A stretch of 64,000 bases of DNA from Patescibacteria group bacterium (lineage in GTDB: Bacteria > Patescibacteriota > Minisyncoccia > Phycocordibacterales > Phycocordibacteraceae), in assembly GCA_004322365.1 (NCBI GenBank), contig SCTS01000006.1, positions 160,756 to 224,755 of the forward strand. Direction: 5' to 3'. Below the pieces are notes generated by a model. That model had not been told where the DNA came from and made no database searches. It saw nothing but the letters and a program-made list of their open reading frames with translations. The translations under genes and the position numbers were made by a program. Positions 1 through 64,000 of the stretch are shown piece after piece (positions within the stretch are counted from its first letter, which is position 1; the number at the start of each line of letters is the position of its first letter).

Positions 1-1581
1 TATTTCAACGGAACCTTCTCAAGATCTACCCTGCAACCATTTGACTCTCGTGCCATTTCGGCAACTGACGAGGATAAACCACCTGCACCATTGTCGGTAA
101 TGCTGTTATACAAATTCAAGTCTCTCGCCTCCTTACAAATGGCATCAGAAAATTTCTTCTGAGTAATGGCGTCGCCAATCTGCACAGCCGTCGCAGGACT
201 TCCTGAATCTAAGCTCACCGAAGAAAATGTTGCGCCATGAATACCGTCTAAGCCCACTCGCCCACCAACCATGACAATGTAATCACCTGATTTTGCCTTC
301 TTCTCATAGAGAATACGTTTGCCATTTTTCTTTGGGATAAGTCCTACCGTTCCAGCAAACACTAAAGGTTTACCACGATATAAATCATCAAAAATCATGA
401 AGCCGTTTGGAGTTGGGATACCACTCTGGTTTCCACCTGCATTGATTCCCTGAATAACTCCTTCTGCTATGCGCTTTGGTGGAAGCATCTCCTGCGTTAG
501 ATTTTTATCCCTATACAATTTTCGTGTGTCTTCAGGAAACGCGAAACAAAAACCATATACATTTGCAACTGGTTTTGCACCAAGACCAAACCCAAGCGTG
601 TCGCGATTCACACCAACAATGCCAGTAATGGCTCCACCAAACGGATCTAAGGCTGAGGGACTGTTATGTGTTTCTACTTTATGTGTCACCACATATTTCT
701 CATCAAATATGATTCCTCCTGCATTATCTTTAAACACTGAGACACAAAAATCTTTCTTTCCCTTCTTTGCGCGAATTTTTGCAGTAGCTCCTTTAATATA
801 TTTCTTATAGATTCCTTCTGAAATAGAATCTAACGGATTTGCAAAAATCGTGTGCTTGCAGTGCTCTGACCATGTTTGTGCCAATGCCTCGAGTTCAACA
901 TCAGTTGGGTTGCGATGGAGGTGTCGAAAATGATTACGAATGGCGTGGAGTGCATCCAAATCAAGCGCTAGAGGACCGCGATGTGTACCATCCTCACTTT
1001 TAATTCCATGAGTACCTATAATGAGAAGCTCTTCATCGCTAACCTCAAGATCCACTTCGAGCACTCGCGAGGAACTCGTGAGTTCCACACGAGGGACACT
1101 CGTTAGTGTTTTTCTTCCTTTAAGTGACGAATCGTATATCCGCGCAGACTGAATAAGAGGGTTATGCAAACTCGCTGCAATTTTTTCTACATGTGCTCGT
1201 GATAGTTCTCCTTCAATAAAAAATACCTGAAGCGAATACACTTTCTCCCCTACCTTAAAAGAACGCTTGATAGTGTCTTCAACTGTTTGCTCGGTAGTGG
1301 TGCCAACATTATCAGTAACCCCAGGGAGGAATCCTACCTCAATAGCGTAATCAAATTTCTGCGGGACTGAGCGCCCGACCGTTGACGCTTCAGTCACACT
1401 GTTAGTAAGTGCTCGCGCTACCTGCGACACCTGTCTTGGCGAGAGCTTCGCGTCAATAAGATACGAATCAACAATATGCACTTTTGTAACCGCTGAACCT
1501 GTAAGCGCTCGAAATGCTTTCAATTTCACTTCGGCCCGTGCATCCAGAATTGTAGGTGTGACATCAATCCGGATAACCATG
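1..1581 (-). CDS. purL: Phosphoribosylformylglycinamidine synthase subunit PurL (5' part; gene runs off the window start)
   Basis: Reverse-strand translation from an ATG at 1581-1579 gives MVIRIDVTPTILDARAEVKLKAF... with the FGAM-synthase motif EALAQTWSEHCKHTIF and AIR-synthase-like G-rich segments. The ORF track shows no stop before position 1, so the C-terminus lies outside the window. Confidence 0.85.
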
Positions 1582-1634
1582 TACCCCTTATAATAAAGCG
1601 AAAATGCTCGCGCTCAAAATCCCAATGATGAGAC

Positions 1635-2858
1635 TTAGATTTTCTTGAGGACATCCCAAAGGCTTAGGTCTTCCCCGCCGTCAATTTTGAATATAGCAAT
1701 ACCCCTAACTCCCAACTTCTTTGCGAGAGCTATCTTATCTGCGATGGCATTTGCATCACTCCACCAGACGATGTTATAGGACGGGATAGTAGCAACTGGA
1801 GTGGTAACGCCATCCGAATAAGAAGTCGTCGCAATAGGTATCAGATTTAACAAAGGATCAATGTTTGCATTAGTGTTCGCACTCGGTAATACATTCGGAA
1901 TGTATGTGAAGCTCATCTCCCCTGCACTATTCCTTTCTACTTTAGGTTGGTACTGAGCAATAAGATCGTATGCGTACCTTTGGTTGAATGCCCACTGTAA
2001 ATCGTACCTATAGCCGTATTCAGAAAGTGGAGTCACTGTATATTCATAGCCATACGTTGCGACACCTATAACAATCTTCTTTTTTGAAATGGTCTTTGAT
2101 GCAAGTGTAATCACTTTTTCCACCCATTTTGGATCAGCAACTGGGACATAAGGGGAGCCGTTTGCAGCTTTATTCAACTTTACATCTATCGCACCCTGAT
2201 CATACGTCATAATGTGCACGCGGTCACAGTATTTATTGATGGCAACATAATCATTCGCATACACAGTGGCATCTGCTGGTGGAGCGCTGTCATAACGTGA
2301 CGATACAGGGGTGCGTGCTTCAATGTCGCAAGTAACCCACTTGTTCCCCATCCTTTGGTACAGCCCCTTAAGAAACAGAGCGAAGTATTCTTTTGTCTCT
2401 GCCTTCTTTCCTTCAAAATCAATATCAATACCATCAAAACCCTTTGTCTTCACAAGAGCGGCTATTTCATCCTCAAGAGCGATACGAGTTTTAGTATTGC
2501 TGAGTATTCGGTGTATCGCTTCGCCGTTTGACCACATCACCGTAGGAATAACTCGCACTTTTTTCGCTTTCGCAGTAGCAATAAGTTCTGGCCATGGAGC
2601 CTCATCTATTTTCATAGTGTCGGACAATGTTCCGTCATTTTTTACCGAATAACCAAAAGGGTTGATTTCAGTAAATGCATCTATATGTAACAAAGCATCT
2701 GCTGTTGATGTAGCCTTACGCCAATATGGGAGCCATCCCGAAACTTCAAGTTTCTGAGTTTTTGGCTTTGATGCAGCATCTACAGAAACTGCCATGCCAC
2801 CAAAGGTCAGTAAGAGAGCAAAAATAGCGCACACTGCAAATACATTTTTTGACTGCAT
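1635..2858 (-). CDS. Secreted glycoside hydrolase family 18-like protein (chitinase/YaaH-like)
   Basis: 407 aa with an N-terminal signal peptide. Carries the GH18 catalytic signature DGIDIDFE (DxxDxDxE). Confidence 0.65.
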   Translation of the reverse strand: MQSKNVFAVCAIFALLLTFGGMAVSVDAASKPKTQKLEVSGWLPYWRKATSTADALLHIDAFTEINPFGYSVKNDGTLSDTMKIDEAPWPELIATAKAKKVRVIPTVMWSNGEAIHRILSNTKTRIALEDEIAALVKTKGFDGIDIDFEGKKAETKEYFALFLKGLYQRMGNKWVTCDIEARTPVSSRYDSAPPADATVYANDYVAINKYCDRVHIMTYDQGAIDVKLNKAANGSPYVPVADPKWVEKVITLASKTISKKKIVIGVATYGYEYTVTPLSEYGYRYDLQWAFNQRYAYDLIAQYQPKVERNSAGEMSFTYIPNVLPSANTNANIDPLLNLIPIATTSYSDGVTTPVATIPSYNIVWWSDANAIADKIALAKKLGVRGIAIFKIDGGEDLSLWDVLKKI

Positions 2859-2995
2859 TACGATAAGTATACCCTGTGAGATAATTTACTTCGATGAAGA
2901 TGCATACAGTAAAAAACACTTCGATTTTTTCTTAACTCCTTTAATTCAGATACTCCCACCACACCGAGGATTGGCGGTATTTAAAGTCTCTACCA

Positions 2996-3487
2996 GTGAT
3001 ACCATTGTTATGTATGAACAATATTGAGACAGATTCTAAGGATACGGGTGTTCAATCTGGACAAATGGGAAAAGTAAAAATAATTGTCGCACACTACTAC
3101 GGTGATCCGCTTCGTAGAATTTTTGTTGCCATTGCAGTAATCTCTGTTCTGGTTATTCCTCTCTGGGGAAACCTTCTTCCTTTTGGTACATTCTTTGAAC
3201 TTTTAAGTGCGCTCCTTCTCGTACTCCTCGCTGGCCTTACAAACCCCCACAGCCCAACTGTAGCGGTAATTAATACCCTAGTGTCTGCTACGGGAGCCCT
3301 ACTCCTTGAAATGGCAGCGATTGACTTCTATCATTCACAGTCGTTCTTACTATTTGCCATCCGAGAAACCACAGCAATCCTCTTTCTCTTTGCACTCTAC
3401 TTTGCTGTAAAAACACTCCGCGCCATGCTTTTGAAACAAGTTGGACACCTACCAGAGCACGGAGAGTTTGACGACGTAAAGAAGTAA
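2996..3487 (+). CDS. Hypothetical small integral membrane protein
   Basis: 163 aa with several hydrophobic helices. No recognisable motif. One of the few plus-strand ORFs in this region. Confidence 0.4.
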   Translation: MIPLLCMNNIETDSKDTGVQSGQMGKVKIIVAHYYGDPLRRIFVAIAVISVLVIPLWGNLLPFGTFFELLSALLLVLLAGLTNPHSPTVAVINTLVSATGALLLEMAAIDFYHSQSFLLFAIRETTAILFLFALYFAVKTLRAMLLKQVGHLPEHGEFDDVKK

Positions 3488-3507
3488 AAGTTGAATCAAA
3501 TTTTAAA

Positions 3508-4176
3508 TTATCGTGTAAGTACGAGTGAATAACGAATTGCATCAAATTCTTTCAATAGCGCCTGCTTATCGAACGCCTCTACTGTGCCGGGGCTATAGTT
3601 GCCAATGTTCGTAGAATGGAAAAAATAGCGCACTGCCGTGCAAGGCACACTTCCTGAAATCACGTACACGATTTCTTCATAAAGATTACCTGCGCCAGCA
3701 CCAGCAGTCTTTGTCATTAAGTAGGTGGTACCTTTTTCTTTTAATGTCTTCGACACCAAACCCTCTTCAACAAAACTGGTGCCCGTACATGGCGCTACAC
3801 GAGGAAGTATCTCTACAGAAACACCGGTATCGATATGCGAGAGATTGTTTCCCTCTGTGTATGACTTAGGAATTTTAAACTGCACCCCTTTACTGCCTTG
3901 ACGCGAACCAAGTTCCGTACGTACGGATGAAGAATCAGCGATATATTCTGGTGGATATAAAATAGAAATACCAAGTTTTGTAGAATCAAATTCACGCCAA
4001 CCTTCAGGAACACTTGCGTTTGCAACAAGTGTCGAGTCATCAAAAAATAAGCTGAGAGTTGAAGGGTGATAAAAAACCCACAGAGACAGGAGGCATGCAA
4101 TCGCCAGAACGATTACCAACCACTGCATGACACTGCCCCGAACCACCCTCCTGTTCATACCTTCAGAATAGAACAT
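3508..4176 (-). CDS. Hypothetical membrane-anchored protein
   Basis: 222 aa with an N-terminal TM helix (WLVIVLAIACLLSLWVF) and no known motif. Confidence 0.45.
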   Translation of the reverse strand: MFYSEGMNRRVVRGSVMQWLVIVLAIACLLSLWVFYHPSTLSLFFDDSTLVANASVPEGWREFDSTKLGISILYPPEYIADSSSVRTELGSRQGSKGVQFKIPKSYTEGNNLSHIDTGVSVEILPRVAPCTGTSFVEEGLVSKTLKEKGTTYLMTKTAGAGAGNLYEEIVYVISGSVPCTAVRYFFHSTNIGNYSPGTVEAFDKQALLKEFDAIRYSLVLTR

Positions 4177-4259
4177 GGATTCATTATTACATGAAGACTA
4201 CGCTACCAGCCCTCGTTTTCTTTTTTTAATGATTGAAGTAAATTATAGGGATTTTTTCT

Positions 4260-5837
4260 TCATAATGTCTCTACAATCTCAAGAACAGAATCTGACTTAG
4301 CAACTTCTAGTCGAGTCGACATTGATTTAAACATTGCGACTGCCTGCTCATACCCAACTACCCACCCAGTCTGTCGAACACTGTTATAGAAAGGGGTGCG
4401 GAGCATATTTCCTGCCGTATCGTAGGTTTCAGGATATCCATAATAACGAACCATATTTTTTGAATATGCACCAATATGCCGTGCAGCACGCTCTAAGAAT
4501 AAATGCTGATTATCATATTCAGATAACGCAACAAGAACTTTTATAAACTCCGCCCCCCAGAAACTCCATATAGCGGTACCTCCATAGGACGCAACAAAAA
4601 GACGGACAATGGGTACTTGGCGTGACGCTCTGTTGGTTTGTTGATACCGCAAAGGGAATGGCATATCAATCCCTTCCTTTATCGTGTAGAGAGTTGCGCG
4701 CTCAAGATATCGCCTCTCATCAGACTTTGTGACATCCAAGAATCCAGTAAAGTATGCGGCCAACCAGTCTGCGGAATAATATTTTCCTGCTACCCCCTCA
4801 GAAGAACTATCTTCTAAAAAGTACCCTTCCTTCTCTTGCCAATAGGTCTCGAGAATACGGGTCTTTAACTTAGGGAGATCAACTGCAGGTATATTTTCTA
4901 TACCCAATGTCCGCGCCAGCATAAATGTTTTCCAAAAAATAACATTGTCATAAAATGCACTCGTGCGCACAGTGATGTCTTTCGCTGATGAAATATGAAT
5001 ATCCTTTTTAATTAAGCCTGTTTCCGTATCAAAAACTCGGTTGTAGTATTTCGTAATAAGAAGCGCTAGTGCATCACGATTCTCTTCGAGAAGATTCCCA
5101 GCGGCAGTCTTTGTCTCAAGTCCAAAACTATTTTCTGATTCAAAAGGATACCGCTTCACGAAAAAGGAGTTGTCGATAAGTGTCGATAAGCCAAAAAGAA
5201 CACCGTAGAGAGCGTCTGATGGATAATGATAGATATTTATACAACTCACCGCTCGAGGTCCTACTGGCACAATAGTGGTGGTACAATCGCCATTTTTTGT
5301 AAATGCAGCGATTGCATAGGCAACTGTTTGAAGGTAGATTCTCTGTCTATTTTCCCAATCACTTTTTCCTAATGCAGTTCGTGGATCAAGGGTTGCATAA
5401 TAAAACACACCAAGATTCCTTGGATAAAAAACATTAAAATGATCTCCTGAAATCAAATAGGGCCTCTTTGGATTGAATCGCACCTTATGAATATCGCGTA
5501 TAACGCCCTCGAGACTTCGGCTTCTTGCTTTCTCACCAGCATGCACATTGGAAACGATATGCCACGCACATTTCGCGTACGCAAAACCGTGCCAAAAGAA
5601 GGACTTACATACCTTAAGATTGAAACGCTTCAGAAGGGCGATGGTTCTCCCCTGTCGTCTTGTTTCAAATGGATTCTTAACGCGACTCATTCGACCATAC
5701 GGATTTGAGAATGCAGAGTACATAATCAACGCCACAAGCGTCACAATAAAAAAAATAGCGAAACCATCTGAATAGTAATGATGATGTCTCATATTCAAAC
5801 GCGCACTTGGAAAACTATAGAAAAACCCATGGTACAA
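4260..5837 (-). CDS. Hypothetical membrane-anchored protein, possibly an (alpha/alpha)6-type glycoside hydrolase
   Basis: 525-aa uninterrupted ORF with an N-terminal TM segment and a large aromatic-rich soluble domain. The glycosidase assignment is a guess from composition only. Confidence 0.45.
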   Translation of the reverse strand: MYHGFFYSFPSARLNMRHHHYYSDGFAIFFIVTLVALIMYSAFSNPYGRMSRVKNPFETRRQGRTIALLKRFNLKVCKSFFWHGFAYAKCAWHIVSNVHAGEKARSRSLEGVIRDIHKVRFNPKRPYLISGDHFNVFYPRNLGVFYYATLDPRTALGKSDWENRQRIYLQTVAYAIAAFTKNGDCTTTIVPVGPRAVSCINIYHYPSDALYGVLFGLSTLIDNSFFVKRYPFESENSFGLETKTAAGNLLEENRDALALLITKYYNRVFDTETGLIKKDIHISSAKDITVRTSAFYDNVIFWKTFMLARTLGIENIPAVDLPKLKTRILETYWQEKEGYFLEDSSSEGVAGKYYSADWLAAYFTGFLDVTKSDERRYLERATLYTIKEGIDMPFPLRYQQTNRASRQVPIVRLFVASYGGTAIWSFWGAEFIKVLVALSEYDNQHLFLERAARHIGAYSKNMVRYYGYPETYDTAGNMLRTPFYNSVRQTGWVVGYEQAVAMFKSMSTRLEVAKSDSVLEIVETL

Positions 5838-5846
5838 AAAAAATAA

Positions 5847-6377
5847 CTACGGCACGAGCTTTAAGAGTGTTTCGAAATTACCCCGAATACCTGGAGTTTC
5901 CGCACCCCCCTCATCTAACAATCCCTTTTTGATAACCAACTGACCACCCTCCTCAAATACACCGAGCTCCGTGCCTCCACCTGCCCACCAACAGATGGCG
6001 CCTGCCTGCTCACCTGCCACAAGCTGCCAGCTTGAATTCTTAATGTCCGTGCAGTTTCCTTCATAGGTACCCGCGCTATATTTCTTGTCATTCATCGCAA
6101 AAGTTACCTCGGTATGGGGTATTCCCTGCACCATGTCTTCACCAACATCAACAAAACTCCAAGTCATTGTTGGAGTAGGGCACGCTGTAAATTCGCACTG
6201 TGGACCGGCTCGCCCAACCGCACTTCCATCTGGGCAGATTTTAGCCTCCATAGTACATGCTACTCCCTGTGGTTTTGCTTGCGGTTGCAAGAAAAGAAAT
6301 CCTCCACCAACAACAACTATTCCTACTCCAATAGTAGCTATGAGTCCTATTTTCGTCATTTCTCTAGCGTAACACAC
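5847..6377 (-). CDS. Small Cys-rich membrane-anchored protein (paralog A of 44315-44866)
   Basis: 176 aa with an N-terminal TM helix. Shares EAKICPDGSAVGRAGPQCEFTAC and GTYEGNC...GEQAGAICW...GTELGVFEEGGQLVIKK with the protein encoded at 44315-44866. Confidence 0.6.
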   Translation of the reverse strand: MCYAREMTKIGLIATIGVGIVVVGGGFLFLQPQAKPQGVACTMEAKICPDGSAVGRAGPQCEFTACPTPTMTWSFVDVGEDMVQGIPHTEVTFAMNDKKYSAGTYEGNCTDIKNSSWQLVAGEQAGAICWWAGGGTELGVFEEGGQLVIKKGLLDEGGAETPGIRGNFETLLKLVP

Positions 6378-6412
6378 TGCCTACCGCATAAAAAAACCTC
6401 TTATAGACAGCC

Positions 6413-8098
6413 CTATTGCTTAAAAAATAGACGGGCAATACGAAGATCTTCATACGAGTACATACCATTAAAACGCTCAAATATCGGAGAAAGTCGTTCG
6501 ACTCCTTGGAGCTCAAATACCTCGTGAATAACCGGCAAGGCCTCTATAATATTCACTGAAAAAATGTTTTGTATATCATTCACTTCACATAAACCCTGCG
6601 CTATTATTTTTTCAACATGGTCAATAAGTGTCCCAACTTTTAATGATCGTATCTTGGCAATATCAGAGATGGAGTGACCTTCCTGTATCAGGATAAGTGT
6701 TTTAGAAAGTGTACTGGATTTTTCTTTTTTGCTCTGAATATTCTTCTCTGATTCAAATGTTCCTCCGCATGCACGAATAAAATTTTCTTCCATACCCGCA
6801 TGCTCTGCATCACTCATCTCCTCAAAAACTGCCCGTGCGTCCTCAGACTTAATACGAAATTGTGCATCCTGTTCAGCCACTCGAGGGTGCACCAAGAGTG
6901 CCCGCTCGCTCCACCCTAGAAGATGAAGCCCTCGGAGGGTTCGTACCCTTGAGAGAGCGACATACCCATGCCCATGCTCGAATACTTGCGAGAGGTCAAT
7001 TGCAGCAGCGTCCATACTCATACCTTGGCTCTTGTGTATGGTCATGGCCCATGCAAGTCGAAGTGGCACCTGATTAATCCGTGCACGCACCTTACCGTTC
7101 TGTTCAACAGCCCACTCCATAGGCTCCACAGTAAAGACTCGCCCATCTTTCGTTTTTACAATTGGATATGAATTCTCTTCATTAAACCCGATAACAACCC
7201 CAAGCGTGCCATTTGCAAATCCGATACTTGGATTGTTCTTCGTACACATCACCACTGCATCCTTCTTGAGAAAAAGTTTTTCGGGAGAGAGGCATCCCCG
7301 TTTGAGACCGAGAATGAGATTATCACTCCCCTGTGCAGTCATCACAAATTCTGTTGGCTGACCCTTCAGTTTAGCGAGTGCATCCGCGTTAATGCGATCT
7401 ACATCCATATTGTGTGCAAAAAGTCGTGGAATTTTATGTGAAACCTCCTCCGGAGATACTGCTCTATCTTGAAAACACAACAGAGTATCCTCATCGGCGA
7501 CACCCGACCTAATAGAAGCGAGAGCAGAAAGGAATACTTCATCTTCTTGTCTATGCTGTTCAGTGAGGTAACAAACAATTGGATTGACGGCCTTCCAGAC
7601 CGCAGACTCAAAAGCAAATGACGCTCGTGAAGCCCCTCGTTTAGAAACTGGTGGGAGTTGGAAAAAATCACCAACAAATATTACTTGTATTCCACCAAAT
7701 ACTTCTTGACTACGGTGTACCTCTCGCACCACGGCCTCTGCTAAAGCTAAGGTTTCTCCAGACAGCATTGAGACCTCATCGATAATGAGTATGCGTGATT
7801 TTGTTATTCGCCTTGCCACATGCTCTTTCCCTGCAATGGCATCAACATCCTGCTCTGATAGATGCTCTGCAATCCCTATACCACTCCAAGAGTGTAATGT
7901 AATGCCTCCAATGTGTGTCGCTGCAATACCTGTTGATGCGGTGATGGCAGGTTCAATTCCTTTACCTCGAAGCCATGCTACATATTCATTTACGGTGTGG
8001 GTCTTTCCACTTCCAGGTTCACCTGTCAAAAAAACATTAGCGCCCGTCTTCAAAATCGTTAGTGCATCATTCTGCGTCATCGACACAGGGTACCGCAA
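6413..8098 (-). CDS. PIF1/RecD-family ATP-dependent DNA helicase with C-terminal HTH domain
   Basis: 561 aa. Walker A motif GEPGSGKT, an AAA_30/UvrD_C-like layout (ILIIDEVSM, QLPPV, VALSRVR) and a C-terminal helix-turn-helix-like tail. Confidence 0.8.
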   Translation of the reverse strand: MRYPVSMTQNDALTILKTGANVFLTGEPGSGKTHTVNEYVAWLRGKGIEPAITASTGIAATHIGGITLHSWSGIGIAEHLSEQDVDAIAGKEHVARRITKSRILIIDEVSMLSGETLALAEAVVREVHRSQEVFGGIQVIFVGDFFQLPPVSKRGASRASFAFESAVWKAVNPIVCYLTEQHRQEDEVFLSALASIRSGVADEDTLLCFQDRAVSPEEVSHKIPRLFAHNMDVDRINADALAKLKGQPTEFVMTAQGSDNLILGLKRGCLSPEKLFLKKDAVVMCTKNNPSIGFANGTLGVVIGFNEENSYPIVKTKDGRVFTVEPMEWAVEQNGKVRARINQVPLRLAWAMTIHKSQGMSMDAAAIDLSQVFEHGHGYVALSRVRTLRGLHLLGWSERALLVHPRVAEQDAQFRIKSEDARAVFEEMSDAEHAGMEENFIRACGGTFESEKNIQSKKEKSSTLSKTLILIQEGHSISDIAKIRSLKVGTLIDHVEKIIAQGLCEVNDIQNIFSVNIIEALPVIHEVFELQGVERLSPIFERFNGMYSYEDLRIARLFFKQ

Positions 8099-8140
8099 AA
8101 TACCATTTTGCTGTACATAAAAATCTTTCCGTTTATACAG

Positions 8141-8399
8141 TCATTTCTCAATATTCCTGTGTATAAGTGTAATTTTTTCTTCTCGAGTTAATCTTTTTAG
8201 TTCTGCTTCACGAGCACGAGCCTGTGCAAAGCTTGTGCATATTTCTGTGTATTTCAGCACAACAGGTCTCCTAATTTTTGTATAGTGGGCACCCTGCTGA
8301 GGCATGATTATGCTGATGGACTCGTTTTTCCAAATTAACAGTAGATCCAATATAAAGGCTCGTATCAGCGCACTCTAAAATATAAACAAAGTGAGACAT
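8141..8399 (-). pseudogene. GIY-YIG nuclease family gene (UPF0213/YhbQ-like) disrupted by a frameshift
   Basis: The N-terminal half (MSHFVYILECADTSLYIGSTVNLEKRVHQHN..., ATG at 8399) stops at a TAG at 8271-8273. The C-terminal half (..AHYTKIRRPVVLKYTEICTSFAQARAREAELKRLTREEKITLI) is in another frame (ORF 8141-8350). Confidence 0.6.
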
Positions 8400-8518
8400 C
8401 TAAACATTTACCGACATTTTCCCAAGATAAAAACCAAGAAAAAATACTCCGACAAATAAAATAATAGCTACCACCTGCGAAAATTTTGTAACTTTCTTCC
8501 ACTCCATAATTTCTAAAA

Positions 8519-9067
8519 TTAATATTGTACTCGGATGGCACGCTCAAGACGGAGTGGGTTCGTCGTAATGCATGTGTTGTAACCTTGCGAGGCAATAACT
8601 GTTTCGGTTGGATAAAAAGTTTTAGTAACCGTCACGGTAATGCAAGGATTGGCCACTCCTCCGTCAAGTGGGAAAGAAAACACGCTGGTGTATGTTGGAC
8701 GGAGTACCGTGCCCCCTGAGGTGCGCGTTACATCTGCCAAACCACCTCCACAAGCAACCTGTGTGAGCGCTGATGTTGTTGCAAATGCATTCTGTTTTGT
8801 ATCCCAATAGAGAGCGCACTCGATTCCGGTATCAGCTGCAAAAAAAGCAAATTGTGACTCACGACCTGATGACGAAAGGATAATTTCTTTTGAGAGAATA
8901 TTAAAAATTGCCGAACCAATAGCAATGAGTATGCTACTAATCAATACTGCGAGCAGAAGAGTGAATCCCCGTGAGCTACGAGAAAAGGCTTTTTGAGTTA
9001 ATGAACTCGCACCTGGAACCTGGAACCTGGAACCTATTTTTTCTTTCATACTCATGGTCCTGCCCAA
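8519..9067 (-). CDS. Minor pilin / pseudopilin with prepilin-type N-terminal segment
   Basis: 182 aa. Long leader, then G|FTLLLAVLISSILIAIG, a hydrophobic helix typical of type IV pilin N-termini. The leader contains the (CCTGGAA)3 heptamer array. Confidence 0.6.
   Translation of the reverse strand: MGRTMSMKEKIGSRFQVPGASSLTQKAFSRSSRGFTLLLAVLISSILIAIGSAIFNILSKEIILSSSGRESQFAFFAADTGIECALYWDTKQNAFATTSALTQVACGGGLADVTRTSGGTVLRPTYTSVFSFPLDGGVANPCITVTVTKTFYPTETVIASQGYNTCITTNPLRLERAIRVQY
9012..9035. repeat. Heptanucleotide tandem repeat (CCTGGAA) x3.4 inside the minor-pilin leader
   Basis: Sequence acctggaacctggaacctggaacct. Encodes ..SRFQVPG.. of ORF 8519-9067. Confidence 0.9.
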
Positions 9068-9618
9068 TTAAAAAGATGCTCAGTAACCTGAAACGACCTG
9101 CTAATTCCAACCGATACCCAAGAGATTCTCACCTTCACTATTACTTCGTCAACACTACCTGCAACGGGCGTAATAGAAAGAACTCTAGTAAAGGCTGACG
9201 CAGGCCCGCTCGTTGCATCCTGATTGTATAATTTTGTTGCACTACTTATATATATGGGAGGACAGGTACTCAGAACACCGCATGCACTGTGGGTAAAACG
9301 AGGAAAATCAACCACACATGATGCCCCAACGCAGTCACCAAGATTGGTAAGCCACGATGCGTTAGCAAGATAGTTTTGATCACGCTGGGCTCTCACATAT
9401 TCCACCGCTTCCTGCGCAAGATAGAAAGCAGTCACTTGATCCCGTGCGTAATATGCGAGACGAAGAGATTGTGCAGCAATTGAGAGCGGCCCGACAAGCG
9501 AAACCAATAACACCGTAATCGCCACAAAGGTCTCAATCAAAGTAAACGCGCGAATTACTTTCGCTTTTCTAGAACCTGAAAGCTGAAACCTGAAAGCTGA
9601 AAGCTGGTTGTTTTTCAT
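9052..9618 (-). CDS. Minor pilin / pseudopilin (prepilin-type N-terminal cleavage/methylation domain)
   Basis: 188 aa with RAFTLIETFVAITVLLV (Glu at +5). The leader codons are built from five heptamer repeats. Confidence 0.7.
   Translation of the reverse strand: MKNNQLSAFRFQLSGSRKAKVIRAFTLIETFVAITVLLVSLVGPLSIAAQSLRLAYYARDQVTAFYLAQEAVEYVRAQRDQNYLANASWLTNLGDCVGASCVVDFPRFTHSACGVLSTCPPIYISSATKLYNQDATSGPASAFTRVLSITPVAGSVDEVIVKVRISWVSVGISRSFQVTEHLFNWAGP
9573..9607. repeat. Heptanucleotide tandem repeat (AACCTGA/AAGCTGA) x5 inside the minor-pilin leader
   Basis: Sequence aacctgaaagctgaaacctgaaagctgaaagctgg. Encodes ..QLSAFRFQLSG.. of ORF 9052-9618. Confidence 0.9.
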
Positions 9619-9620
9619 AT

Positions 9621-10310
9621 TTATATATCGAGGACTCTTTGAACAACGCTTGCCTGCACGGTAAATGTAGTTGTGCCCCCCGGAACTACCGCTGAACCCT
9701 TAATACGCATAAGAACGCGGGGCTGTATGCCATCTCCTTTCGCTGAGCCAACAACATAAAAATCGAAGCTATCAATTGAGACTTCGGGTGCAGTAATCGC
9801 AATCCAACTACCGTTAGCACCTCCACGCAAAGAACGCTCAAGTTGTGTACCGTTTAACCGATAGACAACTTGGTCATTCGCGTCAGTCAAATTGCCTGTT
9901 GACGACTCGAACGCAAGAAGACGAGCTCCACCCAAAGCGCAATCTTGTGGATTTGCAATTGTTGAAGACGGTGGAGGAGATGGGGGTGTTGTGGCAGAAG
10001 TAACGCAATTATATAAGGTGCCTACACGAATGGATCGTGACATACCTTCGACTGCTGCACTCAAGTTGTTCATGACTGAGTGGATTGCCTGCGCACGGTG
10101 GTTTGTAGCCACAAGTGACAATAACCCGCCAACCCCAACCATCATAACAATGGCGAATATTGTTACCGCAACCATCATCTCAATCAGAGTGAATCCGCGC
10201 GCTGTTTCCTTTCCACCTGTGCGGAGCAAAGTACCTATACGAAAGACTGAGACTTGGGCAAACGCCCCGGAGTGGTCTTTCGTATAGGTACTTTGTGTAG
10301 TTTTTTTCAT
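9621..10310 (-). CDS. Minor pilin / pseudopilin (prepilin-type N-terminal domain)
   Basis: 229 aa with RGFTLIEMMVAVTIFAIV. Confidence 0.7.
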   Translation of the reverse strand: MKKTTQSTYTKDHSGAFAQVSVFRIGTLLRTGGKETARGFTLIEMMVAVTIFAIVMMVGVGGLLSLVATNHRAQAIHSVMNNLSAAVEGMSRSIRVGTLYNCVTSATTPPSPPPSSTIANPQDCALGGARLLAFESSTGNLTDANDQVVYRLNGTQLERSLRGGANGSWIAITAPEVSIDSFDFYVVGSAKGDGIQPRVLMRIKGSAVVPGGTTTFTVQASVVQRVLDI

Positions 10311-10972
10311 GGATTTGTTACTGAAATCTGACCGGTTGAGGCAACTTTAACCGTGCGCGTTTCACCTGATGGAGATGTCACTACTATTTTGCCACTTGAA
10401 TACACAGTAGAAGTATTGGAAGAAAATAAAGCGTCTGGATCAGGTCTAAAAAAGACAACATCTAGATGATCAATCCCACTCGGAGAACATTCTTGAACTC
10501 CGCTTGCCGTGATGCCACAAAAACTTTTTACGGTGTGACCACGACTAATTGAAAATGTCTGCACAATTGAATCAATTCCACTGTCGTAGCGTTTATTTGC
10601 ATTTGTATCAACAAAAAATGTATATGAGGATGCGCCAGCAAAACGGAGGCCATATCCAACCTGGAAATTACTACCGTATTGTTTTACAGACAAACCATAC
10701 ACCTGTGCCTCACGAATCGATAGCGCAATATCATACGCAAGACTTCCAAGAAGAACGGAGCTATTAAAACGAGAGTGGTTTGCAAGAACCACGAGTGAAA
10801 TGATAGAAAAAATACCCATCACCACAAGAAGCTCAATGAGTGTTAAGCCACGAACGACGAAAGATTTTTTAATCCTCCCTGAAAGCTGAGTGTTCCCTTC
10901 GGAACCGACGAAGCGTCGCCTAGAAGCTGGAAGCTGGTTGTTCATTGGAACCATAATAGATTGGCGAGCCAC
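10307..10972 (-). CDS. Minor pilin / pseudopilin (prepilin-type N-terminal domain)
   Basis: RGLTLIELLVVMGIFSI. The real start is probably the ATG at 10945 (MNNQLPAS...), whose ATGA overlaps the pilD stop. The leader contains a (GAAGCTG)2 heptamer array and a 24-nt repeated motif. Confidence 0.7.
   Translation of the reverse strand: MARQSIMVPMNNQLPASRRRFVGSEGNTQLSGRIKKSFVVRGLTLIELLVVMGIFSIISLVVLANHSRFNSSVLLGSLAYDIALSIREAQVYGLSVKQYGSNFQVGYGLRFAGASSYTFFVDTNANKRYDSGIDSIVQTFSISRGHTVKSFCGITASGVQECSPSGIDHLDVVFFRPDPDALFSSNTSTVYSSGKIVVTSPSGETRTVKVASTGQISVTNP
10922..10937. repeat. Heptanucleotide tandem repeat (GAAGCTG) x2 plus adjacent copy 1 of the 24-nt motif CGGAnCCGACGAAGCGTCGCCTA
   Basis: Repeat at 10922-10937 and motif at about 10899-10922 (22 of 24 nt identical to copy 2). 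Both lie inside the leader coding sequence of ORF 10307-10972. The motif recurs at 41341-41363. Confidence 0.85.
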
Positions 10973-11787
10973 GACCCAAGTGAGAGCGGTGAAAGCGTCG
11001 TGAAGAGAGCGAGGCCAATGCCAAAAGCAAGAAATGGCACGAACGGCAACTCTGTTTTCATGGTAACCCGGGCACCGTGAGGCAACAATCTTTTTTTTGA
11101 ATGAATAGAGGATAAAAGAAAAATTATCAAGTAAACAATTGTTGCAGACCAGACTCCAAACATAACTGATTCAATACCTCGAAACAGTCCGAGTAAGAGC
11201 CCGGCCGCACCAACAACATATGCGTCACCGACGCCCATACCTCGCCCACGAGTAACAAGAACAATACTGAAAAAACCACCAAACAAGACGGCACCGCCAA
11301 TAAGGGAATCAACAAGTGGAAAAAACGAATTGCTAAACAAACTCTGTGCGATAGAAGCTACAAGCGCTGAACCAGCAAGCATATACACAAAAGGCATAGG
11401 CACTAATGTGTGTCGTGTGTCGTATGCAACTAAAGCTACCAAAGATGCGAGAAAAACAAGGAGCATGGCGAATGCCAGAATTGACCAGAGCGATAAAACA
11501 GGTGGCATTATAAAAAATGCCACTAAAAAAAGAAGTCCGACTATACCCTCAATCAATGGATATTGAATCGAAAGCGCGCTTCCACATGTGCGACAACGGC
11601 CTGATAGCGCCACATACGAAAAAATAGGGATTAGGTCATACCAAGAGATTGGCATGTCGCATGCCATACAACACGAACGCGGACGAGAATGTTCGATGAA
11701 GCCAAAGCGAAACACTTGAACATTAACAAAGCTTCCAACACAGAGTCCGATACCGAACACAAAAAGCGGGAGAAGTACTTCAAGCAT
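10942..11787 (-). CDS. pilD: Prepilin peptidase PilD (A24 family)
   Basis: 281 aa polytopic membrane protein. N-terminal CxxC...CxxC zinc motif (CCMACDM...CRTCGS) and a GVGDAYV aspartyl-protease region. Confidence 0.85.
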   Translation of the reverse strand: MLEVLLPLFVFGIGLCVGSFVNVQVFRFGFIEHSRPRSCCMACDMPISWYDLIPIFSYVALSGRCRTCGSALSIQYPLIEGIVGLLFLVAFFIMPPVLSLWSILAFAMLLVFLASLVALVAYDTRHTLVPMPFVYMLAGSALVASIAQSLFSNSFFPLVDSLIGGAVLFGGFFSIVLVTRGRGMGVGDAYVVGAAGLLLGLFRGIESVMFGVWSATIVYLIIFLLSSIHSKKRLLPHGARVTMKTELPFVPFLAFGIGLALFTTLSPLSLGSWLANLLWFQ

Positions 11788-11873
11788 ACAGAGAAGTATA
11801 CCTCGTGAGATAACCCGCTAACACGAATTAAAAAATCCCCCAATTGGGGGATTTTTTAAAAAGGAAAAACTCT

Positions 11874-12326
11874 CTACGGCTTTACATCAAAGATTGGATC
11901 CGTACCTGCAAAGTCGGCACTGGAGCCAGTACAAATGGTACCCGCAGCTGCGTCGATGTCTCCAGTAAGAGCCTGGTTGGTAGTCTCTTCGAAGGTTGCA
12001 CCGAGGTGGTAGCTCGTACAAGAAGCGCCAGTACCAAGCGCTGCGTATCTGTAGGCTGCATTGCCTACAGGGTCAGTAGGAACAACACCGATGTAGGTAG
12101 GAGCAAGGCCTGCAAGTGTCGTTGGGTATGCTGAAGAGTTTGAGTCAGAGTAAAGAGCGAGTGCGATCTGTAGTTGTTTGATGTCAGAGACACGGCGTGC
12201 ATCGCGTGATTTCAAACGAGCAGTGTTCAGAGATGCCAACACGACCGATGAGAGGATACCAATGATGGCAATAACGACGAGGAGTTCGATGAGGGTGAAA
12301 CCTCGTTTTGTTGAAGTAAGGTTCAT
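11874..12326 (-). CDS. pilA: Major type IV pilin
   Basis: 150 aa with KRGFTLIELLVVIAIIGILSSVVLASL, ARDARRVSDIKQLQIALALY and C-terminal Cys residues. Confidence 0.8.
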   Translation of the reverse strand: MNLTSTKRGFTLIELLVVIAIIGILSSVVLASLNTARLKSRDARRVSDIKQLQIALALYSDSNSSAYPTTLAGLAPTYIGVVPTDPVGNAAYRYAALGTGASCTSYHLGATFEETTNQALTGDIDAAAGTICTGSSADFAGTDPIFDVKP

Positions 12327-12344
12327 GGTTTTATGAATGGATTT

Positions 12345-13553
12345 TTAAATCGCAGCAGAAAGATTGTAAATCGGCACCAAGACCGATGCTAATAGTATAC
12401 CAACCCCTAAGCCTAGAGTAACAATCATAATTGGCTCAATAAGACCAACGAGTGTATCTACGCTCGTTGAAACCTCTCTTTGATAAAACTTCGCAAGGGT
12501 CTTTAAAATACTACCTAATTCACCCGTCTCTTCACCGACGCGCATCATCGCAACCATAATTCCAGGTACTTCTTTGCGTTTTTCGAGAGCCCCAGATACG
12601 GAGCCTCCTCCTTTCACTGAAGTTGCAACTTCTTGCAAAATATCTGCATAGACTGCATTGCCTACAACATTTGCTGTCACATCCACAGCTTGCACCACAG
12701 AAATACCCGACCCGAGCATCGTGGCAAGATTGTCAGCGATGCGCGATAGATAGAGCTTCTTGTACAAATCGCCCACATAGGGAATAGCGAGTTCAAACGA
12801 ACTGAACGATGCTCGTCCTTGAGGTGTACCTGCGTAGCGGAAAAGAAAGACACCTCCAACAACGAGAAGTATGAGAAGGAATATGCCGTAGTTCACAAAA
12901 AAGTTACTGATAGCTATGACTACCTGTGTGTACACGGGTATTGCTTGTCCTGCATCAATAAGAATTGAAGAAATACGTGGGATGACCATGGTCATCATAA
13001 GGATCATAACGACAAAGAATGTTGCTATAACAAACGCTGGGTAGATGAGTGCATTTTTTGCTTTACTCATCACTTCGTATGATCGATCAAGATAGTCAGC
13101 AAGATAGAGGAATGTCTCATCAAGCTTACCTGACTCTTCACCAGCCTTCACCATGTTCACATAAAATGCACTGAACACTTTTGGATGTTTTGAAAGCGCT
13201 TTAGATATTGGACTACCTGACTGAAGATCATCCCCTACCTCGGTCAAGACCCTACCCAAAAGAGGCTTCTCAGATTCTGACGCAAGGAGACGAAACACGC
13301 GAAGTGCGGAGACTTGTGCTTCAAACAATGTTGCGATTTGGCGTGACAATAAAACAATGTCGCGATTCGTAACACTTTCAAACAAAGTAATACCACCCAA
13401 GAAAGATTTTTTTTCAGGATCAGACTCTTCAATTGCTGAAATAGTGAGGGATCGACGCTGTAGTGAAGCAATGGCAACATCACGGGATATTGCATCAATG
13501 CTCCCTTCTTGCTTTGCTCCACTCGCATCAATTGCTTGGTATTTAAAGAGCAT
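12345..13553 (-). CDS. pilC: Type IV pilus assembly platform protein PilC (GspF family)
   Basis: 402 aa with two GspF-like repeats and three TM segments. Confidence 0.85.
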   Translation of the reverse strand: MLFKYQAIDASGAKQEGSIDAISRDVAIASLQRRSLTISAIEESDPEKKSFLGGITLFESVTNRDIVLLSRQIATLFEAQVSALRVFRLLASESEKPLLGRVLTEVGDDLQSGSPISKALSKHPKVFSAFYVNMVKAGEESGKLDETFLYLADYLDRSYEVMSKAKNALIYPAFVIATFFVVMILMMTMVIPRISSILIDAGQAIPVYTQVVIAISNFFVNYGIFLLILLVVGGVFLFRYAGTPQGRASFSSFELAIPYVGDLYKKLYLSRIADNLATMLGSGISVVQAVDVTANVVGNAVYADILQEVATSVKGGGSVSGALEKRKEVPGIMVAMMRVGEETGELGSILKTLAKFYQREVSTSVDTLVGLIEPIMIVTLGLGVGILLASVLVPIYNLSAAI

Positions 13554-13565
13554 ACAATCTATATA

Positions 13566-14627
13566 TTACATAAGGCGCGAAAATGCCTTAGGATTCCACG
13601 TTCTCGAAAGTGCATTCTCTGGCGTAACTTCTCCGCGACGTACCAAGTCCGCAAGACAGCGATTCATATCAATCATCCCCGACTCTGTACCTGTTTCAAT
13701 CACTGCATTAATTTCATGGGTACGCTTTTCACGGATAAGATTTGCCACTGCGTCATTATTAATCAAGAGCTCGTAGGCAGGAATGAGGCCTCCAGATATT
13801 CGTGGGACAAGTCTCTGTGAGAATATCCCTGCCAATGATGCAGCAAGTTGAAGACGAATTTGATCCTGCTGACCTGTTGGAAATGTATCGATAATGCGAT
13901 CAATAGTCTGAGCAGCATTGTTGGTGTGAAGCGTTGAAAGCACAAGGTGTCCAGTTTCAGCTGCGGTCACTGCTGCTGCCATGGTCTCAGGTCCACGCAT
14001 TTCCCCTACCATGAGCACATTAATGTCTTCACGGAACGCAGACAGAAGAGCCGCTTGAAATGTTTTAGTGTCGAGCCGCACCTCACGCTGATTGATAATT
14101 GAGTTTTTCGATGTGAACATGTATTCAATCGGATCCTCAATAGTAATAATGTGCTCAGTGCGTGTTTGATTTATTTTTTCCACCATTGATGCAAGTGTTG
14201 TTGATTTTCCTTGACCAACAGGACCTACAACCAAGAAGAAACCTTGTTGTAATTGGCAAAATGTCTCAAGAATTGGCGGTAACCCTAATTCTTCAAGTGA
14301 CTTAATCTCTTTCGGAATCAAACGGAGCGCAATGGACACTGTTCCTTGTTGAAAGAATGCATTGCCGCGAAACCTCATTTGATCTTTATACTGATACGAA
14401 AAATCTACCTCTTGATCTTGCTTAAATGATTGTAATTTTTCTGGTGGAATGAGTGCGCCCAAGATTCCGAGAGTGTCTTCAGGTGTATATTTTGCACGCT
14501 TCAAAAGTGGTATAAGCGTACCTGAAGTGCGAATGATTGGGTTAGAATTTGCAGTTACATGTAAATCGGATGCTCCTTCAGCAATAACAGTATCTATAAG
14601 CGACTCAAGTTCGGATTTGTATTCCAT
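13566..14627 (-). CDS. pilT: Twitching motility retraction ATPase PilT
   Basis: 353 aa with SDLHV, Walker A GPVGQGKSTTLASMV and Asp/His boxes. Confidence 0.85.
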   Translation of the reverse strand: MEYKSELESLIDTVIAEGASDLHVTANSNPIIRTSGTLIPLLKRAKYTPEDTLGILGALIPPEKLQSFKQDQEVDFSYQYKDQMRFRGNAFFQQGTVSIALRLIPKEIKSLEELGLPPILETFCQLQQGFFLVVGPVGQGKSTTLASMVEKINQTRTEHIITIEDPIEYMFTSKNSIINQREVRLDTKTFQAALLSAFREDINVLMVGEMRGPETMAAAVTAAETGHLVLSTLHTNNAAQTIDRIIDTFPTGQQDQIRLQLAASLAGIFSQRLVPRISGGLIPAYELLINNDAVANLIREKRTHEINAVIETGTESGMIDMNRCLADLVRRGEVTPENALSRTWNPKAFSRLM

Positions 14628-14629
14628 AA

Positions 14630-15031
14630 TTATGTAAGATGCGTCGCAGCAATTGCCAATGTTTTTTGCAAAACCTCAGAAGGTATCGAGCTTGCCTTAA
14701 TGATGTAGCCAGATGCACCAAACTTCAATCCTTTGTCTATGTCCTCCTGAAGGCCTTGATTGGTAAGCATGACAATTACTGCACCTTTCGCAAGATTTTC
14801 TTTTTTAATTATCTCCAAAAGCTCAAACCCTGATACCCCCGGCATGACAACATCAAGCAGAATAATGTTCGGCAAAAAACCTTTTCGCAGTTTTTCAAGG
14901 GCAAGATTAGGGTCTGGAATTGCTTCAACAGTATGCCCTTCGTTTTTAAATTTCAATGTATACATATCTAAAAGAAACCGATCGTCATCGACGAGAAGAA
15001 TGGAATAGTTTTTTTGAGTAGTTGGCTCCAT
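14630..15031 (-). CDS. Stand-alone CheY-like response regulator receiver protein
   Basis: 133 aa with ILLVDDD, a phospho-acceptor Asp (LLDVVMPGVSG) and a C-terminal conserved Lys. Embedded between pilB and pilT. Confidence 0.75.
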   Translation of the reverse strand: MEPTTQKNYSILLVDDDRFLLDMYTLKFKNEGHTVEAIPDPNLALEKLRKGFLPNIILLDVVMPGVSGFELLEIIKKENLAKGAVIVMLTNQGLQEDIDKGLKFGASGYIIKASSIPSEVLQKTLAIAATHLT

Positions 15032-15033
15032 AA

Positions 15034-16812
15034 TTACGGCAATTTTTCGTCGGCTTCCTCGTCTCGAAGAAGTTCACCGCCAAGGGTGTTCACTTCTTCG
15101 AAAGGAATAGTACCTTTGAGCATTTTCATAATAGCATCCTCTTTCATCGTAAACATGCCTTGTGCACGCGCTACTTTGTACAATTCATCTTCAATTGGGT
15201 TAGCAAGAATGGTGTGCTCTAGTTCAGGCGATGTAGGCAACATTTCAAACACCGCAACACGCCCACGAGTACCGTTAGCGCACGTTGGAGATGGAGCAAT
15301 CCCATAGACAGTTTTTGCTGCAGGAAGTTTTTTCTTAAATTCAGCAGGTATATCAGCGAATTCTTTTTCAATCATAGTAGCCACAGCACCCTCAAAAGGA
15401 ATAGGTTTACCAGCATCTTCACAGCGAAGCCGAACGAGTCTTTGTGCAATAGACAGAATAAGTGTTGGTGCAATCAAGTACGGGTCAACGCCCATGTCAA
15501 CAAGTCGGGGCACGATACCAATTGCATTATTAGTGTGGAGCGTGGTGAGAACTAGGTGTCCGGTGAGTGCTGCTTGAATGGCAAGCTGCGCTGTCTCTTT
15601 ATCGCGAATTTCTCCCACCATGATGATGTTAGGGTCTTGACGCAATATGGAACGCAGTCCCGACGCGAATGTATAGCCAATTTCTGGACGCACCTGTGAC
15701 TGCGACACACCGTCGATGTCATATTCTACTGGATCTTCAAGAGAGACAACATTCATTCCTTCACGATCAAGCTCCTGGAGCATCGCGTAGAGCGTCGTCG
15801 ATTTACCAGAACCTGTTGGACCAGAAATAACAATAATTCCATAGGGTTTTTTAATTGCTTTTCGAATCGTTTCAGAGTTTTCGTCCGTCAGTCCAATGTC
15901 ATTGAGTTTCTGTGTTTGAAGTCGACGATCCAAAATACGCATCACCACCTTTTCGCCGTGATAGGTTGGAAATGTTGATACACGAAAGTCTACGCGCCTG
16001 GCATCTATGGTTGCAGAAAAACGGCCATCTTGTGGTTTTCTTCTCTCGTCAAGCTTAAGGGATGAAAGCACCTTAATACGTGCAATAACAGAACGCTCTA
16101 GGTTTTTAGGTAATCTGAGCGACGTATAGAGCACGCCATCAACACGAAAACGGACCTTCAATTCCTCTCGCGTTGGTTCTATGTGAATGTCGGACGCCTT
16201 ACCGTCAACAGCATACCGAAGAATAGTTGCAACAATTTTTGTAACAGGAGCATCTTCTTTTATTTTGACATTTCCCTTTTCAGCATCAGTAAGTTTCTCG
16301 CTTGGTGCTTCTTCAAGAGCCACACTGAGTTCATCGTCATCTCTAGCAGTGCTTTGCAACTCCCCAAGTGCCTGCCCCACCTCACCAGAAAGACCTTTGT
16401 ACATTCCAATAATTTTGTCGAAGTCTTCATCGGAGATAAGAAATATCTTATACGGAACATTCGTACGCGAAGCAATGAAATTAAGGGCTTCTACTGCGTC
16501 AAGGTTATCTGGATCAGTAGTGCCAACCTCAAGCACACCATCGTTCAGCGCGAGGGGAGCGAAGCGGTAATGACGAGCAGATTCTTCTGGAATATAGTTC
16601 AGTACCGCAAAAGGGACGACGTCCTCACCAATCTCATGCGTTGGTACTGAGTAATACTCACCACGAGCACTAAGAATGTCACTTGCTGACACCCCCCTAT
16701 CTAAGAGGGCCTTCTCAAGAGTTTTGGAACTTGTTGCAATCTCCTCTTTAATACCCGCAAGAGCATTTTTATCAACGAGACCTTTCTCCGAGAGGAGGGA
16801 AAGAACATCCAT
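15034..16812 (-). CDS. pilB: Type IV pilus assembly ATPase PilB (GspE family)
   Basis: 592 aa. N-terminal GSPII_E_N-like domain and Walker A GPTGSGKSTTLYAML. Confidence 0.9.
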   Translation of the reverse strand: MDVLSLLSEKGLVDKNALAGIKEEIATSSKTLEKALLDRGVSASDILSARGEYYSVPTHEIGEDVVPFAVLNYIPEESARHYRFAPLALNDGVLEVGTTDPDNLDAVEALNFIASRTNVPYKIFLISDEDFDKIIGMYKGLSGEVGQALGELQSTARDDDELSVALEEAPSEKLTDAEKGNVKIKEDAPVTKIVATILRYAVDGKASDIHIEPTREELKVRFRVDGVLYTSLRLPKNLERSVIARIKVLSSLKLDERRKPQDGRFSATIDARRVDFRVSTFPTYHGEKVVMRILDRRLQTQKLNDIGLTDENSETIRKAIKKPYGIIVISGPTGSGKSTTLYAMLQELDREGMNVVSLEDPVEYDIDGVSQSQVRPEIGYTFASGLRSILRQDPNIIMVGEIRDKETAQLAIQAALTGHLVLTTLHTNNAIGIVPRLVDMGVDPYLIAPTLILSIAQRLVRLRCEDAGKPIPFEGAVATMIEKEFADIPAEFKKKLPAAKTVYGIAPSPTCANGTRGRVAVFEMLPTSPELEHTILANPIEDELYKVARAQGMFTMKEDAIMKMLKGTIPFEEVNTLGGELLRDEEADEKLP

Positions 16813-16816
16813 AGCG

Positions 16817-17155
16817 TTATCTCACTTGCGGAGTGAGCTGTTTAGCCCCCAGTGGAGCAAAGGGGTTGTTGCGTCCGACTGGTTCTTGTACGAGTTCTTG
16901 GCTAAAATCTTGTAAACTTTTAAAGGCAGGGTCTGAAAAAATAGCGTCATCGAGCTTAATTGATTTAAGCTGAAGAAGAATCGCTATAAGATCCTGATCG
17001 ACAGAAGGGACAGCTGACACTTCTTGTGCCGACAATACAGGCTCGGCTGGTTTCGCAAAGAAATATGAATATACAACAAAAGCAATGGCGATTACGAGTA
17101 CCACTATAATGACCGTTTTGAATTTTTTAAATAAATCAATCATGGTTTGAGCCAA
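16817..17155 (-). CDS. Small membrane-anchored pilus-operon protein (possibly PilP-like)
   Basis: 112 aa with an N-terminal TM. Position-based inference. Confidence 0.4.
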   Translation of the reverse strand: MAQTMIDLFKKFKTVIIVVLVIAIAFVVYSYFFAKPAEPVLSAQEVSAVPSVDQDLIAILLQLKSIKLDDAIFSDPAFKSLQDFSQELVQEPVGRNNPFAPLGAKQLTPQVR

Positions 17156-17682
17156 TAGGTTTTAATATGGAAGGTGAATTCGTAAATACCTGTCTCATTT
17201 GCAGTGAAAGAAAGACCTACCACATCCACAAGACGCAGACTCTTCTCTAGATCAGCAAGGTATTGTCTGAATGTATCGTAAGAACCACTGACATTGAAAG
17301 ACAAAATAACGGACTCGTAGGTCTTCTCATCAGGGCCTATCTGCCCCCTACTGACTCGCTCTTTCGGAGTTTCAATAACTACATTTCTGACACGCATACC
17401 GTATTTGGTCGCCATGCTATCAAAATCAAGTATGAGTCGTACATTATCAACATGGTCGGGCACCAGTTTCTGTAGACGAGCTAAATCTATCTGGGGAAAT
17501 GTGTTGTAGCGACTCAAGAGTTGATCACGAACATCTTGAAGCTCTCTAGAGCGCGACAGTGCAGCATCAAATTGCGCTTGTTCAGCTAACGAATCTTGGA
17601 GACCGAGATATGTTGGATTTATATACCAAAAAAATATTGCGCCAGCGAGACCTAGAAAAAGAATTGGGGTAAAAAGTTTCAT
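17140..17682 (-). CDS. PilO-like pilus assembly protein
   Basis: 180 aa with an N-terminal TM followed by a coiled coil, in operon context. Confidence 0.55.
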   Translation of the reverse strand: MKLFTPILFLGLAGAIFFWYINPTYLGLQDSLAEQAQFDAALSRSRELQDVRDQLLSRYNTFPQIDLARLQKLVPDHVDNVRLILDFDSMATKYGMRVRNVVIETPKERVSRGQIGPDEKTYESVILSFNVSGSYDTFRQYLADLEKSLRLVDVVGLSFTANETGIYEFTFHIKTYWLKP

Positions 17683-18320
17683 ATTCCTTGTGGTGATGTT
17701 GGTGGCACACTTGTAGGTAAAGCTTCAGTGGGAGCCGCACTCACTCCCGTGTACCCTATACGAGTCGTATCAATGACTGCCGTGAACTCAAACAGTATGC
17801 TGCCAGTCTTCGATATATTCACATTTGAGAACACTGGGTCGGTAATGATACTACTCTTACTAAATGCATCTGACTGGAGTGCAACCGCGTTAAAACTAGC
17901 TGCTTCACCAGATGCTGAGAGTAGAGTTCTGGTTGGGTCTGCGATGTCATAAGAAAAATTACTAAATCGTACATTGGTCAGCATAAGCTTCTCAAGTTCA
18001 TCAAAAAGTTGTGAGAGAGCCGTGTGATTTTTAAGAAGAGTACTCCCTGCTGCAATCCTTGTATCAAGGCGCGAAAGTTCTTTTATGGTTGCAGGTTCAA
18101 AGGCTGCACGCGAACGCTCCAAAGATTGACGTTTACTTTCAACTGACTGTATTAAATATTTTTCAAAACCAAAAATACCACCTGCAGAAAGAATCGTCAC
18201 AATAAGAATTGCGCCAGCAATTATGTTTACAAGTGCAACAGGGTTTGCTCGTTTGGCTTCAGTGCGTTCAACTTTGAGCGCAGCCTTAGGTATAAAAGAT
18301 GTCGTGACACGATCGTCCAT
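17679..18320 (-). CDS. PilN-like pilus assembly protein
   Basis: 213 aa with a short cytoplasmic N-terminus, a TM and a periplasmic coiled coil, directly downstream of pilM. Confidence 0.55.
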   Translation of the reverse strand: MDDRVTTSFIPKAALKVERTEAKRANPVALVNIIAGAILIVTILSAGGIFGFEKYLIQSVESKRQSLERSRAAFEPATIKELSRLDTRIAAGSTLLKNHTALSQLFDELEKLMLTNVRFSNFSYDIADPTRTLLSASGEAASFNAVALQSDAFSKSSIITDPVFSNVNISKTGSILFEFTAVIDTTRIGYTGVSAAPTEALPTSVPPTSPQGI

Positions 18321-18344
18321 GTGGAAAGTGTAACATCTTAAAAA

Positions 18345-18428
18345 AGCTGCCAGCTTTCAGCTGCCAGCTTTCAGTGGAAATTACTAAATTCTTAAAGCTG
18401 AAACCTGACAGCCGACACCTGAAAGCTA
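18345..18428. repeat. Heptamer-based repeat block (AGCTGCC/AGCTTTC alternating, then GCTGAAA/CCTGACA/CCTGAAA) in the pilM-pilN intergenic region
   Basis: Sequence agctgccagctttcagctgccagctttcag...aagctgaaacctgacagccgacacctgaaagct. Forms a 114-nt spacer inside the pilus operon. Confidence 0.8.
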
Positions 18429-18434
18429 ATTAAG

Positions 18435-19574
18435 TTACTGATGCAACGCACGAAGTGCGAGTCCAACAGCAGAAGCAAATGATGGGCCAGCGCCTTTGAG
18501 TACGTCAGAGATAAACGCGGGTGCAGCTAATTTTTCAAACGGAGAAGCAATGACAATCCGTGCATCAAAAGAACGCGAAGCTATCTCCTTCAAGCCTTTC
18601 AAAGAAGCTCCTCCTCCTACAAGAACTACTTGCGACACCGCCTTCCCTTCTTTGCGTTGGTACGTCAACAAAATACGACGAGCTTCAGCAAATATGAAAT
18701 CAAGCGCCGCAGATCCCACCTCAGATTCGGACAAGCCTTTATCCCTTTTTATATTTTCAGCCTCTTGAAATGTAGCGCCCATTGACTTTGCCAACGAGAG
18801 CGTTAAATCTTGTCCACCACGACCTATGGTGTGTGAAACATCGATAATGCCAAATTCAATAATATATACACGGGTCGATGATGCTCCCATATCAATAATC
18901 ATTGCAGGCGCAGTGGTATGTTCATAGGAAGCTCGCCCCATGCTAAATGGCTCTACCTCAAAAAATCGCGGAGTGATAGCGGCAGCTTCTGTAACAAGCT
19001 GATATTTAGCAAGGACTGCGTTGTGAATCGCGACAAGAAGCACATCGGTTGAGTGATCTGATTTTGGAACGCCACCTTGTGGACTCAAAAATTTTGCTTC
19101 TTCCTCAGGTATCACAAACCAGTCGAGCGCCACTTCTGTAATTGGCACAGGAATATATTTGCGAGCCTCTATTGGAATCATAGTTGCCAAATCGGCATGA
19201 TCTTTTGTAGGGAGCGTGATGACATTAATGAGACTTCCAGAAAGTGGTACCGAGAATCCGCCAATTTTTGCTGTCACGTTTGCCTCACGGAGCACGTCTT
19301 TCAAGGCTTCCCCAATTTTTTCAGGTGGAGGCATCACCGATTGCCCTACTTCGGCATTTGCATATGGGCCGAGTGCAATCTCCCCGTAGGTCTCCAATAC
19401 CGCACTCCCCTTCACCTCCTTTACCTGCACAATTTTAATGGATGAAGTCCCAATGTCCACCCCAAGAACACTCTCGCCATCTTTCACACTAAAAGATGAA
19501 GCGAGCTGTTTAAATTTTTCAGACAGTGTGCTGAGGGAGAAATCCATACGAGAGACTACGAACGCTGGGTACAA
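18435..19574 (-). CDS. pilM: Type IV pilus assembly protein PilM (actin-like ATPase)
   Basis: 379 aa with LGVDIGTSSIKIV and an FtsA/PilM fold signature. Confidence 0.8.
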   Translation of the reverse strand: MYPAFVVSRMDFSLSTLSEKFKQLASSFSVKDGESVLGVDIGTSSIKIVQVKEVKGSAVLETYGEIALGPYANAEVGQSVMPPPEKIGEALKDVLREANVTAKIGGFSVPLSGSLINVITLPTKDHADLATMIPIEARKYIPVPITEVALDWFVIPEEEAKFLSPQGGVPKSDHSTDVLLVAIHNAVLAKYQLVTEAAAITPRFFEVEPFSMGRASYEHTTAPAMIIDMGASSTRVYIIEFGIIDVSHTIGRGGQDLTLSLAKSMGATFQEAENIKRDKGLSESEVGSAALDFIFAEARRILLTYQRKEGKAVSQVVLVGGGASLKGLKEIASRSFDARIVIASPFEKLAAPAFISDVLKGAGPSFASAVGLALRALHQ

Positions 19575-19673
19575 AGACTAATAATTATCATGGTGAATCC
19601 CTATGTCTCCCGTAGCCCTCTCCTAGAGTGGAATCAAATCTAAGTCAGGGAGTACAATGTTTCCAAGTATATC

Positions 19674-20318
19674 ATGATTGGTCACATTCTCCGGAGAATT
19701 CTTGATGCGTTGATTCCTATATCTAGTGAGTCAGCTATTGCCCGTTCACTTTCAGAAGAAACGCTGGCAGAGCTTCTTCACCCAATGATCCACCGTGATA
19801 AACAGTGGATTGTAGCTCTGTTCCCGTACCGAAACCCAAAAGTTCGCGCACTCATCCGTGCCATAAAATATCGTGGCGAAAAGGCTCCACTTCCTGCACT
19901 GGGTAGAATTTTGGCTGATGAAATCATTCAAATACTTGCCGACAAAAAAACACTCGGAGGATGGCGAAATCCACTTCTCGTTCCCATTCCTAGCTCAAGC
20001 GCTCGCCTAAAATCTCGAGGCTATAACCAAGTTGAGAGAATCGTTCTCGCTACGCTCCCCCATCTTGAAGCGGAGGTTACCTATGCACCTGATGTACTCG
20101 GACGAGAAGACAGAGCAAGCCAAGTAGAAGTATTAAAATCTGAACGTGAGAAAAACATTGCTGGCGCATTTTCCGTTATTCGTCCTGAAAAAGTAAGCGG
20201 CATGCATGTGATTCTTATAGACGATGTCGCCGAGACCGGCACCACACTCTCTGATGCAAAGCGTGCACTCATAGGAGCTGGCGCTTCTGAAGTCATTGCA
20301 ATAACCCTCGCGCACTAA
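19674..20318 (+). CDS. comFC: ComF family protein (ComFC-like phosphoribosyltransferase domain, DNA uptake)
   Basis: 214 aa with a PRTase motif (HVILIDDVAETGTTL) and RGYNQ. Divergent from pilM. Confidence 0.75.
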   Translation: MIGHILRRILDALIPISSESAIARSLSEETLAELLHPMIHRDKQWIVALFPYRNPKVRALIRAIKYRGEKAPLPALGRILADEIIQILADKKTLGGWRNPLLVPIPSSSARLKSRGYNQVERIVLATLPHLEAEVTYAPDVLGREDRASQVEVLKSEREKNIAGAFSVIRPEKVSGMHVILIDDVAETGTTLSDAKRALIGAGASEVIAITLAH

Positions 20319-20350
20319 ACCGGAAAGCAGTTTGCAGTAGGCAGAAAAAA

Positions 20351-20375
20351 ATCCCGACAGGTGTCGGGATTTTTC
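20351..20375 (+). terminator. Rho-independent terminator after comFC
   Basis: Hairpin atcccgacaggtgtcgggat followed by ttttcc. Confidence 0.6.
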
Positions 20376-20422
20376 CTAGAACCTAGAACCTAGAACCTAG
20401 AACCTAGAACCTAGAACCTGAA
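20375..20422. repeat. Heptanucleotide tandem repeat (CCTAGAA) x6 plus a CCTGAAT variant
   Basis: Perfect 7-mer array between the convergent genes comFC and ORF 20423-21262. Confidence 0.9.
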
Positions 20423-21262
20423 TTATTGTGCTCCAGCAGATGCTTCCGTAGTCGTCGTAGTCGACGCCGCAGCTTTCATGCCCTTAAGCGCAGTAATAAT
20501 TTTGTCAGCATCCTTGCGTGCTGTCTGTAAGTCTTTCTGTGCAACTACAATTTGAGCTCGGGCATCCTTGAGTGCCTTTGTGTTTGCAGCTCTTTTTGTA
20601 GCATCACCATTATCAGGGACAAGGGTAACGATTGCGTTTACCGCTGCTTGCGCTTGCAAGCTCGCATCTGCAAGTTTTGCTTTGTACTCTTCAAAGACTA
20701 CGCGAATTGCTGTTACGTCATTTCCTGCCGTAGCTGCTGCCGCAATACGCGTTTCAAATTTTACCGCAATGAGTTGCATCGTGGTTGAAATTGTCACAAT
20801 ACGATCAGCCGCAGTAATTATCCCTCCTTGAGGAATAATGAGTGCATAGATACGGTACGAATCGGTAATGGATTTCACATCCCCCTTCAATGTTTCAAGA
20901 TCAGTATCTGCATTAATTTTAGCCTTAAGTGCATTCAGTGCATTCACTTGTGCTGTCAAAGTTCCCGCAATAGAAGCCTTGTCCGCGTCGGAAAGATTTT
21001 TCATTCCTTGTACGCGAGCGATGAGAGTATTAAGGTTTGTGACTCTTCTGTCAATTTCTTGATTTCCACGGTCCTTACCTCGCATCAATGCAACTGACTG
21101 CCCCGCTGTTGCTTTTACTTCTACTTTTGTTGCTGTAGGCGTAGTGACAGTAGCACCTGCATTTACGCTCGTAGTTACCGCCTCCTCAGCCAATGCGAAT
21201 GTTGGAGATAGAAGAATAGCGAAAGCGACAAGAGGAAGAAGTACTGGGGTTATTTTTTTCAT
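20423..21262 (-). CDS. Secreted Ala-rich coiled-coil protein, hypothetical
   Basis: 279 aa with a signal peptide, long Ala/Lys/Thr-rich helical segments and a C-terminal T-rich tail. Confidence 0.5.
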   Translation of the reverse strand: MKKITPVLLPLVAFAILLSPTFALAEEAVTTSVNAGATVTTPTATKVEVKATAGQSVALMRGKDRGNQEIDRRVTNLNTLIARVQGMKNLSDADKASIAGTLTAQVNALNALKAKINADTDLETLKGDVKSITDSYRIYALIIPQGGIITAADRIVTISTTMQLIAVKFETRIAAAATAGNDVTAIRVVFEEYKAKLADASLQAQAAVNAIVTLVPDNGDATKRAANTKALKDARAQIVVAQKDLQTARKDADKIITALKGMKAAASTTTTTEASAGAQ

Positions 21263-21288
21263 ACTGTTAGATTATTAGAGAATAAGAT

Positions 21289-21576
21289 TTACTGCGCAAC
21301 CGCCTTATCGTTGAGACCTGCATCAATTGCCGTTGTGTCTCCATTCATTGCGGTCATATCTGCATCCACTGATGCCACATCCTGCATTAATGAAGCGTCC
21401 GAAGTGTCAGCGCCCGTTGCGAGTGTTGGTCCTTGAGGAACTGCGGGCTGTGTCTCGGTAGGAGCTACAGCAACAGGGGCTGGCGCTGGACGTGTTGATG
21501 CATACCAATAAAAACCACCACCGAGAACAACAGCTGCGAGTATAATTCCACTGGCTACTTTTATATTTCCTGACAT
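21289..21576 (-). CDS. Small membrane-anchored hypothetical protein
   Basis: 95 aa with an N-terminal TM and a Pro/Ala/Thr-rich remainder. Confidence 0.4.
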   Translation of the reverse strand: MSGNIKVASGIILAAVVLGGGFYWYASTRPAPAPVAVAPTETQPAVPQGPTLATGADTSDASLMQDVASVDADMTAMNGDTTAIDAGLNDKAVAQ

Positions 21577-21683
21577 ATATGTAAGAAGTACTTAGATAAT
21601 TAGATAATGAGCACAGACTGATAAAGCCGTACCTTTCTATTATACCGCACGAGCGAAGATGTCACTGTGGACTCAGAGCCCTT

Positions 21684-22316
21684 CTATCTTAGTGTTTCTT
21701 TTGAGGCAAGAATGGCAAGTATCTCCGTCCATGACGCTACACGAGTAACGCCCTCAGGTACTACCCCTTGATTCCACGGCGTATCTAGGAGCAATACGGG
21801 GATCCCCACACTCGCTACATCAGATGCAAAGTGAAGCGCATCATCAATAAAAAGATCAGCTCCAATTTCAGTCATCACTGACGACTTCAAACGCTTTTTT
21901 GAAGGATCAGTTTCATAGTGACCCGTGAAATGGATTTCACGATAGAGCCCTAAGAAATTTTTAGTAAGCCAGTCAATAGTGTTGTCACGCATTCCTTCAT
22001 GCCGACCTGTCACCACAGCTATCTCGTAAGTTTTTCCAAGATGTTTCAAAGCATCATAGGCTCCAAAAACTGCCTCAGCTTGGTGATGAAACTCTGTACC
22101 TACAAACTCATCAATACGCCTTTGTGTTTCTTCGGGCGCACAATTCCAAACCGTTCCTAAATTGTAGTCAACAACTTCATCGCGCACATAGTTAGTGCCG
22201 TATGTCGCATTATGAAAGCTTGCCATGGCGTCTCCCGTGCGCGCCAATACATCATCAAGATCAACACCGAGAACTTTTTTCGGCTTCTGCGACTCATGTG
22301 GTGAAGATAAAATCAT
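21684..22316 (-). CDS. HAD-superfamily 5'(3')-deoxyribonucleotidase-like hydrolase
   Basis: 210 aa with HAD motif I VLGVDLDDVL and an NT5C-like layout. Confidence 0.6.
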   Translation of the reverse strand: MILSSPHESQKPKKVLGVDLDDVLARTGDAMASFHNATYGTNYVRDEVVDYNLGTVWNCAPEETQRRIDEFVGTEFHHQAEAVFGAYDALKHLGKTYEIAVVTGRHEGMRDNTIDWLTKNFLGLYREIHFTGHYETDPSKKRLKSSVMTEIGADLFIDDALHFASDVASVGIPVLLLDTPWNQGVVPEGVTRVASWTEILAILASKETLR

Positions 22317-22377
22317 ACGTTCTCGCTACCGTAATAGCTTTACGGCTATTCGTCAACAAAACCTCACATCACTCAGC

Positions 22378-23403
22378 TCAGTTTCCGCAAATAGTCTTCA
22401 TGAGTACTGCACACACTTGGTACGGATCCATGTTCGCCGCAGGGCGTCTGTCTTCAAGATATCCCTTGCCATCGTTTGCGGTCGCCATGGGAATACGGAT
22501 AGATGCACCGCGGTCAGAAACACCGTAGCGAAATTCGTTGATACTACAAGTTTCATGTTTGCCTGTGAGTCGCTCTTCGTTCCCTGCCCCATACACAGCA
22601 ATATGTTCGTGATGTTTCCGTTTCAATTTCTCACAAGCAACTTTTATATGTTTAAGTCCACCCGAGGCACGCATCGCCTTCGTTGAAAAGTTTGTATGTG
22701 CACCTGCACCATTCCAATCTCCTTTCACTGGCTTTGGTGCATATGAAACTGACATATCGTGATCTTCACCAAGTCTCTCAAGAAGCCATCTTGCAACCCA
22801 AAGTTGGTCGGCTACAGCAAGGGGTCCGACAGGCCCTACCTGAAATTCCCACTGCCCCGGCATCACTTCTGCATTAATACCTGAAAGTTCTATCCCCGCT
22901 TTCAGACAAGCCTCCATATGTTCTTCCACCAAATCTCTACCGACAATATTTTCTGTACCTACACCGCAATAGTACGGACCTTGGGGGCCTGGAAATCCTA
23001 CTTTAGGAAATCCAAGTGGTCTGCCATTCTGGAAAAGCGTGTACTCCTGTTCAATACCAAACCACGCGCCAGCCGTTTGATATTTTTTAGCAATCGCACG
23101 AAGCTCTGCACGAGTGTTTGAAGGATGCACATCACCGTTCGCTTGATATACCTCACAAAGAACTAAAAGATGCGGGGCTCCGCGCAAAGGATCGGGCAAT
23201 AAAAAAACCGGTATAAGCCGGCAATCACTGAATCTTCCTTCTGCTTGTTCGGTCGATGAGCCATCAAATCCCCATTCCGGTATATCTTTTAATTTTGTAA
23301 CGGGGCCTTTAATAATTTTGGTCTTAGAGCGAATGCCCGCATTGGGCTTCCGTCCGTCGAGCCAAAGGTACTCAACTTCTACATATTTAGTAAGGGTAGT
23401 CAT
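22378..23403 (-). CDS. glnA: Glutamine synthetase, type II (eukaryote-like GSII)
   Basis: 341 aa with WLDGRK, GFDGSST, EVMPGQWEFQVGP and KPVKGDWNGAGAHTNFS. Length and motifs fit GSII rather than the 470-aa GSI. Confidence 0.8.
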   Translation of the reverse strand: MTTLTKYVEVEYLWLDGRKPNAGIRSKTKIIKGPVTKLKDIPEWGFDGSSTEQAEGRFSDCRLIPVFLLPDPLRGAPHLLVLCEVYQANGDVHPSNTRAELRAIAKKYQTAGAWFGIEQEYTLFQNGRPLGFPKVGFPGPQGPYYCGVGTENIVGRDLVEEHMEACLKAGIELSGINAEVMPGQWEFQVGPVGPLAVADQLWVARWLLERLGEDHDMSVSYAPKPVKGDWNGAGAHTNFSTKAMRASGGLKHIKVACEKLKRKHHEHIAVYGAGNEERLTGKHETCSINEFRYGVSDRGASIRIPMATANDGKGYLEDRRPAANMDPYQVCAVLMKTICGN

Positions 23404-23470
23404 AATTCATTCTATCAAGAACAACACGCTGAATGGCAGAGATGGGTGTGGAAAGTACACGCCGAAGAAA

Positions 23471-23550
23471 ATTGCCCCATGCGGGGCTTATTTTCCTGCG
23501 GACGAAGTTTTGGCAAAACTATTTTTTGGGGAAAGAATTTGCCAAAACTT
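23471..23550 (-). promoter_or_regulatory. Leader of the GSII gene with a 13-bp inverted repeat and a terminator-like hairpin
   Basis: Inverted repeat aagttttggcaaa / tttgccaaaactt at 23505-23550, and a GC hairpin gccccatgcggggc followed by a U-rich tract at 23471-23494. Both lie 5' of the start codon at 23403. Confidence 0.35.
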
Positions 23551-23658
23551 CGACTGATTTGTTTTTGAATTCGAATGTCGCAAATGGAAAAGGAGGGGTT
23601 TGGGGAGGAACAAAGAGCTAGAGCGTGATGCTGATTTTTCAGTCCCCGTTATACGAAC

Positions 23659-24747
23659 TCAGTGATCTGACGGAGTTGTCGAAGCTATGACGGAAAACGA
23701 CCGGCTGCATGAATTAATGTCGCCATTTGAGTTCGTTGCCTCCATGACCAGAGATATTTTCTGGGGCGTATTTACGGTTCTCGTGACAGAACCGCTAGTT
23801 CCAAGCGGTTCTGTGTTTAATCCAAGGAGTGTGTTTGTTTCCGTTCCGTTAGCCCACTTCGCACCCGTTGCGTTATCTGTACTCCAGGAGAGTGCAAAAC
23901 TCTGACCTGCAACAGAATTGTAAGGTTGGAGGGATATTTTGCAGGTCGGCGGTGGCCATGCAAAAACCTTACTCTGGGTTTTAAAAACAGAAACACGCTT
24001 TAGTTCGAATCGGTTCACATGAACCAATGAATACGCTTCATATTCCAACGTATACAAACCCGGAACGAGTGTCTCGACTGAATGATTGGGATTCGGGTCG
24101 AGGAAAAACGCGACCGCCGGATAGCCACCGTCAGCGCGGGGTGGTTTTTCAGGGTCGATGGCTCCGTCCAAACCATACTTACGTTCTCCGTTTTGCGAGA
24201 GGTAAAACATTTGGCCATATAAAGTGCCCGCAGTTACTCTTGCATCATATGAAGTGTCCGCAGTTACTCCTGCATATAGACTCTTCGGCATGCCGTAGAT
24301 ATAGATGTCTTCTGCGCCACCCCATCCGCTTAAAGAACTGCTGAGCACCACTTTGGCCGAAGGCGTACTCTGTGTTGTTTGTGTTGCAGGCTGGGCCACC
24401 GTTTTTTTTACTTCAGTTTCATTTGCTACGACAGGTGCGGTTTTTGTTTCTTTTGGGGCAACGGAACCTGTATTCTCTTTCAGCTTATCCTGTGTAGTAC
24501 CTACTTCTGTTTTCTTAGTTGTAGTATCTGCGACCGCTGTAGTTGTAGAAGTCGCGATTTGAGCCGGCTGTGCTTTTGGCATCGCCTTGAAAACATTCCA
24601 CACATTCCAACTCAGAGGATTCCACCATGCAGCAAAAGCAATTTGAGGCGCAATAAAAACGGCAACGACGAGAGCTAAAAAGACTTTTTTGTAAGTCTGC
24701 ATATCAAATTTTAGAGTAAAAGCATTATAGCTCAAATACCAAGTCAA
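23659..24747 (-). CDS. Secreted/membrane-anchored hypothetical protein
   Basis: 362 aa with an N-terminal TM, a Thr/Lys-rich linker and a C-terminal globular region containing Cys. Confidence 0.5.
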   Translation of the reverse strand: MTWYLSYNAFTLKFDMQTYKKVFLALVVAVFIAPQIAFAAWWNPLSWNVWNVFKAMPKAQPAQIATSTTTAVADTTTKKTEVGTTQDKLKENTGSVAPKETKTAPVVANETEVKKTVAQPATQTTQSTPSAKVVLSSSLSGWGGAEDIYIYGMPKSLYAGVTADTSYDARVTAGTLYGQMFYLSQNGERKYGLDGAIDPEKPPRADGGYPAVAFFLDPNPNHSVETLVPGLYTLEYEAYSLVHVNRFELKRVSVFKTQSKVFAWPPPTCKISLQPYNSVAGQSFALSWSTDNATGAKWANGTETNTLLGLNTEPLGTSGSVTRTVNTPQKISLVMEATNSNGDINSCSRSFSVIASTTPSDH

Positions 24748-25034
24748 AAGAGGGATTCGGTCACAAGTAAATTTCCTGACGGAAATTTCTTGCTACCCCG
24801 ACTCGGTACTTTTGCCTTGAGCTATCGCTCAAACAAAAGTATACCTCCGTCATTCGAATCCCTCACGTAACACATGCCTATGTGTTACGTGAGGGATTCG
24901 GTCACGAATCACTAAGTATTTTACTCCTAGCGCTCGTAAAATACTAAGTGTTCTCGACCCCGGCTCAGAAAAGCTCTCCCAGAGCTTTTCTTCCGCCTTT
25001 CGAATCCCAGCACCTATTCCACATAAATAAAAAA

Positions 25035-25065
25035 GCGGGTGCACAAAAGCACCCATTTTTTTACT
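25035..25065 (-). terminator. Bidirectional hairpin terminator 3' of tRNA-Ser
   Basis: Stem gggtgc...gcaccc flanked by A and T runs. Confidence 0.6.
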
Positions 25066-25068
25066 TTG

Positions 25069-25156
25069 CGGAGAGGGAGGGATTCGAACCCTCGGAACCC
25101 TTTAGAGGTTCAACACATTAGCAGTGTGCTCCATTCGACCGCTCTGGCACCTCTCC
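25069..25156 (-). tRNA. tRNA-Ser (anticodon GCU)
   Basis: Manual fold of an 88-nt class II tRNA: acceptor GGAGAGG/CCTCTCC, D-stem CCA/TGG, anticodon loop CUGCUAA, long variable arm, T-arm GAGGG-TTCGAAT-CCCTC, discriminator G. Confidence 0.85.
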
Positions 25157-25235
25157 TTGAGAACAGTCAATTCATAACATGAATTGACTGTTCTAGCGAA
25201 CAATCAGAGTAAGTTTCTATGAATTTTAGAGCAAA

Positions 25236-25982
25236 ATGTTTAGAGGTGCGCTAAAATACTCGCTTAAAGTTATAAACCTCATAATACCTATGCCAAAAAT
25301 GTATATCATCATTATTCTCGTCGCTGTAGTCGCTATCGCAGGAACTTGGATCGCCCTCACCCGTAACAAAGATATGGAAAAGAAAGCGGGCGATGCTAGC
25401 GCTGTAACAAATACAGCAGGTGGTGATGCTGCAACAACTCCATCTCAAACACCTGCGACACAAGGTCAAGGAACAGGCGCAAGTGCTACAACTCCACAAG
25501 CAGTTACCTCCGCAACGCTCCACACAAACAAAGGAGACATCACGGTTGAATTTTTCGGTACCGACGCACCAAACACTGTCGCTAACTTCTTAAAGCTGGC
25601 GAAAGACGGATTCTATGATGGAACAAAATTTCATCGCGTTATCAAAGGCTTCATGCTTCAAGGTGGTGACCCATTAACGAAAGACGACTCTGCTTCAGCT
25701 CGCTGGGGAACAGGAGGTCCTGGCTACTCATTCAAAGATGAGATCCGTGCAAATAATAAAAATGATGTTGGCACGATATCAATGGCAAACTCAGGGCCTA
25801 ACACAAACGGTAGTCAGTTCTTCATCAATGTTGCTCCAAATAATTTCTTGGACGACAAACACACCGTCTTCGGTCGGGTAACCGCAGGCATCGATGTAGT
25901 GAAAGCAATTGAGAGCACTCCTACTAATTCAGGAGATCGCCCACTCGAGCCGATAGTCATAAAATCAGTAACACTTAATTAA
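25236..25982 (+). CDS. ppiB: Peptidyl-prolyl cis-trans isomerase, cyclophilin type, membrane-anchored
   Basis: Cyclophilin core HTNKGDITVEFFGTDAPNTVANFLKL...FHRVIKGFMLQGGDP. The likely start is the internal ATG near 25296 (MPKMYIIIILV..). Confidence 0.8.
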   Translation: MFRGALKYSLKVINLIIPMPKMYIIIILVAVVAIAGTWIALTRNKDMEKKAGDASAVTNTAGGDAATTPSQTPATQGQGTGASATTPQAVTSATLHTNKGDITVEFFGTDAPNTVANFLKLAKDGFYDGTKFHRVIKGFMLQGGDPLTKDDSASARWGTGGPGYSFKDEIRANNKNDVGTISMANSGPNTNGSQFFINVAPNNFLDDKHTVFGRVTAGIDVVKAIESTPTNSGDRPLEPIVIKSVTLN

Positions 25983-26007
25983 ATAGATACTCACATTGAG
26001 AACGAAA

Positions 26008-26036
26008 AAAGAACACCTCGCGGTGTTCTTTTTTTA
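26008..26036 (+). terminator. Rho-independent terminator after ppiB
   Basis: Hairpin gaacacctcgcggtgttc followed by a T-run. Confidence 0.55.
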
Positions 26037-26075
26037 CATGGCATACCAGTGTAAAAAACCGTACACTGATGGTAA

Positions 26076-27083
26076 ATGCCACTCAAAAAAATCGCAGGCT
26101 TTGGACCGGTCGTTGCAGCACTCCTTGGTAACACACTCGTTACCGCTATTAAACTTTGCGCCTCTATCCTTTCGGGTTCTAGTGCCATGTTTGCTGAAAC
26201 GATTCACAGCTTTGCCGACACGCTCAACCAAGCACTACTCCTCATTGGCATTCATCGTTCAACCAAAAAAGCTGACTCACAGTTTGAGTATGGATATGGC
26301 AATGAACGCTTTTTTTGGGCACTCATTTCTGCGTGTGGCATCTTTTTCCTTGGCGCTGGTATCACTCTATACAACGGAATTAACGCATTCAACACATCAC
26401 ACGAAATAACCTTTACTCCAATTATTTTTATTGTTCTTTTTCTTTCATTGCTTATAGAAAGCTACACACTTTGGATTGCCGAAAACAATTTAAGGAAATC
26501 TTTTCCCGATGCCGCATGGCATGAACGCTTCATGCTTGCTGATCCTTCCACGCTCGCTGTGTATTTAGAAGATGCCGTTGCGGTAATTGGTGTTCTCATT
26601 GCTACTGTCTCAATCACACTCTCCTACTACACCAAAAACCCTGCATGGGATGCCATCGGCGCTGTCCTCATTTCCATTCTCTTGATTAGCGTTGCAGTAA
26701 CTCTCATTGCAAAAAACCGCTCGTACCTCATTGGACGTGCAATGCCTACTGATTTGCAGGAAGAAGTGGTTGCGTTCTTAACGGGCGACCCTGCAATAGA
26801 AAAAGTCATAGATTTCAAATCAACAGTGCTCGGCTTTGGTTTATACCGTATTAAGTGTGAGGTTGAGTTTAACGGCCCAGCGCTTTTTCAAGAAGCCTTC
26901 CAGCGTGAAGCCTTAAAAGACCAATTCGAAGAAATCAAAGACGACTACGAAGCATTTAAACGCCACTCCGTAGATTATGCTGACCGTATTCCGCGCCTTA
27001 TGGGTAAGAAGATAGATGAAATAGAAGGAAGGTTAAAAAAGCACTTCCCCTCGATTCAACATATTGATATTGAAATCAACTAG
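26076..27083 (+). CDS. Cation diffusion facilitator family divalent-metal efflux transporter
   Basis: 335 aa with six TM helices, the signature SAMFAETIHSFADTLNQ and a C-terminal cytoplasmic domain. Confidence 0.8.
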   Translation: MPLKKIAGFGPVVAALLGNTLVTAIKLCASILSGSSAMFAETIHSFADTLNQALLLIGIHRSTKKADSQFEYGYGNERFFWALISACGIFFLGAGITLYNGINAFNTSHEITFTPIIFIVLFLSLLIESYTLWIAENNLRKSFPDAAWHERFMLADPSTLAVYLEDAVAVIGVLIATVSITLSYYTKNPAWDAIGAVLISILLISVAVTLIAKNRSYLIGRAMPTDLQEEVVAFLTGDPAIEKVIDFKSTVLGFGLYRIKCEVEFNGPALFQEAFQREALKDQFEEIKDDYEAFKRHSVDYADRIPRLMGKKIDEIEGRLKKHFPSIQHIDIEIN

Positions 27084-27107
27084 TCGCACATGGGTGCGGG
27101 GGGGATA

Positions 27108-28229
27108 CTACCTCGGCACTATATTCACCGTGAGAGCGCTCGAGACAAATGCGCCGTTTGCGCCAATACAAGTCAATGTGAAGACAGTGGTTTTAAGAAG
27201 TGGGCTGCTGAACTTTCCAGACTCCGATGTCAAAACAGAGCCAGAAAGTTCTGCCGGTGGATTTGAAACAAATGCACACGAAGAAACATTTTCAGTACTC
27301 CAACTTACAAGAACCTTCGAACCTTCGTAAGCGGTCACACCTCTGTCAGAGCCGTTCACTCGCAAAGCCACCTTTGAAACCAATGTGGACACTGGCGAGA
27401 GCACTGCACTCGTTGATGTTGCAGGAGTGCTTGGCGTAACAGCCTCTGGTGCATTCACAACCACAAACCCAACAGCAATGGCTCCCCCACTCGCACTCTT
27501 CACGATCACCTGATACGAACCACTCCTGAGAGCCGATGTGGTTATAGACCAACGGCCGTCTTTCACTGGCACTGAGTTATTTGCATACACCACCTCGCTA
27601 CTTCGTATTTCTACACTAACTGTAGTGAGGTTTTTTGCACTACCGGATATTGTTGCGGTAGTGGAGGTTGATGCTGGCATAGTATCGAGCGATATAGTCG
27701 CAAGCGCTGCTTCCAAACTTTCAGTGAGTGTTGGGCGCACAGTAGTTCCTGATGTAGTTGTGGTTGTGGTTGGGGTCGTGGTACCGCAACGCGAAGCTAA
27801 AAATGCGCGCGTAGCAGATTCAACGACACCAGAACTGAGAGATGAAGCGCTACTTGGGAGAATACTTTCCCGTACCTGTAAACGCTTCACTGCAGATTGA
27901 GTTGCAGGACCAAAATAACCAGTCACCAAGCCTTCAGGATAGAGAGTTCTATCTTCCGCCAACGCTTTTTGAAGTTTTGTAACATCACCGCCTGTTTCTT
28001 TATCAGAGATTCCAACAGAGAGCGTTCGACTCAATTGAACGCAGAGTGCAGTTTTTGATAGAGGGGGCCTAGTAGCAGACTGCGCCACAATAAGTTCTTG
28101 ACGCACTTGGTCTACCTCCAAAAGAAGCCGCTGCAACTTTGCGGTAAGCTCATCTACTGTTGCAGCTGACGCGAGGCTTGGAAACACAGCCAAAGCCACA
28201 AACGCTAATGAGATAAATGTTTTTTTCAT
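27108..28229 (-). CDS. Secreted protein with a peptidoglycan-binding-like domain and Thr-rich linker
   Basis: 373 aa with a signal peptide, a PG_binding_1-like segment (GGDVTKLQKALAEDRTLYPEGLVTGYFGPATQSAVKRLQ), a T-rich linker and Ig-like C-terminal regions. Confidence 0.5.
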   Translation of the reverse strand: MKKTFISLAFVALAVFPSLASAATVDELTAKLQRLLLEVDQVRQELIVAQSATRPPLSKTALCVQLSRTLSVGISDKETGGDVTKLQKALAEDRTLYPEGLVTGYFGPATQSAVKRLQVRESILPSSASSLSSGVVESATRAFLASRCGTTTPTTTTTTSGTTVRPTLTESLEAALATISLDTMPASTSTTATISGSAKNLTTVSVEIRSSEVVYANNSVPVKDGRWSITTSALRSGSYQVIVKSASGGAIAVGFVVVNAPEAVTPSTPATSTSAVLSPVSTLVSKVALRVNGSDRGVTAYEGSKVLVSWSTENVSSCAFVSNPPAELSGSVLTSESGKFSSPLLKTTVFTLTCIGANGAFVSSALTVNIVPR

Positions 28230-28353
28230 AGTACAAAATAGTTCTTAAGGTATAGAAACAGTATATAGGTAAAGTTACCTTACCCTCATTATCAAAATTC
28301 GTTCCTCTCGTGCAAAACCCCCACTCAACGAACCCGACACATGCAAAAAGCAC

Positions 28354-28393
28354 GATATAGTTTAATTTAACGACCGTTAAATTAAACTATATC
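28354..28393. promoter_or_regulatory. Perfect 18-bp inverted repeat with 4-nt spacer in a divergent promoter region
   Basis: Sequence gatatagtttaatttaac gacc gttaaattaaactatatc. Lies between the starts of ORF 27108-28229 (minus) and recG (plus). Confidence 0.5.
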
Positions 28394-28532
28394 AAAAAAA
28401 AGACATGCGGGGATGGGCAAAAAAATAAATCGAGGAGGAATGTGGAAGAAATCTAGGGTCAATTCCTGATGAATGGATTTTAAAATAACGAACTAAAAAT
28501 CATTTTATTCATATTCGGTATACTGTTCTTAA

Positions 28533-30677
28533 ATGAATGCGAACGATCCCATCGACTCCCTCACTCGTCTCACGCACATACAGCGTGCAGGACTAAAGCG
28601 TCTCCAAATAGAAAGCGTGCGTGACCTCTTGTACCACTTCCCTGTTCGCTACGAATCAGCTGCAGACATCCGCACGGTGTCTGTCGCTGGCGGAGACGAA
28701 GTCGCAACACTGTATGGAAAATTCTCAAAGCTCGAGATGAAACGCTCGTGGAAAACAAAAGTGCCTATGGCTGAGGGTACTTTCAGTGATGGCACGGGCA
28801 GTATGCGTATCGTGTGGTTTCATCAACCCTATCTTGCAAAAATGATTCCTGTGGAGCAACTGGTGCGCATTCGTGGAAAAGTGAGTGAAAAAGATGGTAA
28901 GAAATCAATAATTAACCCAGTCGTCGAACAAGCGTCAGGAGTGCCTTTTATGGAGACTGGCGGTGAGATGTTTCCAGTGTACTCAGAAACCGCAGGTATT
29001 ACGTCGCTGTGGATTTTCCATGTGATAAAAAAAGCCATTGAAAAAGGTGCGCTCGATACTCTTGAGGATCCACTCCCTCCGAAACTCCTAAAGACATACC
29101 ACCTCCCCGCTTTAAAGAGTGCACTCATTTGGATTCATGAACCAAAGCGGGAGGGCGATGCAGAGGTTGCCCGCAAACGATTCGCATTTGAAGAGGTGTT
29201 TTTGATTCAAATCGCGAGAGCACTTGAACGAGAGAAAAATAAATCCGAGCGTGCGTATGAAATAGATGCAGATGAGGCAAAAGTTTCTGCATTCGTTAAA
29301 ACATTTCCGTTCGATGCAACTGCGGGACAAAAAAAAGCTATCGGCACTATCATTGCAGACTTTTTAGAGCCGTACCCAATGGCACGACTGCTTGAGGGCG
29401 ATGTAGGGAGCGGGAAAACAGCAATTGCAGCGGCAACAGCCTACGCTGTTGCGACCTCAAGGCCGAAGAATGCAAAGGGAGCTACACAAACGTTTGGAAA
29501 TCTCCAAGTTGCCTACATGTGCCCAACAGAAATTCTTGCAAAACAGCACTTCGCAACATTCACCGCATTCTTTAAAAAATATCCGATTGCTATTGGACTG
29601 GTAACTTCGTCAGGATGTTTTAAATTTCCTTCAAAAGTAAACCCTGAGAAACCAACAAACATCTCACGAGCACAACTCATGAAGTGGGTGGCAAACGGTG
29701 AAATTCCCATTCTTATTGGAACCCATTCACTCATACAAAAGACTGTGGGATTTAAACACCTTGCCTATGTCATCGTGGATGAACAACATCGCTTCGGTAC
29801 CTTGCAACGCCAAGCCATTATGAAAAAAGGTGGAGCCTCCCCTCACCTCCTATCTATGACCGCAACACCAATTCCCCGCACACTTGCGCTCACTTTGTAC
29901 GGCGACTTAGATTTGACGGTCTTGGATGAATTACCTGCTGGAAGAAAAATGATTACGACTGAAATAGTCACTCCAGGGGCACGAAATAAAGCATATGAAA
30001 AAATACGGGAACTGTTGAAAGAAGGCAGGCAGGCGTATGTCATTTGCCCACGCATTGATGAGCCAGACCCTTCAAAAGCTCTGGCCCTCCAAACTCGCTC
30101 AGTTACTGCTGAGGCGAAACGTTTGGAAAAAGAAGTGTTTCCTGAATACATTCTTGAAAAACTCCACAGCAAAATGACACCTAAAGAGAAAGAAGAAACA
30201 ATGGCGCGATTCGAGCGAGGCGAAACAGATATTCTTGTTGCAACATCTGTAGTTGAAGTGGGAGTCAATGTGCCAAATGCAACTGTCATAATGATTGAGG
30301 GTGCTGACCGATTTGGTCTTGCACAATTACACCAACTCCGTGGACGTGTACAACGCTCAGCACACCAACCGTATTGTTTTTTAATGGTTGAAAAATCCGC
30401 AGGTGCCAACAATGTACGCTTGAAAGCAATTCAATCTGCAAAGAATGGTTTCGAACTTGCTGAGAAAGATTTAACCATTCGAGGTGCGGGAGAACTCTAT
30501 GGTAGACGCCAGTGGGGCATCTCTGACATCGGTATGGATGCGCTGAAAAATCTTAAATTGGTGGAAGCCGCGAGAAAAGAAGCGGGAATCATTGTAGAAA
30601 AAAATTCTACACTTGAAAGTAATCCCCTACTTCGAGAACGGGCTCTAGAAAAAGCGCGGGAATTGCATTTTGAGTAA
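28533..30677 (+). CDS. recG: ATP-dependent DNA helicase RecG
   Basis: 714 aa. N-terminal wedge domain, Walker A GDVGSGKTAIAAATAY, DEQHRFG and helicase C motifs. Confidence 0.9.
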   Translation: MNANDPIDSLTRLTHIQRAGLKRLQIESVRDLLYHFPVRYESAADIRTVSVAGGDEVATLYGKFSKLEMKRSWKTKVPMAEGTFSDGTGSMRIVWFHQPYLAKMIPVEQLVRIRGKVSEKDGKKSIINPVVEQASGVPFMETGGEMFPVYSETAGITSLWIFHVIKKAIEKGALDTLEDPLPPKLLKTYHLPALKSALIWIHEPKREGDAEVARKRFAFEEVFLIQIARALEREKNKSERAYEIDADEAKVSAFVKTFPFDATAGQKKAIGTIIADFLEPYPMARLLEGDVGSGKTAIAAATAYAVATSRPKNAKGATQTFGNLQVAYMCPTEILAKQHFATFTAFFKKYPIAIGLVTSSGCFKFPSKVNPEKPTNISRAQLMKWVANGEIPILIGTHSLIQKTVGFKHLAYVIVDEQHRFGTLQRQAIMKKGGASPHLLSMTATPIPRTLALTLYGDLDLTVLDELPAGRKMITTEIVTPGARNKAYEKIRELLKEGRQAYVICPRIDEPDPSKALALQTRSVTAEAKRLEKEVFPEYILEKLHSKMTPKEKEETMARFERGETDILVATSVVEVGVNVPNATVIMIEGADRFGLAQLHQLRGRVQRSAHQPYCFLMVEKSAGANNVRLKAIQSAKNGFELAEKDLTIRGAGELYGRRQWGISDIGMDALKNLKLVEAARKEAGIIVEKNSTLESNPLLRERALEKARELHFE

Positions 30678-30831
30678 AAACTAGAGAGTGTGCTCGCCAA
30701 AAAAGCACCTGCCGCACGTTTTTCCTGACTCTGAGACATCCCTCTTGCAACTACACATACAACTACACACAAACGCACCCGCTTCGTGTCTCGATACGCC
30801 TACATATTTCTCAGAACGTAGTTTCATATAG

Positions 30832-30904
30832 TCCACCCTCTTGGACTCGAACCAAGGACCCTCGAGGTATAAGCTCGATGCTCTAACCAACTGAGCTAAG
30901 GGTG
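30832..30904 (-). tRNA. tRNA-Ile (anticodon UAU)
   Basis: Manual fold of 73 nt: acceptor CCACCCT/AGGGTGG, D-arm GCTC-AGTTGGTTA-GAGC, anticodon arm TCGAG-CTTATAC-CTCGA, T-arm CTTGG-TTCGAGT-CCAAG, discriminator A. Confidence 0.7.
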
Positions 30905-30939
30905 GATATCCGCACTATATATCCTCAAGTGCGAATAAA

Positions 30940-31140
30940 TCAATCAACGACTGCTTGGCGAGATTCAAAGAAACTCCCGAGAATATCAAGGAGATCTCCT
31001 TTGTCAGGATTCCTATCAAACGACTCGATAAGGGGAATAGGAACAATGTCTGGAATACCTCGGAAATATGGGGAGTGAGTTGCTGACCTCACTCCATCAG
31101 CGGTAAAAAAGTTTTTCTCTTTACCTTTGTAATTGGACAT
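30940..31140 (-). CDS. Small hypothetical protein downstream of ftsH
   Basis: 66-aa ORF with no motif. Weak support. Confidence 0.3.
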   Translation of the reverse strand: MSNYKGKEKNFFTADGVRSATHSPYFRGIPDIVPIPLIESFDRNPDKGDLLDILGSFFESRQAVVD

Positions 31141-31145
31141 ACACT

Positions 31146-33146
31146 CTATACCTGATGCTCGATGTCTTTTTTCTTTTTTGGTGTAATACCTCCCGCAATC
31201 AAGACTTTCTCAAACTCGTCACGCTCTACCGTCTCTACTTCAACAAGTTTTGCGGCAATCATGTCCAAGAGCTTGCGATGCTTCACAATTAAGTCCTTGG
31301 CCTTCTCGTGAGCGTCATCTATTATTTTCTTCACCTCTGAATCAATCTTTGCTGACACTTCTTCTGAATACTCCTTGTCTGAAACACCACGACCGAAAAG
31401 CGTGCGACCCCCTTCGCCCTCGAGGGCCATTGGCCCCAAAGTGTCGGACATACCGTACTTAGTAACCATGTCACGAGCAAGTGCCGTTGCTACCTGCAAG
31501 TCGTTTGATGGCCCTGTAGTCAAGTCACCAAATACTTCCATTTCAGCAACATACCCACCTAAAGAAACTGCGATGTCATCCAAGAATTCTTTCTTTGATT
31601 GCATCTTTGTATCTTCATCTGGCAACTTCAATGTGTACCCAGCAGCACGGCCACGAGAAATGATGGAAATTTTATGCACGGGGTCCGCGTACGGCAAGAT
31701 GGATGCAACGAGTGCATGTCCTCCTTCGTGATATGCAGTAATTTCTTTTTCTTTTTTATTAAGAAGGTGACTTCTTCTTTCGGGACCAAGCATTACTTTC
31801 TCGATGGAACGCACCAAGTCAAACTGTGCAACCTTCTTTCTGTTTTCTCTCGCAGCGAGAATGGCACCCTCGTTCATCAATGAATACAAATCAGCACCAG
31901 AAAATCCAGGAGTGCGCTCTGCGATAGTGCGAAGCACCACATCTTCTGCGAGAGGTTTTTTGCGTGCGTGCACCTTCAATATTGCCTCTCGATCGTCACG
32001 GTCTGGTAAATCAATGGTGACGCGCCTGTCAAACCTACCAGGGCGGAGAAGTGCTGGATCAAGAACATCGGGGCGGTTAGTTGCCGCCATAATGATAACT
32101 TTTTCATTCGGTTCAAAGCCATCCATCTCAACGAGGATTTGGTTCAGTGTTTGCTCTCGTTCATCATTTCCACCACCAACACCTGTGCCACGAATACGAC
32201 CGACTGCATCAATTTCATCAATGAAGATAATCGCAGGAGCTGCGTGTTTTGCCATATGAAAGAGGTCTCGCACACGAGAAGCACCAACGCCGACAAACAT
32301 CTCTACGAATTCAGAACCAGAGATTGAAAAGAACGGTACACCTGCTTCACCTGCAACAGCTCGGCCAAGCAATGTCTTACCTGTTCCAGGGGCACCCATA
32401 AGAAGAACGCCCTTTGGAATACGTGCACCGATATCCAAGAATTTTTTTGGATTCTTCAAAAAGTCTACGATTTCGGTCAGTTCCTCTTTTGCTTCTCGTG
32501 CGCCAGCAACATCACTGAATGTAACGCGTTGATTCAAGTCTTTCGGATCTATCATTCGTGCCTTTGACTGACCGAAGGTGAACGCTTGCATTCCTGCCCC
32601 ACGAACTTGCTTCGAGAGAAACCAAATGAATACGATGATGAGTATAAGAGGGAGAATGATGGGAGCTAGTGTGAAGAACCAGAATTGAAAACCACTCTGA
32701 TCTTTAACCTCAATCGAAACTTTTGATATTTCGTCTGCTTTCAAACCGTAGTTTGAAAGTGTTGTTGAAAGTGCGGTGTTGGACTCTTTCTTACTCGATC
32801 TCTTGCTGGTGTCAGTGTAGGTAGCGGTTAACTTATCGCCCTCGACGATAATGCTTTTTACGGAATCAGTCTTTATATCTGCGGCAAGCTGTGAAAGGGT
32901 TACATCTTTAACGTCCACCTTTTGTCCAAAGAAAAAAGAATAGAGAGATGCGAGAATCAGCACCACCAATACTATTGAGGTTATATTATTCCACCCACCT
33001 CCCTTTGCTGGCATACCGGGCATACCTTTTGGAACAAAATTTTTCAAAGGGTTTTTATCTTTGATTGGTTTTTTCTTGTCTGGAGTTTCTTTGAGATTGA
33101 TTTCAGGCATCTGGCTATTATATACGGCTACTCGCAAGAACACCAA
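31146..33146 (-). CDS. ftsH: ATP-dependent zinc metalloprotease FtsH
   Basis: 666 aa with two TM segments, an AAA module ([15 protein letters not shown]) and an HEGGH zinc site. Confidence 0.9.
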
Positions 33147-33187
33147 AGATAATAAATAAAACCCCTCTTATGGAGGGGTTTTATTTA

Positions 33188-33997
33188 TTATCTTTTGTCT
33201 CCAGTCTTCGGCTTAACTGGCGGGGTTACTGGTGGAGTAGGAGGGTACCCATATCCAGGTGGACGCTTAACGGTAAGTAGATTCCCTTTTGCACTTCCAA
33301 CATTTACCGCTCCGATCTGATTCCCACATTTTGAGTAACCGTATTTATTCTTATAGCCATATCGAATTGTCTTGCATTGATCGCCCACAGCAGAGCCGGA
33401 AGTAATAGATGCCTTGAGTTGAACGGCTTGCATACCCGCTCTTGTATAGGAAGGTTTTCCGACGATGGTAATTGTCCCTGTGGTTTGTGTGAGATAGATA
33501 GGGAGGTCTTTCTTAAAGACGAGCACATACGTGTCACCGTTAATGAACGAGACTGAAGTAGGTTCCAAAGATTGCATCATCCCGCAGGCACCGCCTTTAT
33601 AACCATACCCGTAGGTGACACCTTCATTGACGCAATATGCGTAGTGAAGAGCAAAGTCCGTCACGGAAAGTGATGGAGCCTGGCGACCAGAAACCGGTAT
33701 CGAAACTGTGAACGAATTGAGTGTTGCTTGCCATTTAACATTCATTGCTTTTACATCAAAAACAGCAAGAATTTGTGATGTGTCATTCACTAGGCTACCT
33801 GTTGGACTCTTAGCGGAACGAGCGATGATAACAGTTGGTCTTCCAGAAAAGGATGACAAAACATTTGCAACTAAAACATTGGAATCAGCAACAGCCATCC
33901 CAGACACTGCAAAGAAAGAGCCTCCAGTAATCACTCCCGCAACCAGAAGTGAGAGGAAAACTTTCATGGAGTTCCCTTTTTTATTCATTGCTGTCAT
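33188..33997 (-). CDS. Secreted hypothetical protein
   Basis: 269 aa with a signal peptide and Gly/Tyr-rich regions. Confidence 0.5.
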   Translation of the reverse strand: MTAMNKKGNSMKVFLSLLVAGVITGGSFFAVSGMAVADSNVLVANVLSSFSGRPTVIIARSAKSPTGSLVNDTSQILAVFDVKAMNVKWQATLNSFTVSIPVSGRQAPSLSVTDFALHYAYCVNEGVTYGYGYKGGACGMMQSLEPTSVSFINGDTYVLVFKKDLPIYLTQTTGTITIVGKPSYTRAGMQAVQLKASITSGSAVGDQCKTIRYGYKNKYGYSKCGNQIGAVNVGSAKGNLLTVKRPPGYGYPPTPPVTPPVKPKTGDKR

Positions 33998-34085
33998 AAA
34001 AATATATAAAGAAAGTACTATTATTAAAATGCCAATAACTCAAAAAGCGTACCATGGGAGCGGGGGTGCCTAATCTATACTGGGG

Positions 34086-35483
34086 ATGAGATACACTAGT
34101 GCGAGCATGCAGAAACTCGCACTGTCTCCAAGAAAACAAACTGCCCTATTAGGCACCATTCTCGGATTGGCCTCACTCGCACTCCACGCTATCCCATTTT
34201 TCTTATTCGGACGGCACCCGCTTGGCTATGACACAGGGTTTTATAGACGCTACTTGATTGAACCAATTACCTCTTTTCCTAATGCATCAGTCCCCGGCCT
34301 CGGAGATGATGCTTTTATAGTGCGAATGTTCTTAGACATCCTGCGATTCCTTCACCTACCTACCGACCTCATTCTCTACGGTAGCTATCTCGCCTTTTGG
34401 GCATTAATGCCAGTACTTTTATTTTTCTTTTTAAAACTATATCTACAAAAACATGGCGCCTTTATAGCAGGACTACTCTTAGTGGGCTCATCAGTCGCAT
34501 ACAACGGATACTGGTACTTCCTTCTTAAAAACGCGCTTGCACTTAATTTGATACTTCTCGCATTTATTGCAATTGAGCGAAGGTGGTCAAGCGCGTGGTT
34601 TGTACTCGACATTGCAATCGTACTCACACACAAGACGAGTGCCATCATCTACATACTCACTCTTATAGCGCTCTTTATTTTCTCGCGCGGTCGGAGAAAT
34701 GAGTACGCTCTGCACATCATCATTGCTGGAGCACTCTTTGCACTTATAAACGCACCTACAGTACATGAACTTTCTGTAGCGCTACCTTCAGCTGTTTTTC
34801 TCGATTGGCAAACATACCTATGGCTATCACTCCCGTTCATTTTAGCGATTGCGGTAGCAGGAAAAACATTTCTAAAATATAAGATTCCCTCAACACTGCT
34901 TGCGCTCGCCGGTGTCAGTCTACTGTTCCCACTTTTTCGACTCCCCTTCTATGAACGGGTATTTATTTTTTTAGACATTACGCTCGCTGGTCTCGCAGGG
35001 TATGGAATACACTCGATTCTTTCTTCTGTAAAATCTGCATGGGGTACGAAGCAGGTGTTCATGCCATTCATGTTCCTCGCACTTTTTGTTGGACTCTTTT
35101 TGGGAAACCTATGGAATCAAGTAACGAGCACCCTGCCACTGATATCGAATGAACAAATCTTAAGGATTGAGGAAATTGCAAAAGTGATACCGGCAGAAGC
35201 AACCATTCTTACCACCTCCGACGAAGCTCCGTGGTTTGAAGGATGGACTAACGCGCACATTGCAGCTCCTGGGATGCTTAATGACAATCACAATCTTGAA
35301 GCATGGACTGAGCTGTGGTCTGGAGCATCTACCGAACAAAAAATTAAATTTTTGGATGATTTCCAAAAACCTCTCTATATAAGTACTTTCTACGCAATTG
35401 AAGATATCATCGGTAAAGCTCCAGAATGTGTGCACAAAGTTGCAGAAAATCTCTGGCTCGTAGCGTGTGAAAAATCAAAATAG
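34086..35483 (+). CDS. Polytopic integral membrane protein, possibly a GT-C-type glycosyltransferase
   Basis: 465 aa with at least 10 predicted TM helices and a C-terminal soluble domain. The GT-C guess is low-confidence. Confidence 0.45.
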   Translation: MRYTSASMQKLALSPRKQTALLGTILGLASLALHAIPFFLFGRHPLGYDTGFYRRYLIEPITSFPNASVPGLGDDAFIVRMFLDILRFLHLPTDLILYGSYLAFWALMPVLLFFFLKLYLQKHGAFIAGLLLVGSSVAYNGYWYFLLKNALALNLILLAFIAIERRWSSAWFVLDIAIVLTHKTSAIIYILTLIALFIFSRGRRNEYALHIIIAGALFALINAPTVHELSVALPSAVFLDWQTYLWLSLPFILAIAVAGKTFLKYKIPSTLLALAGVSLLFPLFRLPFYERVFIFLDITLAGLAGYGIHSILSSVKSAWGTKQVFMPFMFLALFVGLFLGNLWNQVTSTLPLISNEQILRIEEIAKVIPAEATILTTSDEAPWFEGWTNAHIAAPGMLNDNHNLEAWTELWSGASTEQKIKFLDDFQKPLYISTFYAIEDIIGKAPECVHKVAENLWLVACEKSK

Positions 35484-35501
35484 CGGTATGCTGAAGCTGG
35501 C

Positions 35502-35951
35502 ATGAAAGCACTGGTAGAAAACAAGAAAGCGCGTCTTGAATATGAAATCCTCGAATCCTACGAGGCGGGGCTTCAATTGCTTGGATTAGAAGTTAAATCC
35601 CTCCGTGCCGGCAAGGCATCGCTCGCAGGGTCGCGCGTTGTAGTTCGTGGTGGTGAGGCGTTTCTTTTAGGTGTCACCATTTCTCCTTACCAAGTGGGCA
35701 ACACAGCAAAAAGCTACGACCCTGAGCGCACCAGAAGACTCCTCATGAGCAAAAAGGAAATTGCCGAGCTTGCCGTAAAAGAAGGCCAGAAGGGTTTGAC
35801 AATTATACCTATTATGGTGTATAATAAGAATAAGAAATTGAAGGTACAAGTTGCCGTAGTGCGCCACAAGGGCAAACATGACAAGCGTGATACCCTCAAA
35901 GGCCGTGACGCAAAGCGAGAGATAGAACGCACTTTGAAAACTGAATATTAA
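35502..35951 (+). CDS. smpB: SsrA-binding protein SmpB
   Basis: 149 aa with KKARLEYEILESYEAG and a C-terminal basic tail. Confidence 0.9.
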   Translation: MKALVENKKARLEYEILESYEAGLQLLGLEVKSLRAGKASLAGSRVVVRGGEAFLLGVTISPYQVGNTAKSYDPERTRRLLMSKKEIAELAVKEGQKGLTIIPIMVYNKNKKLKVQVAVVRHKGKHDKRDTLKGRDAKREIERTLKTEY

Positions 35952-36000
35952 ATTAGCCAGTCCCCGAAAACATCCTGAGCAACGTCGAAGGATTTTCCCG

Positions 36001-36392
36001 GGGGGTGACTGGTTTCGACGGAGAATTTCCTCTGTTGCGCGCAAGACGGTGAATGCTGGAGATCACCTTAAACCTCGAGCACTGAAACGTGCAAACGCTT
36101 CTATAAAGAGCCCTTACAATTTCGCTTTTGCGACTGCGTAAGTTCCCTCTTCCGTCCTCGCTTCGGCCGGGACGGCGCTAGGCTTCTGATGTCTAATAGG
36201 AAGACTCTAGTGCCATAACATCAGACTCTATTCTTCTTTACTGCTCGTAGAAAAGAATGAAATTGAAGAGCTCGGATAGGTGTCATTTTGTTCGTTCTCT
36301 ACCCACCTGTCTTAAACCTTGAAACGAACTATGTCTTGTAGAAACGCTTCGGAGACCCTCTCTGTACGGGAGTTCGACTCTCCCCACCTCCA
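36001..36392 (+). ncRNA. ssrA: tmRNA (ssrA)
   Basis: 5' GGGGGTGACTGGTTTCGACGG and 3' GGGAGTTCGACTCTCCCCACCTCCA form a tRNA-like domain. Internal ORF GCA AAC GCT ... GCG TAA predicts the tag ANASIKSPYNFAFATA. Lies immediately downstream of smpB. Confidence 0.8.
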
Positions 36393-36440
36393 CAAATAAA
36401 AATTACCTGCGTGCGCAGGTAATTTTTATTTGTGGAGGTG
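36383..36440 (+). terminator. Exceptionally long perfect hairpin (about 27 bp) overlapping the tmRNA 3' end
   Basis: Sequence ccacctccacaaataaaaattacctgcg tg cgcaggtaatttttatttgtggaggtgg. Confidence 0.6.
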
Positions 36441-36464
36441 GAACAAGCAAATAGTTTTGCTTGT

Positions 36465-36566
36465 GTGGAGAGTCGAAAGCCGGAGCCATGCCGTTTACGG
36501 CAGGCGAGGCCGGGCAGGAACCACTTAGCGAGTCCGCGAGCTTAGTGAGTTGACGCCGACTCTTCC
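36465..36566 (+). ncRNA. ffs: Signal recognition particle RNA (small 4.5S type)
   Basis: Terminal helix ggagagtcg...cgactcttcc. The domain IV-like core CGUUUACGGCAGGCGAGGCCGGGCAGGAACCAC resembles E. coli UGUUUACCAGGUCAGGUCCGGAAGGAAGCAGCC. A terminator hairpin aaacccgcttaatgcgggttttt follows at 36578-36602. Confidence 0.55.
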
Positions 36567-36688
36567 CAGAAAAATTGCAAACCCGCTTAATGCGGGTTTT
36601 TGTATGTGTGGAGAATAGACCCTTGCTTCTCGTTGATAGTCAGCGTATAACAACCTGAATCATGTAGTGGTTTTTACTCACCAATATC

Positions 36689-37699
36689 ATGAACACTAAA
36701 TCAAACACAGAATCTATGGGAGAAAACGGTGAACATCGTGAGGGGAAACGAATAGAGCGAGCTGAAATAAAAATGCTTGGCCCTATAAGCTATATAGCTC
36801 CACACGAAGGGCTATGGACTGGCTCAATATCAAGAAAAGCCCACCAATCTGAACGAGTAACAGGGGCATTGCAAGAAATACCCCATTATTTTGTGATGGC
36901 TGATACTGATGCCCCTGAGCGCTGCATTGATGGTCGTCCTAAAGTAAAAAAAGGTGCGCGTGGTCATCTACAAGAAATGCACCTTGGTCCTCAGACTCCC
37001 GGAGGCACTCCCGCAATGACATTGGCATACAGAATCATGAATGCTGGGACACTCCCTGAAGGAAAGAAGTTTTGTGACGATTTGAAAGACACTATAGGCC
37101 TCTGTAAAAAACACGGAATATCCTTTGGTGGCCACATTGATGACCATAACCATGGGTTCAACTGTGGGTGCGGTGCAATTGATAAAATCCCAGAAATATT
37201 CAAGAAGATACTTGAGCCAGAGTTCAAAGAATCGGCTTCTGTATATTTGAAGGCAATTCTTGGGGAGCGATTTGACGCAGATGTTATGCAGAGCTTAATA
37301 GGGCGTGCCGATGAGTTAAATGCGCAAAACGGTAACTATCTTGAACAAACAGCAGATGGTGATTATCTCTTCAGAAAAAAAGTGATTGAGACCCTTGAAA
37401 CGGAAGCAACAAATGTACAGCCAGTAGAAGAATTAATAGGAGACCACCGCGAGATTGCATTGGTCGTAAACTTGGTTCCTGGTAGCACGTTCGACAGGGA
37501 TGCGTTTACAAAAGCACAGGGTTCTGAGGTACAAGCGTTTAACTATGACTTCTGGGTGAGTGAAGATTTTGCAAATAAACTATTCAAAAGTGAGAAAAAA
37601 CGTACCGAATTCCTTACTATCCGAGCCATGCTTGGAATTGCTACAGCTATGGTGCTCACAGACGGTTCAATGGAGCTCATTCTCCGCACAAAAAAATAG
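36689..37699 (+). CDS. Hypothetical protein with Cys/His-rich putative metal-binding motifs
   Basis: 336 aa with CIDGRP, HLGPQTPGGTP and HIDDHNHGFNCGCGAID. No confident family assignment. Confidence 0.5.
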   Translation: MNTKSNTESMGENGEHREGKRIERAEIKMLGPISYIAPHEGLWTGSISRKAHQSERVTGALQEIPHYFVMADTDAPERCIDGRPKVKKGARGHLQEMHLGPQTPGGTPAMTLAYRIMNAGTLPEGKKFCDDLKDTIGLCKKHGISFGGHIDDHNHGFNCGCGAIDKIPEIFKKILEPEFKESASVYLKAILGERFDADVMQSLIGRADELNAQNGNYLEQTADGDYLFRKKVIETLETEATNVQPVEELIGDHREIALVVNLVPGSTFDRDAFTKAQGSEVQAFNYDFWVSEDFANKLFKSEKKRTEFLTIRAMLGIATAMVLTDGSMELILRTKK

Positions 37700-37732
37700 A
37701 CTAAGAATGTGCTAGAATAGCCCGAAACAACC

Positions 37733-38266
37733 TTGAGTACTCAACGAACACGCATCAACGCGCAAATACGCGCACCCGAACTTCGGGTCATCGGACCAAA
37801 CGGCGAAAACGTCGGCGTTGTTACGCTCGCCGAAGCTATGGCGCAAGCGAAAGCTGTAGAGTTGGACCTAATAGAGGTTTCACCAAACGCGACCCCACCA
37901 GTTGCGAAAATAATGGATTATGGTAAATTTCAATACGAGCAACAGAAAAAAGACCGAGAAATAAGGGCTAAATCGCACATTACAGAGACAAAAGCAGTCC
38001 AAGTTGAGGTAGGTACCGGAGAAAACGATCTTCTCCGAAAGGCCCGCCAAGCAGCTGGATGGCTCAAAGAAGGACACCGAGTACGAGTAGAGCTCTTCCT
38101 TAAGGGACGCTACAAGTACATGGATCCGGCATTTCTCAAGGAAAGATTGAAGCGTTTCGTGCTTTTGGTTCCTGAAGATTACCGTATCGCTGAGGACATA
38201 CAGAAAGGTCCAAAAGGGTTCAACATGATCCTAGAAAAGGCCGGAAAACAGAAACCAGCAAAATAA
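37733..38266 (+). CDS. infC: Translation initiation factor IF-3
   Basis: 177 aa with RINAQIRAPELRVIGPNGENVGVV..DLIEVSPNATPPVAKIMDYGKFQYEQQKK. Confidence 0.85.
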   Translation: MSTQRTRINAQIRAPELRVIGPNGENVGVVTLAEAMAQAKAVELDLIEVSPNATPPVAKIMDYGKFQYEQQKKDREIRAKSHITETKAVQVEVGTGENDLLRKARQAAGWLKEGHRVRVELFLKGRYKYMDPAFLKERLKRFVLLVPEDYRIAEDIQKGPKGFNMILEKAGKQKPAK

Positions 38267-38270
38267 CAAC

Positions 38271-38462
38271 ATGAAAACGAACAAATCATACACAAAGCGT
38301 CTCCGCGTAACCCGAAACGGCAAGATTGTTGCACGCAAAGGTGGACAGGATCATTTCAATTCTCGTGACAGCCGAAAAACTCGCACTGTGAAAGCTCGTG
38401 CGAAAGCTGTAGAGATGAGTCCTGCAATGCGCGCTCGATTCCTTCCAGGAAACGGCAAGTAA
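38271..38462 (+). CDS. rpmI: 50S ribosomal protein L35
   Basis: 63 aa. MKTNKSYTKRLRVTRNGKIVARKGG. Confidence 0.9.
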   Translation: MKTNKSYTKRLRVTRNGKIVARKGGQDHFNSRDSRKTRTVKARAKAVEMSPAMRARFLPGNGK

Positions 38463-38498
38463 ATTTTTCCAACCACTAAATACTAATCACTAATCCAT

Positions 38499-38849
38499 AT
38501 GTCTAGAGTAAAAGGAGGACCAAAGGCGATGAAGCGCCGTCGCAATATATTGAAAGCCGCAAAAGGCTATCGTTTTGGACGCTCAACAAAGACAAAGCAA
38601 GCGCTCGAAGCTTTGAAACACGCTGGTAAGTACGCATTCCGCGATCGCAGAGCTAAGAAAAGAACTATGCGAGGACTCGCAATTGTGCGCATCAACGCAG
38701 CACTTCGTGAGAGAGGTTTCAAAAACTACAGCACCTTCATGGGCGCAGTAAAGAAAGCAAATATTGAACTCGACCGCAAAGTACTTGCAGAAATTGCATC
38801 AGAATATCCAGAAGCATTCGACCGCGTTTTGAAGAAGGTCACCGGATAA
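38499..38849 (+). CDS. rplT: 50S ribosomal protein L20
   Basis: 116 aa. MSRVKGGPKAMKRRRNILKAAKGYRFGRS. Confidence 0.9.
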   Translation: MSRVKGGPKAMKRRRNILKAAKGYRFGRSTKTKQALEALKHAGKYAFRDRRAKKRTMRGLAIVRINAALRERGFKNYSTFMGAVKKANIELDRKVLAEIASEYPEAFDRVLKKVTG

Positions 38850-38861
38850 CATTCCGAAATT

Positions 38862-38888
38862 TAAAAATCCCGCAAAAGCGGGATTTTT
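38862..38888. terminator. Bidirectional rho-independent terminator between rplT and the convergent beta-CASP gene
   Basis: Sequence aaaaatcccgcaaaagcgggatttttt. Confidence 0.6.
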
Positions 38889-40322
38889 TTATACAAGAGG
38901 AATATCGTATGTTTCCCCTTCCCTCGGCACATCAACAGGAATATTAAGAAACCCGGCGATGCGTTGAGCCAAGAAAGTTGCGGCTTCGGTCTCCCCCAAT
39001 ATTACAAAGACATGCTTCGGATTAACATTTTCAGCGAATGTCATAAGGTCATCTCTGTCAGCGTGCGCAGAAAATCCGTCCGTTGATAGTATTGTTGCTC
39101 GCACCTTAACTTCAACACCATCTATAGACACTGTCCATGCACCGTCTTTAAGCCTCCTCCCTAAACTCCCAGGCACCTGATAGCCTACAAGCAAGAGTGT
39201 GGTCGATTTCTGTGGGAGATACTTCGCCTCATGCCTTCTAATGCGCCCACCGTGACTCATACCAGCACCAGCAATGATTATTTTAGGCCCTGGATGCCTG
39301 TCTATTGCGTCCGACTCATCAGGATGCACACTTACCTTTAGGCTTGGGAATGAAAATGGGTCATCTCCGCTCTCCAGTCGAGTGCGTATGTCAGCACGAA
39401 GAAATGCTGGATATTTTCTGTACACATCAGTTACTTTTGCAGCAAGGGGTGAGTCCATAAATACTGCCACCGGAGGTATAACACCGTTCGTGATGGCTTT
39501 ATCTAATGATGCAAGAATAATTTGCGTACGCTCCAGTGAAAACGCAGGTATAAGAAGTGTGCCTTGGTTGGCAACAACACCTTTCACTGCCGACAGAAGT
39601 GCTTGCTCACTCTCTTCAAGTGAACCGTGCGTTTTATTTCCATACACACTTTCTGTCACCAGATACTCCACACCAGTGGGAACTTCCCTATCAGGAACAA
39701 GGGCGGCAGGCACACGACCTAAGTCTCCTGTAAACAAAATTTTCTTTCCAAAAATATCAAGCAGCACCGTTGCGGACCCTAAAATATGCCCCGCATTATG
39801 GAGTGTTGCAGTAATACCAGGCGCAAGTTCTAAGACCTTCCCGTATGCCACTTCATCAATATATTCAACTGCTCGTATCACATCTTCAGTCGCGTATGGC
39901 GGTTCATCGTTACACCGCTTCGCTTCGAGGGCGATTATCTTTACAGAGTCTTCTAGCATTATTGGCGTGAGCGCTTTGGTGGGAGCCGTTGTAAGCGCGC
40001 GCCCCTTAAAACCATCCTTAACAAGCTTAGGGAATAACCCAATGTGGTCAGCGTGCGCATGGGTAAAAAAAACAACATTAATAGTTGCAGGGTCGTAGGA
40101 GAATACCTCTCTATTGGTTGACTCACAGAACCGCTCACCTTGTGCAAGCCCACAATCAATCAGTATCCGTGTAGTAGTCTCTCCGTCTTTTGCCTCAACA
40201 AGAAAATTTGAACCTGTAACGCGCCTGGCTCCGCGTGCAAACGAAATAGAAATAGTTTTTCCCATATTCTCTATAGTAGCAAACGCTAGCGTATATAGAT
40301 TAGAAAAAATAAAACTCGCCAA
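38889..40322 (-). CDS. Metallo-beta-lactamase fold / beta-CASP family ribonuclease (RNase J / CPSF-like)
   Basis: HAHADH motif, further His/Asp metal ligands and a C-terminal beta-CASP-like region. The likely start is the internal ATG (MGKTISISF..). Confidence 0.7.
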   Translation of the reverse strand: MASFIFSNLYTLAFATIENMGKTISISFARGARRVTGSNFLVEAKDGETTTRILIDCGLAQGERFCESTNREVFSYDPATINVVFFTHAHADHIGLFPKLVKDGFKGRALTTAPTKALTPIMLEDSVKIIALEAKRCNDEPPYATEDVIRAVEYIDEVAYGKVLELAPGITATLHNAGHILGSATVLLDIFGKKILFTGDLGRVPAALVPDREVPTGVEYLVTESVYGNKTHGSLEESEQALLSAVKGVVANQGTLLIPAFSLERTQIILASLDKAITNGVIPPVAVFMDSPLAAKVTDVYRKYPAFLRADIRTRLESGDDPFSFPSLKVSVHPDESDAIDRHPGPKIIIAGAGMSHGGRIRRHEAKYLPQKSTTLLLVGYQVPGSLGRRLKDGAWTVSIDGVEVKVRATILSTDGFSAHADRDDLMTFAENVNPKHVFVILGETEAATFLAQRIAGFLNIPVDVPREGETYDIPLV

Positions 40323-40565
40323 AGACGCACAGCGCGTAGCGAGTTTACCAATAGGGTCACTGACGGAGTATTAACCTTAGAGCCGAAGCTCCAGGTGGGT
40401 GCTCGCAACATCGTGTGTATCGGATTCTCCGGAGAGATTCGCCAGCACAGAGTGATATAAAGCTCCCTAAAGTTTTTCAACGAGGTTAATACTCCGTCAC
40501 CAACCCCATTAAAAGCGTACCACGCTTTTAAGCTTTCAGTTCTGGAATTCAATACTCTTCCCTCT

Positions 40566-40600
40566 GGAAGCTGGAAGCTGGAAGCTGGAAGCTGGAAGCT
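40566..40600. repeat. Heptanucleotide tandem repeat (GGAAGCT) x5 abutting the ndk stop codon
   Basis: Sequence ggaagctggaagctggaagctggaagctggaagct. The last unit overlaps the stop codon of ndk (cta at 40599-40601). Confidence 0.9.
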
Positions 40601-41210
40601 ACTCCATTATTCCATCCAAGTTCACATCGTAAAGAATCTGTTCCTGCACAATACGATACTTCAAAATCTCTTCAGGCTTAAACCACACAGCAATTTCGCG
40701 TGATGCTTCTTCAGGACTTTCAGAACAATGAACGAGGTTTCTAACAGCACGACTCTGTACCGATGAGTGGTCGTACGAGTCCACAGTGTAGTCACCGCGG
40801 ATAGTACCCACATCCGATGTCTTTGGTTCTGTGGCACCTACAAGCTTCTTCACAACGGCTACTGATTCATTCCCTTCAACAACCATCATGAGTACAGGAC
40901 CTGCGGTCATGAATTTCACTATTGAATCTATTATTTCTTTACCATACCCAAGCGCATCCTTCTCTATTGGCAAGTTATGAGTTGTTCGGTCATTCAATAT
41001 TCGAGTTCCTTTCTCAAGAAACCACTTTTCGTCCTTGTTGTAATGACGGACAAGTTGGTCCTCTGTCGCAAGTCCAAATTTAAACGCAACAAATTTCAAC
41101 CCTGTTCTCTCTATACGCTTCATTATCTCTCCGATAAGAGAACGCTGTACTGCGTCAGGCTTCAATATAATAAGCGTACGCTCATTTTCAAATTGTGCAT
41201 TTGTATTCAT
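40599..41210 (-). CDS. ndk: Nucleoside diphosphate kinase (long form with insertions)
   Basis: 203 aa with TLIILKPDAVQR and a catalytic His region. Confidence 0.8.
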   Translation of the reverse strand: MNTNAQFENERTLIILKPDAVQRSLIGEIMKRIERTGLKFVAFKFGLATEDQLVRHYNKDEKWFLEKGTRILNDRTTHNLPIEKDALGYGKEIIDSIVKFMTAGPVLMMVVEGNESVAVVKKLVGATEPKTSDVGTIRGDYTVDSYDHSSVQSRAVRNLVHCSESPEEASREIAVWFKPEEILKYRIVQEQILYDVNLDGIME

Positions 41211-41264
41211 TGAGGCGACTATACCACTCTACGGCGCGAAGCGCCACAGAGCAGGTGCTAGGTA

Positions 41265-41330
41265 TTAGGTTATAGGTGCTAGCTTTTCTGATTCTGAATT
41301 TAAAGCTAGAACCTAGCACCTATAACCTAA
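41265..41330. repeat. 18-bp inverted repeat built from degenerate heptamer units, with a 30-nt loop
   Basis: Arms ttaggttataggtgctag and ctagcacctataacctaa. The right arm reads as gctagaa cctagca cctataa cctaaat. Lies between the stop of ORF 41361-44246 and the ndk start. Confidence 0.8.
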
Positions 41331-41360
41331 ATGATCCCTGCGGATCCGACGAAGCGTCGC

Positions 41361-44246
41361 CTACGGCTTTTGGTTCTCTCGCATCTGATTATACTTCTGG
41401 TGGATATCAGCCTCCACAGCTTCGCGGGCTCGGCCGTAGCGTTGATACGAAATCTGCTTCAATGCATCAATGTTCAAGAAGTCGCCAGGGGTAAACGGAA
41501 TAGTCTCAATAGTAAAACCAGGGGTAGGCTTTCCTCCAGCAAGAAGCTTTAAATATGAATGGAAGTTGTCAATTTTTAGGAAGTCGGAAACCTCAAAGCC
41601 TGGAAACTGTTTCGCAATATACTCAGCATCATCGGGGCCTACACGAAACACTGCCATGGTGCCAACGTTACCAAATACTGAATCCTTAATTTTTGGAAGG
41701 AGCTGAGAAATATACTGGTGTGCCATCGTCATAGAGAGACGGAATTTGCGTGCTTCTGAGAGGATTGTGGAAATAGTATCGGTCGTAATATTTTGGAACT
41801 CGTCAATGTAGAGATAGAAGTTCGGAGGATTCAAATGCAAATACTCCGTACGCGCAAGTGCGGTCATCATAATTTTGCCCACAATCACAAGACCAATCAA
41901 GTTTGCGTTTACATCACCCAGTCGGCCTTTAGACAGGTTTACAAGAAGGATTTTCTTGTTGTCCATAATATCTTTGAAATTAAAAGCGGAGCGTTGCTGT
42001 CCGATGATCGGACGCATAATTTCGTTCGCAATGAAGATATCGAATTTTGATGTGATGTACGGCACCACATTGCGCAAATCTCCTTCTCCACGCACATTTT
42101 CTGCAATATCTTCCCAGAAGTGCGTTACCACGGGATTTTTACAGCGAGACAACTTCAATGCGCGGAATTCATCGTCAGCCAAAACACGGGAAATATCCAT
42201 CAAGGTCGAGCCAGTATCAGGATCTTCAAGCACGAGCATTGTGGCATTACGGAAGTACTGCTCAAAGATAGGACCGAAGGCTTCCGGCACATCGCCGTAG
42301 AGTTTCTTAAAAATTTTAAACATCTCATCCACCACGAATGTTTTTTGCTCTGGAAAGCGTGGATCATACTCAAGCATGTTGAGTCCCATGGGGCGTGCAG
42401 TATAGGCAGGATCAAAATAAATAAGATCATCAATGCGGTCTTTGGGAATACGGGAAAGAATCTCCAATACATCCACACCGTGCGGGTCAATGAAACACAC
42501 CCCTTCCCCATTCTCAATGTCCTGAATGATCATATTCTTCAGGAAGTTCGTCTTACCAGTACCGGTTTGTCCAATGGTATACATGTGGCGCAGACGGTCA
42601 TCTGGAGTGAAATGAATTGGTGTTGCAATATTTGAGTAACGATTAATGCCGATGACAATGCCTTTCTCAGGAAGCCCTGGTGGTGCAGGAGCGAGCTTAG
42701 CACTTGCAGTTTTTGCTTCACGAGATGCTGTACCTCCTGCAATAGTGAGATGAAAAATAGTTGAGAGCTCTGCCAAATTCATCGGCATGAGTGGAATCTT
42801 ATGCATCAAAGGTGTTGGGGCAGCCTTGCGTGTCCATTCAAGCCACAGCTGATAGAAAAATCCTTCATGTGCTTGGCGATCAAACATGCGGAAGATGAAC
42901 AGACGGAGAAACTCCCGCAATTCCTTTCTACCTTTTATATGCTTAAACCGAAGGCGGTTTGCTTTCGCATCTTCATACTGCCCAAAAGTATTTTCAAGTT
43001 CCGTCAAAATTGCCATTGCCCTCTCTTTGGTGCGAGCAGACGCAACAATACGCAAATTCACTCCCACAATGACACTCTTGAGCTTTTTTGACACTGCGTC
43101 AGCTGCAAAAGAATCAATATTCTTACTATCATCCTTCTTTTTTTCTTCAGAGCTTTCCAAAAAACTAGTGAAGCCTTTGTTCAATCCCTGAAAAAATCGA
43201 CGCATTGGTGAGTAATGCTCCATATACATATTCTTTCTGAATATGTCATTTGCAGAACCTTTACCTTTGTTGAGCTCATCCAACACATAACGAATACGCT
43301 TGGAATGGTAATCACCTGCGGGAGCAACGGTAATTTGAAGCGCAGCCCCCTCACCTTCTTTAGTGATTTTTGAAAGTGCTGCGAGCGTCACATTCATAGG
43401 GTCGTGACTAAACTCTTCTGATGTCTTCAAAGGAATTGGTGGCGGGCGCTGGTAGTAGGCGGACGCCGCAACAGTCACACCAAATTGGTTAAAAAGATTG
43501 TAGTCATCTTTTTTTTCAACAATACGTGCACGGGGAAACATGGCAAAAATCTGCTTTTCAAATGTTTCACGTTTTGCTCGAGGGACTGACAAATAAAAGA
43601 CTGCTTCCTCTTTAGTGTGCGAAACAGCAATTTCCATTGTGAAATGCTGGAGGTGAATCTTTTTGCGCTTGTGCCAATCTTTCAAGAAAATTGTATCGGG
43701 GAGAGCAACAAAAGGAATCATACTCAAATAAAACTGCTCCATCTGCATGCAAACATCCTTAAGAGACCCTCCTGGTTTCCCTGGGGCAGCTTCAGGTACG
43801 GCTATATCCAAGAGAACAAAATCAAGAGCCACAGCGAGCGGATCGTTAGCGCTCAGCCCTGGAATTGGATGTCCAGCTGTCCGGTATTGCACAAGCAGGC
43901 GATGAAAATCATCTTCGAGGTGAGGATTATCAATGCGATCAAGCTCCTTCATGACAGCCTTGAATCCTTGAGTATGCAAAATACCCAACAACTCCTCCAT
44001 GTCTTTGTCGTTCGAGTCAGGTGTAAGTTCAAGAATGATGCCCTGCTTCTGCTCTTGCTCTACCCCCTCTGGTGCCTCCGAAAGTGTAGGGAGAACAGAC
44101 GCTTCGACAGGTAAGGCCGGATCTCCTCGATGTCCCCTTCCCCCTCCACCCGAGCGCGCGGTCTCACGCAACTTCGTCAGTTGATGCTCAGGCGAAAGTT
44201 TCGCTGCTTTTGTATCAATTCCTTTATTAGGATTAAACCCTGGCAT
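41361..44246 (-). CDS. Large protein with C-terminal TraD/VirD4/HerA-FtsK-like P-loop ATPase domain and an uncharacterised roughly 540-aa N-terminal region
   Basis: 961 aa with Walker A TIGQTGTGKTNFLKN, followed by CFIDPHGVD and a Walker B-like LYIDEFQN. The N-terminal half is acidic and coiled with no known motif. Copy 2 of the 24-nt motif overlaps its stop codon. Confidence 0.6.
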   Translation of the reverse strand: MPGFNPNKGIDTKAAKLSPEHQLTKLRETARSGGGGRGHRGDPALPVEASVLPTLSEAPEGVEQEQKQGIILELTPDSNDKDMEELLGILHTQGFKAVMKELDRIDNPHLEDDFHRLLVQYRTAGHPIPGLSANDPLAVALDFVLLDIAVPEAAPGKPGGSLKDVCMQMEQFYLSMIPFVALPDTIFLKDWHKRKKIHLQHFTMEIAVSHTKEEAVFYLSVPRAKRETFEKQIFAMFPRARIVEKKDDYNLFNQFGVTVAASAYYQRPPPIPLKTSEEFSHDPMNVTLAALSKITKEGEGAALQITVAPAGDYHSKRIRYVLDELNKGKGSANDIFRKNMYMEHYSPMRRFFQGLNKGFTSFLESSEEKKKDDSKNIDSFAADAVSKKLKSVIVGVNLRIVASARTKERAMAILTELENTFGQYEDAKANRLRFKHIKGRKELREFLRLFIFRMFDRQAHEGFFYQLWLEWTRKAAPTPLMHKIPLMPMNLAELSTIFHLTIAGGTASREAKTASAKLAPAPPGLPEKGIVIGINRYSNIATPIHFTPDDRLRHMYTIGQTGTGKTNFLKNMIIQDIENGEGVCFIDPHGVDVLEILSRIPKDRIDDLIYFDPAYTARPMGLNMLEYDPRFPEQKTFVVDEMFKIFKKLYGDVPEAFGPIFEQYFRNATMLVLEDPDTGSTLMDISRVLADDEFRALKLSRCKNPVVTHFWEDIAENVRGEGDLRNVVPYITSKFDIFIANEIMRPIIGQQRSAFNFKDIMDNKKILLVNLSKGRLGDVNANLIGLVIVGKIMMTALARTEYLHLNPPNFYLYIDEFQNITTDTISTILSEARKFRLSMTMAHQYISQLLPKIKDSVFGNVGTMAVFRVGPDDAEYIAKQFPGFEVSDFLKIDNFHSYLKLLAGGKPTPGFTIETIPFTPGDFLNIDALKQISYQRYGRAREAVEADIHQKYNQMRENQKP

Positions 44247-44314
44247 GTCTATCAGTATAACGCGTCGCTCGCATGCGTCTGTAATTTTCCTAAGATAAAA
44301 ATGTGATTCGCTGG

Positions 44315-44866
44315 TTACGGAACATCAGAACCCAAGATCCGCACTACCTCAAATGCACCGCGAGCGATAGATGAACCATCTTTCCCTACTGATAGTGGTG
44401 CTTTTTTCAAAACTAACCTACCTTGTTCTTCAAAGACTCCAATTTCAGTACCTGCAGTCTCAAACCAACACGCCAGTCCAGCTTTTTCACCTTCCAAAAG
44501 TGGCCACTCTGGAACACCTATTTCTGCGCATGAACCCTCATATGTCCCGACGGAGGATTCTTTACCATTAAGAGAAAGCGATACAGTAGCGAGTGACGCA
44601 CCGGCACGGCTTTTACTGCCTGAATCACTCACAATCCAGTTGTACACAGGAACCTCGCATGGAGTAAACTCACATGCTGGACCTGCTCGCCCAACAGTGC
44701 TCCCATCTGGACAGATTTTCGCTTCCTCAGTACACGCACTCGTATGTGGCACAACAATGGTGGGGGTACGGACAAAAAAGAACCAAGCACTGATGACCCC
44801 AACACATATAACAACACTAAAGAAAGCCCACTGAGACTTTGTCGACATCACACTAGTGTACCTCAA
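44315..44866 (-). CDS. Small Cys-rich membrane-anchored protein (paralog B of 5847-6377)
   Basis: 183 aa with a TM helix, then EAKICPDGSTVGRAGPACEFTPC ... GTYEGSC ... GEKAGLACW ... GTEIGVFEEQGRLVLKK. Confidence 0.6.
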   Translation of the reverse strand: MRYTSVMSTKSQWAFFSVVICVGVISAWFFFVRTPTIVVPHTSACTEEAKICPDGSTVGRAGPACEFTPCEVPVYNWIVSDSGSKSRAGASLATVSLSLNGKESSVGTYEGSCAEIGVPEWPLLEGEKAGLACWFETAGTEIGVFEEQGRLVLKKAPLSVGKDGSSIARGAFEVVRILGSDVP

Positions 44867-44876
44867 ATAGAGAATA

Positions 44877-44906
44877 CAAAAAAAGGCGCCGTCGGCGCCT
44901 TTTAGG
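44877..44906. terminator. Hairpin terminator (GGCGCC-GTC-GGCGCC flanked by A/T runs)
   Basis: Sequence aaaaaaaggcgccgtcggcgccttttagg. Confidence 0.55.
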
Positions 44907-45008
44907 TAAGTTATTTTTTCTTATCTTTCTTTGGTTTCTTTTTATCCTTACGATGTGTTTCTCCTTTTGCCATAGAGTACATGATATTTAAATAATGTTT
45001 TTATACTA

Positions 45009-45185
45009 TCATGTCTTTACTATTACCTTCCTCCCATGACAGACACTGCATATAAGCGACATATGTTGCCATTCACCATTTTGTTTTCTGTATCCGCGCT
45101 CTTCAGTACCCCATCCATTACAACGATGACATTTTTCTTCAGTAGAATTCAAAAACACCTCTCTTCCTAAACCTTTAAAAACCAT
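45009..45185 (-). CDS. Small zinc-ribbon protein, hypothetical
   Basis: CHRCNGWG...CSVCHGRK (Cx2C...Cx2H). The ORF track extends it to 45299, which would overlap map. Trimmed to the internal ATG at 45185. Confidence 0.4.
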   Translation of the reverse strand: MVFKGLGREVFLNSTEEKCHRCNGWGTEERGYRKQNGEWQHMSLICSVCHGRKVIVKT

Positions 45186-45198
45186 ACAATTTCTTACT

Positions 45199-45963
45199 CT
45201 AAAGTTCTGTAAGAATTTGATGGCCATTCTCAGTGATGAGAATAGTGTGTTCAAAATGCGCAGCACGCGAACCATCTTTAGTAACAAATGTATATCCATC
45301 CTTCAAGAGCTTCACACGAGGAGTACCCTCCGTAAACATGGGCTCAATTGCAATAACGAGTCCCGGGGTTAATTGTGCTCCAGTACCAGCGTCCCCAACA
45401 TTCGGCACATACGGCTCTTCATGAACAGAATTCCCCACTCCGTGTCCCCCAAGTTCAAAGACGATGCCGTAGCCTCGCATAACACCAACAGCTTCAATGG
45501 CAGCGCTTATGTCTCCAATATACCCACCTGGTTTTGCCATTTTAATACCCGCCATGAGAGCTTCCTCTGTGGCCTCCAATAAGGCTTCTGCACCTACATC
45601 GCCTTTCCCTGCGATAACAGTAAGTGCGCTATCCACAAGAAGACCCTTATGCGTTAAAACACAATCAAGCCCCACAACATCGCCCTCTTTGATAATGCTC
45701 GGGTTTTCGTTCGGAATCCCGTGCACCACTTCATCGTTAATTGAAATACAGATGGTCGCAGGGTACGGGCGCGTTGCCCCCCGTGGAGTGTAACCAACCA
45801 ACGATGGTACATCGCCGAAGTCTCGAATCATTTTCTCTGCAAGAGTGTTGAGAGTATCGGTTGATACACCTGGGGTCACTGCGCCCCCTACAGCTTTCAA
45901 GACTTCCGCAAGATGTCTTCCGCCTTCCCTAAGAATTGGAATATCTTTTTTTGTTGCAATCAT
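45199..45963 (-). CDS. map: Methionine aminopeptidase type I
   Basis: 254 aa with the pita-bread fold, conserved metal ligands (D, D, H, E, E) and HGIPN. Confidence 0.9.
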   Translation of the reverse strand: MIATKKDIPILREGGRHLAEVLKAVGGAVTPGVSTDTLNTLAEKMIRDFGDVPSLVGYTPRGATRPYPATICISINDEVVHGIPNENPSIIKEGDVVGLDCVLTHKGLLVDSALTVIAGKGDVGAEALLEATEEALMAGIKMAKPGGYIGDISAAIEAVGVMRGYGIVFELGGHGVGNSVHEEPYVPNVGDAGTGAQLTPGLVIAIEPMFTEGTPRVKLLKDGYTFVTKDGSRAAHFEHTILITENGHQILTEL

Positions 45964-45972
45964 TCTGTCGAG

Positions 45973-46554
45973 TTATTTCAAAACCTCTGTCACTTTCCTC
46001 ATTACTTCTTCGTGCACTTCGACTGGTGTTTGTTCACCATTTATGTTGATACATTTTCCCAATTGTTGAAAATATTCAATAGCGGGTTTCGTAAGACGAT
46101 TATACTCAGCGAGGCGCATACGGATAACAGACTCATCCTTGTCAGTTGAGTCACGGCCACGGAGAAGTGAGCGTTTTACCACCTCATCTTCACTGACATC
46201 CAAATTCAATACAGTATATGAACGACCCAACCATGTACACACTTCATCAATGACTTTTGCTTGTTCAACATCACGGCCAGATCCTTCAAATATTGCACCT
46301 TTTTCTGGAGCGAGATTAAACAAAAACTCCTCGAGCATGTAATTAGCAACCCACGAAGGCATGAGGAGGCCTCTTTCATAATCTGCCTTGATACGGTTAC
46401 CGAGAAGCGAGCCTGATGCAACAATTTCACGAAACTTTCCTCCCGTACTAAACACGGTATACCCAAGCTTCTCTGCAAGTTGAACACACTGCGTTTCTTT
46501 CCCAGAAGCAATACGCCCCACGAAGAAAAATAAATGTTTCTGCTGTGTATCCAT
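45973..46554 (-). CDS. adk: Adenylate kinase-like nucleoside monophosphate kinase (divergent P-loop)
   Basis: 193 aa with FVGRIASGKETQ, an NMP-binding region and a LID region. Position is between gmk and map as in the spc operon. Confidence 0.65.
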   Translation of the reverse strand: MDTQQKHLFFFVGRIASGKETQCVQLAEKLGYTVFSTGGKFREIVASGSLLGNRIKADYERGLLMPSWVANYMLEEFLFNLAPEKGAIFEGSGRDVEQAKVIDEVCTWLGRSYTVLNLDVSEDEVVKRSLLRGRDSTDKDESVIRMRLAEYNRLTKPAIEYFQQLGKCININGEQTPVEVHEEVMRKVTEVLK

Positions 46555-46565
46555 GAATACCTATA

Positions 46566-47138
46566 TTAACCTGCAATAAGAGATTCTACGACTTCTGCAA
46601 AACGTTTTTTTGCAGCATCCACTTCTCCCGAATGATTTTCAATAACAAAATCGGCCTCGGACATAAAATTCATTTCATCTTGATATCGTTCTTTTCTTTT
46701 CTCTAGTTCCGTTTCCGATATTGGTGCACGAGCCCGAATCCGAGCCTCCATTTCACTCCATGAACCAGCATTCACGAAAATAACAGCTAATTCTTCTTTA
46801 GGGATTTTCTTTTGCAATTGTCGAACTCCTTGTACCTCAAGTTCTTTGAGTGCAGTCATACCTCCGTCTAGCAGTGGCATAACTTCGGATGCAAGCGTGC
46901 CGTAAAAATGCCCACCATATTCTGCCCACTCTAAAAAATCACCGCTCTCGATGCGTGATTGAAACTCCTCACGAGAAAGAAAATAATAGTGCTCGCCATG
47001 CTTCTCATTCGCACGCATAGATCGAGTTGTTGAAGACTTTGGATATTGAAGCGCTGGGAATAGGGGGCGGATATGATTAATAAGCGTTCCTTTTCCAGAA
47101 CCAGATGGACCAATAACGAGTATGAATTTCCCTTTCAT
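46566..47138 (-). CDS. gmk: Guanylate kinase
   Basis: 190 aa with GPSGSGKGT and guanylate-kinase core motifs (STTR, E..GxxYxF). Confidence 0.8.
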   Translation of the reverse strand: MKGKFILVIGPSGSGKGTLINHIRPLFPALQYPKSSTTRSMRANEKHGEHYYFLSREEFQSRIESGDFLEWAEYGGHFYGTLASEVMPLLDGGMTALKELEVQGVRQLQKKIPKEELAVIFVNAGSWSEMEARIRARAPISETELEKRKERYQDEMNFMSEADFVIENHSGEVDAAKKRFAEVVESLIAG

Positions 47139-47188
47139 ATTTTTGCTATTTAGAAGCTACACACAAACGCTAGCCACTAAACCTTGTC

Positions 47189-48469
47189 TTAATATTCTCG
47201 TAAAGAAATTTGTGCTCCAATCTTACGCACCAAATCCAAGACGACTGACACAACAATGAGGAGCGCTGTACCGCCGATGGCAAGCGTACTTAAGCCTGTG
47301 AGAGATTGCATGATAAGCGGGAGAACGGCAACAACACCGAGAAAGAGTGCGCCAACCATAGTGATGCGCGTAATGACGGTGCCAAGATACTCTGCTGTTT
47401 GTACTCCTGGGCGTACCCCTGGTACAAAAGCTCCGTTCTTCTGCAGATTGGTTGCGAGCATGTTTGGATCAAAAGTAACTGCGGTATAGAAATAGGTGAA
47501 AAGAAACACGAGGAGGAAATAAAACACTGCATAAATCACTGCACCACCACTCCACGAGAGAAGCGCGCTCGCAATTCCTGAAAGCCACACCACAGAAGAT
47601 TTTGCTGCAAAATTCAAAAGGAGTTGAGGGAACAACAGAATGGAGAGGGCGAAAATAATAGGAATAACCCCTGCCTGATTTAAGCGAAGCGGCAAGTAGG
47701 TAGAAACACCGCCATACATTTTATTACCGCGCACTCTCTTGGCGTAGGTCACGGGAACTGGTCGTTCTGCTTCAGTCATCACAACAACCCCATAGATAAT
47801 AACCAAGGCTGCGACAATAAAGCCCATATAGAGAGGAATTTGCGCAGGGTTAAAGGAGAACAACAGCTGCGCAAAATTCTGCGGAACGCTCGCGACGATA
47901 CCTGCAAAAATTATGAGCGACACACCATTACCAACACCAAACTCCGTCATAAGCTCTCCAATCCACATCAACAAGACCGAGCCTGCAGCTATGATAAGAA
48001 CATTCAACATGAACGCCATCCATGGAAGTTGGTCAACGATTCCCTGACTCTGGAATAACGAGAGGTACGCGTAGCCTTGAATAAATGCGAGCGGAATAGA
48101 AAGTAATCGTGAGTACTGACTAAACTTCTTGCGTCCTTGGTCTCCCTCCTCCTGATACATCATCTTCAACTTTGGGAACATGATGGTAAGAACCTGCATG
48201 ATGATAGATGCAGTGATGTACGGCGCAACGCCGAGCATGACTATTGAAAGATTGGAAAGCCCTCCTCCTGAGAAAATGTTGAGGAGACCAAGGAATTGGT
48301 TACTTGAAAAGAATTGCGAGAGACGCACTGGATCAATCCCTGGGATTGGTATCGTCGCGAGAAGTCTGAATACGGCAAGTGCCACAATGACAAAACCAAT
48401 ACGCTTGAGAAGCATACCGTCGCTCAGAATGAGTTTGAGTTTTGCAAAGAATCCAGACATGGTAACCAA
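47189..48469 (-). CDS. secY: Preprotein translocase subunit SecY
   Basis: 426 aa with ten TM helices and SecY signatures. Confidence 0.9.
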   Translation of the reverse strand: MVTMSGFFAKLKLILSDGMLLKRIGFVIVALAVFRLLATIPIPGIDPVRLSQFFSSNQFLGLLNIFSGGGLSNLSIVMLGVAPYITASIIMQVLTIMFPKLKMMYQEEGDQGRKKFSQYSRLLSIPLAFIQGYAYLSLFQSQGIVDQLPWMAFMLNVLIIAAGSVLLMWIGELMTEFGVGNGVSLIIFAGIVASVPQNFAQLLFSFNPAQIPLYMGFIVAALVIIYGVVVMTEAERPVPVTYAKRVRGNKMYGGVSTYLPLRLNQAGVIPIIFALSILLFPQLLLNFAAKSSVVWLSGIASALLSWSGGAVIYAVFYFLLVFLFTYFYTAVTFDPNMLATNLQKNGAFVPGVRPGVQTAEYLGTVITRITMVGALFLGVVAVLPLIMQSLTGLSTLAIGGTALLIVVSVVLDLVRKIGAQISLREY

Positions 48470-48472
48470 TGT

Positions 48473-48982
48473 TTAGCTTTTAGCTTTTAGCGAAGAGACG
48501 GCTTTCTTAGAAGGCATAACCTTCCTTGAAACAGGGGCGCGGACAGCACCTCCTGCTTTCTCAATTGTAGCTCGTGCTACTTCAGAGATGAAAACATCCT
48601 CAAAAGAGAGCTTCACGGTGAGTTCACCTCGCGCAAGAACTTTTATAGGAGGAACCTTACCGGAAATGCGTCTCACAACTCCAGCCTTTACGAGCGCAAT
48701 AGGAGTAACGATATCCCCTGCCTTAAATTGTCTTGAGAGTGTATCGAAATTGACAGTAGCAAACCTAACGCGAGGCACTGCTGTGCGAGAACGGTTTCTA
48801 CCATACCCGCGTCGTTTTGGAATTTTCTTGATGATGTCTCGCCATTCTGGGCGAAATTTTGCGCCAGCGCGGGACTTCTGACCTTTAGCGCCACGACCAG
48901 ATGTCTTACCTCGTTTTCCTCCACGACCAACACGACGACTTGTCGCATTGCTCTTTGTTCTTGCCAATGTGTGAAGTTCCAT
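48473..48982 (-). CDS. rplO: 50S ribosomal protein L15
   Basis: 169 aa with a Gly/Arg-rich N-terminus. Confidence 0.9.
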   Translation of the reverse strand: MELHTLARTKSNATSRRVGRGGKRGKTSGRGAKGQKSRAGAKFRPEWRDIIKKIPKRRGYGRNRSRTAVPRVRFATVNFDTLSRQFKAGDIVTPIALVKAGVVRRISGKVPPIKVLARGELTVKLSFEDVFISEVARATIEKAGGAVRAPVSRKVMPSKKAVSSLKAKS

Positions 48983-48983
48983 A

Positions 48984-49604
48984 TTATTTCTTTAGACTTG
49001 AAAGTGCCTTAATGGTTGCGCGTGCAATGTTGAGTTTATTTTTAGATGGTGACAAAACTTTTGCGGTCACATCTTTAATTCCTGCGAGCTCCAAAACAAT
49101 TTTTACTGCAGAACCAGCAACAATACCGCGCTCAGGTGAAGGACGGATAGAAACTATTCCTGAAGAAGTCTTTGCCATCACATCATGTGCAATACTCATG
49201 GTCTTTGTCATCCTGACAGTAATCATGTTCTTTTTTGCATCACGGAGAGCCTTCTCAATTGCAAGTGCTGTGTCTCCCCCCTTACCGATACCTATTCCTA
49301 CACGACCTTTTCTGTCTCCTGCGGCAATAGCTGCAGAGAATGAAAAGCGTCTACCTCCTGCCATAACGCGAGCAACACGACGGATGAGGATGGTTCTTTG
49401 ATCAAATTCTGCTCGTTCACGAGGTTCACGCTTTCGGTCTCCCCCACGAGAAGGTCGACGATCACCACCGGCAGCACCACCACGAGCAGGTCGGCGACCA
49501 CGCGGAGCATTTCCGGGTGCACGAGATGCAGGGGAAACAGGTGCCGATGCTGGAGTCGCTTCGGTTGTGTTTTCAGATACTGGTGTGTTTTGTTCGTCGT
49601 TCAT
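48984..49604 (-). CDS. rpsE: 30S ribosomal protein S5 (with N-terminal Arg/Gly-rich extension)
   Basis: 206 aa. Directly followed by rplO with no L30 gene in between. Confidence 0.9.
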   Translation of the reverse strand: MNDEQNTPVSENTTEATPASAPVSPASRAPGNAPRGRRPARGGAAGGDRRPSRGGDRKREPRERAEFDQRTILIRRVARVMAGGRRFSFSAAIAAGDRKGRVGIGIGKGGDTALAIEKALRDAKKNMITVRMTKTMSIAHDVMAKTSSGIVSIRPSPERGIVAGSAVKIVLELAGIKDVTAKVLSPSKNKLNIARATIKALSSLKK

Positions 49605-49625
49605 ATACTAAATAGTGAAGCTACA

Positions 49626-49982
49626 TTAAAATTCCAATCCTCCAGCCCTAGCAGCTTCCGCAAGCGCTCGGACGCGTCCTGTGTAAGTGAAGCCTCCTCG
49701 ATCAAAGACAACCTTCTTTACACCCTTCAAAAGTGCAGCGGCCGCAACGCGTTCACCAACAATTTTTGCGTCTTCCATCATAGTTTTTCCTTTCACATCC
49801 ATAGACGAAGCGCTTGCAATAGTGACCTGCTTATCATCGTCAATAAGTTGTGCGTAGAAATATTTATTTGAACGAAATACAGCAAGACGAGGGCACGAAG
49901 CTGTGCCTTTTACCTTCGCACGGATACGGCGATGGCGACGAGCGCGAAGAGCAGATTGAGTTTTTGGAGTGAGTTTAGACAT
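49626..49982 (-). CDS. rplR: 50S ribosomal protein L18
   Basis: 118 aa. Confidence 0.9.
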   Translation of the reverse strand: MSKLTPKTQSALRARRHRRIRAKVKGTASCPRLAVFRSNKYFYAQLIDDDKQVTIASASSMDVKGKTMMEDAKIVGERVAAAALLKGVKKVVFDRGGFTYTGRVRALAEAARAGGLEF

Positions 49983-49987
49983 ACAAA

Positions 49988-50524
49988 TTATGCAGATGCT
50001 TTCTTACCTTGTTTACGGCGCACATACTCACCATCGTAACGAATTCCCTTACCTTTGTATGGCTCAGGCTTTTTCACGGCGCGAATAACTGCAGAAAACT
50101 GACCTACTGCGTCTTTATCAATACCGCTCACCGTGATTTGGTTCTTCTCAACAACAACATCAATGCCCTCAGGGATTGCCAAAATTACTGGATGAGAAAA
50201 TCCAACGAGGAATTTCATATTCCTTCCCTGCACTTCAACGCGGTACCCGATACCTTCAAGAGTTAATTTCTTTTCGTATTTCTTATTCACACCAGCAATC
50301 ATATTCTTGAGGTGAGATGCAAATGTTCCCCAGAGAGAGCGCGCAAGCTTTGAAGAATTCAAAGGCGCAACCGTTACGGCTTCACCTTCAACAGTTACCG
50401 ATACCATCGAGTGTACTGGTCGTGTTATTACGCCCAAAGGACCCTTCACAGTCAACACGCCCTCAGCAACTGAGATGTGCGTATTTGCTGGAATAGTTAT
50501 TGGATTTTTACCGATGCGTGACAT
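49988..50524 (-). CDS. rplF: 50S ribosomal protein L6
   Basis: 178 aa. Confidence 0.9.
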   Translation of the reverse strand: MSRIGKNPITIPANTHISVAEGVLTVKGPLGVITRPVHSMVSVTVEGEAVTVAPLNSSKLARSLWGTFASHLKNMIAGVNKKYEKKLTLEGIGYRVEVQGRNMKFLVGFSHPVILAIPEGIDVVVEKNQITVSGIDKDAVGQFSAVIRAVKKPEPYKGKGIRYDGEYVRRKQGKKASA

Positions 50525-50551
50525 ATGTATTTTTGTAGTGATCGTATTGGA

Positions 50552-50947
50552 TTACCAGATTTTGAAAAGAGTCTCCCCTCCGAGTCTATTTTGTCTCGCC
50601 TCACGATCAGTGACGATGCCTTGTGGTGTAGAAAGTACCATAAGTCCTTTACCGTACTTCACTGGGAACACTTCGCGAGCTTTTGCATACAAACGGCGAC
50701 CAGGCTTCGAAATTCTTTTAACACCGTTGATTCTTGGAAGGCCTTCAGCATCGTAGAGCAATTCAACAACGAGAGTCTTATGAATCCCTGAACCTTCTTC
50801 AGAAACTTCACCAAGGTATCCTGACTTGCGAAGTGCCAAGGCAACTGCAAGCTTGAGTTTGGAAAATGGCACAGCAACTGATGCCTTACGCACAGCTGTG
50901 GCGTTTTTCAGACGAACAATGAAATCTCCAATAGGATCTGTAATCAT
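50552..50947 (-). CDS. rpsH: 30S ribosomal protein S8
   Basis: 131 aa. Confidence 0.9.
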   Translation of the reverse strand: MITDPIGDFIVRLKNATAVRKASVAVPFSKLKLAVALALRKSGYLGEVSEEGSGIHKTLVVELLYDAEGLPRINGVKRISKPGRRLYAKAREVFPVKYGKGLMVLSTPQGIVTDREARQNRLGGETLFKIW

Positions 50948-50971
50948 GATGAAATTATTGCTGTGGTTGAA

Positions 50972-51241
50972 TTACCAAGAAGACTTCTTAACACCTGGGA
51001 TCTCTCCTCGGCGTGCCATTTCGCGAAACTGAATACGAGAAAGACCGAAATGACGCATATAGCCCTGACCACGGCCAGTAACCGCGCAACGATTCTTCAC
51101 ACGAATTGGTGAAGCATCTTTAGGAAGCTTCTGGAGGCCTTCCCAATCTCCTGCCTCTTTCAAGGTAGCGCGCTTCACAGCAAAACGAGCGACCGTCTTG
51201 ATACGCTTAGAATTACGAGCCAATTGTGACTTTTTAGCCAT
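50972..51241 (-). CDS. rpsN: 30S ribosomal protein S14 (long form)
   Basis: 89 aa with a C-terminal ..[13 protein letters not shown]. Confidence 0.85.
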
Positions 51242-51593
51242 TTTGTTTTAGGGAACCGTATTCATTCAGCAGAACTGAGATGAAGGGTATTCGCCTTTTG
51301 AGCCCTGTTCCGTATCTCGAGAGCCGAGACCTTAAAGAAAAAGCGCTTCGAAAAGCTATTGCTAGGATAGCAGTAAAGAAGGTGTCGGTCAAATTAACAG
51401 AAATCAAAGAAAATATGGCTTCCCGTCTATCTTTTGAGGCCCCGACTAATTGCCGGACTTTGGGGGAAGAAAAGGTCCCGGGAGAGGTTTCCCAGTAAGC
51501 CCAAGGGCTTCGAGTAATGCTGGTATAGCTTCTTTTGGAGGAACTGAAAAAGAAGTCGAACCTTTGTACGCCATAAGAATCGAAAAAAAAAAA

Positions 51594-52178
51594 TTATACT
51601 GCCTCCTGAAGTGGGACGCCGATGTGGCGGAAAAATGCCTCTGCCTGCTTTGCATCTTTTGCTGTCGTCACAATGGTGATAGCAAGGCCGAATACATCTT
51701 TCAATTCTTCATCTGAAGTCTCAGGGAAAATAGTGTGCTCTTTAATACCGAGAGTTATGTTACCCAAGGAATCAATCGCTTTTGCGGAGAGTCCACGGAA
51801 GTCACGGGTACGAGGAAGAGAGATATGAACAAGTTTGTCCAAGAAATCATACATGCGAGCACCACGGAGTGTTACTTGGTAACCCACAGGATCCCCTTCA
51901 CGAACCTTGAATGAAGCAACTGATTTCTTTGCACCACGAACCGCTGCTTTTTGACCAGTAATCAAAGCAAGCCTGTCTTCAATAACTTCAATTTTCTTTT
52001 TATCTTTTATCTTTCCAATACCTGTTGAAATAACCACCTTCACAAGGTGTGGTGCTTGAAAGACATTCTTGTAACCAAAATCCCCCTTTAGGGTTTTGAA
52101 TGCGCTTTTTTCTTGTGTACGAACTGATTGCATATATTTTTTATACTTCTGAACCACTCTTAACAGCGACACGGACAC
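51594..52178 (-). CDS. rplE: 50S ribosomal protein L5
   Basis: 194 aa. Confidence 0.9.
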   Translation of the reverse strand: MSVSLLRVVQKYKKYMQSVRTQEKSAFKTLKGDFGYKNVFQAPHLVKVVISTGIGKIKDKKKIEVIEDRLALITGQKAAVRGAKKSVASFKVREGDPVGYQVTLRGARMYDFLDKLVHISLPRTRDFRGLSAKAIDSLGNITLGIKEHTIFPETSDEELKDVFGLAITIVTTAKDAKQAEAFFRHIGVPLQEAV

Positions 52179-52443
52179 GCTTATTTCCCTTCATTTTAAT
52201 CGAAATACGAGTACCCTTGCCTGACTTTGGATCAACGAGCATCGCATTTGATACATGGAATGGCATCGACATGTCAACAATCTGACCTTTTTTGTTGCCA
52301 CGGGGTTTCTGATGCTTTTTCTTCATGTTTAAGCCCTCAACAATAATCTTGCTGACCGCTGGAAGCGCTCTCGTTACCGTACCTGTCTTACCTTTATCCT
52401 TACCGGTAATTATGATGACTTTATCTCCTTTTCTTATTTTCAT
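52141..52443 (-). CDS. rplX: 50S ribosomal protein L24
   Basis: 100 aa with a KOW motif IRKGDKVIIITGKDKGK. Confidence 0.9.
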   Translation of the reverse strand: MKIRKGDKVIIITGKDKGKTGTVTRALPAVSKIIVEGLNMKKKHQKPRGNKKGQIVDMSMPFHVSNAMLVDPKSGKGTRISIKMKGNKRVRVAVKSGSEV

Positions 52444-52475
52444 ATTGTTTTTGTTTTTCTCTGTACCGCCTATTA

Positions 52476-52856
52476 CTACACAACTTCTGGAGCAAGAGAA
52501 CCAATCTTTTGGTATCCCATATCGACGATTTCACGAGGGATTGGACCGAAGACACGATTTGCCTTTGGTTCAAAAGGATCTTTTGCATTCTTTGAAAGAA
52601 TCACCACAGCGTTATCATCGAAGCGAATATAGGAACCATCAACACGGCGGAATGTCTTTCTTTGTCGAACTACTACCGCAGTCAATACATCTTTTTTCTT
52701 AACCATTTTTCGTGGTTCAGCAGACTGCACAGAAAGCACTACTCTATCGCCAATCTGAGCAATAGTTTTTTTGGAACCACCAAGCACTTTGAAAATGCGT
52801 CCAACCTTTCCGCCGGTGTTATCTGCAATGATGACGAGTGATCGATCTTGAATCAT
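52476..52856 (-). CDS. rplN: 50S ribosomal protein L14
   Basis: 126 aa. Confidence 0.9.
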   Translation of the reverse strand: MIQDRSLVIIADNTGGKVGRIFKVLGGSKKTIAQIGDRVVLSVQSAEPRKMVKKKDVLTAVVVRQRKTFRRVDGSYIRFDDNAVVILSKNAKDPFEPKANRVFGPIPREIVDMGYQKIGSLAPEVV

Positions 52857-53092
52857 ATAACTATAAAGTGCTTATTCTTCGACATTGGGCGACATGGCGC
52901 AATTGTGACGCGTTCTCCCTCTTTTTTGGTATTCCCTGCATCATGCGCAAGATACTTCTTTGTTTTCTTCACATACTTTTTATACTTTGAATCCTTCACA
53001 TAGCGATTTACAGCAACCGTTATCGTGTCTTTCATTTTTGTGGATACGACCACGCCGGTAAGTGTTTTCTGATTTTTTGTGTTTGTTTCCAT
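52853..53092 (-). CDS. rpsQ: 30S ribosomal protein S17
   Basis: 79 aa. Confidence 0.9.
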   Translation of the reverse strand: METNTKNQKTLTGVVVSTKMKDTITVAVNRYVKDSKYKKYVKKTKKYLAHDAGNTKKEGERVTIAPCRPMSKNKHFIVI

Positions 53093-53097
53093 ATAGT

Positions 53098-53292
53098 TTA
53101 TGCCTCTCTTTCTGCCATGACTAGCTTAATACGGGCGATGTCGGCACGAATTCCGCGAGCCTTGCGGACATTCTTAGTGCGTGATCCCGACATACCAAAA
53201 CGAAATTCACGAAGCTCAATTTCGAGCTCACCAAGAGCCTTCATAAGCTCACTATCAGTCTTCTTCCTAACATCTATAGCTTTCATATGCAA
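53098..53292 (-). CDS. rpmC: 50S ribosomal protein L29
   Basis: 64 aa. Confidence 0.85.
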   Translation of the reverse strand: MHMKAIDVRKKTDSELMKALGELEIELREFRFGMSGSRTKNVRKARGIRADIARIKLVMAEREA

Positions 53293-53294
53293 AT

Positions 53295-53714
53295 TTAGTG
53301 GCGAGCAATTACGGTCGTTTTAACTGACAATTTTGTCGCAGCCTTGCGAAGTGCTTCTCTCGCAATCGCATCAGTAACACCATCGATTTCAAAGAGAATT
53401 CTGCCTGGCTTTACCTCAACAACAAAACGGTACGGGTCACCCTTACCCTTACCCATCGGCAACTCACCTCCTTTCTTTGTGTCGGGACGGTCAGGAAATA
53501 CGCGAATCCAAACACGGCCAGTTTTTCCTAAAAGTCTCGCCCCTGCTCGACGAGCAGCCTCAAGCTGATTTGATGAAATACGATCCGAAGTAAGAGCTTT
53601 CAACCCATGAGAACCGAAGGCAAGCGTAATACCACGGGTTGCGACCTGCTTCTTGTTAGGGTTTACGCGTGAGCGTTGCCACTTTCTATATTTAACTTTT
53701 TTTGGAAACAACAT
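53295..53714 (-). CDS. rplP: 50S ribosomal protein L16
   Basis: 139 aa. Confidence 0.9.
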   Translation of the reverse strand: MLFPKKVKYRKWQRSRVNPNKKQVATRGITLAFGSHGLKALTSDRISSNQLEAARRAGARLLGKTGRVWIRVFPDRPDTKKGGELPMGKGKGDPYRFVVEVKPGRILFEIDGVTDAIAREALRKAATKLSVKTTVIARH

Positions 53715-53720
53715 AAAAAT

Positions 53721-54401
53721 TTATACTTTTGGACGTGACGCATCATCAGCGAAAATATCGCCACGATAAATCCAAACCTTAACGCCGATTTTACCCAAAG
53801 GAAGTTGTGCTGCTATCTGTGCATAATCAATGTCTGCACGGAATGTCTGAAGAGGGATACGCCCACGCTTCAATTCTTCAGTGCGTGACATAGAGCCTGA
53901 ACCGAGCATGCCAGCAACAGCAATACGCACACCCTTCACATCTCTATTTGCCATAACCTTATCAATTGTCTGTTTCAAAACACGTCGGAAAGGAAGGCGC
54001 TTCTCGAGACTCTCCACCACCATACCTGCAACAATTGCTGCGTTAGATTCAGGTGATCGAACTTCAATAACATCAAGGTGAAGCGCAGGCACTGATGAAA
54101 GTTTCATGCTTTTGAGCATTTGGTGCAAATCCTTTTTCAATTTTGTTGCACCTTCACCTGAACGACCAATAACCATACCTGGGCGTGCTGTATGAATTTG
54201 AACTCGCAAATCTTTTTGGGAACGCTCAATTTCAACATGCGACACATAGCTTCCACGAAGACGCTTTGTCAAAAATTGACGAATCATTGCATCAGTGCGA
54301 ATGAATTCACGGTTCTTTTTTGCAGAACCAGCAAACCAACGACTCTGCCAATCCCTAAGGATGCCAAGACGATGCGCGTATGGATGAACGATTTTTGTCA
54401 T
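53721..54401 (-). CDS. rpsC: 30S ribosomal protein S3
   Basis: 226 aa with a KH domain. Confidence 0.9.
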   Translation of the reverse strand: MTKIVHPYAHRLGILRDWQSRWFAGSAKKNREFIRTDAMIRQFLTKRLRGSYVSHVEIERSQKDLRVQIHTARPGMVIGRSGEGATKLKKDLHQMLKSMKLSSVPALHLDVIEVRSPESNAAIVAGMVVESLEKRLPFRRVLKQTIDKVMANRDVKGVRIAVAGMLGSGSMSRTEELKRGRIPLQTFRADIDYAQIAAQLPLGKIGVKVWIYRGDIFADDASRPKV

Positions 54402-54404
54402 AAA

Positions 54405-54746
54405 TTATTTTTTCTTCTTTGGCTTTGCTTTCCCTAAAGTCACTGTTATATGGCTCATTCTATGGCGAATTGGGGAAGAACGACCGAACGCACGAGGCAT
54501 CGAGCGCATAGCAACTAAACCTTTATTGACTGTAATATTTTGGACAACAAGAGTTCTTCCGTCTTCACCTTGCTTCTCCGCGTTTGCGACAGCAGACGAA
54601 ATGAGTTTAGCCATAGGAGTTGCGGCGCGCTTATCCAAGAACTTTAGTGCGAGAAGTGCCTCCTCGACACCCTTACCCTTCACAAGCTCAGTAACGAGTC
54701 TGGTTTTTCGTGGAGTCTGCTTGTAGTTGGAAAGTGTCGCCTTCAT
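54405..54746 (-). CDS. rplV: 50S ribosomal protein L22
   Basis: 113 aa. Confidence 0.9.
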   Translation of the reverse strand: MKATLSNYKQTPRKTRLVTELVKGKGVEEALLALKFLDKRAATPMAKLISSAVANAEKQGEDGRTLVVQNITVNKGLVAMRSMPRAFGRSSPIRHRMSHITVTLGKAKPKKKK

Positions 54747-54771
54747 ATGCTGATTCTAGATGTATGAAAAA

Positions 54772-55155
54772 TTACTTCTTAGCTCCGGCCTTAGCCTTAC
54801 CATCAGCAGGTGCCTTTGCTGCTTGTGCTGCTGCAATTTCAGACTCTTTCTTCTTCTGCTCAAGTTCTTTCTGCATCTTACCTCCGTGACGAGTAAACTT
54901 CGTCGTTGATGAAAATTCACCAAGGCGGTGCCCTACCATTTCCTCTGTAACAAACACTTCAGGAAAATCCTTTCCGTTATGAACAAGGAAAACGAAACCA
55001 ACCATTTCAGGGCTGATTTCAGATGCACGAGCCCATGTCTTAATAGGTGCTGTTACGCCTGGCTTCTTACCCTCAATCTTCTTTAGAAGCTTGTGGGCGA
55101 CATACGGACCTTTTTTAAGTGAACGAGACATTGTTGTAGTTTTGACCCAAATCAA
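54772..55155 (-). CDS. rpsS: 30S ribosomal protein S19 (Lys/Ala-rich C-terminal extension)
   Basis: Core [11 protein letters not shown]...HNGKDF...VGHRLGEF. The likely start is the internal ATG near 55131. Confidence 0.9.
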
Positions 55156-55226
55156 GTGCGCACTAAGAAAAATGCGCCCTCACGAGCTTTGAGCATACTA
55201 TCCCAATCACCCGCCCACTGTCAATC

Positions 55227-56025
55227 TCATTTGTGCAACCTCCGGAGGTTGCACAAATGAGCACTGAATCCGAAATGAAAAAATTTACAAAATGATACCT
55301 TCTAATTCTTCAGCTAGAAGTTTTTTGCTGGTTGTTTTAACAAAGTCGGCGTAATTACTTTTTGCTGTTATAGCAAACTGCCCTGTGATAATTTCGGGGA
55401 CAATGAGCCCTCCCCATCGGTTCGCGTCACTAAAATCTTGGAGCGACGACCAAGGATACTCGAATTCCTTTCCTGACCATTCTCGTATGTCACTGGGGTT
55501 TCTATGAATATAGGCGGATGCATATAAAAGCTGGGAATCTGTTTTTACATGCACCGCTTTGTACGGACCCTGAAATACATGCCCCGAGGTTTCATACTTA
55601 GTATTATAATATTTTGTATATCCGTCAGATACGCGTTGCATGTAGCGTGCCATTCCCCCTTCAATAGTTTCTTTGACCAACAAGTGAAAATGGTTGGACA
55701 TCAGACAAAAACAAACCACTTCCACAAAACGACTCTCGATAATGGACTCGATATCTTCGTTAGGAACGGAAAAACCAATTTCTGGAATAAAACTTTCAGT
55801 AATGCGCGATAGGTTTTTAAATTGATGGGGAGATTGCAGAAACAAAACATTAAAAAGGAACCGGTGCCAGTCACGCTTATCTTTAAAAATAGTCTGCCTA
55901 TGCGCACCGCGATTGAACACATGATAGTACTCCCCCGGAGCAATACCTTCTCGTGACTTTGATACGGCCTTACGCATTACTGTAGGCTAGCATATCCCTG
56001 TGCAACCTCCGGAGGTTGCACAGGG
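55227..56025 (-). mobile_element. IS200/IS605-like minimal element / REP-RAYT unit: Y1 HUH transposase flanked by near-identical perfect palindromic hairpins
   Basis: Left palindrome tcatttgtgcaacctccggaggttgcacaaatga at 55227-55260. Right palindrome ccctgtgcaacctccggaggttgcacaggg at 55996-56025. The two share a 24-nt core TGTGCAACCTCCGGAGGTTGCACA. Sits between rpsS and rplB. Confidence 0.75.
55285..55977 (-). CDS. Y1 (HUH) transposase, IS200-like / REP-associated tyrosine transposase (RAYT)
   Basis: 230 aa with YHVFNRG, an HuH motif MSNHFHLLV and a catalytic Tyr region GYTKYYN. Has a C-terminal extension relative to 150-aa IS200 TnpA. Confidence 0.75.
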   Translation of the reverse strand: MRKAVSKSREGIAPGEYYHVFNRGAHRQTIFKDKRDWHRFLFNVLFLQSPHQFKNLSRITESFIPEIGFSVPNEDIESIIESRFVEVVCFCLMSNHFHLLVKETIEGGMARYMQRVSDGYTKYYNTKYETSGHVFQGPYKAVHVKTDSQLLYASAYIHRNPSDIREWSGKEFEYPWSSLQDFSDANRWGGLIVPEIITGQFAITAKSNYADFVKTTSKKLLAEELEGIIL

Positions 56026-56055
56026 GGTTCTGAAAACAAGAAAAATTACTTCGAA

Positions 56056-59000
56056 TTAGAACTCATCGAAGCGAGGAGTAACACCTATAGTCACTGACTT
56101 TGAGCTCGGCACTCCTCCAGTCAAACAATTCATGGTGTAGGTGCTTTGTTGATTTATGATCACAGACTGTGCGCCCGAAAAAGCTGTTGAGGAAAGACCG
56201 GGACCGGAGATTGAACATGTATCAGGAGTGCCTACCACTCCCCACGACACCGTTGCAGGGTCGCCTTGGCGAACAGTAACACTTGGACTTATGGTGAGAG
56301 TAATGTCGGCAGGATTTACAGTAACCGTGGCACTTGAAGATGCGCTTCGTGTACCATTAGTACAAGTGATACCGTAGGTTGTAGTAACTGGAGGGGAAAC
56401 AGTAACCGAACCAACGGTTGCGCCCCCTGTTGGGAAGTTAGTTCCTGTACAAGAAGTGGTGTAAGAAGATGTCCAGTCAATGCGTGGAGAGGTTACTCCC
56501 TTAATAATAACAGGTGGTGAGACAGTAATAATCACTGTTGGAGTGTTCTGTATAGTTCCCGTTGCGCATGTCGCAGTAACTGACCCTGTACCTGAGGTCA
56601 CAATAACTGAAGCCGATTTCGTACCAGCGCTACCATATGTCTTCGAGACAGTTGCACCTGTGCCAAGAAGTCCGTCAGTACCACTCCACACATAGGTGTA
56701 TGAACCTACTCCTCCTGAAGGTGTGACAGACCATGTTAATGAATCCCCCACATATCCAGTACTTGGTGATGGGGAACACGATGCTGAGAGTGCTCCGGGG
56801 TTCACTGATAATGATGTCCACGCACTACAATTATCAAGCTCATTGGACTCACTCACTTCATTAAGTGGTGTGTCGGCACAAAAACGCATCTGGTACGAAC
56901 CCGGTGAAGGAAATGTGTAGCTACCTGTTTGTGTACCGCTACCCCCAGCTACAATCGATATTCGACTTAAAGCAATCTTAATTGACGTATTGGCTTCGGC
57001 AAAATTAATAAAGAAACTAAAAATACGACTCCAAATAGAATCTGATTGGGTGAGGTAATTATTAAGACAAGCACTATCTGAACTAAGGCACACATACATC
57101 CTTGAACCGAAAACTGGAGTCGCTGCACCACCAATATTGGTAACACCCGCAGTGAATGTGGTATTTACTCCTGCGGTTACACTCGTAGGAGAAAGAGACC
57201 CTGTAGTTAAATCTGCCAAAGAAACGCCAACTACTACAGAGTTGGAGCAACTTGCGGTTGTTGATAGTGGCGCTGACGCAGTTGCCATACCTGCAAAATA
57301 ATTATGTCTCGTTGTGTTACCAGTAGTTGAGGTTTTTGAGGCAAGAGAGGCATTCGAATATGCTTCGTAGCGATAGTAGGTGTTAACTGGTTGCCCAGTT
57401 GAATTCACAGTCTCTCGTACATCAACACTACAGCAACCACCTGCAGGAGTTATATCTGCACACGATCCTGCCATAGAGCTAGTATTGAGAGTAAATCCGA
57501 CACCATCCTCGGTAGTACCATAACTACCTACCTTCGTACCTCCAGAGCAGTGCTTTTCCCCTTGAAGCGTAACAGAAGTTGCGCCGGAAGGGCTAGTGAT
57601 AGTGATTGAGGCTGTTTTTGTACCGACAGTTGTATATGTTTTTGAAATAGACGCAACAGCACCCGAGAGACTATCAGTACCACTCCATAAATACGTGTAT
57701 GAACCAGTTCCACCCGATGCAGAGGCAGTCCAAGCCACGGGACTACCGGTATAGACACTCGTTGGAGATACCGAACATGACCCAGAAAGAGTGCCAGGGG
57801 GAGGTGAATTTACCTGAACATTTGCGGTAGCGAAAGCGGTCTGGGGAGTCGTAGCAGGAGAGGCACCAACACACTGGTACACAGCTGTTTCAATTTGACA
57901 CGAATCATTGGCCACATTTATTTTACATACATTACCGCTTCCTACCCCACTGCAAGATTTCCCTGCTGGACTTGAGGGGCACCATGCTAATCCAGAATAA
58001 GCAATTTCAAGACTTGACACTCTGGTTACACCTACATTACAAGCAAAATCACTGATGTCATTATATGAAAGCTGCCACGTACCTGATGACGCGGCACTCG
58101 CCCCCGTACAGGTAATAGAATAGTTAGTCGTTGCACTTAACGCTCCAGTCGAAATAGAGCCTGATGTGTTACCTCCAGTCTCAAATCCACCACCAACACA
58201 AGAAATCGCATTGGTTGAGGACCATGTGAGAGTAGCGGAAGATCCAGAATTCAAACTTGTTGGAGTTGCAGAGAGTGAAACCGTGGGTGATGCAATAGCA
58301 CTAACAGTAACTGTTTGCGACGCTGAGGCGGACCCACCAGCACCAGTACATGAAACAAGATAACTGGTTGTTTGCGATGGAGTAACTGTTACAGAGCCTG
58401 CGGTTGCAGAGGATGTTGAGAAGTTAGTTCCTGTGCAGGAAGTTGCATTAGTTGAACTCCAGGTGATAACTGACGACGCACCCACTACAAGAGAAGTTGG
58501 GTTTGCAGAAAGTGATGCAGTTGGTGCAACCACAGGCGCACTAACGGTAACCGTTGCGAAAGAAGACACTGTCTGGGAACCATCGGTACAGGTAATTGAA
58601 TAAGTTATTGAAGAGGGAGGTGAAACGATAAGTGAACCTGCAGTAGCACCTCCCGTTGAAAAGTTGGTGCCGGTGCACGAAGTCACATAATCCGAAGTCC
58701 ATGTTAAGAGAGCCGAACCTCCACTAGATATAGAAGAAGGAGTGGCAATAATGCCTACATAGGGTGTTGTTGGTTCCACAACACAACCTTCATCTATGTC
58801 GCCGATAGTCGCAACCTGGTAGGTACTTTGCACTGTATAACTATCCCCGCCATATACTGCGCGAAATGCTGCTTCACCTGCACTACCTGGAGGGAAAGGA
58901 TTAGTCACTACTGTGTAGTCATACTCCCATGTGGTACCTGTACAGTCACCGCCTCCTGTTGGACCAGCATATGCTAATTGAGGAATCGCACTGAATACAG

Positions 59001-59079
59001 CGAGCATAAAAATGGCACCAATGAAAAAAGTTTTAAAAGCGGGAATAGTAAGTTGGCGGAGAGCTTGCATTGCATTCAT
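56056..59079 (-). CDS. Very large secreted protein with tandem roughly 70-aa Ig-like repeats (Thr/Ser/Gly-rich)
   Basis: 1007-aa uninterrupted ORF with a signal peptide. Repeats such as ..SSGGSALLTWTSDYVTSCTGTNFSTGGATAGSLIVSPPSSITYSITCTDGSQTVSS..TVTVS and ..ITWSSTNATSCTGTNFSTSSATAGSVTVTPSQTTSYLVSCTG.. recur at least five times. Confidence 0.7.
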   Translation of the reverse strand: MNAMQALRQLTIPAFKTFFIGAIFMLAVFSAIPQLAYAGPTGGGDCTGTTWEYDYTVVTNPFPPGSAGEAAFRAVYGGDSYTVQSTYQVATIGDIDEGCVVEPTTPYVGIIATPSSISSGGSALLTWTSDYVTSCTGTNFSTGGATAGSLIVSPPSSITYSITCTDGSQTVSSFATVTVSAPVVAPTASLSANPTSLVVGASSVITWSSTNATSCTGTNFSTSSATAGSVTVTPSQTTSYLVSCTGAGGSASASQTVTVSAIASPTVSLSATPTSLNSGSSATLTWSSTNAISCVGGGFETGGNTSGSISTGALSATTNYSITCTGASAASSGTWQLSYNDISDFACNVGVTRVSSLEIAYSGLAWCPSSPAGKSCSGVGSGNVCKINVANDSCQIETAVYQCVGASPATTPQTAFATANVQVNSPPPGTLSGSCSVSPTSVYTGSPVAWTASASGGTGSYTYLWSGTDSLSGAVASISKTYTTVGTKTASITITSPSGATSVTLQGEKHCSGGTKVGSYGTTEDGVGFTLNTSSMAGSCADITPAGGCCSVDVRETVNSTGQPVNTYYRYEAYSNASLASKTSTTGNTTRHNYFAGMATASAPLSTTASCSNSVVVGVSLADLTTGSLSPTSVTAGVNTTFTAGVTNIGGAATPVFGSRMYVCLSSDSACLNNYLTQSDSIWSRIFSFFINFAEANTSIKIALSRISIVAGGSGTQTGSYTFPSPGSYQMRFCADTPLNEVSESNELDNCSAWTSLSVNPGALSASCSPSPSTGYVGDSLTWSVTPSGGVGSYTYVWSGTDGLLGTGATVSKTYGSAGTKSASVIVTSGTGSVTATCATGTIQNTPTVIITVSPPVIIKGVTSPRIDWTSSYTTSCTGTNFPTGGATVGSVTVSPPVTTTYGITCTNGTRSASSSATVTVNPADITLTISPSVTVRQGDPATVSWGVVGTPDTCSISGPGLSSTAFSGAQSVIINQQSTYTMNCLTGGVPSSKSVTIGVTPRFDEF

Positions 59080-59134
59080 TGTACAGGGAATTTATACCTA
59101 CCGTTAAAGTAAAGTCGCGAGAGGTGGAATAACA

Positions 59135-59164
59135 AAAAACTCTCCACATGGTGGAGAGTTTTTT
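59135..59164 (-). terminator. Rho-independent terminator immediately 3' of rplB
   Basis: Sequence aaaactctccac atg gtggagagtttt flanked by A/T runs. Confidence 0.6.
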
Positions 59165-59167
59165 GTT

Positions 59168-60031
59168 TTAGCTTCCTGATTTTCGCTTTTTCCCGACACG
59201 ACGACGAGAAACAATGAATGGATTTGAGTATTTCTTTGGAGTTCGTGTTTTCTGACCCTTTCCTGACGGCTTGCCCCACATGGTGCGCTGTCTTCGGTGA
59301 CCACGACCCTGACGGCCTTCACCTCCTCCATGTGGGTGGTCCACTGGGTTCATTGCAGTACCACGAACCGTTGGGCGAATACCCATGTGTCGTGCGCGAC
59401 CTGCTTTACCAATGATGACGAGGTGATGTGCATCATTTGAAACTTCACCGATAGATGCCCACGCAGTATCAACTACTTTACGAACTTCAGTCGAAGGGAG
59501 TTTTATTTGAGCGTAGCCAGCATCGAGCGCAATCAATTCAGCGTGGTTACCTGCACTTCGTGCCATTTTTGCACCACCATTTGCATGCACTTCAATATTG
59601 TAGATGAATGTACCGATTGGGATGTTCTTCAAAGGAAGTCGGTTACCGGGAGTGATAGGAGCAGTTTCTGAAGTAATGACTTTATCGCCAACCTTTAAAG
59701 ATTTTGGTGCGAGTATGTATCGGCGCTCACCGTCAACATCTACAATACGAGCAATAAAGCCTGTGCGTGTAGGATCGTATTCAATGTGCTCAACTTTTCC
59801 TGGAATATTTTTCTTAGCGAACATGAAATCAACCACACGCATCTGTTGCTTGTGTCCACCTCCTTGGTGACGGGTGGTGATGCGACCAAGTGAGTTTCTA
59901 CCTGCGTGATTTTTCTTTCCTTTCGTCAAAGATTTCAATGGCTTGCCGGTCGTCAAGACATCGCGATAACGAATCACGCTCATGTGGCGAGTGGATGCGG
60001 TTCGTGCTTTGTAATTTCGTGTAGTAGACAT
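59168..60031 (-). CDS. rplB: 50S ribosomal protein L2
   Basis: 287 aa. Confidence 0.9.
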   Translation of the reverse strand: MSTTRNYKARTASTRHMSVIRYRDVLTTGKPLKSLTKGKKNHAGRNSLGRITTRHQGGGHKQQMRVVDFMFAKKNIPGKVEHIEYDPTRTGFIARIVDVDGERRYILAPKSLKVGDKVITSETAPITPGNRLPLKNIPIGTFIYNIEVHANGGAKMARSAGNHAELIALDAGYAQIKLPSTEVRKVVDTAWASIGEVSNDAHHLVIIGKAGRARHMGIRPTVRGTAMNPVDHPHGGGEGRQGRGHRRQRTMWGKPSGKGQKTRTPKKYSNPFIVSRRRVGKKRKSGS

Positions 60032-60048
60032 ATTCGTGTATTAAAAAT

Positions 60049-60447
60049 TTATGAGAAACGGATAGTGTCTCCTTTCTTTAAAAATACCAAAGCCTTTCTT
60101 GTTGCAGAAGTCTTACCAAAACCTCGCTTCTTTCTCATTTGCACTCGCTTTGCTGGAGTATTCACTACATTTACCTTGATTGGCATAACTTTGTAGAGAG
60201 CATTGACTGCCATAGCGACATCCTTCTTTGTTGCTGATTTGCGAATATCAAATGTATAGACTCCGTTTGCAGTCATGTTTGCTGCCTTCTCCGTAATGCG
60301 GGGACGCACCAAAATATTTGCGTACTCAGCAAGAGCTGAAGGACGATCAGTTTTTTTAGTAGCAGAAACTTTTGTTTCAACTTTTTTGACTTCTGCCTTT
60401 GGAGCATCAGTCTTCTTTGTATTCGTTTTTGATTTAAAAATTGCCAT
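60049..60447 (-). CDS. rplW: 50S ribosomal protein L23 (Lys-rich N-terminal extension)
   Basis: 132 aa. Confidence 0.85.
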   Translation of the reverse strand: MAIFKSKTNTKKTDAPKAEVKKVETKVSATKKTDRPSALAEYANILVRPRITEKAANMTANGVYTFDIRKSATKKDVAMAVNALYKVMPIKVNVVNTPAKRVQMRKKRGFGKTSATRKALVFLKKGDTIRFS

Positions 60448-60453
60448 AAAAAT

Positions 60454-61143
60454 TTATTTCTCTAGTCGTTCTGTAAGCGTTTTAACAGACACCTTCGGAT
60501 CTACAACGAGAATATAACGGTAGGTGAGCAAGTCAACTGGATTTGCGTTTCTCGCCTCATCAACCATCACGTTCTTCATGTTGCGGAAGCTCTTTACTAC
60601 CGCGACATCATGCTTCGAAAGAAGGATGAGTGCTGCGTTGTTTCTGCGTGTAGCGAGCTCAGCAAATCCTTCTATTTTAGCAAGGCCACCGAGGGTTGCC
60701 TTTGCATCCTTTGTTTTTGGAGCCTTGAAAGAAAGCGAGTCAACAAAAATCATTTTTCCTTTACGGAGTTTTTCTGAAAGAACTGTTGCGACTGCCTTCG
60801 CACGCATCTTCTTATTGATTTTCTGTGAGAAATCGCGTTCCTTTACTGGTCCGTGAGTCGTACCTCCTCCTCTCCAGATTGGAGATCGAATAGAACCGTG
60901 ACGAGCTCGGCCAGTACCCTTTTGCTTCCATGGCTTCTTACCGCCACCACGTACCTCACCACGACCCTTCGTGTGAGCAACAGGAGTGCGAGCGTTCGCT
61001 TGCATAGCAAGAACAACCTGATGCACCAAAGCATCATTTCTCTTTGCATCAAAAATGCCCTCTGGGAGTTCAATCTCCCCTACTTCTTTTGCGCTTGTAT
61101 TGTAAATTGAAGCTTTCATATATTTATTTTCCTCGAATTTCAA
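60454..61143 (-). CDS. rplD: 50S ribosomal protein L4
   Basis: 229 aa. Confidence 0.9.
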   Translation of the reverse strand: MKFEENKYMKASIYNTSAKEVGEIELPEGIFDAKRNDALVHQVVLAMQANARTPVAHTKGRGEVRGGGKKPWKQKGTGRARHGSIRSPIWRGGGTTHGPVKERDFSQKINKKMRAKAVATVLSEKLRKGKMIFVDSLSFKAPKTKDAKATLGGLAKIEGFAELATRRNNAALILLSKHDVAVVKSFRNMKNVMVDEARNANPVDLLTYRYILVVDPKVSVKTLTERLEK

Positions 61144-61732
61144 TCACGGTACCTTTGCGTCCTGGAACTGCTCCACGAACAAAAATTTCATTCTTTACGC
61201 CGTCAACACGAATGACCTCAAGGTTTGGAACAGTCACACGGTCAGAACCCATTCGTCCTGCCATGCGCATACCTTTCACCACACGACCTCCTGCTCGGCC
61301 TGGACCTCCTCCTGAAGAACCGCGCTCTCTTTCAGAATGTTTCTGACCGTGTGTGCGGGGACCTCCTTTGAAGCCGTAGCGCTTCACAACGCCCTGGAAA
61401 CCTTTTCCTTTTGAAATTCCTGAAACGACAACGCTTTCACCTTCTGAGAAAGCAGTGACATCAAAAGTTGCACCTACTTCAAGTGCCTCAGCACCATCAA
61501 AGCGAAATTCACGAAGTCCACGAACATTTCCCTTAGGTTGCTGTGGTTTTGCAATGCGTGATTGCTTCTGCTCACCGTAACCCACCTGTACTGCCTTGTA
61601 GCCGTCAGTATCAATATTCTTAACTTGGGTCACTGTAACCTTTGGTGCATGTATAACGGTAACAGGCACAGCGTGACCCGCTGCATTGAAGACCTGTGTC
61701 ATTCCTTGTTTTGTTCCTATGATGAATTTCAT
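61124..61732 (-). CDS. rplC: 50S ribosomal protein L3
   Basis: 202 aa. Confidence 0.9.
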   Translation of the reverse strand: MKFIIGTKQGMTQVFNAAGHAVPVTVIHAPKVTVTQVKNIDTDGYKAVQVGYGEQKQSRIAKPQQPKGNVRGLREFRFDGAEALEVGATFDVTAFSEGESVVVSGISKGKGFQGVVKRYGFKGGPRTHGQKHSERERGSSGGGPGRAGGRVVKGMRMAGRMGSDRVTVPNLEVIRVDGVKNEIFVRGAVPGRKGTVIEIRGK

Positions 61733-62416
61733 TAGTTTTTTGTTGGCGAGTCCTTGAGTCTAGAAAAATCTAACCCTGTTAAATCCCCGTTCCGGGGACG
61801 CTTCGTACTCGAAGCGTATTTAACAGGGTTCTGAGAATCTAATCGCTACGCTCAAGATTCTCTAGAAAAAAACGCACACCGGTATTCGCAGTGTGCGATA
61901 TACCATTGGTTTACCCTGAGCTTGTCGAAGGGTCCGATCCTTTCGATGTTTCGGAGGCAAACGTAGCGTTTCAGCTACTATACACAAAGCATCTAAAAGA
62001 TGCAAGAAACCAAGTACCGAGACGAAACCTAGGTACTTTTACACGTATCTGATACAGATATTTCAGCCGTGAAGTATGCTTTGAACACGAGACCGCGAAA
62101 GAGGCTCGGTTGGAAAACTCCTCTAGAAATCTAGAGTGGTGCACTTACCTGTTGAACTTAAGATAGAAATACTTGACAGAAGGTTTCTAATATGCTATTA
62201 TTCACACATCGTTTAAACACTTAAATTTTTTCTATGAAAGAGGGACTCAAATTAATTTCACGACAAGGTGGTTTTAAAACGACCGGTCCAGGTTTAGAAC
62301 ACTGCCCCGATCCTGATGCTATCGTATCCGGTTATGTATACAATAAACTTAACAAATTATGGTATAAAAAGGCCTAAGAACAGGAGAAAATAGAACGTGT
62401 ACGCAACACAAACTAA

Positions 62417-62442
62417 AAACCGCCCTTTTGGGCGGTTTTTTC
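62417..62442. terminator. Strong bidirectional hairpin terminator inside the rpsJ-rplC spacer
   Basis: Sequence aaaaaccgcccttttgggcggtttttt. Confidence 0.65.
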
Positions 62443-62594
62443 GATCTTTTTTACAGCCCTCCACAATTTCTCTGAGATGAGAAATTGGGAGGACTTAAGA
62501 AAATCTAAGCAAGCTTTGCTTTAAGGTCTCTAAAGGCCGAAGCGAAACGCTTCGGCACTCAACAAATTCTAAATCGCAACGCGATTAAGAATTT

Positions 62595-62990
62595 CTAGAG
62601 CATTCTGACATCAACCGAGACGCCGGATGGCAATGACAAGTTCGTCAAAGCATCAATGATTTTTGGAGTTGGATTCACAATGTCCAAGATACGCTTATGA
62701 GTACGAATCTCAAACTGCTCACGAGCATCTTTGTAGACGAACGATGAGGCATTGACCGTGAATTTCTTGATATCAGTTGGAAGTGGGATGGGCCCTACAA
62801 CCTCCGCATCAAAGCGAAGCGCTGTGTCAATAATTTGCTTTACCGAAGCATCCAAGACTTTGTGGTCATATGCGCGAACACGGAGACGCAATTTGCCTAC
62901 ACCCGCAACTGGAGCCGCAGATTTCGCTGTCTTTGCTCCTGCTTTTGGTGCCTTGCGGACAGGCGTCTTTTTTTCTTTAGTGTCGGACAT
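62595..62990 (-). CDS. rpsJ: 30S ribosomal protein S10 (Lys/Ala-rich N-terminal extension)
   Basis: 131 aa with core KLRLRVRAYDHKVLDASVKQIIDTA. Confidence 0.9.
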   Translation of the reverse strand: MSDTKEKKTPVRKAPKAGAKTAKSAAPVAGVGKLRLRVRAYDHKVLDASVKQIIDTALRFDAEVVGPIPLPTDIKKFTVNASSFVYKDAREQFEIRTHKRILDIVNPTPKIIDALTNLSLPSGVSVDVRML

Positions 62991-63019
62991 AGATTTTCAA
63001 AGTTCGTGAATACTAGGCT

Positions 63020-64000
<981 letters not shown>

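Follow-up and report, generated by a model that had tools for sequence, protein, structure and literature searches.

Heptanucleotide repeats in the minor-pilin leaders of a patescibacterial operon: probable translated copies of a clade-wide gene-junction repeat

Minor-pilin genes and the inserts in their leaders

The window, that is, the whole 64,000-nt stretch of DNA analysed here, carries on its minus strand a type IV pilin locus in which a major pilin gene (11874-12326), followed by a strong terminator (11828-11859), precedes a prepilin peptidase gene (PilD, peptidase A24; 10942-11787), whose product would cut off the pilin leaders, and four minor-pilin genes: gene 4 (10307-10954), whose start overlaps the end of the peptidase gene, gene 3 (9621-10310), the PilV-like gene 2 (9052-9618) and the PilX-like gene 1 (8519-9055). 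Genes 3 and 4 encode an N-terminal methylation motif and match PF07963; gene 1 gives a weak match to PilX_N and its homologues are named PilX by their sources, while the pilin status of gene 2, whose product is identical to TAK58740.1, is taken from its homologues, in which N_methyl is present or the name is PilV. As expected of type IV minor pilins, a methylation/cleavage motif is followed by a hydrophobic helix and a prepilin peptidase is encoded nearby. Like the type IV prepilins cut by PilD, these proteins have a short basic leader ending in G or A before F/L-T-L-I/L-E (SRSSRG/FTLLL in gene 1 and KVIRA/FTLIE in gene 2, the slash between the two blocks of residues marking the cleavage site), with the peptidase gene in the same operon. 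Unlike them, however, they have leaders lengthened to 24-39 residues in the window, and up to about 65 in relatives, by repeat or hairpin DNA, and this extension is hypervariable. The major pilin has a leader of 9 residues without repeat.

Repeat calls by Tandem Repeats Finder, together with the sequence itself, bear out an earlier note on this DNA that had placed heptamer arrays in three of the minor-pilin genes, between the ATG and the cleavage motif (G or A, then F-T-L-I-E), and the peptides given there as their products are correct. On the minus strand, as are the other two, the gene 1 array (9011-9035) has a period of 7 and 3.6 copies at 100% match, with GGTTCCA / CAGGTTC as unit, and encodes SRFQVPG. 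The gene 2 array (9572-9606; 9576-9606 and 4.4 copies according to Tandem Repeats Finder) has five units read as CAGSTTY and encodes QLSAFRFQLSG; on the coding strand it is an interrupted tract of two CAGCTTT units followed by CAGGTTT, CAGCTTT and CAGGTTC. The shortest, in gene 4 (10923-10937), has 2.1 units of CCAGCTT and encodes QLPAS. The three arrays are members of a single family, which reads CAGSTTY on the coding strand; the two-unit pattern CAGSTTYCAGSTTY was counted 10 times in the window, where chance would predict 0.01, and each array of the window has a CAG or TAG at 7-nt intervals. Because there is no in-frame ATG, GTG or TTG between any of the three arrays and its cleavage site, they must be translated, which rules out a start codon 3' of the repeats; the ancestral start position of gene 4, ATG AAA AAA at the homologous place in the related locus L005, now reads ATT. 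An assembly artefact can be discarded also, since the arrays recur identically in independent assemblies.

Other inserts share these leaders. The gene 4 array is split by a 30-nt double mini-hairpin module (10891-10920, minus strand; GGCGACGCTTCGTCGG plus TTCCGAAGGGAAC), past which lie 1.5 residual units of the same family (CAGCTTTCAGG; 10878-10888, minus strand) and then GGGAGG, and in the relatives L002 and L003 one unbroken 4-unit array holds this position. The module has a second copy in the window at 41332-41361 and L097 has it in its leaders of genes 4 and 2. The absence of heptamer arrays from the major pilin and gene 3, also pointed out earlier, stands, but gene 3 does carry a different insert: a long hairpin (10227-10295, minus strand) with a perfect 21-bp stem (fold z = -6.7), at the place where heptamers are found elsewhere. 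Its apical sequence is conserved in five other loci, and its stems vary in sequence between genomes while their pairing stays nearly perfect Watson-Crick. The earlier note had overlooked the residual units at 10878-10888 and all arrays of the family that lie outside the pilin genes.

Heptamer repeats at gene junctions

Outside the pilin genes, heptamers of the form CAGSTTY/TAGSTTY are present at five sites of the window, each at a gene end. A non-coding element in the pilM-pilN spacer (18345-18427, minus strand) has a direct and an inverted arm that make a hairpin ending in a T run (z = -4.3); (TAGGTTC) x6.4 (20375-20419, minus strand) begins 4 nt past the stop codon of the gene at 20423-21262 and is followed by a terminator-like hairpin and a T run; (CAGCTTC) x5.3 (40564-40600, minus strand) begins within the TAG stop codon of the gene at 40599-41210, which we take by eye to be ndk (nucleoside diphosphate kinase). 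After a gene of 961 aa, a non-coding junction element (41253-41361, minus strand; z = -5.7) joins the second copy of the mini-hairpin module to paired heptamer arms at 41253-41329, made of TAGGTTA, TAGGTGC, TAGGTTC and TAGCTTT units and their complement, and (TAGCTTT) x2.9 (48472-48491, plus strand) overlaps the stop codon of the minus-strand gene at 48473-48982. Inserts are present in 4/4 minor-pilin leaders of the window versus about 5 of roughly 65 other junctions, a far denser occupancy that hints at more than tolerance, namely a role specific to pilins.

Our comparison set comprised about 100 related Paceibacteria loci (L numbers), mostly picked around the pilin operon, and arrays were counted in 689 kb from 90 sequence sources, namely the window and 89 related loci. 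Among the tandem repeats of this clade, those of 7 nt clearly predominate: period 7 accounts for 129 of the 152 arrays with at least 3 copies and for 80 of the 89 with at least 4, while in a shuffled control 11 period-7 arrays, of about 2 copies each, passed the scan threshold. Of 144 arrays with this period, about 100 belong to minor-pilin leaders, a share biased upward because most loci were chosen around the pilin operon, and 29 are intergenic; ORF interiors hold only 7, yet about 94% of the census DNA is coding. Intergenic first arms start mostly within about 8 nt of the preceding stop codon. Leader arrays are narrowly distributed in length (mode 30-31 nt, sd 4.1) compared with intergenic ones (sd 8.2, up to 59 nt). 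Arrays of one genome have the period in common but mostly differ in sequence (L006, L031 and L040), those of the window sharing YAGSTTY. Our search of the literature on heptanucleotide and other tandem repeats in Patescibacteria/Parcubacteria, and on pilin leaders there, found nothing relevant, and the repeat family is apparently undescribed so far.

REPs/REPINs and MITE-like junction elements, such as the Correia elements of Neisseria, are one known class to which these repeats can be compared. The likeness lies in the size of the elements (about 90-110 nt) and of their two inverted arms (about 30 nt each), in their intergenic location, often right after stop codons, in their strain-variable presence and in the hairpin possible in the transcript; an inverted-arm hairpin at a gene end is seen at 18345-18427, at 41253-41329 and in 28 paired elements of relatives, whereas the three leader arrays have z values of about 0. 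On the other hand, the arms are built here of tandem heptamers, the copies of a genome share period and not sequence instead of being many and near-identical as in REPs/REPINs, and many of them lie in coding DNA, in cleavable leaders with the frame open. No transposase was found among the 28 window proteins scanned.

The precise placement of the repeats, which begin just past a stop codon and end shortly ahead of the following start, could also suit functional cis-elements at cistron junctions, either coupling or mRNA-stabilising hairpins or YAG-N4 arrays bound by an oligomeric protein (HutP-like on RNA, or omega/ParG-like heptads on DNA), which would have become embedded in leader coding DNA because the operon offers no spacers. 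We consider this reading unlikely, although it has several observations in its favour: the paired arms form helices of 5-6 bp with 1-2 mismatches per heptamer, folds are strong at 18345-18427, at 41253-41361 and in the gene 3 leader, the minor-pilin genes are very highly occupied, TAG and CTA are enriched about 4-fold in the units, and TAGCTTC/TAGGTTC units recur in genomes whose gene 2 products are only 35-40% identical. HutP binds RNA at XAG triplets with 4-nt spacers (PMC2425495). Like the arrays recognised by HutP or by TRAP (NAG triplets), those described here present (T/C)AG every 7 nt, with at least three XAG at 4-nt spacing, and some stand directly before an intrinsic terminator; they differ in that the AG core is not preferentially conserved, that the second arms are complements and not XAG sites, and that most arrays lie in coding leaders. 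TAG/CTA conservation in imperfect arrays was 0.43 versus 0.37 overall (p = 0.47) and no HutP-family match was obtained among the 28 window proteins, which leads us to reject the HutP-like variant. The same scan, in which TRAP and ribbon-helix-helix families were not specifically targeted, gave no apparent RNA- or heptad-binding factor, and Rfam at gathering thresholds across the whole window returned only tmRNA and two tRNAs, with nothing at the arrays or hairpins. The ribbon-helix-helix protein omega of pSM19035 binds contiguous 7-bp heptad operators, direct and inverted, to which the present repeats are alike in arrangement, but their unit sequence changes from array to array and they mark gene ends, not promoters. 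A structure acting only as RNA was likewise rejected: among the 28 paired-arm elements the sense strand was the more stable in 10 and the antisense in 18, a bias the other way (p = 0.05), and there was no enrichment of G-U pairs. Against the cis-element reading as a whole stand also the three leader arrays themselves, which show no significant RNA fold (z = +0.4, 0.0 and -0.7), the wide differences in unit sequence between arrays of one genome, the variable presence of the elements among close strains, and their complete absence from some relatives (L009, L011 and L012), whose leaders have 3-7 residues.

Reading frame, copy number and cassette replacement

The leader arrays had been interpreted earlier as candidate contingency loci like those of Neisseria and Haemophilus. 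On such a reading, slipped-strand mispairing would alter the number of units at appreciable frequency, shift the frame and turn each minor pilin ON or OFF within populations. The mechanical premises of this proposal hold: the unit length is not divisible by three, the genes belong to a surface structure and carry the arrays in their 5' coding region, and in simulations an array longer or shorter by 1 or 2 units put a stop at codon 7-42 of each of the three genes, while changes of 3 units preserved the frame. Non-triplet repeats with differing units recur, besides, at the same leader place in many genomes, and heptanucleotide phase variation is known from the tract of pglE in Neisseria meningitidis (PMC7157529). 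The biological ON/OFF claim, in contrast, found no support in the comparison with relatives, for which we examined 82 distinct arrays located no more than 170 nt 5' of a pilin cleavage site. Seventy-eight of them are open with an upstream in-frame start; of the remaining four, two are data gaps and two are AT-rich tracts that precede major pilins. None of the 78 judgeable distinct leader arrays, from dozens of populations, is out of frame. Apart from these two AT-rich tracts, no array has a stop in the pilin frame, versus 28/82 and 30/82 in the other frames, and TAG codons number 0 in the pilin frame against 26 and 15 in the other two. P0134, a candidate OFF allele, was dismissed as the gene-caller's choice of a GTG just after the array, the upstream ATG being in frame.

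Copy number, read from assembly consensus in which minority length variants would not show, is constant in genes 1 and 4. The gene 1 array is identical in five independent assemblies (the window, L100, L101, L102 and L103; L102 matches the window at 100% identity over 2,628 nt), with the same unit count in L002, L099 and P0265, and the gene 4 leader is identical in four (the window, L043, L100 and L101). Such invariance among relatives, which the earlier note, asking for it in all reads and related genomes, had named as refuting its own proposal, holds for these two genes but not for gene 2, where five units in the window, and five in a different order in L002, compare with two in L094; this in-frame 3-unit step is the only copy-number difference seen. 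In the gene 1 array all units differ at one shared position, being CAGGTTC in the window and CAGGTTT in L002/L099, and the lineage would therefore have passed through other copy numbers, unless gene conversion was responsible. Since both concerted unit substitutions and a copy-number difference are found between relatives, slippage does occur, and the leader arrays are indeed renewed over evolutionary time by events resembling it.

Nonetheless, they are not demonstrably ON/OFF switches, and we regard a contingency function as improbable. Among relatives there are no out-of-frame alleles or frame-changing copy differences, variation involves whole cassettes, and the length distribution of leader arrays is narrow, unlike that of freely slipping tracts. 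The tracts have only 2-5 units, with that of gene 2 interrupted, whereas established contingency tracts are usually longer and homogeneous. Moreover, the same repeats exist in untranslated DNA and as complementary arm pairs, and a frame-switching role fails to explain either the untranslated copies or the inverted, hairpin-forming pairs.

Whole leader cassettes have also been replaced, both from strain to strain and among the four paralogous leaders. Close relatives with 95-100% identical flanks have the whole cassette replaced, and the window and L043 align at about 94-98% in the flanks while their leaders of genes 3, 2 and 1 do not align. The gene 2 array is absent from L003, L100, L101 and L103 and has been swapped for a hairpin cassette of the gene 3 type in L043 and L004, at least six different gene 2 leaders occur inside one cluster at 90% protein identity, and cassettes common to different pilin genes were found in L031/L080, L095 and L098. 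It is highly improbable that the extended leader peptides are themselves functional, in delayed processing or targeting, and that the DNA repeats merely encode them. The frame always open through the inserts would agree with such a function, but the leaders are unrelated between strains with 95-100% identical mature proteins, some strains have no extension, the same DNA repeats are found untranslated as well, and no motif conserved at the peptide level was seen across the cassettes.

Probable junction repeats in cleavable leaders

Taken together, we favour, with a probability of about 0.6, the view that each of the three arrays is an in-frame, translated copy of a heptamer junction repeat widespread in the clade, a passenger tolerated in the cleavable leader. 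The family would normally reside at gene junctions, beginning a few bases past the stop codon, and would take there the form of an array alone, of an array before a terminator or of two roughly complementary arms of about 30 nt making a hairpin. The minor-pilin genes abut or overlap and leave no spacer in the operon; the only sequence-tolerant DNA past each stop would therefore be the N-terminal extension of the next gene's leader. There the repeats come after the start codon and ahead of a short basic leader that can still be recognised as the ancestral one, and the prepilin peptidase would remove the extended leader. Selection would be expected to purge variants that break the frame or create a stop, and this may be the reason why only in-frame states are seen (3-unit steps, and in-frame units with CAG or TTG in place of TAG). 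As far as the pilin proteins are concerned, the arrays are most probably passengers that affect translation modestly at most.

It is also possible, albeit doubtful, that the repeats belong to a functional, undescribed clade-specific system, recognised by a factor with a 7-nt ruler or acting as coupling or attenuating structures, whose cassettes would be shuffled among the four leaders to tune the tip pilins or occasionally to silence them by slippage.

Type IV pili are central to host attachment and DNA uptake in the ultra-small Patescibacteria, and a phase switch in their tip pilins would for that reason have mattered. Our results call for caution here, as contingency loci are not to be called from repeat geometry alone in metagenome-assembled genomes. 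Tolerance in the leader, if this is the correct view, would offer a natural example of repeats of a non-coding type surviving inside the coding DNA of a gap-less operon, in a leader that is cleaved off and whose cassettes are hypervariable between near-identical strains. Should the repeats instead form a functional system, the tip proteins affected would be those by which these episymbionts contact their hosts.

Period-7 arrays in the pilin operon and beyond it

Every gene of the pilin region of the window lies on the minus strand: the major pilin (11874-12326), followed by a strong terminator, the prepilin peptidase gene pilD (10942-11787) and four pilin-like genes, gene 4 (10307-10954), gene 3 (9621-10310), gene 2 (9052-9618) and gene 1 (8519-9055), in which neighbours abut or overlap. 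The gene-2 product is identical to TAK58740.1 (locus tag EPO14_02840). Directly downstream of this minor-pilin operon, also on the minus strand, are a small GIY-YIG nuclease-like ORF (8141-8350) and a PIF1-like helicase (6413-8098), an arrangement conserved in the related loci L100 and L101.

The earlier note had described heptanucleotide arrays in the leaders (the N-terminal parts removed by PilD) of three minor pilins; Tandem Repeats Finder and the coding-strand sequence confirmed them in gene 1 (9011-9035; 3.6 copies of GGTTCCA on the coding strand), gene 2 (9576-9606; coding strand CAGCTTT CAGCTTT CAGGTTT CAGCTTT CAGGTTC) and gene 4 (10923-10937; 2.1 copies, CCAGCTT x2 on the coding strand), and the encoded peptides had been given correctly. 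It had also considered that the real start codons might lie 3' of the repeats; the stretch from each array to its cleavage motif has no alternative in-frame start, and the arrays are therefore translated. All three belong to a single family, CAGSTTY. Pairs of adjoining units of this family number 10 in the window, where chance would give 0.01, and of the 9 window tandem arrays that reach 2.9 copies, 7 have period 7. None of the three leader arrays folds (z = +0.4, 0.0 and -0.7). Gene 3, said to lack repeats, indeed has no heptamer array but carries a hairpin with a perfect 21-bp stem at the same leader position (z = -6.7). In gene 4 a double mini-hairpin module of 30 nt, a second copy of which lies at 41332-41361, interrupts the array, and the ancestral ATG AAA AAA of this gene, by comparison with L005, is now ATT AAA AAA.

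The same heptamers were found at five window sites beyond the pilin genes: (TAGGTTC) x6.4 starting 4 nt past the stop codon of the gene at 20423-21262 and preceding a terminator-like hairpin; (CAGCTTC) x5.3 starting within the stop codon of 40599-41210, which by eye we take to be ndk (nucleoside diphosphate kinase); a direct and an inverted arm in the pilM-pilN spacer (18345-18427), with a strong fold (z = -4.3); the arms TAGGTTA TAGGTGC TAGGTTC TAGCTTT paired with their complement at 41253-41329 (z = -5.7); and (TAGCTTT) x2.9 overlapping a stop codon at 48472-48491. The gene of a 961-aa protein (41361-44246, minus strand), which weakly matches coupling proteins of type IV secretion (TrwB/TraG/VirD4), is followed by a junction repeat element. 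Elsewhere in the window, the tmRNA (36001-36395, plus strand) adjoins SmpB (35502-35951, plus strand) in the ordinary arrangement.

Reading frame and copy number

These arrays had been proposed as slipped-strand phase-variation switches. The premise held in simulation, as gain or loss of one or two units shifts the frame and each of the three genes then runs into a stop between codons 7 and 42, so that slippage would, mechanically, turn them off; a three-unit change preserves the frame in genes 1, 2 and 4. The switch itself found no support. Among 82 distinct arrays with a pilin cleavage site no more than 170 nt downstream, no OFF allele came to light: 78 have an open frame and, ahead of the array, an in-frame start. 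Two of the remaining four are data gaps, one at an N run and one at a contig end; the other two are AT-rich tracts that precede major pilins. These two tracts alone have a stop in the pilin frame, as against 28/82 and 30/82 arrays with a stop in the other two frames; likewise, TAG codons number 0 in the pilin frame versus 26 and 15 in the others, and in-frame units have CAG or TTG where adjacent units have TAG (e.g. L017, L006), which argues that the leader arrays are under selection for translation. The protein record P0134, a candidate OFF allele, merely reflects the start chosen by the gene caller.

The only frame-relevant change in unit number seen among close relatives is an in-frame three-unit step in gene 2, from 5 units (window and, in different order, L002) to 2 units (L094). 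The gene 1 array (3.6 units) is identical in the window and L100, L101, L102 and L103, four contigs from other samples, of which L102 (SRR8426593) matches the window at 100% identity along 2,628 nt; the unit count is also that of L002, L099 and P0265, where T replaces C at one position in every unit, a sign of concerted turnover. The window shares its gene 4 leader, without any difference, with L043, L100 and L101, and the array is uninterrupted, with 4 units, in L002 and L003. Phase variation at a useful frequency is improbable, and would have to be a minority phenomenon that consensus assemblies do not show.

A clade-wide repeat and its exchange between leaders

Relatives were collected through the gene-2 protein (40 genome and 52 metagenome loci, all Paceibacteria/Parcubacteria, Kaiserbacteria-like), with additional contigs from exact-protein look-ups. 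Over 689 kb, 152 arrays have at least 3 copies, 129 of them with period 7; among the 89 that reach 4 copies, the figure is 80. A triplet-shuffled control yielded 11 period-7 arrays at the scan threshold, of about 2 copies each. Of 144 period-7 arrays, 69 have a canonical pilin cleavage site no more than 160 nt downstream, and 37 more lie within the first 120 nt of an ORF, nearly all in PilX-like leaders (RGFTLLL); the share in leaders is inflated, most loci having been picked around the pilin operon. In DNA that is ~94% coding, 29 are intergenic and only 7 occupy ORF interiors. Leader arrays are narrow in size (mode 30-31 nt) and intergenic ones vary more. In the gene-2 leader of L015 (5961-6000) an N run breaks a heptamer array (AAGAGAC), assembly or scaffolding having failed there.

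Intergenic first arms start mostly within ~8 nt after the upstream stop codon, and many are followed, 25-45 nt downstream, by another arm that is roughly their complement and stops just short of the next start, the two forming a hairpin of 5-6 bp helices with 1-2 mismatches per heptamer; TAG and CTA are enriched about four-fold in the units. The leader hairpin (window 10227-10295, minus strand) recurs in gene 3 of L002, L003, L005 and L097 and in gene 2 of L043, L004 and L007; its apex GACCACTCCGGGGCGTTTGCCCAAGTCTCAGTC is conserved and its 20-22 bp stems differ by genome, yet are perfectly or near-perfectly Watson-Crick paired in most copies, L004 having an extra structured insert within the loop. 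The mini-hairpin module (CGACG-CTT-CGTCG plus GTTCC/GATCC-tetraloop-GGAAC/GGATC; window 10891-10920 and 41332-41361, L097 2630-2660 and 4050-4080) adjoins heptamer arrays in leaders as well as in non-coding DNA. A cis-regulatory role of the family, as translational coupling hairpins or as a HutP-like binding array (HutP sites being XAG-N4; PMC2425495), would be a candidate explanation of such elements, but is rather unlikely. Two tests of it were negative: the AG core is not preferentially conserved, and the hairpins have no sense-strand bias. The 28 window proteins scanned included no candidate factor, and the repeats have no Rfam match.

Window and L043 align at ~94-98% in the flanks and not at all in the leaders of genes 3, 2 and 1, where L043 has other cassettes, with paired heptamer arms or the gene-3-type hairpin. 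Gene 2 is devoid of insert in L100, L101 and L103 (flanks 95-98% identical), and the lineages of L009, L011 and L012 have plain leaders of 3-7 residues. At least 6 different gene-2 leaders occur within one 90%-identity protein cluster and at least 5 in the gene-1 cluster. Identical cassettes appear in different pilin genes of different strains or twice within a genome (L031/L080, L095, L098); minor-pilin genes also share cassettes between L071 and L074-L076, between L098 and P0129, and within L095 (3390-3440 and 4550-4600), and cassettes reassort among strains with 100% identical mature proteins. Such sharing and reassortment points to gene conversion, or to recombination across the conserved flank that encodes FTLIE. 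Another insert type (P0135 versus P0136; L005 3545-3668) comes after a short leader that is complete (MK...RAF), and RAF/RGF appears once more at its end. This resembles insertion of a palindromic element at the cleavage motif, accompanied by a partial duplication. Close relatives also have two tandem major-pilin genes with identical N-termini (L003 830-2090; L043 510-1660); L001, whose PilC is identical to that of the window, ends at the pilin gene.

Probable translated passengers of the leader

We found no description of these heptamer repeats or of insert-bearing pilin leaders in the searchable literature. The repeats relate to known kinds, microsatellite-like arrays and REP/MITE-like junction palindromes, from which they differ here by the strict 7-nt period, in-frame residence in leaders and hypervariability of the cassettes. 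We favour, with a probability of roughly 0.6, that the arrays are passengers, translated copies of a heptamer-periodic repeat that occurs at gene junctions across the clade. Because the minor-pilin operon has no spacers, the element sits where the cleavable leader is extended at its N-terminus, ahead of the still-recognisable ancestral short leader; slippage and cassette exchange produce the variation, of which selection would retain the in-frame, stop-free states alone.

Follow-up and report, generated by a model that had tools for sequence, protein, structure and literature searches.

Repeat copies at the locus

The window, by which we mean the whole stretch of 64,000 nucleotides that was analysed, carries heptamer arrays and copies of a hairpin-forming core in the leaders of pilin-like genes, beside pilM, and at further gene ends and spacers. 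The conserved register of the arrays, NNNNYAG, lies on the minus strand. The copies are as follows (position, strand, description):

9011..9036, minus: array A, TAG + (GTTCCAG)x3, in frame in the leader of the pilin-like gene that follows the one with array B
9569..9606, minus: array B, six NNNNYAG units (CAGCTTT/CAGGTTT...) that lie in frame directly behind the start codon (ATG 9618) of a pilin-like gene
10887..10924, minus: core copy 1, YAG + the 28-nt double hairpin GCGACGCTTCGTCGGTTCCGAAGGGAAC + A; CM R1 58.7 bits
10920..10937, minus: array C, CAGCTTC CAGCTTC TAG, adjoining core copy 1 in phase in the same pilin leader
18345..18428, no strand assigned: element D, in the spacer from the pilM stop (18435) to the start of the following pilus gene (18320)
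20375..20420, minus: array E, (GTTCTAG)6.4, which reads (CCTAGAA)6.4 on the plus strand
38476..38492, minus: short three-unit array, TAGTGAT TAGTATT TAG, between the IF3 and L20 genes, upstream of L20; a probable family member
40564..40601, minus: array F, TAG(CTTCCAG)5, the first TAG being the ndk stop codon
41252..41330, no strand assigned: stem-loop element just downstream of core copy 2, with an 18-21-bp stem
41328..41365, minus: core copy 2, TAG + GCGACGCTTCGTCGGATCCGCAGGGATC + A; CM R1 60.0 bits
48472..48491, plus: short three-unit array, TAGCTTT TAGCTTT TAG, at the L15/SecY junction and overlapping the end of the L15 ORF; family membership uncertain

The five array sites named by the sequence-only reading of this DNA are all present where it placed them. 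TRF and exact-run scans called a 14-nt double unit (x2.1) at 18345-18374, (CCTAGAA)6.4 at 20375-20419, (CTGGAAG)5.3 at 40564-40600 and, at 41253-41282 and 41306-41329, arrays of period 7 with degenerate units. The inverted repeat that it placed within 41265-41330 is real, with 21-nt arms (41265-41285 and 41310-41330) that are 95% complementary and perfect over 18 nt. Its 24-nt motif does occur twice (10899-10922 and 41341-41364; 22/24 identical), and the similarity extends to 34 nt (10887-10924 against 41328-41365). Its description of 18345-18428 as an alternation of unit and reverse-complement unit has to be revised: a sense array (18391-18428, minus strand) is followed by a spacer and an inverted array (18345-18374), and together they form an imperfect hairpin of ~30 bp.

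On the mRNA strand, the hairpin of element D is followed by UUUUUU and gives terminator-like matches; its inverted repeats occur in several 7-nt registers, and the RNA fold reaches -39.9 kcal/mol (z = -4.8). The stem-loop at 41252..41330 combines a sense array (41302-41330, minus strand; TAGGTTA TAGGTGC TAGGTTC TAG) with an inverted array (41252-41286) and folds at -49.4 kcal/mol (z = -4.0). The element hairpins fold far better than shuffled sequences. Array E is bordered by the stop of the minus-strand gene at 20423-21262 and by a hairpin at ~20347-20374, a bidirectional terminator; because of its CTAG palindrome the array shows TAG every 7 nt on both strands. The TAG adjoining core copy 2 (41361-41363) is the stop codon of a 961-aa DUF8128/VirD4-like ATPase. 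The array at 38476..38492 is antisense to both of its neighbours, IF3 and L20; the gene for L35, known from the related stretch L007, is not mapped in the window.

A composite element of hairpin core and heptamers

The heptamer arrays and the 24-nt motif belong together, as parts of a single small repeat element that forms hairpins. The array unit is better written as NNNNYAG (TAG or CAG every 7 nt) than as the SCTRRAA proposed earlier, which fits the unit type of this genome and is too narrow as a general unit; array units in relatives are mostly TAGSGKT. The 24-nt motif falls within a 28-nt core, which consists of two neighbouring hairpins of 5 bp each, CGAYG-CYT-CRTCG and GNTYC-GNAG-GGANC. 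In the canonical order, read along one strand, one to six degenerate NNNNYAG heptamers lead into the core, which is often followed by a short second array; next come a spacer and the same heptamers in inverted orientation, turning the whole element into a long stem-loop. Solo arrays without a core exist too and make up the majority of those in the window.

Array and core are physically linked. Among the 54 cores scored for linkage, 51 are directly adjoined by YAG, 29 have at least three in-phase heptamers upstream and 13 are followed within 150 nt by an inverted array, giving a long stem-loop. The in-phase arrays sit on one side of the core. A comparison of unique core copies (n=58) shows that the core is near-invariant except for compensatory changes: a hairpin pair that had been left free in the search pattern is AT in 40 copies, TA in 10, GC in 7 and GT in 1, with no mismatches, and a second pair is CG in 31, TA in 20, TG in 3 and CA in 4. 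Paired cells account for 98.8% of the CM alignment, compared with 20-60% when the partners are slid. Within the window, two of the three differences between the 28-nt cores of copies 1 and 2 compensate each other, exchanging A-T for T-A in a hairpin pair. This combination of hairpin and heptamers has apparently not been described before. The sequence-only reading had missed that its motif and its heptamers form one composite element.

Enrichment and distribution

Counts above the expectation from base composition were found for tandem SCTRRAA pairs (15 in the window vs 0.06 expected) and not for the single word (98 vs 82 +/- 9 in dinucleotide shuffles). Arrays with at least three YAG at 7-nt spacing number 12 in the window, compared with 0-2 at periods 4, 5, 6, 8, 10 and 11. 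A motif-blind scan of 271 kb returned 75 period-7 regions vs 1-15 at other periods, and 72 of the 75 contain YAG within their consensus unit, for which chance predicts 39%. In the arrays scored for conservation, all of them heterogeneous, the best-conserved positions are A (0.93), G (0.89) and position 5 (0.85). Nor are the arrays confined to the window: sampled DNA of two related MAGs holds 25-29 period-7 YAG arrays of at least four units per 70-80 kb, and none at the other periods within 5-10. As the core also recurs ~11 times in each of the two MAGs, the earlier proposal of a genome-wide repeat system rather than isolated microsatellites is borne out.

The core pattern was detected in 30 stretches of GTDB genomes, all from only 6 related Patescibacteria/Paceibacterota (Parcubacteria) MAGs among 185,579 species genomes, and in 32 stretches from 3 JGI metagenomes, with no match in viral contigs. 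Core density is ~1 copy per 40-70 kb. We consider it fairly probable that this is a dispersed non-coding repeat family specific to a narrow clade of Paceibacterota (Parcubacteria, CPR), ultra-small bacteria of groundwater. The lack of over-representation of the single word SCTRRAA would suit unrelated chance microsatellites with a coincidental recurrence of the 24-nt motif. This reading is refuted, with next to no probability left to it, by the tandem pairs, the enrichment of period 7 only, the covarying core copies in one clade and the in-phase linkage of core and array.

Genomic context and orientation

Nearly all arrays lie outside genes, with 75/77 intergenic although ~86% of the window is coding. 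The neighbouring genes have housekeeping roles (GroEL, EF-P, LepA, NusB, aminoacyl-tRNA synthetases, RNR, HU, DprA and similar). By gene arrangement, the spacers that hold a core divide into roughly 13 tandem, 3 convergent and 4 divergent ones, close to the background proportions. Elements are oriented at random with respect to both transcription (among unpaired arrays between co-directional genes, 11 are sense and 23 antisense) and GC skew (24 vs 18). The results lend no support to the earlier suggestion of recombinogenic modules or protein-binding sites, and no candidate for a protein that binds the unit was found in the sampled DNA.

The array spacing nevertheless raises a specific version of protein binding, in which the arrays would be platforms for an oligomeric, HutP/TRAP-like protein that recognizes NAG triplets recurring every 7 nt in ssRNA or ssDNA; its binding beside or within stem-loops would switch folding and thereby control termination or translation. 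TRAP reads (G/U)AG repeats. HutP of Bacillus subtilis recognizes, on each of its faces, three XAG triplets with 4-nt spacers, contacting A and G specifically, and two of its sites flank a terminator stem; the arrays match these sites in spacing and conserved bases, with NAG triplets 4 nt apart, at least three per site, beside terminator stems (PMC2425495). A and G are also the most conserved positions of otherwise heterogeneous arrays with a period of 7 only, and the arrays usually have at least three units and often flank or form stems. We regard this reading as quite unlikely, however. Given the antisense excess, most arrays would show CUR, not NAG, in the mRNA. In contrast to HutP and TRAP sites, the arrays occur genome-wide, at dozens of unrelated housekeeping loci and not in a single operon leader, show no sense-strand bias, prefer Y at the first position and conserve position 5 as well. 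A tblastn search of ~0.39 Mb of sampled DNA for HutP and TRAP homologues gave no match, which is a weak test as it used approximate query sequences and covered only parts of the genomes.

Copies in pilin leaders

Core copy 1 lies in frame within the leader-peptide coding region of a pilin-like gene (ATG 10945), which encodes ...ASRRRFVGSEGN... followed by an N_methyl motif. It is identical in strains L041 and L042, whose downstream substitutions are synonymous in the pilin frame. In array B the in-frame YAGs are CAG and the sole TAG is out of frame; strains L041-L046 are without this array and have a leader of only 10 aa (MKFFFTKTIRA|FTLIE), to which the window adds 13 codons. The gene with array A starts at 9055 and is coupled to its upstream gene by an ATGA overlap; its array is identical in L041-L043. 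In all pilin-leader copies the reading frame is preserved and every in-frame YAG is CAG.

Could these arrays be contingency loci? A change of 1-2 units would shift the leader frame and switch minor pilins and the coupled downstream genes off or on, with the intergenic arrays as by-products. Three of four consecutive pilin-like genes, coupled by ATGA overlaps or a 2-nt gap, carry arrays just past the start codon, these are the sole coding arrays among 77, and the unit length of 7 nt is not divisible by 3; an in-frame gain or loss has occurred at array B, and single-unit changes occur elsewhere between strains (e.g., 5 vs 6 at ndk). Phase-variable 7-bp repeats lie upstream of the hmw genes of Haemophilus influenzae, and such repeats resemble the present ones in their strain-variable number of 7-nt units and their position, either within 5' coding sequence or between a regulatory element and the start codon. 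On the other hand, none of the variants seen is frameshifted, all recovered strains share the same array A and array C, and with 2-4 perfect units the tracts are short or imperfect. Most arrays, moreover, are intergenic beside housekeeping genes, and phase variation therefore cannot be their general role. We accordingly give the contingency reading little credence.

A further parallel is the Rickettsia palindromic elements (RPE), which can sit in frame in protein-coding genes without destroying them; here, core and arrays are in frame in prepilin leaders. RPEs measure 100-150 bp and are frequently coding, whereas here 2/77 arrays are coding, only in cleaved pilin leaders.

Variation between strains and species

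The number and sequence of array units differ between strains and species, while the elements are retained at orthologous sites across species. Copy-number polymorphism is seen at array E, at the ndk array and at array B, which differs in presence/absence. Array E has 6.4 units in the window and ~1.5 in the related strains L001-L003, with a compensated terminator stem. At the ndk 3' end, the 5 units of the window correspond to 6 in L007/L009 and 4 in L035; L010 has a different sequence there with TAG merely scattered, and L006/L008 have unrelated sequence, with an acetyltransferase gene after ndk. The orthologous set L024/L034/L037 carries 4.5, 1.5 and 4.5 units beside the same core, and element D is identical in L001. 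At the ATPase-ndk junction the whole element is missing in L007/L009 (33-nt spacer), and in L006, L008 and L010 it is made of different heptamer units. This presence/absence polymorphism has TAG at both borders.

Such borders would be expected of a REP-type substrate of a single-strand-specific HUH nuclease/transposase (RAYT/IS200-like or IS91/Helitron-like) that recognizes the hairpins and cuts at the adjoining YAG (on the opposite strand, CTR); the in-phase heptamer tail would then arise through successive rounds of cutting and rejoining. E. coli REPs carry GTAG beside the palindrome, and a subterminal hairpin is present at the ends of Helitrons and IS91. In agreement with these parallels, a conserved trinucleotide adjoins the conserved hairpin in nearly all cores, in-phase arrays lie on one side, covariation backs the hairpins, and wobble or mismatch variants of the core hairpins on both strands, together with neutral orientation, fit a DNA-level element. 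Nevertheless, no Y1 transposase or RAYT-like ORF was found in 0.61 Mb around 58 copies (a search with approximate query sequences), and the families reported for 41 flanking genes include no transposase. The copies keep their orthologous sites from species to species, and they lack the inverted-doublet (REPIN) arrangement. We judge an HUH substrate to be unlikely.

Proposed origin and comparison with known repeats

The reading that we favour, and hold to be rather probable, is a dispersed REP/BIME-like element, specific to this lineage, whose heptamer arrays are prone to slippage. Slipped-strand mispairing would lengthen and shorten the arrays; since YAG and position 5 are common to all units, the strands could realign in any register of 7 nt. 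The core may persist through selection for its hairpins or through gene conversion between copies, and the element may act as REP/BIME-type structural DNA. Stem-loops at gene ends probably work on transcripts (termination, 3'-end protection), and changes in array length could retune spacing. Three copies appear to have moved in frame into the pseudopilin leader-peptide coding regions of the window, where they would be tolerated because prepilin peptidase cuts the leader off.

Several observations weigh against parts of this explanation. Pure slippage predicts homogeneous units and no period preference, but only period 7 is seen and AG is kept while the other positions drift; this suggests an extra constraint, such as a binding factor or a specific generating enzyme. 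Cross-species conservation of the core could likewise stem from some specific function. Against a role as terminator or stabiliser, the elements are no commoner at 3' ends than expected, many are antisense or in divergent promoter regions, and a U-run is present in element D only. The ~0.6 Mb sampled around the repeats contained no mobilising enzyme detectable with approximate query sequences.

The REP/BIME (REPIN) elements of Enterobacteria and Pseudomonas are similarly short (~30 nt), GC-rich imperfect palindromes located between housekeeping genes in either orientation, conserved within narrow lineages, mosaically clustered with other short motifs and adjoined by a conserved short motif (GTAG in E. 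coli, YAG here). They differ in having one long palindrome instead of two tandem 5-bp hairpins, and hundreds of copies per genome instead of ~1 per 40-70 kb. The present element shares no sequence similarity with them, has in-phase heptamer arrays flanking the core, does not form inverted doublets, and had no RAYT in the sampled DNA.

Heterocystous cyanobacteria reportedly contain short tandemly repeated repetitive (STRR) heptanucleotides, a term that occurs in cyanobacterial papers. These are also tandem 7-nt units with several variants per genome, mostly intergenic and lineage-specific, but they belong to another phylum and have other unit sequences (STRR1 CCCCAGT and others). Unlike them, the arrays described here are mostly heterogeneous, hold a fixed YAG phase, are attached to a hairpin core and often form inverted pairs.

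Heptamer arrays in the window and in related genomes

TRF and an exact-run scan recovered heptamer arrays at all of the sites where the sequence-only reading had placed them.

Heptamer arrays in the window (TRF and exact-run scan)
9011-9035, 9573-9606 and 10923-10937: pilin-leader arrays
18345-18374: 14-nt double unit
20375-20419: (CCTAGAA)6.4
40564-40600: (CTGGAAG)5.3
41253-41282 and 41306-41329: degenerate period-7 arrays

The inverted repeat reported among the degenerate units was likewise confirmed (41265-41285 / 41310-41330, 21 nt, 95% complementary). The proposed SCTRRAA family held only in part: compared with dinucleotide shuffles, tandem pairs of the word are enriched (15 vs 0.06), whereas the single word is not (98 vs 82 +/- 9). 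The period of seven was borne out, but the consensus is better given as NNNNYAG on the minus strand, which is the strand of most window genes and on which every window array takes this form (CTTCCAG, GTTCTAG, CTTTCAG, GGTGCTAG and others). At least three YAG (TAG or CAG) at 7-nt spacing occur in 12 arrays of the window, while periods 4, 5, 6, 8, 10 and 11 give 0-2. The window also contains a 30-nt tandem duplication without kinship to the heptamer family (24216-24275, 2.0 copies, 90% match), which overlaps an ORF at 23659-24747.

The arrays are not isolated microsatellites, as they recur beyond the window in related MAGs together with the hairpin core described below. Of the related-MAG loci, 80 kb held 25 arrays with at least four YAG units at period 7 and 71 kb held 29, and none were found there at the other periods from 5 to 10. 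A motif-blind lag-identity scan of 271 kb yielded 75 regions at period 7 vs 1-15 at other periods; YAG was present in the consensus unit of 72 of these 75 regions, with 39% expected by chance. The arrays are heterogeneous in unit sequence, and their most conserved positions are the A (0.93), the G (0.89) and position 5 (0.85), the others ranging from 0.64 to 0.80. T-type units (YAGCTTC, TAGGTTC, TAGGTGC) dominate in the window and G-type units (TAGGGTT, TAGCGTT, TAGTGGT) in its relatives. G-type arrays of several related-MAG loci (L012, L019, L022 and others) hold runs like GGGTTTAGGGTTTAG that match the plant telomere heptamer TTTAGGG exactly and could give rise to spurious "plant telomere" matches in metagenome screens. 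As to the enrichment at gene boundaries that the sequence-only reading proposed to test, coding sequence makes up about 86% of the window, yet 75 of 77 arrays lie between genes, and the only two coding arrays are pilin-leader arrays of the window.

A structurally constrained core

The 24-nt motif that had been noticed twice is present at both sites, where the similarity is in fact longer (34 nt; 10887-10924 and 41328-41365, minus strand). It is part of a 28-nt core, GCGAYGCYTCRTCGGNTYCGNAGGGANC, composed of two adjacent 5-bp hairpins (CGAYG-CYT-CRTCG and GNTYC-GNAG-GGANC), and an A-T to T-A swap in hairpin 2 distinguishes the copies of the window. Among 58 unique cores, the pair left free in a looser search pattern is AT in 40, TA in 10, GC in 7 and GT in one, a mismatch never being seen, and a second covarying pair is CG in 31, TA in 20, TG in 3 and CA in 4. 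Compensatory changes are found at two core pairs, and in a covariance-model alignment 98.8% of cells pair, compared with 20-60% for slid partners. These data also speak to other readings of the core. A fold of the type CTTCG...CGAAG has a variable loop base without compensation, a direct-repeat protein site (GGATC N5 GGATC) would be broken by the A-T to T-A and G-C swaps that keep pairing, and likeness to a tRNA T-arm or a UUCG tetraloop is at odds with the covarying pairs. In Rfam, no family reached its gathering score over the elements, with sub-threshold miRNA-hairpin noise at 41259-41337 only.

The core pattern was found in 30 stretches among 185,579 species (one genome each), all of them in six MAGs that are related to one another; their labels are Paceibacterota, Parcubacteria or Patescibacteria, and Saccharibacteria for two. 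About 11 copies apiece are carried by two of the six. A looser pattern, with one base pair left free, matched three JGI metagenomes only, one of which had given rise to a MAG among those above. The cores are spread over many contigs in each MAG, and almost all of them are intergenic. Their copy number is modest, with about 11-14 strict matches per ~0.8 Mb and a density near one per 40-70 kb; two copies are in the window. The core is better conserved than the adjoining coding DNA, and the element is kept at orthologous sites across species. Some spacers of related MAGs or metagenomes (L016, L026, L031, L051, L052 and L074) contain compound cores. In these, either a full core (the GGTTCC...GGGAAC hairpin variant) precedes a second one that is truncated at its 5' end and starts at GCTTCGTCGG, or two full cores stand in tandem. 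Such arrangements are suggestive of internal duplication or of nested insertion.

Core and arrays form one element

Arrays and core are one composite element. YAG directly precedes 51 of 54 cores; among the 58 unique copies, this triplet is TAG in 47. At least three in-phase heptamers stand upstream of 29 of the 54 cores, five of them in 15, and a short array often resumes 3 nt past the core. For 13 of the 54, an inverted (CTRNNNN) array within 150 nt produces a long stem-loop. As YAG is common to all units, the arms of such a stem-loop can pair in more than one 7-nt register. The spacer between the ATPase gene and ndk is a full example in the window, consisting of core, array, spacer and inverted array (-49.4 kcal/mol, z = -4.0). 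In the spacer downstream of pilM, array and inverted array make a hairpin that lacks a core and has a U-run after it (-39.9 kcal/mol, z = -4.8). The 961-aa ATPase (41361-44246, minus strand) has weak TraG/VirD4 coupling-protein-like domains, is assigned DUF8128 in precomputed annotations, and is placed among housekeeping genes and conserved across the clade.

Instability between strains and species

The copy-number polymorphism that the sequence-only reading had envisaged is evident, as array unit numbers differ between strains and between species.

Array differences between the window and related loci (L numbers)
Array 20375-20420: 6.4 units in the window and in one strain, against about 1.5 in three further strains with identical flanking protein
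Array at the ndk 3' end: 5 units in the window; 6 in L007/L009; 4 in L035 (another species)
Orthologous set L024 / L034 / L037: 4.5, 1.5 and 4.5 units adjoining the same core
ATPase-ndk spacer: entire element missing in L007/L009 (33-nt spacer)
ATPase-ndk spacer: same core with other unit types in L006/L010
Pilin-leader array 9569-9606: missing from six other assemblies with leader MKFFFTKTIRA|FTLIE; window leader longer by 13 in-frame codons

At the ndk 3' site, L006 and L008 have unrelated sequence with an acetyltransferase gene after ndk, and L010 has a different sequence with scattered TAG only. Arrays were found in independent assemblies from different assemblers and are therefore not artefacts. 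Beside the array at 20375-20420 lies a bidirectional terminator hairpin (20347-20374) with multiple compensatory changes between the window and L001-L003 (CCCGACAGGTGTCGGG vs CTCCGGCATATGCCGGAG), the flanking protein being identical between them.

Repeats within pilin leaders

Four consecutive pilin-like genes, whose start ATGs overlap the preceding stop (ATGA) or closely follow it, have unusually long leaders ahead of a G/A|(F/L)TLIE cleavage motif. Three arrays (9011-9036, 9569-9606 and 10920-10937) and one core sit in frame within these leaders. All in-frame YAGs are CAG, TAG occurring out of frame only, and substitutions between strains downstream of the leader core are synonymous in the pilin frame; the repeat regions are therefore translated. 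As for a start codon downstream of the repeats, there is no in-frame ATG, GTG or TTG, and the ATGA overlaps favour upstream starts. The insertions are most likely tolerated since the prepilin peptidase, encoded next door, would remove the leader, and cleaved signal sequences can thus be safe harbours for selfish or structural DNA.

As at contingency loci, the pilin arrays combine a 7-nt unit, not divisible by 3, with a position in the 5' coding region. Phase variation of the pilus in episymbiotic bacteria is possible because a change of one or two units would shift the pilin frame. Among the assembled contigs of the recovered strains, no frameshifted alleles were found at the three arrays; the first and third are identical in all, and the second differs by an in-frame 39 nt. 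The leader-coding region (38 aa) of the second pilin gene (9621-10310) contains a perfect 21-bp inverted repeat (10227-10247 / 10275-10295; CAAAGTACCTATACGAAAGAC / GTCTTTCGTATAGGTACTTTG), so that all four leaders carry repeats or hairpins. It is not a dispersed repeat, being present only at this orthologous locus among the fetched loci.

Genomic context and candidate machinery

Core sites occupy tandem, convergent and divergent spacers at about background proportions, and cores in tandem spacers are about 8 sense and 5 antisense. Relative to local GC skew, the orientation is 24 vs 18. The flanking genes are housekeeping genes (GroEL, EF-P, LepA, NusB, YbeY, aminoacyl-tRNA synthetases, RNR, HU, DprA, RpoC), with no transposase among the reported families. 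Given this neutrality of spacer type and orientation and the housekeeping flanks, the element behaves as DNA-level, orientation-neutral intergenic material.

Several known kinds of element were considered and rejected. The core is absent from the viral contigs of IMG/VR, which argues against a phage or viral origin. For a DNA-uptake sequence the density is far too low and strand polarity is lacking, and the GC-skew counts do not fit a polar motif of the Chi or KOPS type. A role as terminator only is at odds with contexts that mirror background spacer types and with the many copies that are antisense or in divergent regions. Integron attC sites, with GTTRRRY by the palindrome, are not matched either: GTTAGGC is in the minority beside GATAGGC, GCTAGGC and AGCAGGC, and co-oriented cassette arrays are absent. 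CTA and CTG, the trinucleotides of DnaG primase, are the complement of YAG. The CTR of the window is not on the inferred template of the lagging strand but on the opposite one, and orientation shows no bias overall, which speaks against primase sites.

The repeats constitute a composite hairpin-plus-heptamer family that is clade-restricted, intergenic and orientation-neutral, with a structurally constrained core and length-variable arrays. We posit that the arrays may change by slipped-strand mispairing, that the core might be kept by selection on the hairpins or by gene conversion, and that effects on transcripts would be REP-like.

The strict 7-nt period, the conserved AG, the heterogeneous units and the in-phase attachment to the hairpin core raise the alternative that a dedicated machinery, either a ring-shaped NAG-binding protein or an HUH nuclease cutting at YAG, uses the elements genome-wide, the copies in the pilin leaders then making type IV pilus components switchable. 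We regard this as improbable; were it so, Paceibacterota would have a regulatory or mobile system that is new and peculiar to them, in a CPR lineage where classical regulators are very few. One lead is HutP-type recognition, which might lie behind the period and the kept AG. HutP reads XAG with 4-nt spacers at sites of at least three NAG triplets (PMC2425495), an arrangement that the arrays also have. Against it, unpaired arrays between co-directional genes show no sense bias (11 sense vs 23 antisense), whereas a HutP site would lie on the transcribed strand of a leader or terminator, and tblastn with approximate queries gave no match to HutP or TRAP in ~0.39 Mb near the repeats. A second lead is a hairpin-guided HUH nuclease that would cut at YAG as RAYTs do at REPs; approximate queries, which make this a weak test, returned no IS200 TnpA or RAYT (YafM) homologues in 0.61 Mb around the copies.

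Comparison with known repeats

The composite family resembles REP/BIME sequences in being a dispersed, extragenic, short imperfect palindrome that forms hairpins, and may work in a similar way. It differs in that REPIN/BIME frequently form inverted doublets, whereas here the inverted parts are heptamer arrays, not cores. Where several cores share a spacer, they are copies in direct or partial tandem arrangement (L016, L031, L051). A cognate Y1 HUH transposase (RAYT), which REPs usually flank, was not found in the 0.61 Mb around the copies. Tandem heptanucleotide units in intergenic DNA are shared with the STRRs of heterocystous cyanobacteria, which have other units; here the units are YAGSKKY and the hosts Paceibacterota MAGs. 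Rickettsia RPEs also have in-frame coding copies but differ in size. The searchable literature yielded no description of hairpin-plus-heptamer repeats in CPR bacteria.

CPR/Patescibacteria have very small genomes that are densely packed with genes and hold few known regulators and little mobile DNA. A conserved and structured intergenic repeat that is clade-specific and has hypervariable heptamer tails is therefore a rare handle on them. It points to transcript-end organisation or expression tuning and to mutational processes such as slippage, possibly without mismatch repair, and provides a marker at strain level with which groundwater populations can be tracked.

Other features of the window

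40342-40514, minus strand: structured conserved region (~170 nt) between ndk and an RNase J-like gene
36001-395: tmRNA
30831-30905, minus strand: tRNA-Ile, anticodon TAT

Strains L007, L009 and L010 carry the structured region almost unchanged. Over its full length it matches 6S RNA (RF00013) below threshold, at 19.7 bits against a gathering score of 46.4 (E = 0.16), and its probable identity is a divergent CPR 6S RNA. The TAT anticodon of the tRNA-Ile is uncommon in bacteria.

Follow-up and report, generated by a model that had tools for sequence, protein, structure and literature searches.

Gene and Domain Architecture

What does a motor resembling the coupling proteins of conjugation do in a chromosomal locus of housekeeping genes? 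The question is raised by a long ORF on the minus strand of a 64,000-nucleotide stretch of a Patescibacteria contig, referred to below as the window. The preliminary description of this DNA had reported a 961-aa protein with a Gly/Arg-rich start and three ATPase motifs; the ORF was found at 41361–44246, the Gly/Arg-rich stretch is RSGGGGRGHRGD, and the three motifs are located at aa 557–571 (TIGQTGTGKTNFLKN), 584–592 (CFIDPHGVD) and 812–819 (LYIDEFQN). This Paceibacteria (CPR) ORF is a genuine and strongly conserved gene, since more than 300 full-length homologues, 46–98% identical to the 961-aa protein, were found, and the Walker A and Walker B columns are invariant, together with many further columns, in an alignment of 30 sequences (A1). 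The gene and its parts are as follows.

41361–44246, minus strand: whole gene, DUF8128/T4CP-like ATPase; ATG start, 961 aa and stop
44022–44246, minus strand: aa 1–75, low-complexity, predicted disordered region with the RGG-like motif at aa 31–42; pLDDT <50 in both models
43842–44021, minus strand: aa 76–135, three-helix module with the conserved motif NPH(I/L)EDDFHR; helices at 80–93, 95–105 and 108–123, pLDDT ~90
42747–43841, minus strand: aa 136–500, alpha/beta DUF8128 core with a predicted VirB4-NTD-like fold, ending in the conserved MNLxELxTxxH
42660–42746, minus strand: aa 501–529, Ser/Ala/Pro-rich linker; low pLDDT at aa 505–517
41361–42659, minus strand: aa 530–961 and stop, T4CP (VirD4/TrwB/TraD)-like P-loop motor whose two Walker motifs are separated by a predicted helical insert; family and structure matches, very high conservation
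42549–42572, minus strand: Walker A, GQTGTGKT, aa 559–566; G559, Q560, T561, G562, G564 and K565 invariant in A1
42477–42488, minus strand: DPHG motif, aa 587–590, invariant; aligned to TrwB, with which the DPxG motif is shared (DPNG)
41799–41816, minus strand: Walker B, YLYIDE, aa 811–816; D815 and E816 invariant in A1

The P-loop motor at aa 530–961 falls in the HerA/VirB4/VirD4 group and, judged by sequence, is closest to the coupling proteins (TrwB/TraD), in line with the TraD/VirD4-type ATPase of the HerA-FtsK superfamily first proposed for these C-terminal ~430 aa. Matches to the Pfam families PF10412 (TrwB_AAD_bind; 23.5 bits, gathering cut-off 20.5) and PF02534 (T4SS-DNA_transf; 22.6 bits, cut-off 20.1) exceed their thresholds, PF12696 (TraG-D_C) falls just below (21.8, cut-off 22), and the TraD model TIGR03743 is matched with an E-value of 7.8e-15; all NCBIfam TraD/VirD4 models score far under their equivalog cut-offs, e.g., 54 vs. 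366 bits. The homologues carry NCBI names that fall in the T4CP family. A search of the PDB with the A1 profile matched TrwB (E 3.7e-4), and hhalign aligned the profile with TrwB over 72 columns, from Walker A through DPxG (probability 93.5%), vs. 29 columns of the Walker A region alone for TrwK. The Walker A, DPxG, Walker B and AHQ motifs are all intact and invariant. The insert between the Walker motifs, which is spanned by the PF02534 alignment, comprises ~245 aa of mostly helical prediction, with pLDDT <50 over much of aa 620–754.

The N-terminal half had been characterised as acidic and as having no recognisable domain, and neither statement is upheld: aa 1–130 carry a net charge of about −6 but aa 131–500 one of +11, and aa 136–500 form the DUF8128 core. 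PF26449 (DUF8128) is a precomputed annotation of homologues from 98% to 47% identity, and the literature search found no paper that mentions PF26449 or DUF8128; the phage family phrog_5156 matches aa 200–960 with an E-value of 8.3e-73. The modelled N-domain (pTM 0.71, core pLDDT 80–95) was compared with BFVD using Foldseek, which returned gp156 of phage G (2.7e-15), the VirB4-like gp155 of the same phage (2.9e-6) and a ‘component of type IV transporter system’ (1.8e-3). A VirB4-NTD-like fold is predicted for the core. The N-domain profile (A2) matched neither PDB sequences nor gp155, and the A1 profile aligned with TrwK over the P-loop alone, with nothing from the N-domain, so the relationship to the VirB4 N-terminal domain rests on fold comparison.

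Ahead of the core, aa 1–75 are poorly conserved, and homologues of the 47–50% identity group have a coiled-coil-like segment there instead. The three-helix module contains invariant residues (D80, L90, G94, H109, D113 and L118 in A1) and sits where relatives of ~800 aa have a transmembrane (TM) anchor. No TM helix was predicted in the 961-aa protein, the maximum 19-residue Kyte–Doolittle mean being 1.7 and located inside the ATPase core, and the first 60 aa of 76 full-length orthologues (from 80 species-genome loci) contain no segment at TM level.

Genomic Context and Distribution

Relatives are encoded in at least 566 species genomes, and all named genomes among them belong to Patescibacteria/Paceibacteria. 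The gene has a conserved partner on either side, map and ndk, with a hairpin on its downstream side.

45199–45963, minus strand: map, methionine aminopeptidase, upstream synteny partner, last gene of the secY-adk-map block; Peptidase_M24 in orthologous loci
40599–41210, minus strand: ndk, nucleoside diphosphate kinase, downstream synteny partner; Pfam NDK E 4e-40
41253–41330, no strand assigned: inverted repeat/hairpin between the stop codon and ndk; 21-nt arms at 41265–41285 and 41310–41330, 95% complementary, 24-nt loop

Of 55 loci, 41 have a same-strand map upstream and 40 a same-strand ndk downstream, the latter at a median gap of 116 nt. The order secY-adk-map-[gene]-ndk is kept in ~75% of the loci with enough flanking sequence, across species diverged to ~45% identity, and the wider context includes secY, gmk/cmk, adk, map, ndk and a gene for a beta-CASP/RNase J-like nuclease; small, variable genes interrupt the interval from map to the DUF8128 gene, and no neighbour is common to the ~25% of loci that depart from the map-ndk context. 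Divergence of the gene correlates with that of SecY (rho 0.62) and Map (rho 0.76). No relatives of the N-domain were found among 72,556 plasmids or on IMG/VR viral contigs. The DUF8128 ATPase gene is a vertically inherited Paceibacteria core gene located between map and ndk. The preliminary description had named, as a finding that would speak against its reading, an FtsK/SpoIIIE-type N-terminal region combined with conserved housekeeping synteny; the synteny is indeed present, but the N-terminus is not FtsK-like.

Several features of the immediate surroundings noticed earlier were recovered, including the inverted repeat that follows the gene and a repeated 24-nt motif that overlaps its stop codon (41341–41364) and has a second copy at 10900–10923, where chance would give none. 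The gene is also preceded by a Cys-rich ORF of 183 aa (44315–44866; seven Cys, N-terminal TM segment) with a paralogue at 5856–6299 (46.7% identity). The suggestion that this small protein is a co-occurring partner was rejected, since among the 80 species-genome loci its homologues occur only in the three closest relatives (L008, L009 and L011); the ORF directly upstream in locus L004 is unrelated to it. A link to competence was dismissed as well: the sole pilus- or competence-type genes of the window form a type IV pilus cluster at 8.5–19.6 kb, ~22 kb from the gene and beyond housekeeping genes, and this cluster is not conserved near the orthologues. Neither the surroundings of the gene in the window nor any of the Paceibacteria loci examined yielded a type IV secretion system (T4SS) gene, and this includes virB3, virB6 and virB8, sought in the window and in the orthologous loci; relaxase and mating-pair-formation genes are absent from the flanks of the window gene and of loci L001–L005.

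Phage, Plasmid and Membrane-Anchored Relatives

Homologues in phages have a different neighbourhood. The phage G gene for gp156, the N-terminus of which is matched by the N-domain profile with 81% probability, adjoins the genes for the VirB4-like gp155 (P-loop_TraG, 1.6e-15) and the VirB6/TrbL-like gp153 (TrbL_4, 1.8e-11). In SPP1-type phages, genes for two small membrane proteins are followed by that of a DUF8128-type homologue, and one of these small proteins gives weak, near full-length matches to TrbC/VirB2 (E 0.0027 and 0.086). Most T4SS-like neighbours of the relatives show weak similarities, below Pfam cut-offs, the exceptions being the TrbL_4 and P-loop_TraG matches of phage G. By analogy, the phage relatives located beside VirB2-, VirB6- and VirB4-like genes point to a T4SS-type function. 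The SPP1 counterpart, gp32, has no TM segment, like the 961-aa protein (PMC6316719); it has been reported as a non-essential Bacillus phage ATPase of unassigned role. A literature search on VirB4-like phage ATPases found nothing relevant.

Two plasmid homologues of the motor have different architectures. The best plasmid homologue of the motor, encoded among CHAT and TPR genes of a Bradyrhizobium plasmid, has an N-terminus that the A2 profile misses, and in the haloarchaeal (Natrinema) homologue the motor is N-terminal and is followed by a long C-terminal extension.

Each of the nine ~800-aa relatives examined has one N-terminal TM helix. Of five loci with genes of this TM type, three have dnaX next to the gene and two an FtsQ-like POTRA_1 gene nearby, and one TM-type gene is followed by a gene for a T4SS_pilin-domain protein (E 1.2e-5). 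An HMM of the three-helix module, together with hhalign, detected stand-alone small ORFs adjoining or near TM-type genes in two of the five loci; the small ORFs upstream of L006 and L090 encode acidic, helical products missed by this HMM, and the idea that the module was split or fused therefore has support in only two of the five loci.

Possible Function

The 961-aa ATPase probably powers a type-IV-secretion-like apparatus. There is, in our estimation, about an even chance that it is a cytoplasmic, ring-forming translocation ATPase of the VirB4/VirD4 branch with a hybrid architecture, serving the chromosomal, relaxase-less T4SS of Patescibacteria as its second ATPase, one of the coupling type. 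The N-terminal domain of VirB4 holds the tails of VirB3 and VirB8 in T4SSs, and by analogy the VirB4-like domain would be a docking and oligomerisation scaffold, while the fused three-helix module may stand in for the membrane anchor by binding the membrane or a partner protein. The hexameric motor would then hydrolyse ATP to move its macromolecular cargo, be it protein, pilin or DNA, into or through an envelope machine encoded elsewhere in the genome, putatively the Patescibacteria T4SS. Genomes of Patescibacteria carry ~2 homologues of the VirD4 type each, most of them distant from virB4 (PMC12102498), located away from T4SS genes and having no assigned role (PMC12102498, PMC10633639), and the T4SS of Saccharibacteria is essential, yet its cluster lacks a recognisable coupling protein or relaxase (PMC12102498, PMC10633639). 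Against the T4SS assignment stand the lack of nearby T4SS genes in the loci examined, the weakness of most T4SS-like matches around the relatives, and the non-essential nature of SPP1 gp32. In Southlakia, moreover, a T4CP homologue (of the DUF8128 type or another) was reported to be non-essential, the T4SS being essential, and the phage homologues invoked by analogy are distant, with ~22–26% identity in the motor.

A bolder reading, which we regard as unlikely, is that the protein is both the missing coupling-type ATPase of the chromosomal, relaxase-less Patescibacteria T4SS, a system that epibiotic growth requires, and a surviving VirB4–VirD4 evolutionary intermediate, with a VirB4-type N-domain and a VirD4-type motor in one polypeptide. 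If that were so, coupling proteins would have arisen from a VirB4-like ancestor by loss of the N-domain and gain of a membrane anchor, and a small partner protein, fused to the motor in Paceibacteria, would have taken the place of the anchor, giving a soluble, recruitable motor.

Independence of any T4SS is assumed in another explanation, a housekeeping nucleic-acid translocase acting either as an FtsK-like chromosome motor at division or as an importer of DNA or RNA for degradation and re-phosphorylation, and we give it a low probability. Canonical T4CPs and FtsK are DNA translocases, and the import variant is considered because CPR bacteria are not known to synthesise nucleotides de novo. 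The conserved core context with its nucleotide kinase and nuclease genes, the proximity of TM-type relatives to dnaX and the FtsQ-like gene, and the RGG-like N-terminus of the close clade all agree with a translocase; however, secY followed by adk-map is a standard bacterial gene order, and the adk-map context is therefore uninformative in this respect. The RGG-like region is not kept in the 47–50% identity group, a DNA-binding domain was sought in the 961-aa protein and none was detected, the hallmarks of FtsK are missing (see below), and the comEC-dependent competence of Saccharibacteria requires no such motor. The idea that the protein replaces FtsK was not retained, FtsK itself having been reported in Saccharibacteria.

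It is improbable that the protein is instead the VirB4 of the organism, a very divergent orthologue energising T4SS assembly and pilin extraction and not of the coupling type. VirB4 likewise has an N-domain ahead of a RecA-like C-domain, and relatives are associated with VirB2/pilin-like genes, but VirB4 family models match nothing beyond the P-loop, the profile alignment is much longer with TrwB than with TrwK, phage G has, adjoining its DUF8128 homologue, a distinct protein recognisable as VirB4-like, and virB4 genes of Patescibacteria have been reported alongside TrsD, VirB3, VirB6 and VirB8, which is not the case here. A role in defence, or an origin in an integrated mobile element such as a phage, an ICE or a plasmid remnant, also suggested initially, is very improbable and largely refuted, since weak PADLOC matches, the CHAT and TPR neighbours of the Bradyrhizobium homologue, the Bacillus phage homologues and the variable small genes after map are set against the position kept in most loci, divergence that follows SecY and Map, an N-domain missing from plasmids and viral contigs, the lack of any conserved adjoining integrase, relaxase or effector gene in orthologous loci, an unremarkable GC content (0.44–0.45) and a motor extremely conserved, unlike typical defence genes.

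Returning to the proposed ATPase of a type-IV-secretion-like apparatus, Patescibacteria depend on other cells, and a formerly anonymous hypothetical protein becomes a testable candidate for energising transport at the host interface, because it combines vertical inheritance as a core gene, a VirB4-like putative docking domain without a membrane anchor, and phage relatives inside miniature T4SS-like gene sets. The modelling also offers a predicted structural assignment for DUF8128 and for the unexplained phage proteins SPP1 gp32 and phrog_5156, and the architecture has a bearing on the divergence of VirB4 and VirD4.

Comparison with Known ATPase Families

In the MADS defence system, a mad8-like ATPase is encoded with other mad genes; the PADLOC search gave a weak mad8 match (E 7.9e-11, 40 bits) and weak matches to HerA and DndH, but the identified flanking genes are housekeeping genes and none is a defence gene. 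HerA possesses a HAS-barrel and has NurA, Sir2 or DUF4297 as a partner, neither of which was found in the protein or at its locus, and the Pfam DUF87 match covers the P-loop only and is below cut-off. FtsK/SpoIIIE proteins have alpha and gamma (KOPS-binding) domains and a polytopic, four-TM N-terminus, all missing from the 961-aa protein, and PF01580 (FtsK_SpoIIIE) matched the Walker A region alone (E 0.026, below cut-off).

VirB4 (TrwK of R388, PDB code 7o42; VirB4-CTD, 4ag5) shares its two-domain plan with the 961-aa protein, which, on its predicted fold, has a VirB4-type N-terminal domain. Sequence similarity is confined to the P-loop: none of the VirB4 models (CagE_TrbE_VirB, AAA_10, TIGR/NF VirB4) matches beyond it, no Pfam VirB4 model is matched at E <= 0.1, and the sole match, to NF045975 (E 9.7e-4), lies in this region. 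VirB4 is encoded with VirB3, VirB6 and VirB8, unlike the gene described here.

The T4CPs (VirD4/TrwB/TraD/TraG; PF02534, PF10412 and PF12696) have in common with the motor the order of Walker A, DPxG, an insert predicted here as mostly helical, Walker B and a TraG-D_C-like AHQ region, as well as a nucleotide-binding domain of HerA-FtsK type bearing both Walker motifs. T4CPs, however, have an N-terminal transmembrane domain anchoring the hexamer, whereas the motor of the 961-aa protein is preceded by a ~370-aa VirB4-NTD-like domain and the three-helix module, and its gene is a chromosomal, vertically inherited core gene unlinked to relaxase or T4SS genes.

The phage proteins SPP1 gp32, phage G gp156 and phrog_5156 consist of a DUF8128-type N-domain and a motor, as does the 961-aa protein, but they lack the disordered region and the helical module, are phage-borne and non-essential, and are flanked by VirB2-, VirB6- and VirB4-like genes. 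The TM-anchored DUF8128 ATPases (~790–840 aa, from other CPR-like contigs), with dnaX, FtsQ-like POTRA and T4SS_pilin contexts unlike the map-ndk locus, carry one N-terminal TM helix where the 961-aa protein has a soluble extension, and share with it the same N-domain and motor.

C-terminal motor and conservation of the gene

Translation confirmed the gene, and the three motifs quoted in the preliminary description were found at aa 557–571, 584–592 and 812–819. The positions of the Walker motifs were checked by translation:

41361–44246, minus strand: ATPase gene, ATG start, 961 aa
42549–42572, in the ATPase gene: Walker A
41799–41816, in the ATPase gene: Walker B

Over 300 homologues emerged from a search of 5.8 billion proteins; the 120 best of them are full length and 46–98% identical. 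The window belongs to a MAG of Candidatus Paceibacterota, and contig JBBAAE010000001.1 encodes a 100% match to the N-terminal 530 aa. Walker A, DPHG, Walker B, AHQ and about 200 further columns are invariant in a 30-sequence alignment, and the ORF is a real gene.

The TraD/VirD4/HerA-FtsK-like ATPase expected in the C-terminal part was borne out by Pfam, NCBIfam, PDB-profile and hhalign matches, which place the motor (aa 530–961) in the HerA/VirB4/VirD4 group, with coupling proteins as its closest kin by sequence. TrwB_AAD_bind and T4SS-DNA_transf exceeded their Pfam gathering scores, TraG-D_C was slightly under its own, and DUF87 and FtsK_SpoIIIE matched the P-loop only; the NCBIfam TraD model TIGR03743 reached an E-value of 7.8e-15, yet far under the family cut-off. 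The ATPase family profile found the R388 coupling protein TrwB among PDB sequences (E 3.7e-4), and in hhalign 72 columns aligned with TrwB, beginning at Walker A and running past DPxG (93.5% probability), versus 29 columns around the P-loop only for TrwK, the R388 VirB4. Fold comparison alone cannot tell HerA, VirB4 and VirD4 proteins apart, partly because the helical insert that separates the two Walker motifs is poorly modelled. A tblastn search revealed motor relatives in 377 plasmid records of bacteria and haloarchaea (best identity 32.6%), annotated as T4SS DNA-binding or TraM-recognition proteins; two thirds of these records are non-mobilisable plasmids.

Predicted fold of the N-terminal half

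The N-terminal half had been described as having no recognisable domain, which was refuted by precomputed Pfam matches of the ATPase homologues to PF26449 (DUF8128 in the contig tables); our Pfam scan was empty for this half because the scanned copy was without PF26449. An AlphaFold model of aa 1–530, built on a 16-sequence alignment, had a pTM of 0.71 and pLDDT of 80–95 across most of aa 80–500; both structural models used here come from shallow alignments (16 and 30 sequences). In this model aa 1–75 are disordered, aa 80–123 form a three-helix unit, and the remainder is an alpha/beta domain of ferredoxin-like units. It is supported by Foldseek searches of the N-domain (DUF8128 core, aa 136–500) against viral models, which found phage JL (7.2e-16) and phage G gp156 (2.7e-15). 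Phage G gp155, which is VirB4-like, was matched too (2.9e-6), as was a 'component of type IV transporter system' (1.8e-3). The N-domain is of VirB4-NTD-like predicted fold, a kinship that none of the sequence-level methods applied detected, and this model-based placing of DUF8128 in the fold of the VirB4 N-domain appears to be new.

Anchored and anchorless forms

The profile of the N-terminal half matched 2,037 proteins with E ≤ 1e-3 (1,098 with E ≤ 1e-10) among 1.84 billion representative proteins. They come in two size forms, one of about 900–1,000 aa and one of about 790–840 aa, where the match starts from profile position ~130–197. A single strongly hydrophobic N-terminal helix (Kyte-Doolittle 1.9–3.2) was present in nine of the nine shorter proteins examined, and no such helix was found in the ATPase or in 76 full-length orthologues from species genomes. 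Since the short forms examined begin with a TM helix and the Paceibacteria forms do without it, the ~130-aa N-terminal extension of the latter takes the position of the membrane anchor.

Five loci that encode TM-anchored relatives, with 445 stop-to-stop ORFs in all, were searched with an HMM of the three-helix module (aa 76–135, NPH-x-EDDFHR). It matched exactly two small ORFs, one directly upstream of the ATPase gene in L007 (E 6.5e-4, with hhalign in agreement) and the other 5 kb from the ATPase gene in L089 (E 2.4e-4). These small ORFs, found in two of the five loci, modestly suggest that the Paceibacteria ATPase gained a small partner protein by fusion. The contrast between a form with an anchor and one without, the latter possibly carrying a fused partner module, appears to be new. 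The TM-anchored relatives adjoin dnaX in three of the five loci (L006, L007 and L090); an FtsQ-like POTRA_1 gene and a PMT-type glycosyltransferase lie upstream of them in two.

Genomic context and inheritance

The synteny sample comprised 80 loci from GTDB species genomes, and counts were made on the 55 whose flank spans 3 kb or more. Of these 55, 41 have map upstream in the same orientation and 40 have ndk downstream (median gap 116 nt); the remaining loci of the sample have no neighbour in common. The order of the ribosomal spc operon, secY, (gmk/cmk), adk, map, ATPase, ndk, (DUF2238) and a beta-CASP nuclease, with rplT-rpmI-infC beyond it on the opposite strand, is found again in complete CPR genomes of ~0.7 Mb at 58–60% identity and is also kept at 47–48%. 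Such strict housekeeping synteny in Paceibacteria appears to be new. The divergence of the ATPase from the window copy correlates with the divergence of the housekeeping proteins at the same loci, with rho 0.62 for SecY and 0.76 for Map; the correlation between SecY and Map is similar (rho 0.65). No relative of the N-domain was found on 72,556 plasmids or in IMG/VR viral contigs, and GC content is unremarkable. The ATPase gene is a vertically inherited core gene and not a part of a mobile or defence island. One species-genome contig (L030) carries two copies of it, of 926 aa (1168–3948) and 693 aa (at the contig end).

The surroundings of the gene in the window are as follows:

45199–45963: map, flanking the ATPase gene
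45009–45299, minus strand: small ORF with two CxxC pairs and weak DnaJ_CXXCXGXG and Anti-TRAP matches
44881–44903, minus strand: terminator-like hairpin AAAAGGCGCCGACGGCGCCTTTT, then a T-run, between the map region and the 183-aa ORF
44315–44866, minus strand: Cys-rich 183-aa ORF
5847–6377, minus strand: its paralogue (46.7% identity), placed at 5856–6299 within this stretch
41341–41364: 24-nt motif GTAGGCGACGCTTCGTCGGATCCG, overlapping the ATPase stop codon
41253–41330: intergenic hairpin of AGGTGCT/AGGTTAT-type heptamers, 21-nt arms, 24-nt loop
40599–41210: ndk, flanking the ATPase gene on the other side

Two small lineage-specific ORFs and the terminator-like hairpin are inserted after map in the window. 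The hairpin suggests that in this genome secY-adk-map and the ATPase gene are not transcribed together, unlike in orthologues with a gap of less than 50 nt after map. The ORF with two CxxC pairs overlaps the map 3' end in a different frame and is present only in L008 and L009, two of the closest relatives. The Cys-rich small protein and its paralogue, the inverted repeat between the stop codon and ndk, and the overlap of the stop codon with a repeated motif, all noted earlier, were confirmed. Each of the two paralogues combines a TM segment at its N-terminus with a Cys-rich body (the 183-aa copy has 7 Cys), and neither has a Pfam, NCBIfam, PADLOC or PHROG match. Their homologues are confined to the closest relatives, L008, L009 and L011. 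The sequence AGGTGCTAGGT, with up to one mismatch allowed, has 8 matches versus 0.6 expected; tandem AGGTTCT heptamers related to those of the hairpin (at least five copies) lie at 20381–20419. The second copy of the 24-nt motif (10900–10923, two mismatches, none expected by chance) lies close to the 5' end of the gene for prepilin peptidase.

Further features of the window are:

8519–19574: complete type IV pilus cluster with PilM, PilB with an MshEN domain, a receiver-domain protein, PilT, PilC, PilD and three pilins with the N-methylation motif
30831–30905, minus strand: tRNA-Ile, anticodon TAT (UAU), called by ARAGORN
36689–37699, plus strand: 336-aa protein with a cadmium carbonic anhydrase repeat (CDCA; E 4e-7, slightly above cut-off), a type unusual for a CPR genome
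56056–59079, minus strand: 1007-aa protein with PKD and CARDB domains, amid ribosomal-protein genes

The pilus cluster is unlinked to the ATPase gene, and the link to competence machinery proposed previously was not supported.

Relatives beside T4SS-type genes

PHROGs family 5156, with no function assigned there, matches aa 200–960 (E 8.3e-73), and 47 phage records have tblastn matches to the motor, almost all of them from Bacillus-group phages, including SPP1, GBK2, phage G and 0105phi7-2. SPP1 gp32 (836 aa) is non-essential and has no TM segments, its C-terminus has HHpred matches to TrwB, VirB4 and FtsK, and a translocon made up of gp32 and the membrane proteins gp31.1 and gp31.2 was proposed by its authors (PMC6316719). 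Two small membrane proteins are encoded directly upstream of the gp32 homologue in SPP1-type phages; in those examined they are members of phrog_5422 and phrog_20592, and the phrog_5422 member shows weak, nearly full-length similarity to TrbC/VirB2 pilin (E 0.0027 and 0.086). Phage G (L092) has a miniature T4SS-like set of gp153, the small protein gp154, gp155 and the DUF8128-type ATPase gp156. Here gp153 is TrbL/VirB6-like (TrbL_4 1.8e-11, above cut-off), gp155 is a recognisable VirB4-like ATPase (P-loop_TraG 1.6e-15, AAA_10), and the gp156 N-terminus matches the N-domain profile with 81% probability; a DUF8128-type ATPase here occupies the coupling-protein position beside a separate VirB4. 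In a CPR-like contig, a TM-anchored homologue is directly followed by a 673-aa secreted protein with an embedded T4SS_pilin domain (E 1.2e-5). These three independent neighbourhoods put the ATPase family beside T4SS-type membrane parts; those of the phage relatives appear to be new as T4SS-like neighbourhoods.

Possible function and comparison with known systems

The P-loop motor is intact, invariant and coupling-protein-like, a VirB4-NTD-like predicted fold precedes it, the anchor is absent, and the gene behaves as a core gene; confidence is high for the domain assignment and for a functional ATPase. The N-domain may dock the motor onto membrane partners, with the fused helical module standing in for the TM anchor, and ATP hydrolysis would drive a substrate, be it protein, pilin or DNA, through a T4SS-like machine whose genes lie elsewhere. 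Confidence in this T4SS-linked role, taken as a whole, is middling. It is consistent with the VirD4-type homologues of Patescibacteria, about two per genome and mostly away from virB4 (148 of 5,713 near it), for which exaptation was suggested (PMC12102498), and with an essential Saccharibacteria T4SS cluster without a recognisable coupling protein or relaxase (PMC10633639).

A T4SS-independent nucleic-acid translocase, which would fit the nucleotide kinases and nuclease of the neighbourhood and the dnaX and FtsQ-like neighbours of the TM-type relatives, seems unlikely. That the protein is the organism's own divergent VirB4 is more doubtful still; it fails sequence membership of VirB4, as of FtsK and HerA. 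A part in a defence or mobile system, as first suggested, is highly improbable in view of the housekeeping synteny, the SecY/Map-like divergence and the lack of relatives on plasmids and in IMG/VR.

The ATPase is a member of DUF8128 and phrog_5156, families that are catalogued but uncharacterised, and a literature search found no paper on either. Compared with T4CPs, it would act as a coupling-type ATPase, yet it is without two of their defining traits: it has no TM anchor, and its gene is not linked to relaxase or T4SS genes.

Follow-up and report, generated by a model that had tools for sequence, protein, structure and literature searches.

A RAYT-like Y1/HUH nuclease gene bracketed by perfect palindromes resides between rplB and rpsS in a clade of Patescibacteria

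The 64-kb window (the whole stretch of DNA analysed) carries, between rplB and rpsS, a gene for a 230-aa Y1/HUH protein. In our reading it is a vertically inherited, domesticated gene for a RAYT-type HUH/tyrosine nuclease acting on single-stranded DNA, accompanied by its own family of REP-like perfect palindromes; we give this reading a probability of roughly 0.7. We infer the nuclease activity, and any regulatory role, of the Y1 protein, and binding and nicking of DNA are predicted by analogy with the biochemistry of TnpA_REP and IS608 (PMC3479197; PMC6006769). The features of the locus, in window coordinates, are as follows:

63020-63940, minus strand: EF-Tu
62595-62990, minus strand: rpsJ
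60049-61732, minus strand: rplC, rplD and rplW
59168-60031, minus strand: rplB (L2)
59131-59167, no strand assigned: canonical bidirectional intrinsic terminator directly after rplB (A-tract, 15-bp stem, T-tract)
56056-59079, minus strand: gene for a 1007-aa PKD/CARDB protein with a hydrophobic N-terminus
55996-56025, no strand assigned: palindrome P2, distal, perfect, 30 nt, with the core 24-mer at 55999-56022
55984-55992, minus strand: putative extended -10 of the Y1 gene (TGCTAGCCT), as read by eye
55285-55977, minus strand: Y1/HUH (RAYT-like) nuclease gene, 230 aa, assigned from Pfam and motifs
55226-55261, no strand assigned: palindrome P1, rpsS-proximal, perfect, 36 nt, with the core 24-mer at 55232-55255
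55195-55224, minus strand: sigma-70-like rpsS promoter (TTGACA at 55224-55219, 18-nt spacer, TAGTAT at 55200-55195)
55132-55188, minus strand: putative 5′ leader of rpsS, as read by eye
54772-55131, minus strand: rpsS (S19), likely start ATG at 55131 (MSRSLKKG...)
After rpsS, minus strand, in this order: rplV, rpsC, rplP, rpmC, rpsQ, rplN, rplX and rplE

A first-pass annotation had called the ORF a Y1/HUH transposase of RAYT type, and the profile match, the HUH and tyrosine motifs and the fold that define the Y1/HUH superfamily were all found in the 230-aa protein. It matched Pfam PF01797 (Y1_Tnp) over residues 76-160 with 33.7 bits (E = 4.5e-8; gathering score 23), whereas the match to the NCBIfam RAYT equivalog NF047646 (29.6 bits) stayed below the cutoff of 80. 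The AF2 model of the protein (pLDDT 88) showed the E. coli TnpA_REP in complex with a REP hairpin (4er8) as top PDB match (E = 1.6e-5, target TM 0.67), followed by 2xo6 and 2a6o, which are the IS200/IS605 transposases of ISDra2 and IS608. The motifs YHVFNRG (aa 18-24), NHFHLLV (95-101) and GYTKYYN (120-126) were present as annotated. GYTKYYN, however, is not the tyrosine motif, since the catalytic tyrosine of class 2 proteins sits in Y---NP; the tyrosine motif of this ORF is Y156-IHRNP (156-161), and its HUH motif is H96-F-H98. In an alignment of 27 homologues, H96, H98 and Y156 were shown to be invariant, as were Y, I, H and P of YIHRNP, with R and N nearly so. GHVFQG, YPWSSL (SS motif, 174-179) and a C-terminal extension of about 65 aa were conserved as well. 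Y156 is probably the catalytic residue. No Pfam domain was detected in the C-terminal 71 aa (best E only 0.24). Neither a second Y1 copy nor a TnpB was found within the 64-kb window. Searches of plasmid and phage collections with the Y1 protein gave only matches of at most 35% identity, a result that weighs little because Patescibacteria are barely represented in those collections.

The family search returned more than 900 relatives of the Y1 protein, and the named ones were Patescibacteria, Paceibacteria or Kaiserbacteria; no record matched the Y1 protein of the window exactly. Fourteen orthologous loci with enough flanking DNA were sampled, including the window, at 53-99% identity. The Y1 gene was found between rplB and rpsS in all 14. 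It was in sense orientation in six (the window, L007 with 99% identity, L016 with 92%, L001 with 88%, L111 with 82%, and L011/L013) and antisense, divergent from rpsS, in eight (L003, 71%; L112, 66%; L023, 58%; L021, 57%; L106, 56%; L109, 55%; L022, 54%; L108, 53%). The orthologues collapsed into one 50%-identity cluster, separated from the next representative by a score gap of 280 vs 214 bits, and none of 80 metagenome homologues at 29-51% identity had ribosomal-protein neighbours. Between genomes of the window's clade, the Y1 gene showed dN/dS of 0.02-0.14 at dS from 0.25 to about 1.2. The element had first been suggested as possibly single-copy or recently acquired; instead, the rpsS-rplB junction was occupied in every locus down to 53% identity, and purifying selection was strong. 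Judged from these comparisons, the Y1 gene is a long-standing, selected resident of the rplB-rpsS spacer across a large clade of Patescibacteria.

The position between rpsS and rplB was confirmed, but the Y1 gene does not adjoin rplB: the 1007-aa PKD/CARDB ORF and the terminator intervene. The PKD/CARDB gene was seen in the sense loci of the window, L001, L013 and L016; sense locus L111 has about 3 kb at the same position with no PKD gene called. This gene is no part of the Y1/palindrome unit. The terminator after rplB closes the upstream half of the S10 cluster. With a terminator of its own for rplB and a conserved promoter of its own for rpsS, the junction, described in the first-pass annotation as normally contiguous in bacterial r-protein clusters, is no contiguous operon here, and the Y1 unit is placed in the spacer between two transcription units, rpsJ to rplB and rpsS onward. 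The ten other orthologous loci in the alignment all retained the rpsS promoter. The distance from its -35 box to the palindrome centre was 24 nt in 9 of the 11 loci aligned, irrespective of the direction of Y1; the exceptions were L021 (23 nt) and L109 (22 nt), besides L112, which lies outside the 11-locus alignment, with about 44 nt. The rpsS leader appears to start with a conserved 4-bp stem and a stable tetraloop (55187-55176, GCUC-GUGA-GGGC), with covariation in other loci.

Upstream of the Y1 gene, TGCTAGCCT sits 6 nt before the ATG, and the pattern of TGn-TAnnnT, 6 nt and a start codon could be read again in L001, L007 and L111. An extended -10 at only this distance implies a leaderless mRNA, and the Y1 gene would be transcribed in this form from TGn-TAnnnT, immediately downstream of the start-proximal palindrome. 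In the antisense loci L109 and L022, the putative Y1 -35 box falls within a palindrome arm.

Both palindromes that bracket the gene are perfect, as first described; the length of 30 nt given for P2 was correct, and P1 was found to measure 36 nt rather than 34 nt. Between P1 and the Y1 stop codon there are 23 nt, and on its other side a single nucleotide separates P1 from the -35 box of rpsS; P2 is 18 nt upstream of the Y1 start codon and follows the stop of the PKD/CARDB gene at a distance of 30 nt. P1 and P2 have the 24-mer TGTGCAACCTCCGGAGGTTGCACA in common, which is free of stop codons in all six frames. The earlier statement that this core has no further copy in the window was upheld: no other occurrence was detected in the 64 kb with up to three mismatches, where shuffled sequences also give an expectation of 0, nor with up to five substitutions. 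The search for degenerate copies and half-sites in the window yielded only two half-sites with one mismatch, which is the level of chance. When folded as single-stranded DNA, P1 and P2 formed hairpins with 13-16-bp stems and a CCGG loop (z = -5.2 to -6.9). The foot of the palindrome, TGTGCA / TGCACA, is fully paired and the outer flanks are unconserved; the TTAC-like cleavage tetranucleotide anticipated beside the hairpins was not found, nor was a conserved GTAG-like one, and the canonical REP foot GT[AG]G was absent. Rfam gave nothing real at the hairpins, either at the gathering threshold over the whole window or at an E-value threshold over 55100-56100. A reading of P1 and P2 as intrinsic terminators was rejected, as no T-tract follows either hairpin. 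Runs of N were present at the palindrome in L106 and L107.

Further copies of the core were found in related genomes, so the hairpin is not private to the Y1 gene. Scanning one genome per species for the central 20-mer gave 17 stretches in five related metagenome-assembled genomes (MAGs). Exact cores, counted in five MAGs of one subclade whose DNA is 79-93% identical to that of the window, numbered seven on the 749-kb contig of the L001 genome, five in JBBAAE01, four in JAGOSG01, two in VMHB01 (where the distal bracketing copy has one loop mismatch) and one in a fragmentary MAG; the three best-covered relatives thus hold 4-7 copies per genome. Every scanned copy had the whole 24-mer, and the outer arms varied, usually adding 3-10 bp of pairing. 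The dispersed copies occupied orthologous places in different genomes, and none of their loci overlapped the 64-kb window. At six of the eight dispersed sites, the copy follows a stop codon at 5-75 nt, in an interval between convergent genes. The sites include the intervals between the genes for the CCA-adding enzyme and an ExoIII-like protein, and between those for ThrRS and a protein of about 1200 aa, and positions after alanine racemase, DHFR, RNase R and tRNA-Arg. Two copies are located in frame within genes, one in Dus and the other in a CofE-like gene; the core is translated there as VQPPEVAQ.

Occupied and empty alleles were compared at the Dus site. It was occupied in L004, L019/P0271, P0282, P0273 and P0274, and the empty alleles read KYGK/PDVMW, with the slash at the site; one of these (P0270, DNA in L113) was 90% identical to L004. 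The exact boundaries of the insertion are ambiguous because the junction codons differ. The Dus allele of the L003 genome reads VKNPG, which corresponds to the L003-type palindrome GTC AAG AAC CCG GGT, read in the register that yields VQPPE from the window-type core, and Dus of P0274 reads VQNPGSAQ, the translation of the perfect palindrome TGTGCAGAACCCGGGTTCTGCACA. Dispersed copies therefore follow the palindrome of their own lineage, as REPs follow their RAYT.

The rpsS-side palindrome was shown to change in sequence among orthologues and to retain its symmetry, with the half-site TTTGTGCAACCTCC in the window, TTCGTCAAGAACCC in L003, TTTGGTCAACACCC in L022 and ATTGGCAAACACCC in L109. In the alignment of this palindrome, 94% of cells were paired, compared to 33-42% in slid controls. 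Eleven of 14 pairs had changed on both sides, and no one-sided or G-T change was present. The lack of wobble pairs points to symmetry of the DNA itself, as in a hairpin, a cruciform or a dimer site, and away from an RNA stem; a duplex site bound by a symmetric dimer would also change symmetrically in both arms, and the hairpin form is to that extent unproven. In L111, ACCCGGGT replaces the CTCCGGAG of the window in both bracketing copies; the copies therefore change together. Among distant homologues, a perfect palindrome was found just upstream in 32 of 64 and just downstream in 32 of 64, and 20/64 had one lineage-specific palindrome on both sides compared to 0/205 shifted control windows. 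These comparisons support palindrome bracketing as a trait of the whole Y1 family, with the hairpins as its putative cognate sites.

The 24-nt spacing from the -35 box in 9/11 loci, kept with Y1 in either direction, and the 6/8 dispersed sites 5-75 nt past stops between convergent genes would also fit palindromes that belong to the host, as an operator of rpsS and as hairpins at transcript 3′ ends between convergent genes, beside which Y1 would lie by coincidence and without acting on them. We regard this as unlikely, since distant homologues outside the ribosomal cluster are bracketed by palindromes of their own in the proportions just given, and the palindrome sequence tracks the Y1 lineage, the Dus site included. 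Besides, the palindromes have no U-tract, while canonical terminators with A/T-tracts are used elsewhere in the genome, they show no G-U pairs in 123 alignment cells, unlike an RNA stem, copies occur within ORFs, and L112 breaks the fixed spacing. A more speculative proposal, which we would call improbable, is that Y1 and its palindrome belong to the ribosomal-protein cluster of this clade as a built-in module under selection: an HUH enzyme on a hairpin or cruciform at the rpsS promoter would tie the state of single-stranded or supercoiled DNA, or the passage of replication, to transcription from rpsS to rplE, and its nicking and copying of DNA would also maintain perfect palindromes and lengthen their arms, as in L001, where the right arm of the palindrome copies the -35 box.

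The orientation of Y1 was uniform by clade, with all six loci of at least 82% identity in sense and all eight loci of at most 71% in antisense orientation, and the inverted segment is bounded exactly by the two palindromes. Five antisense loci (L003, L021, L023, L109 and L112) lack the second palindrome and have the rpsS-side one only. A single inversion in the clade of at least 82% identity would be the simplest reading. The occurrence of both orientations among orthologues, and a palindromic core that permits inversion and deletion alike, could in principle suit an invertible, phase-variable cassette, in which recombination between the cores often flips Y1 within populations and switches its expression or read-through into rpsS; the uniformity within clades, however, resembles one ancient event, and many antisense loci are without a second palindrome, which makes such a switch very improbable. 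Least probable of all is an active or recently inserted minimal insertion sequence of the IS200/IS605 type that landed in the ribosomal-protein cluster by chance, which has in its favour the Y1_Tnp fold, the hairpins at both ends and the occupied and empty alleles at Dus, but is largely refuted by the synteny of all 14 orthologous loci and further opposed by the low dN/dS, a Y---NP (class 2) instead of a Y---Q motif (PMC6006769, Table 1), the absence of TnpB and of a second copy in the 64 kb, ends formed by one palindrome instead of distinct left and right ends, and plasmid and phage matches that are distant only. Of the two architectures named in the first-pass annotation, the REP-RAYT unit with cognate hairpins is retained, and the minimal IS200/IS605 element is not, given the tyrosine motif, the missing TnpB and the undifferentiated ends.

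As a domesticated RAYT-type nuclease, the Y1 protein would recognise its cognate palindrome when this is folded into a hairpin on single-stranded DNA, and would nick and rejoin the DNA there, in analogy with TnpA_REP and the TnpA of IS608 and ISDra2. Such activity would account for the two copies that bracket the Y1 gene and for the few further copies, mostly 3′ of genes and occasionally in frame within them. It would spread or homogenise the copies, so that all change together when the palindrome of a lineage changes, and it may once have inverted the cassette between the palindromes, which would explain the arrangement in the window's clade as against the more widespread antisense one. The start-proximal palindrome overlaps the presumed Y1 promoter, so that the protein, by binding there, would control the expression of its own gene and could affect the rpsS promoter or insulate it. 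The location of palindromes both on the presumed Y1 promoter and at the -35 box of rpsS suggests that the palindrome probably also serves as an operator or insulator.

RAYT genes and their REPs are the best case of a domesticated bacterial transposase. To our knowledge, their function for the host is not known, and we know of characterised systems almost only from Proteobacteria, Cyanobacteria and Bacteroidetes. Our literature search found no paper linking RAYT/TnpA_REP to Patescibacteria/CPR or to the ribosomal cluster. In the present case, a RAYT-like gene holds one fixed spot in the most conserved gene cluster of bacteria in a broad clade of Patescibacteria with tiny genomes, and a repeat family of few copies per genome is tractable and can be studied copy by copy. 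The concerted change of the palindromes and the occupied and empty alleles make co-evolution of enzyme and hairpin, and a link to ribosomal-protein expression, directly testable. In addition, CPR phylogenomics commonly relies on the S10-spc cluster as a contiguous block of markers, and perfect palindromes at this place can break or mask assemblies.

Compared to known systems, the locus shares with IS200/IS605 elements (IS608, ISDra2) the HUH/Y1 fold and DNA hairpins near the ends of the element. Other typical features of those elements are missing: the Y---Q motif, a large number of near-identical copies, left and right ends that differ from each other and have a target tetranucleotide, and TnpB, which they often encode. 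Rickettsia palindromic elements (RPEs; Ogata et al. 2000) reportedly lie in frame inside protein-coding genes and leave these intact. They measure about 100-150 bp and are not known to have a cognate enzyme. The in-frame copies in Dus and the CofE-like gene resemble RPEs, but the unit found here is about 30 nt long and is tied to the Y1 gene.

Class 2 of TnpA_Y1 is defined by the Y---NP tyrosine motif (PMC6006769). Within it, subclass 2.1 (Bertels group 1, 'TIRYT') is characterised in Table 1 of Quentin et al. 2018 (PMC6006769) by NH[YF]H / FQ / Y[IV]H.NP / SS, a C-terminal extension and a length of about 230-240 aa (about 238 aa), and was reported to be without REP-like sequences and to have HTH-type C-termini (Bac_DnaA_C, HTH_23, HTH_28) (PMC6006769). 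Compared with the published motif table, the 230-aa protein has the signature of this subclass, with NHFH, GHVFQG, YIHRNP and YPWSSL, and matches it in length and in having a C-terminal extension; it differs from the subclass in the perfect palindromes on both sides and in a C-terminus without a Pfam match.

The closest layout is that of the REP/RAYT REPtrons of Enterobacteria and Pseudomonads (TnpA_Y1 subclasses 2.2 and 2.5; Bertels groups 2 and 3). As in these, a Y1/HUH protein with the class-2 Y---NP motif (PMC6006769; PMC5581495) is encoded by an apparently single-copy gene (one in 64 kb) that is vertically kept and evolves like a housekeeping gene; the gene is bracketed by cognate hairpins, further copies lie for the most part immediately 3′ of genes, the hairpin sequence is specific to the lineage, and 4er8 is the best structural match. 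Unlike canonical REPs, which have GT[AG]G at the 5′ foot and an imperfect stem, the palindromes here have no such foot and are perfect with a 4-nt apex; they occur as 4-7 exact cores per genome of about 0.75 Mb, where REPs number tens to hundreds, and REPIN doublets were not observed. The protein also differs from the RAYT equivalog, the NCBIfam cutoff of which is not reached. The locus departs from known REPtrons in its patescibacterial host, its fixed place inside the S10 cluster and the conserved C-terminal extension of about 65 aa. The kind of system, RAYT/REPtron, is already known; the locus is of interest mainly because it keeps one place in the S10 cluster throughout a whole CPR clade and because of the small, low-copy repeat family that accompanies it.

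The spacer between rplB and the gene encoding the RAYT-like Y1 nuclease is a variable cargo site, since its content was found to differ by lineage: a large gene whose product has PKD/CARDB domains and a hydrophobic N-terminus occupies it in the window (56056–59079) and in the orthologous Y1 loci L001, L013, and L016 of related genomes, whereas L023, L108, and L111 contained differing small ORFs instead. A further copy of the palindrome, present in stretches of related genomes (L010/L017), adjoins a different gene (1085–1245 aa).

The orthologue in L001 (6702–6745) of the rpsS-side palindrome of the window was shown to be a perfect palindrome of 44 nt, and its far arm repeats the complement of the -35 box of the predicted rpsS promoter (CAAC/GTTG). 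Thus, the palindromes seem to lengthen outward, apparently by conversion of one flank to the complement of the other. In L108, the downstream palindrome of the Y1 gene (3702–3737; CCTATCTGTGCAATGTCCGGACATTGCACAGATAGG) was similar to the window core and different from the upstream one (TGTTCAACAC-ACCA-GTGTTGAACA), so that this Y1 gene has two palindrome types at its flanks. Two independent assemblies, both Kaiserbacteria, contained N runs exactly inside the rpsS-side palindrome (L106, approximately 2940–2950, and the same site in L107); the perfect palindrome at this position may hinder assembly, or the Ns may reflect masking.

The region preceding rpsS contains a further predicted structure:

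55132–55188, minus strand: predicted rpsS 5′ leader, opening with a conserved 4-bp stem and a stable tetraloop

The stem-tetraloop reads GCUC-GUGA-GGGC in the window, GCUC-GAGA-GGGC in L023, and GCGC-UUCG-GCGC in L106, and is followed by a GCGCAUUUUU run. Judged from sequence, this structure may act as a 5′-end stabiliser or attenuator.

Between rpsJ and rplC, approximately 860 nt of the window (61733–62594) contained no ORF of at least 60 aa, compared to only approximately 125 nt of spacer in L003. Rfam gave only weak leader-like matches in this spacer, near the following feature:

62415–62440: terminator within the rpsJ-rplC spacer

Other long hairpins were present in the window, one of them, perfect and with a 25-bp stem (36384–36441), after the tmRNA gene:

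36001–36395, plus strand: tmRNA gene (Rfam, 99 bits)

Further very long perfect hairpins with 19–22-bp stems were intergenic (33145–33195 and 24855–24900), and some long hairpins, e.g., 33145–33195, showed the A/T-rich arms typical of bidirectional terminators.
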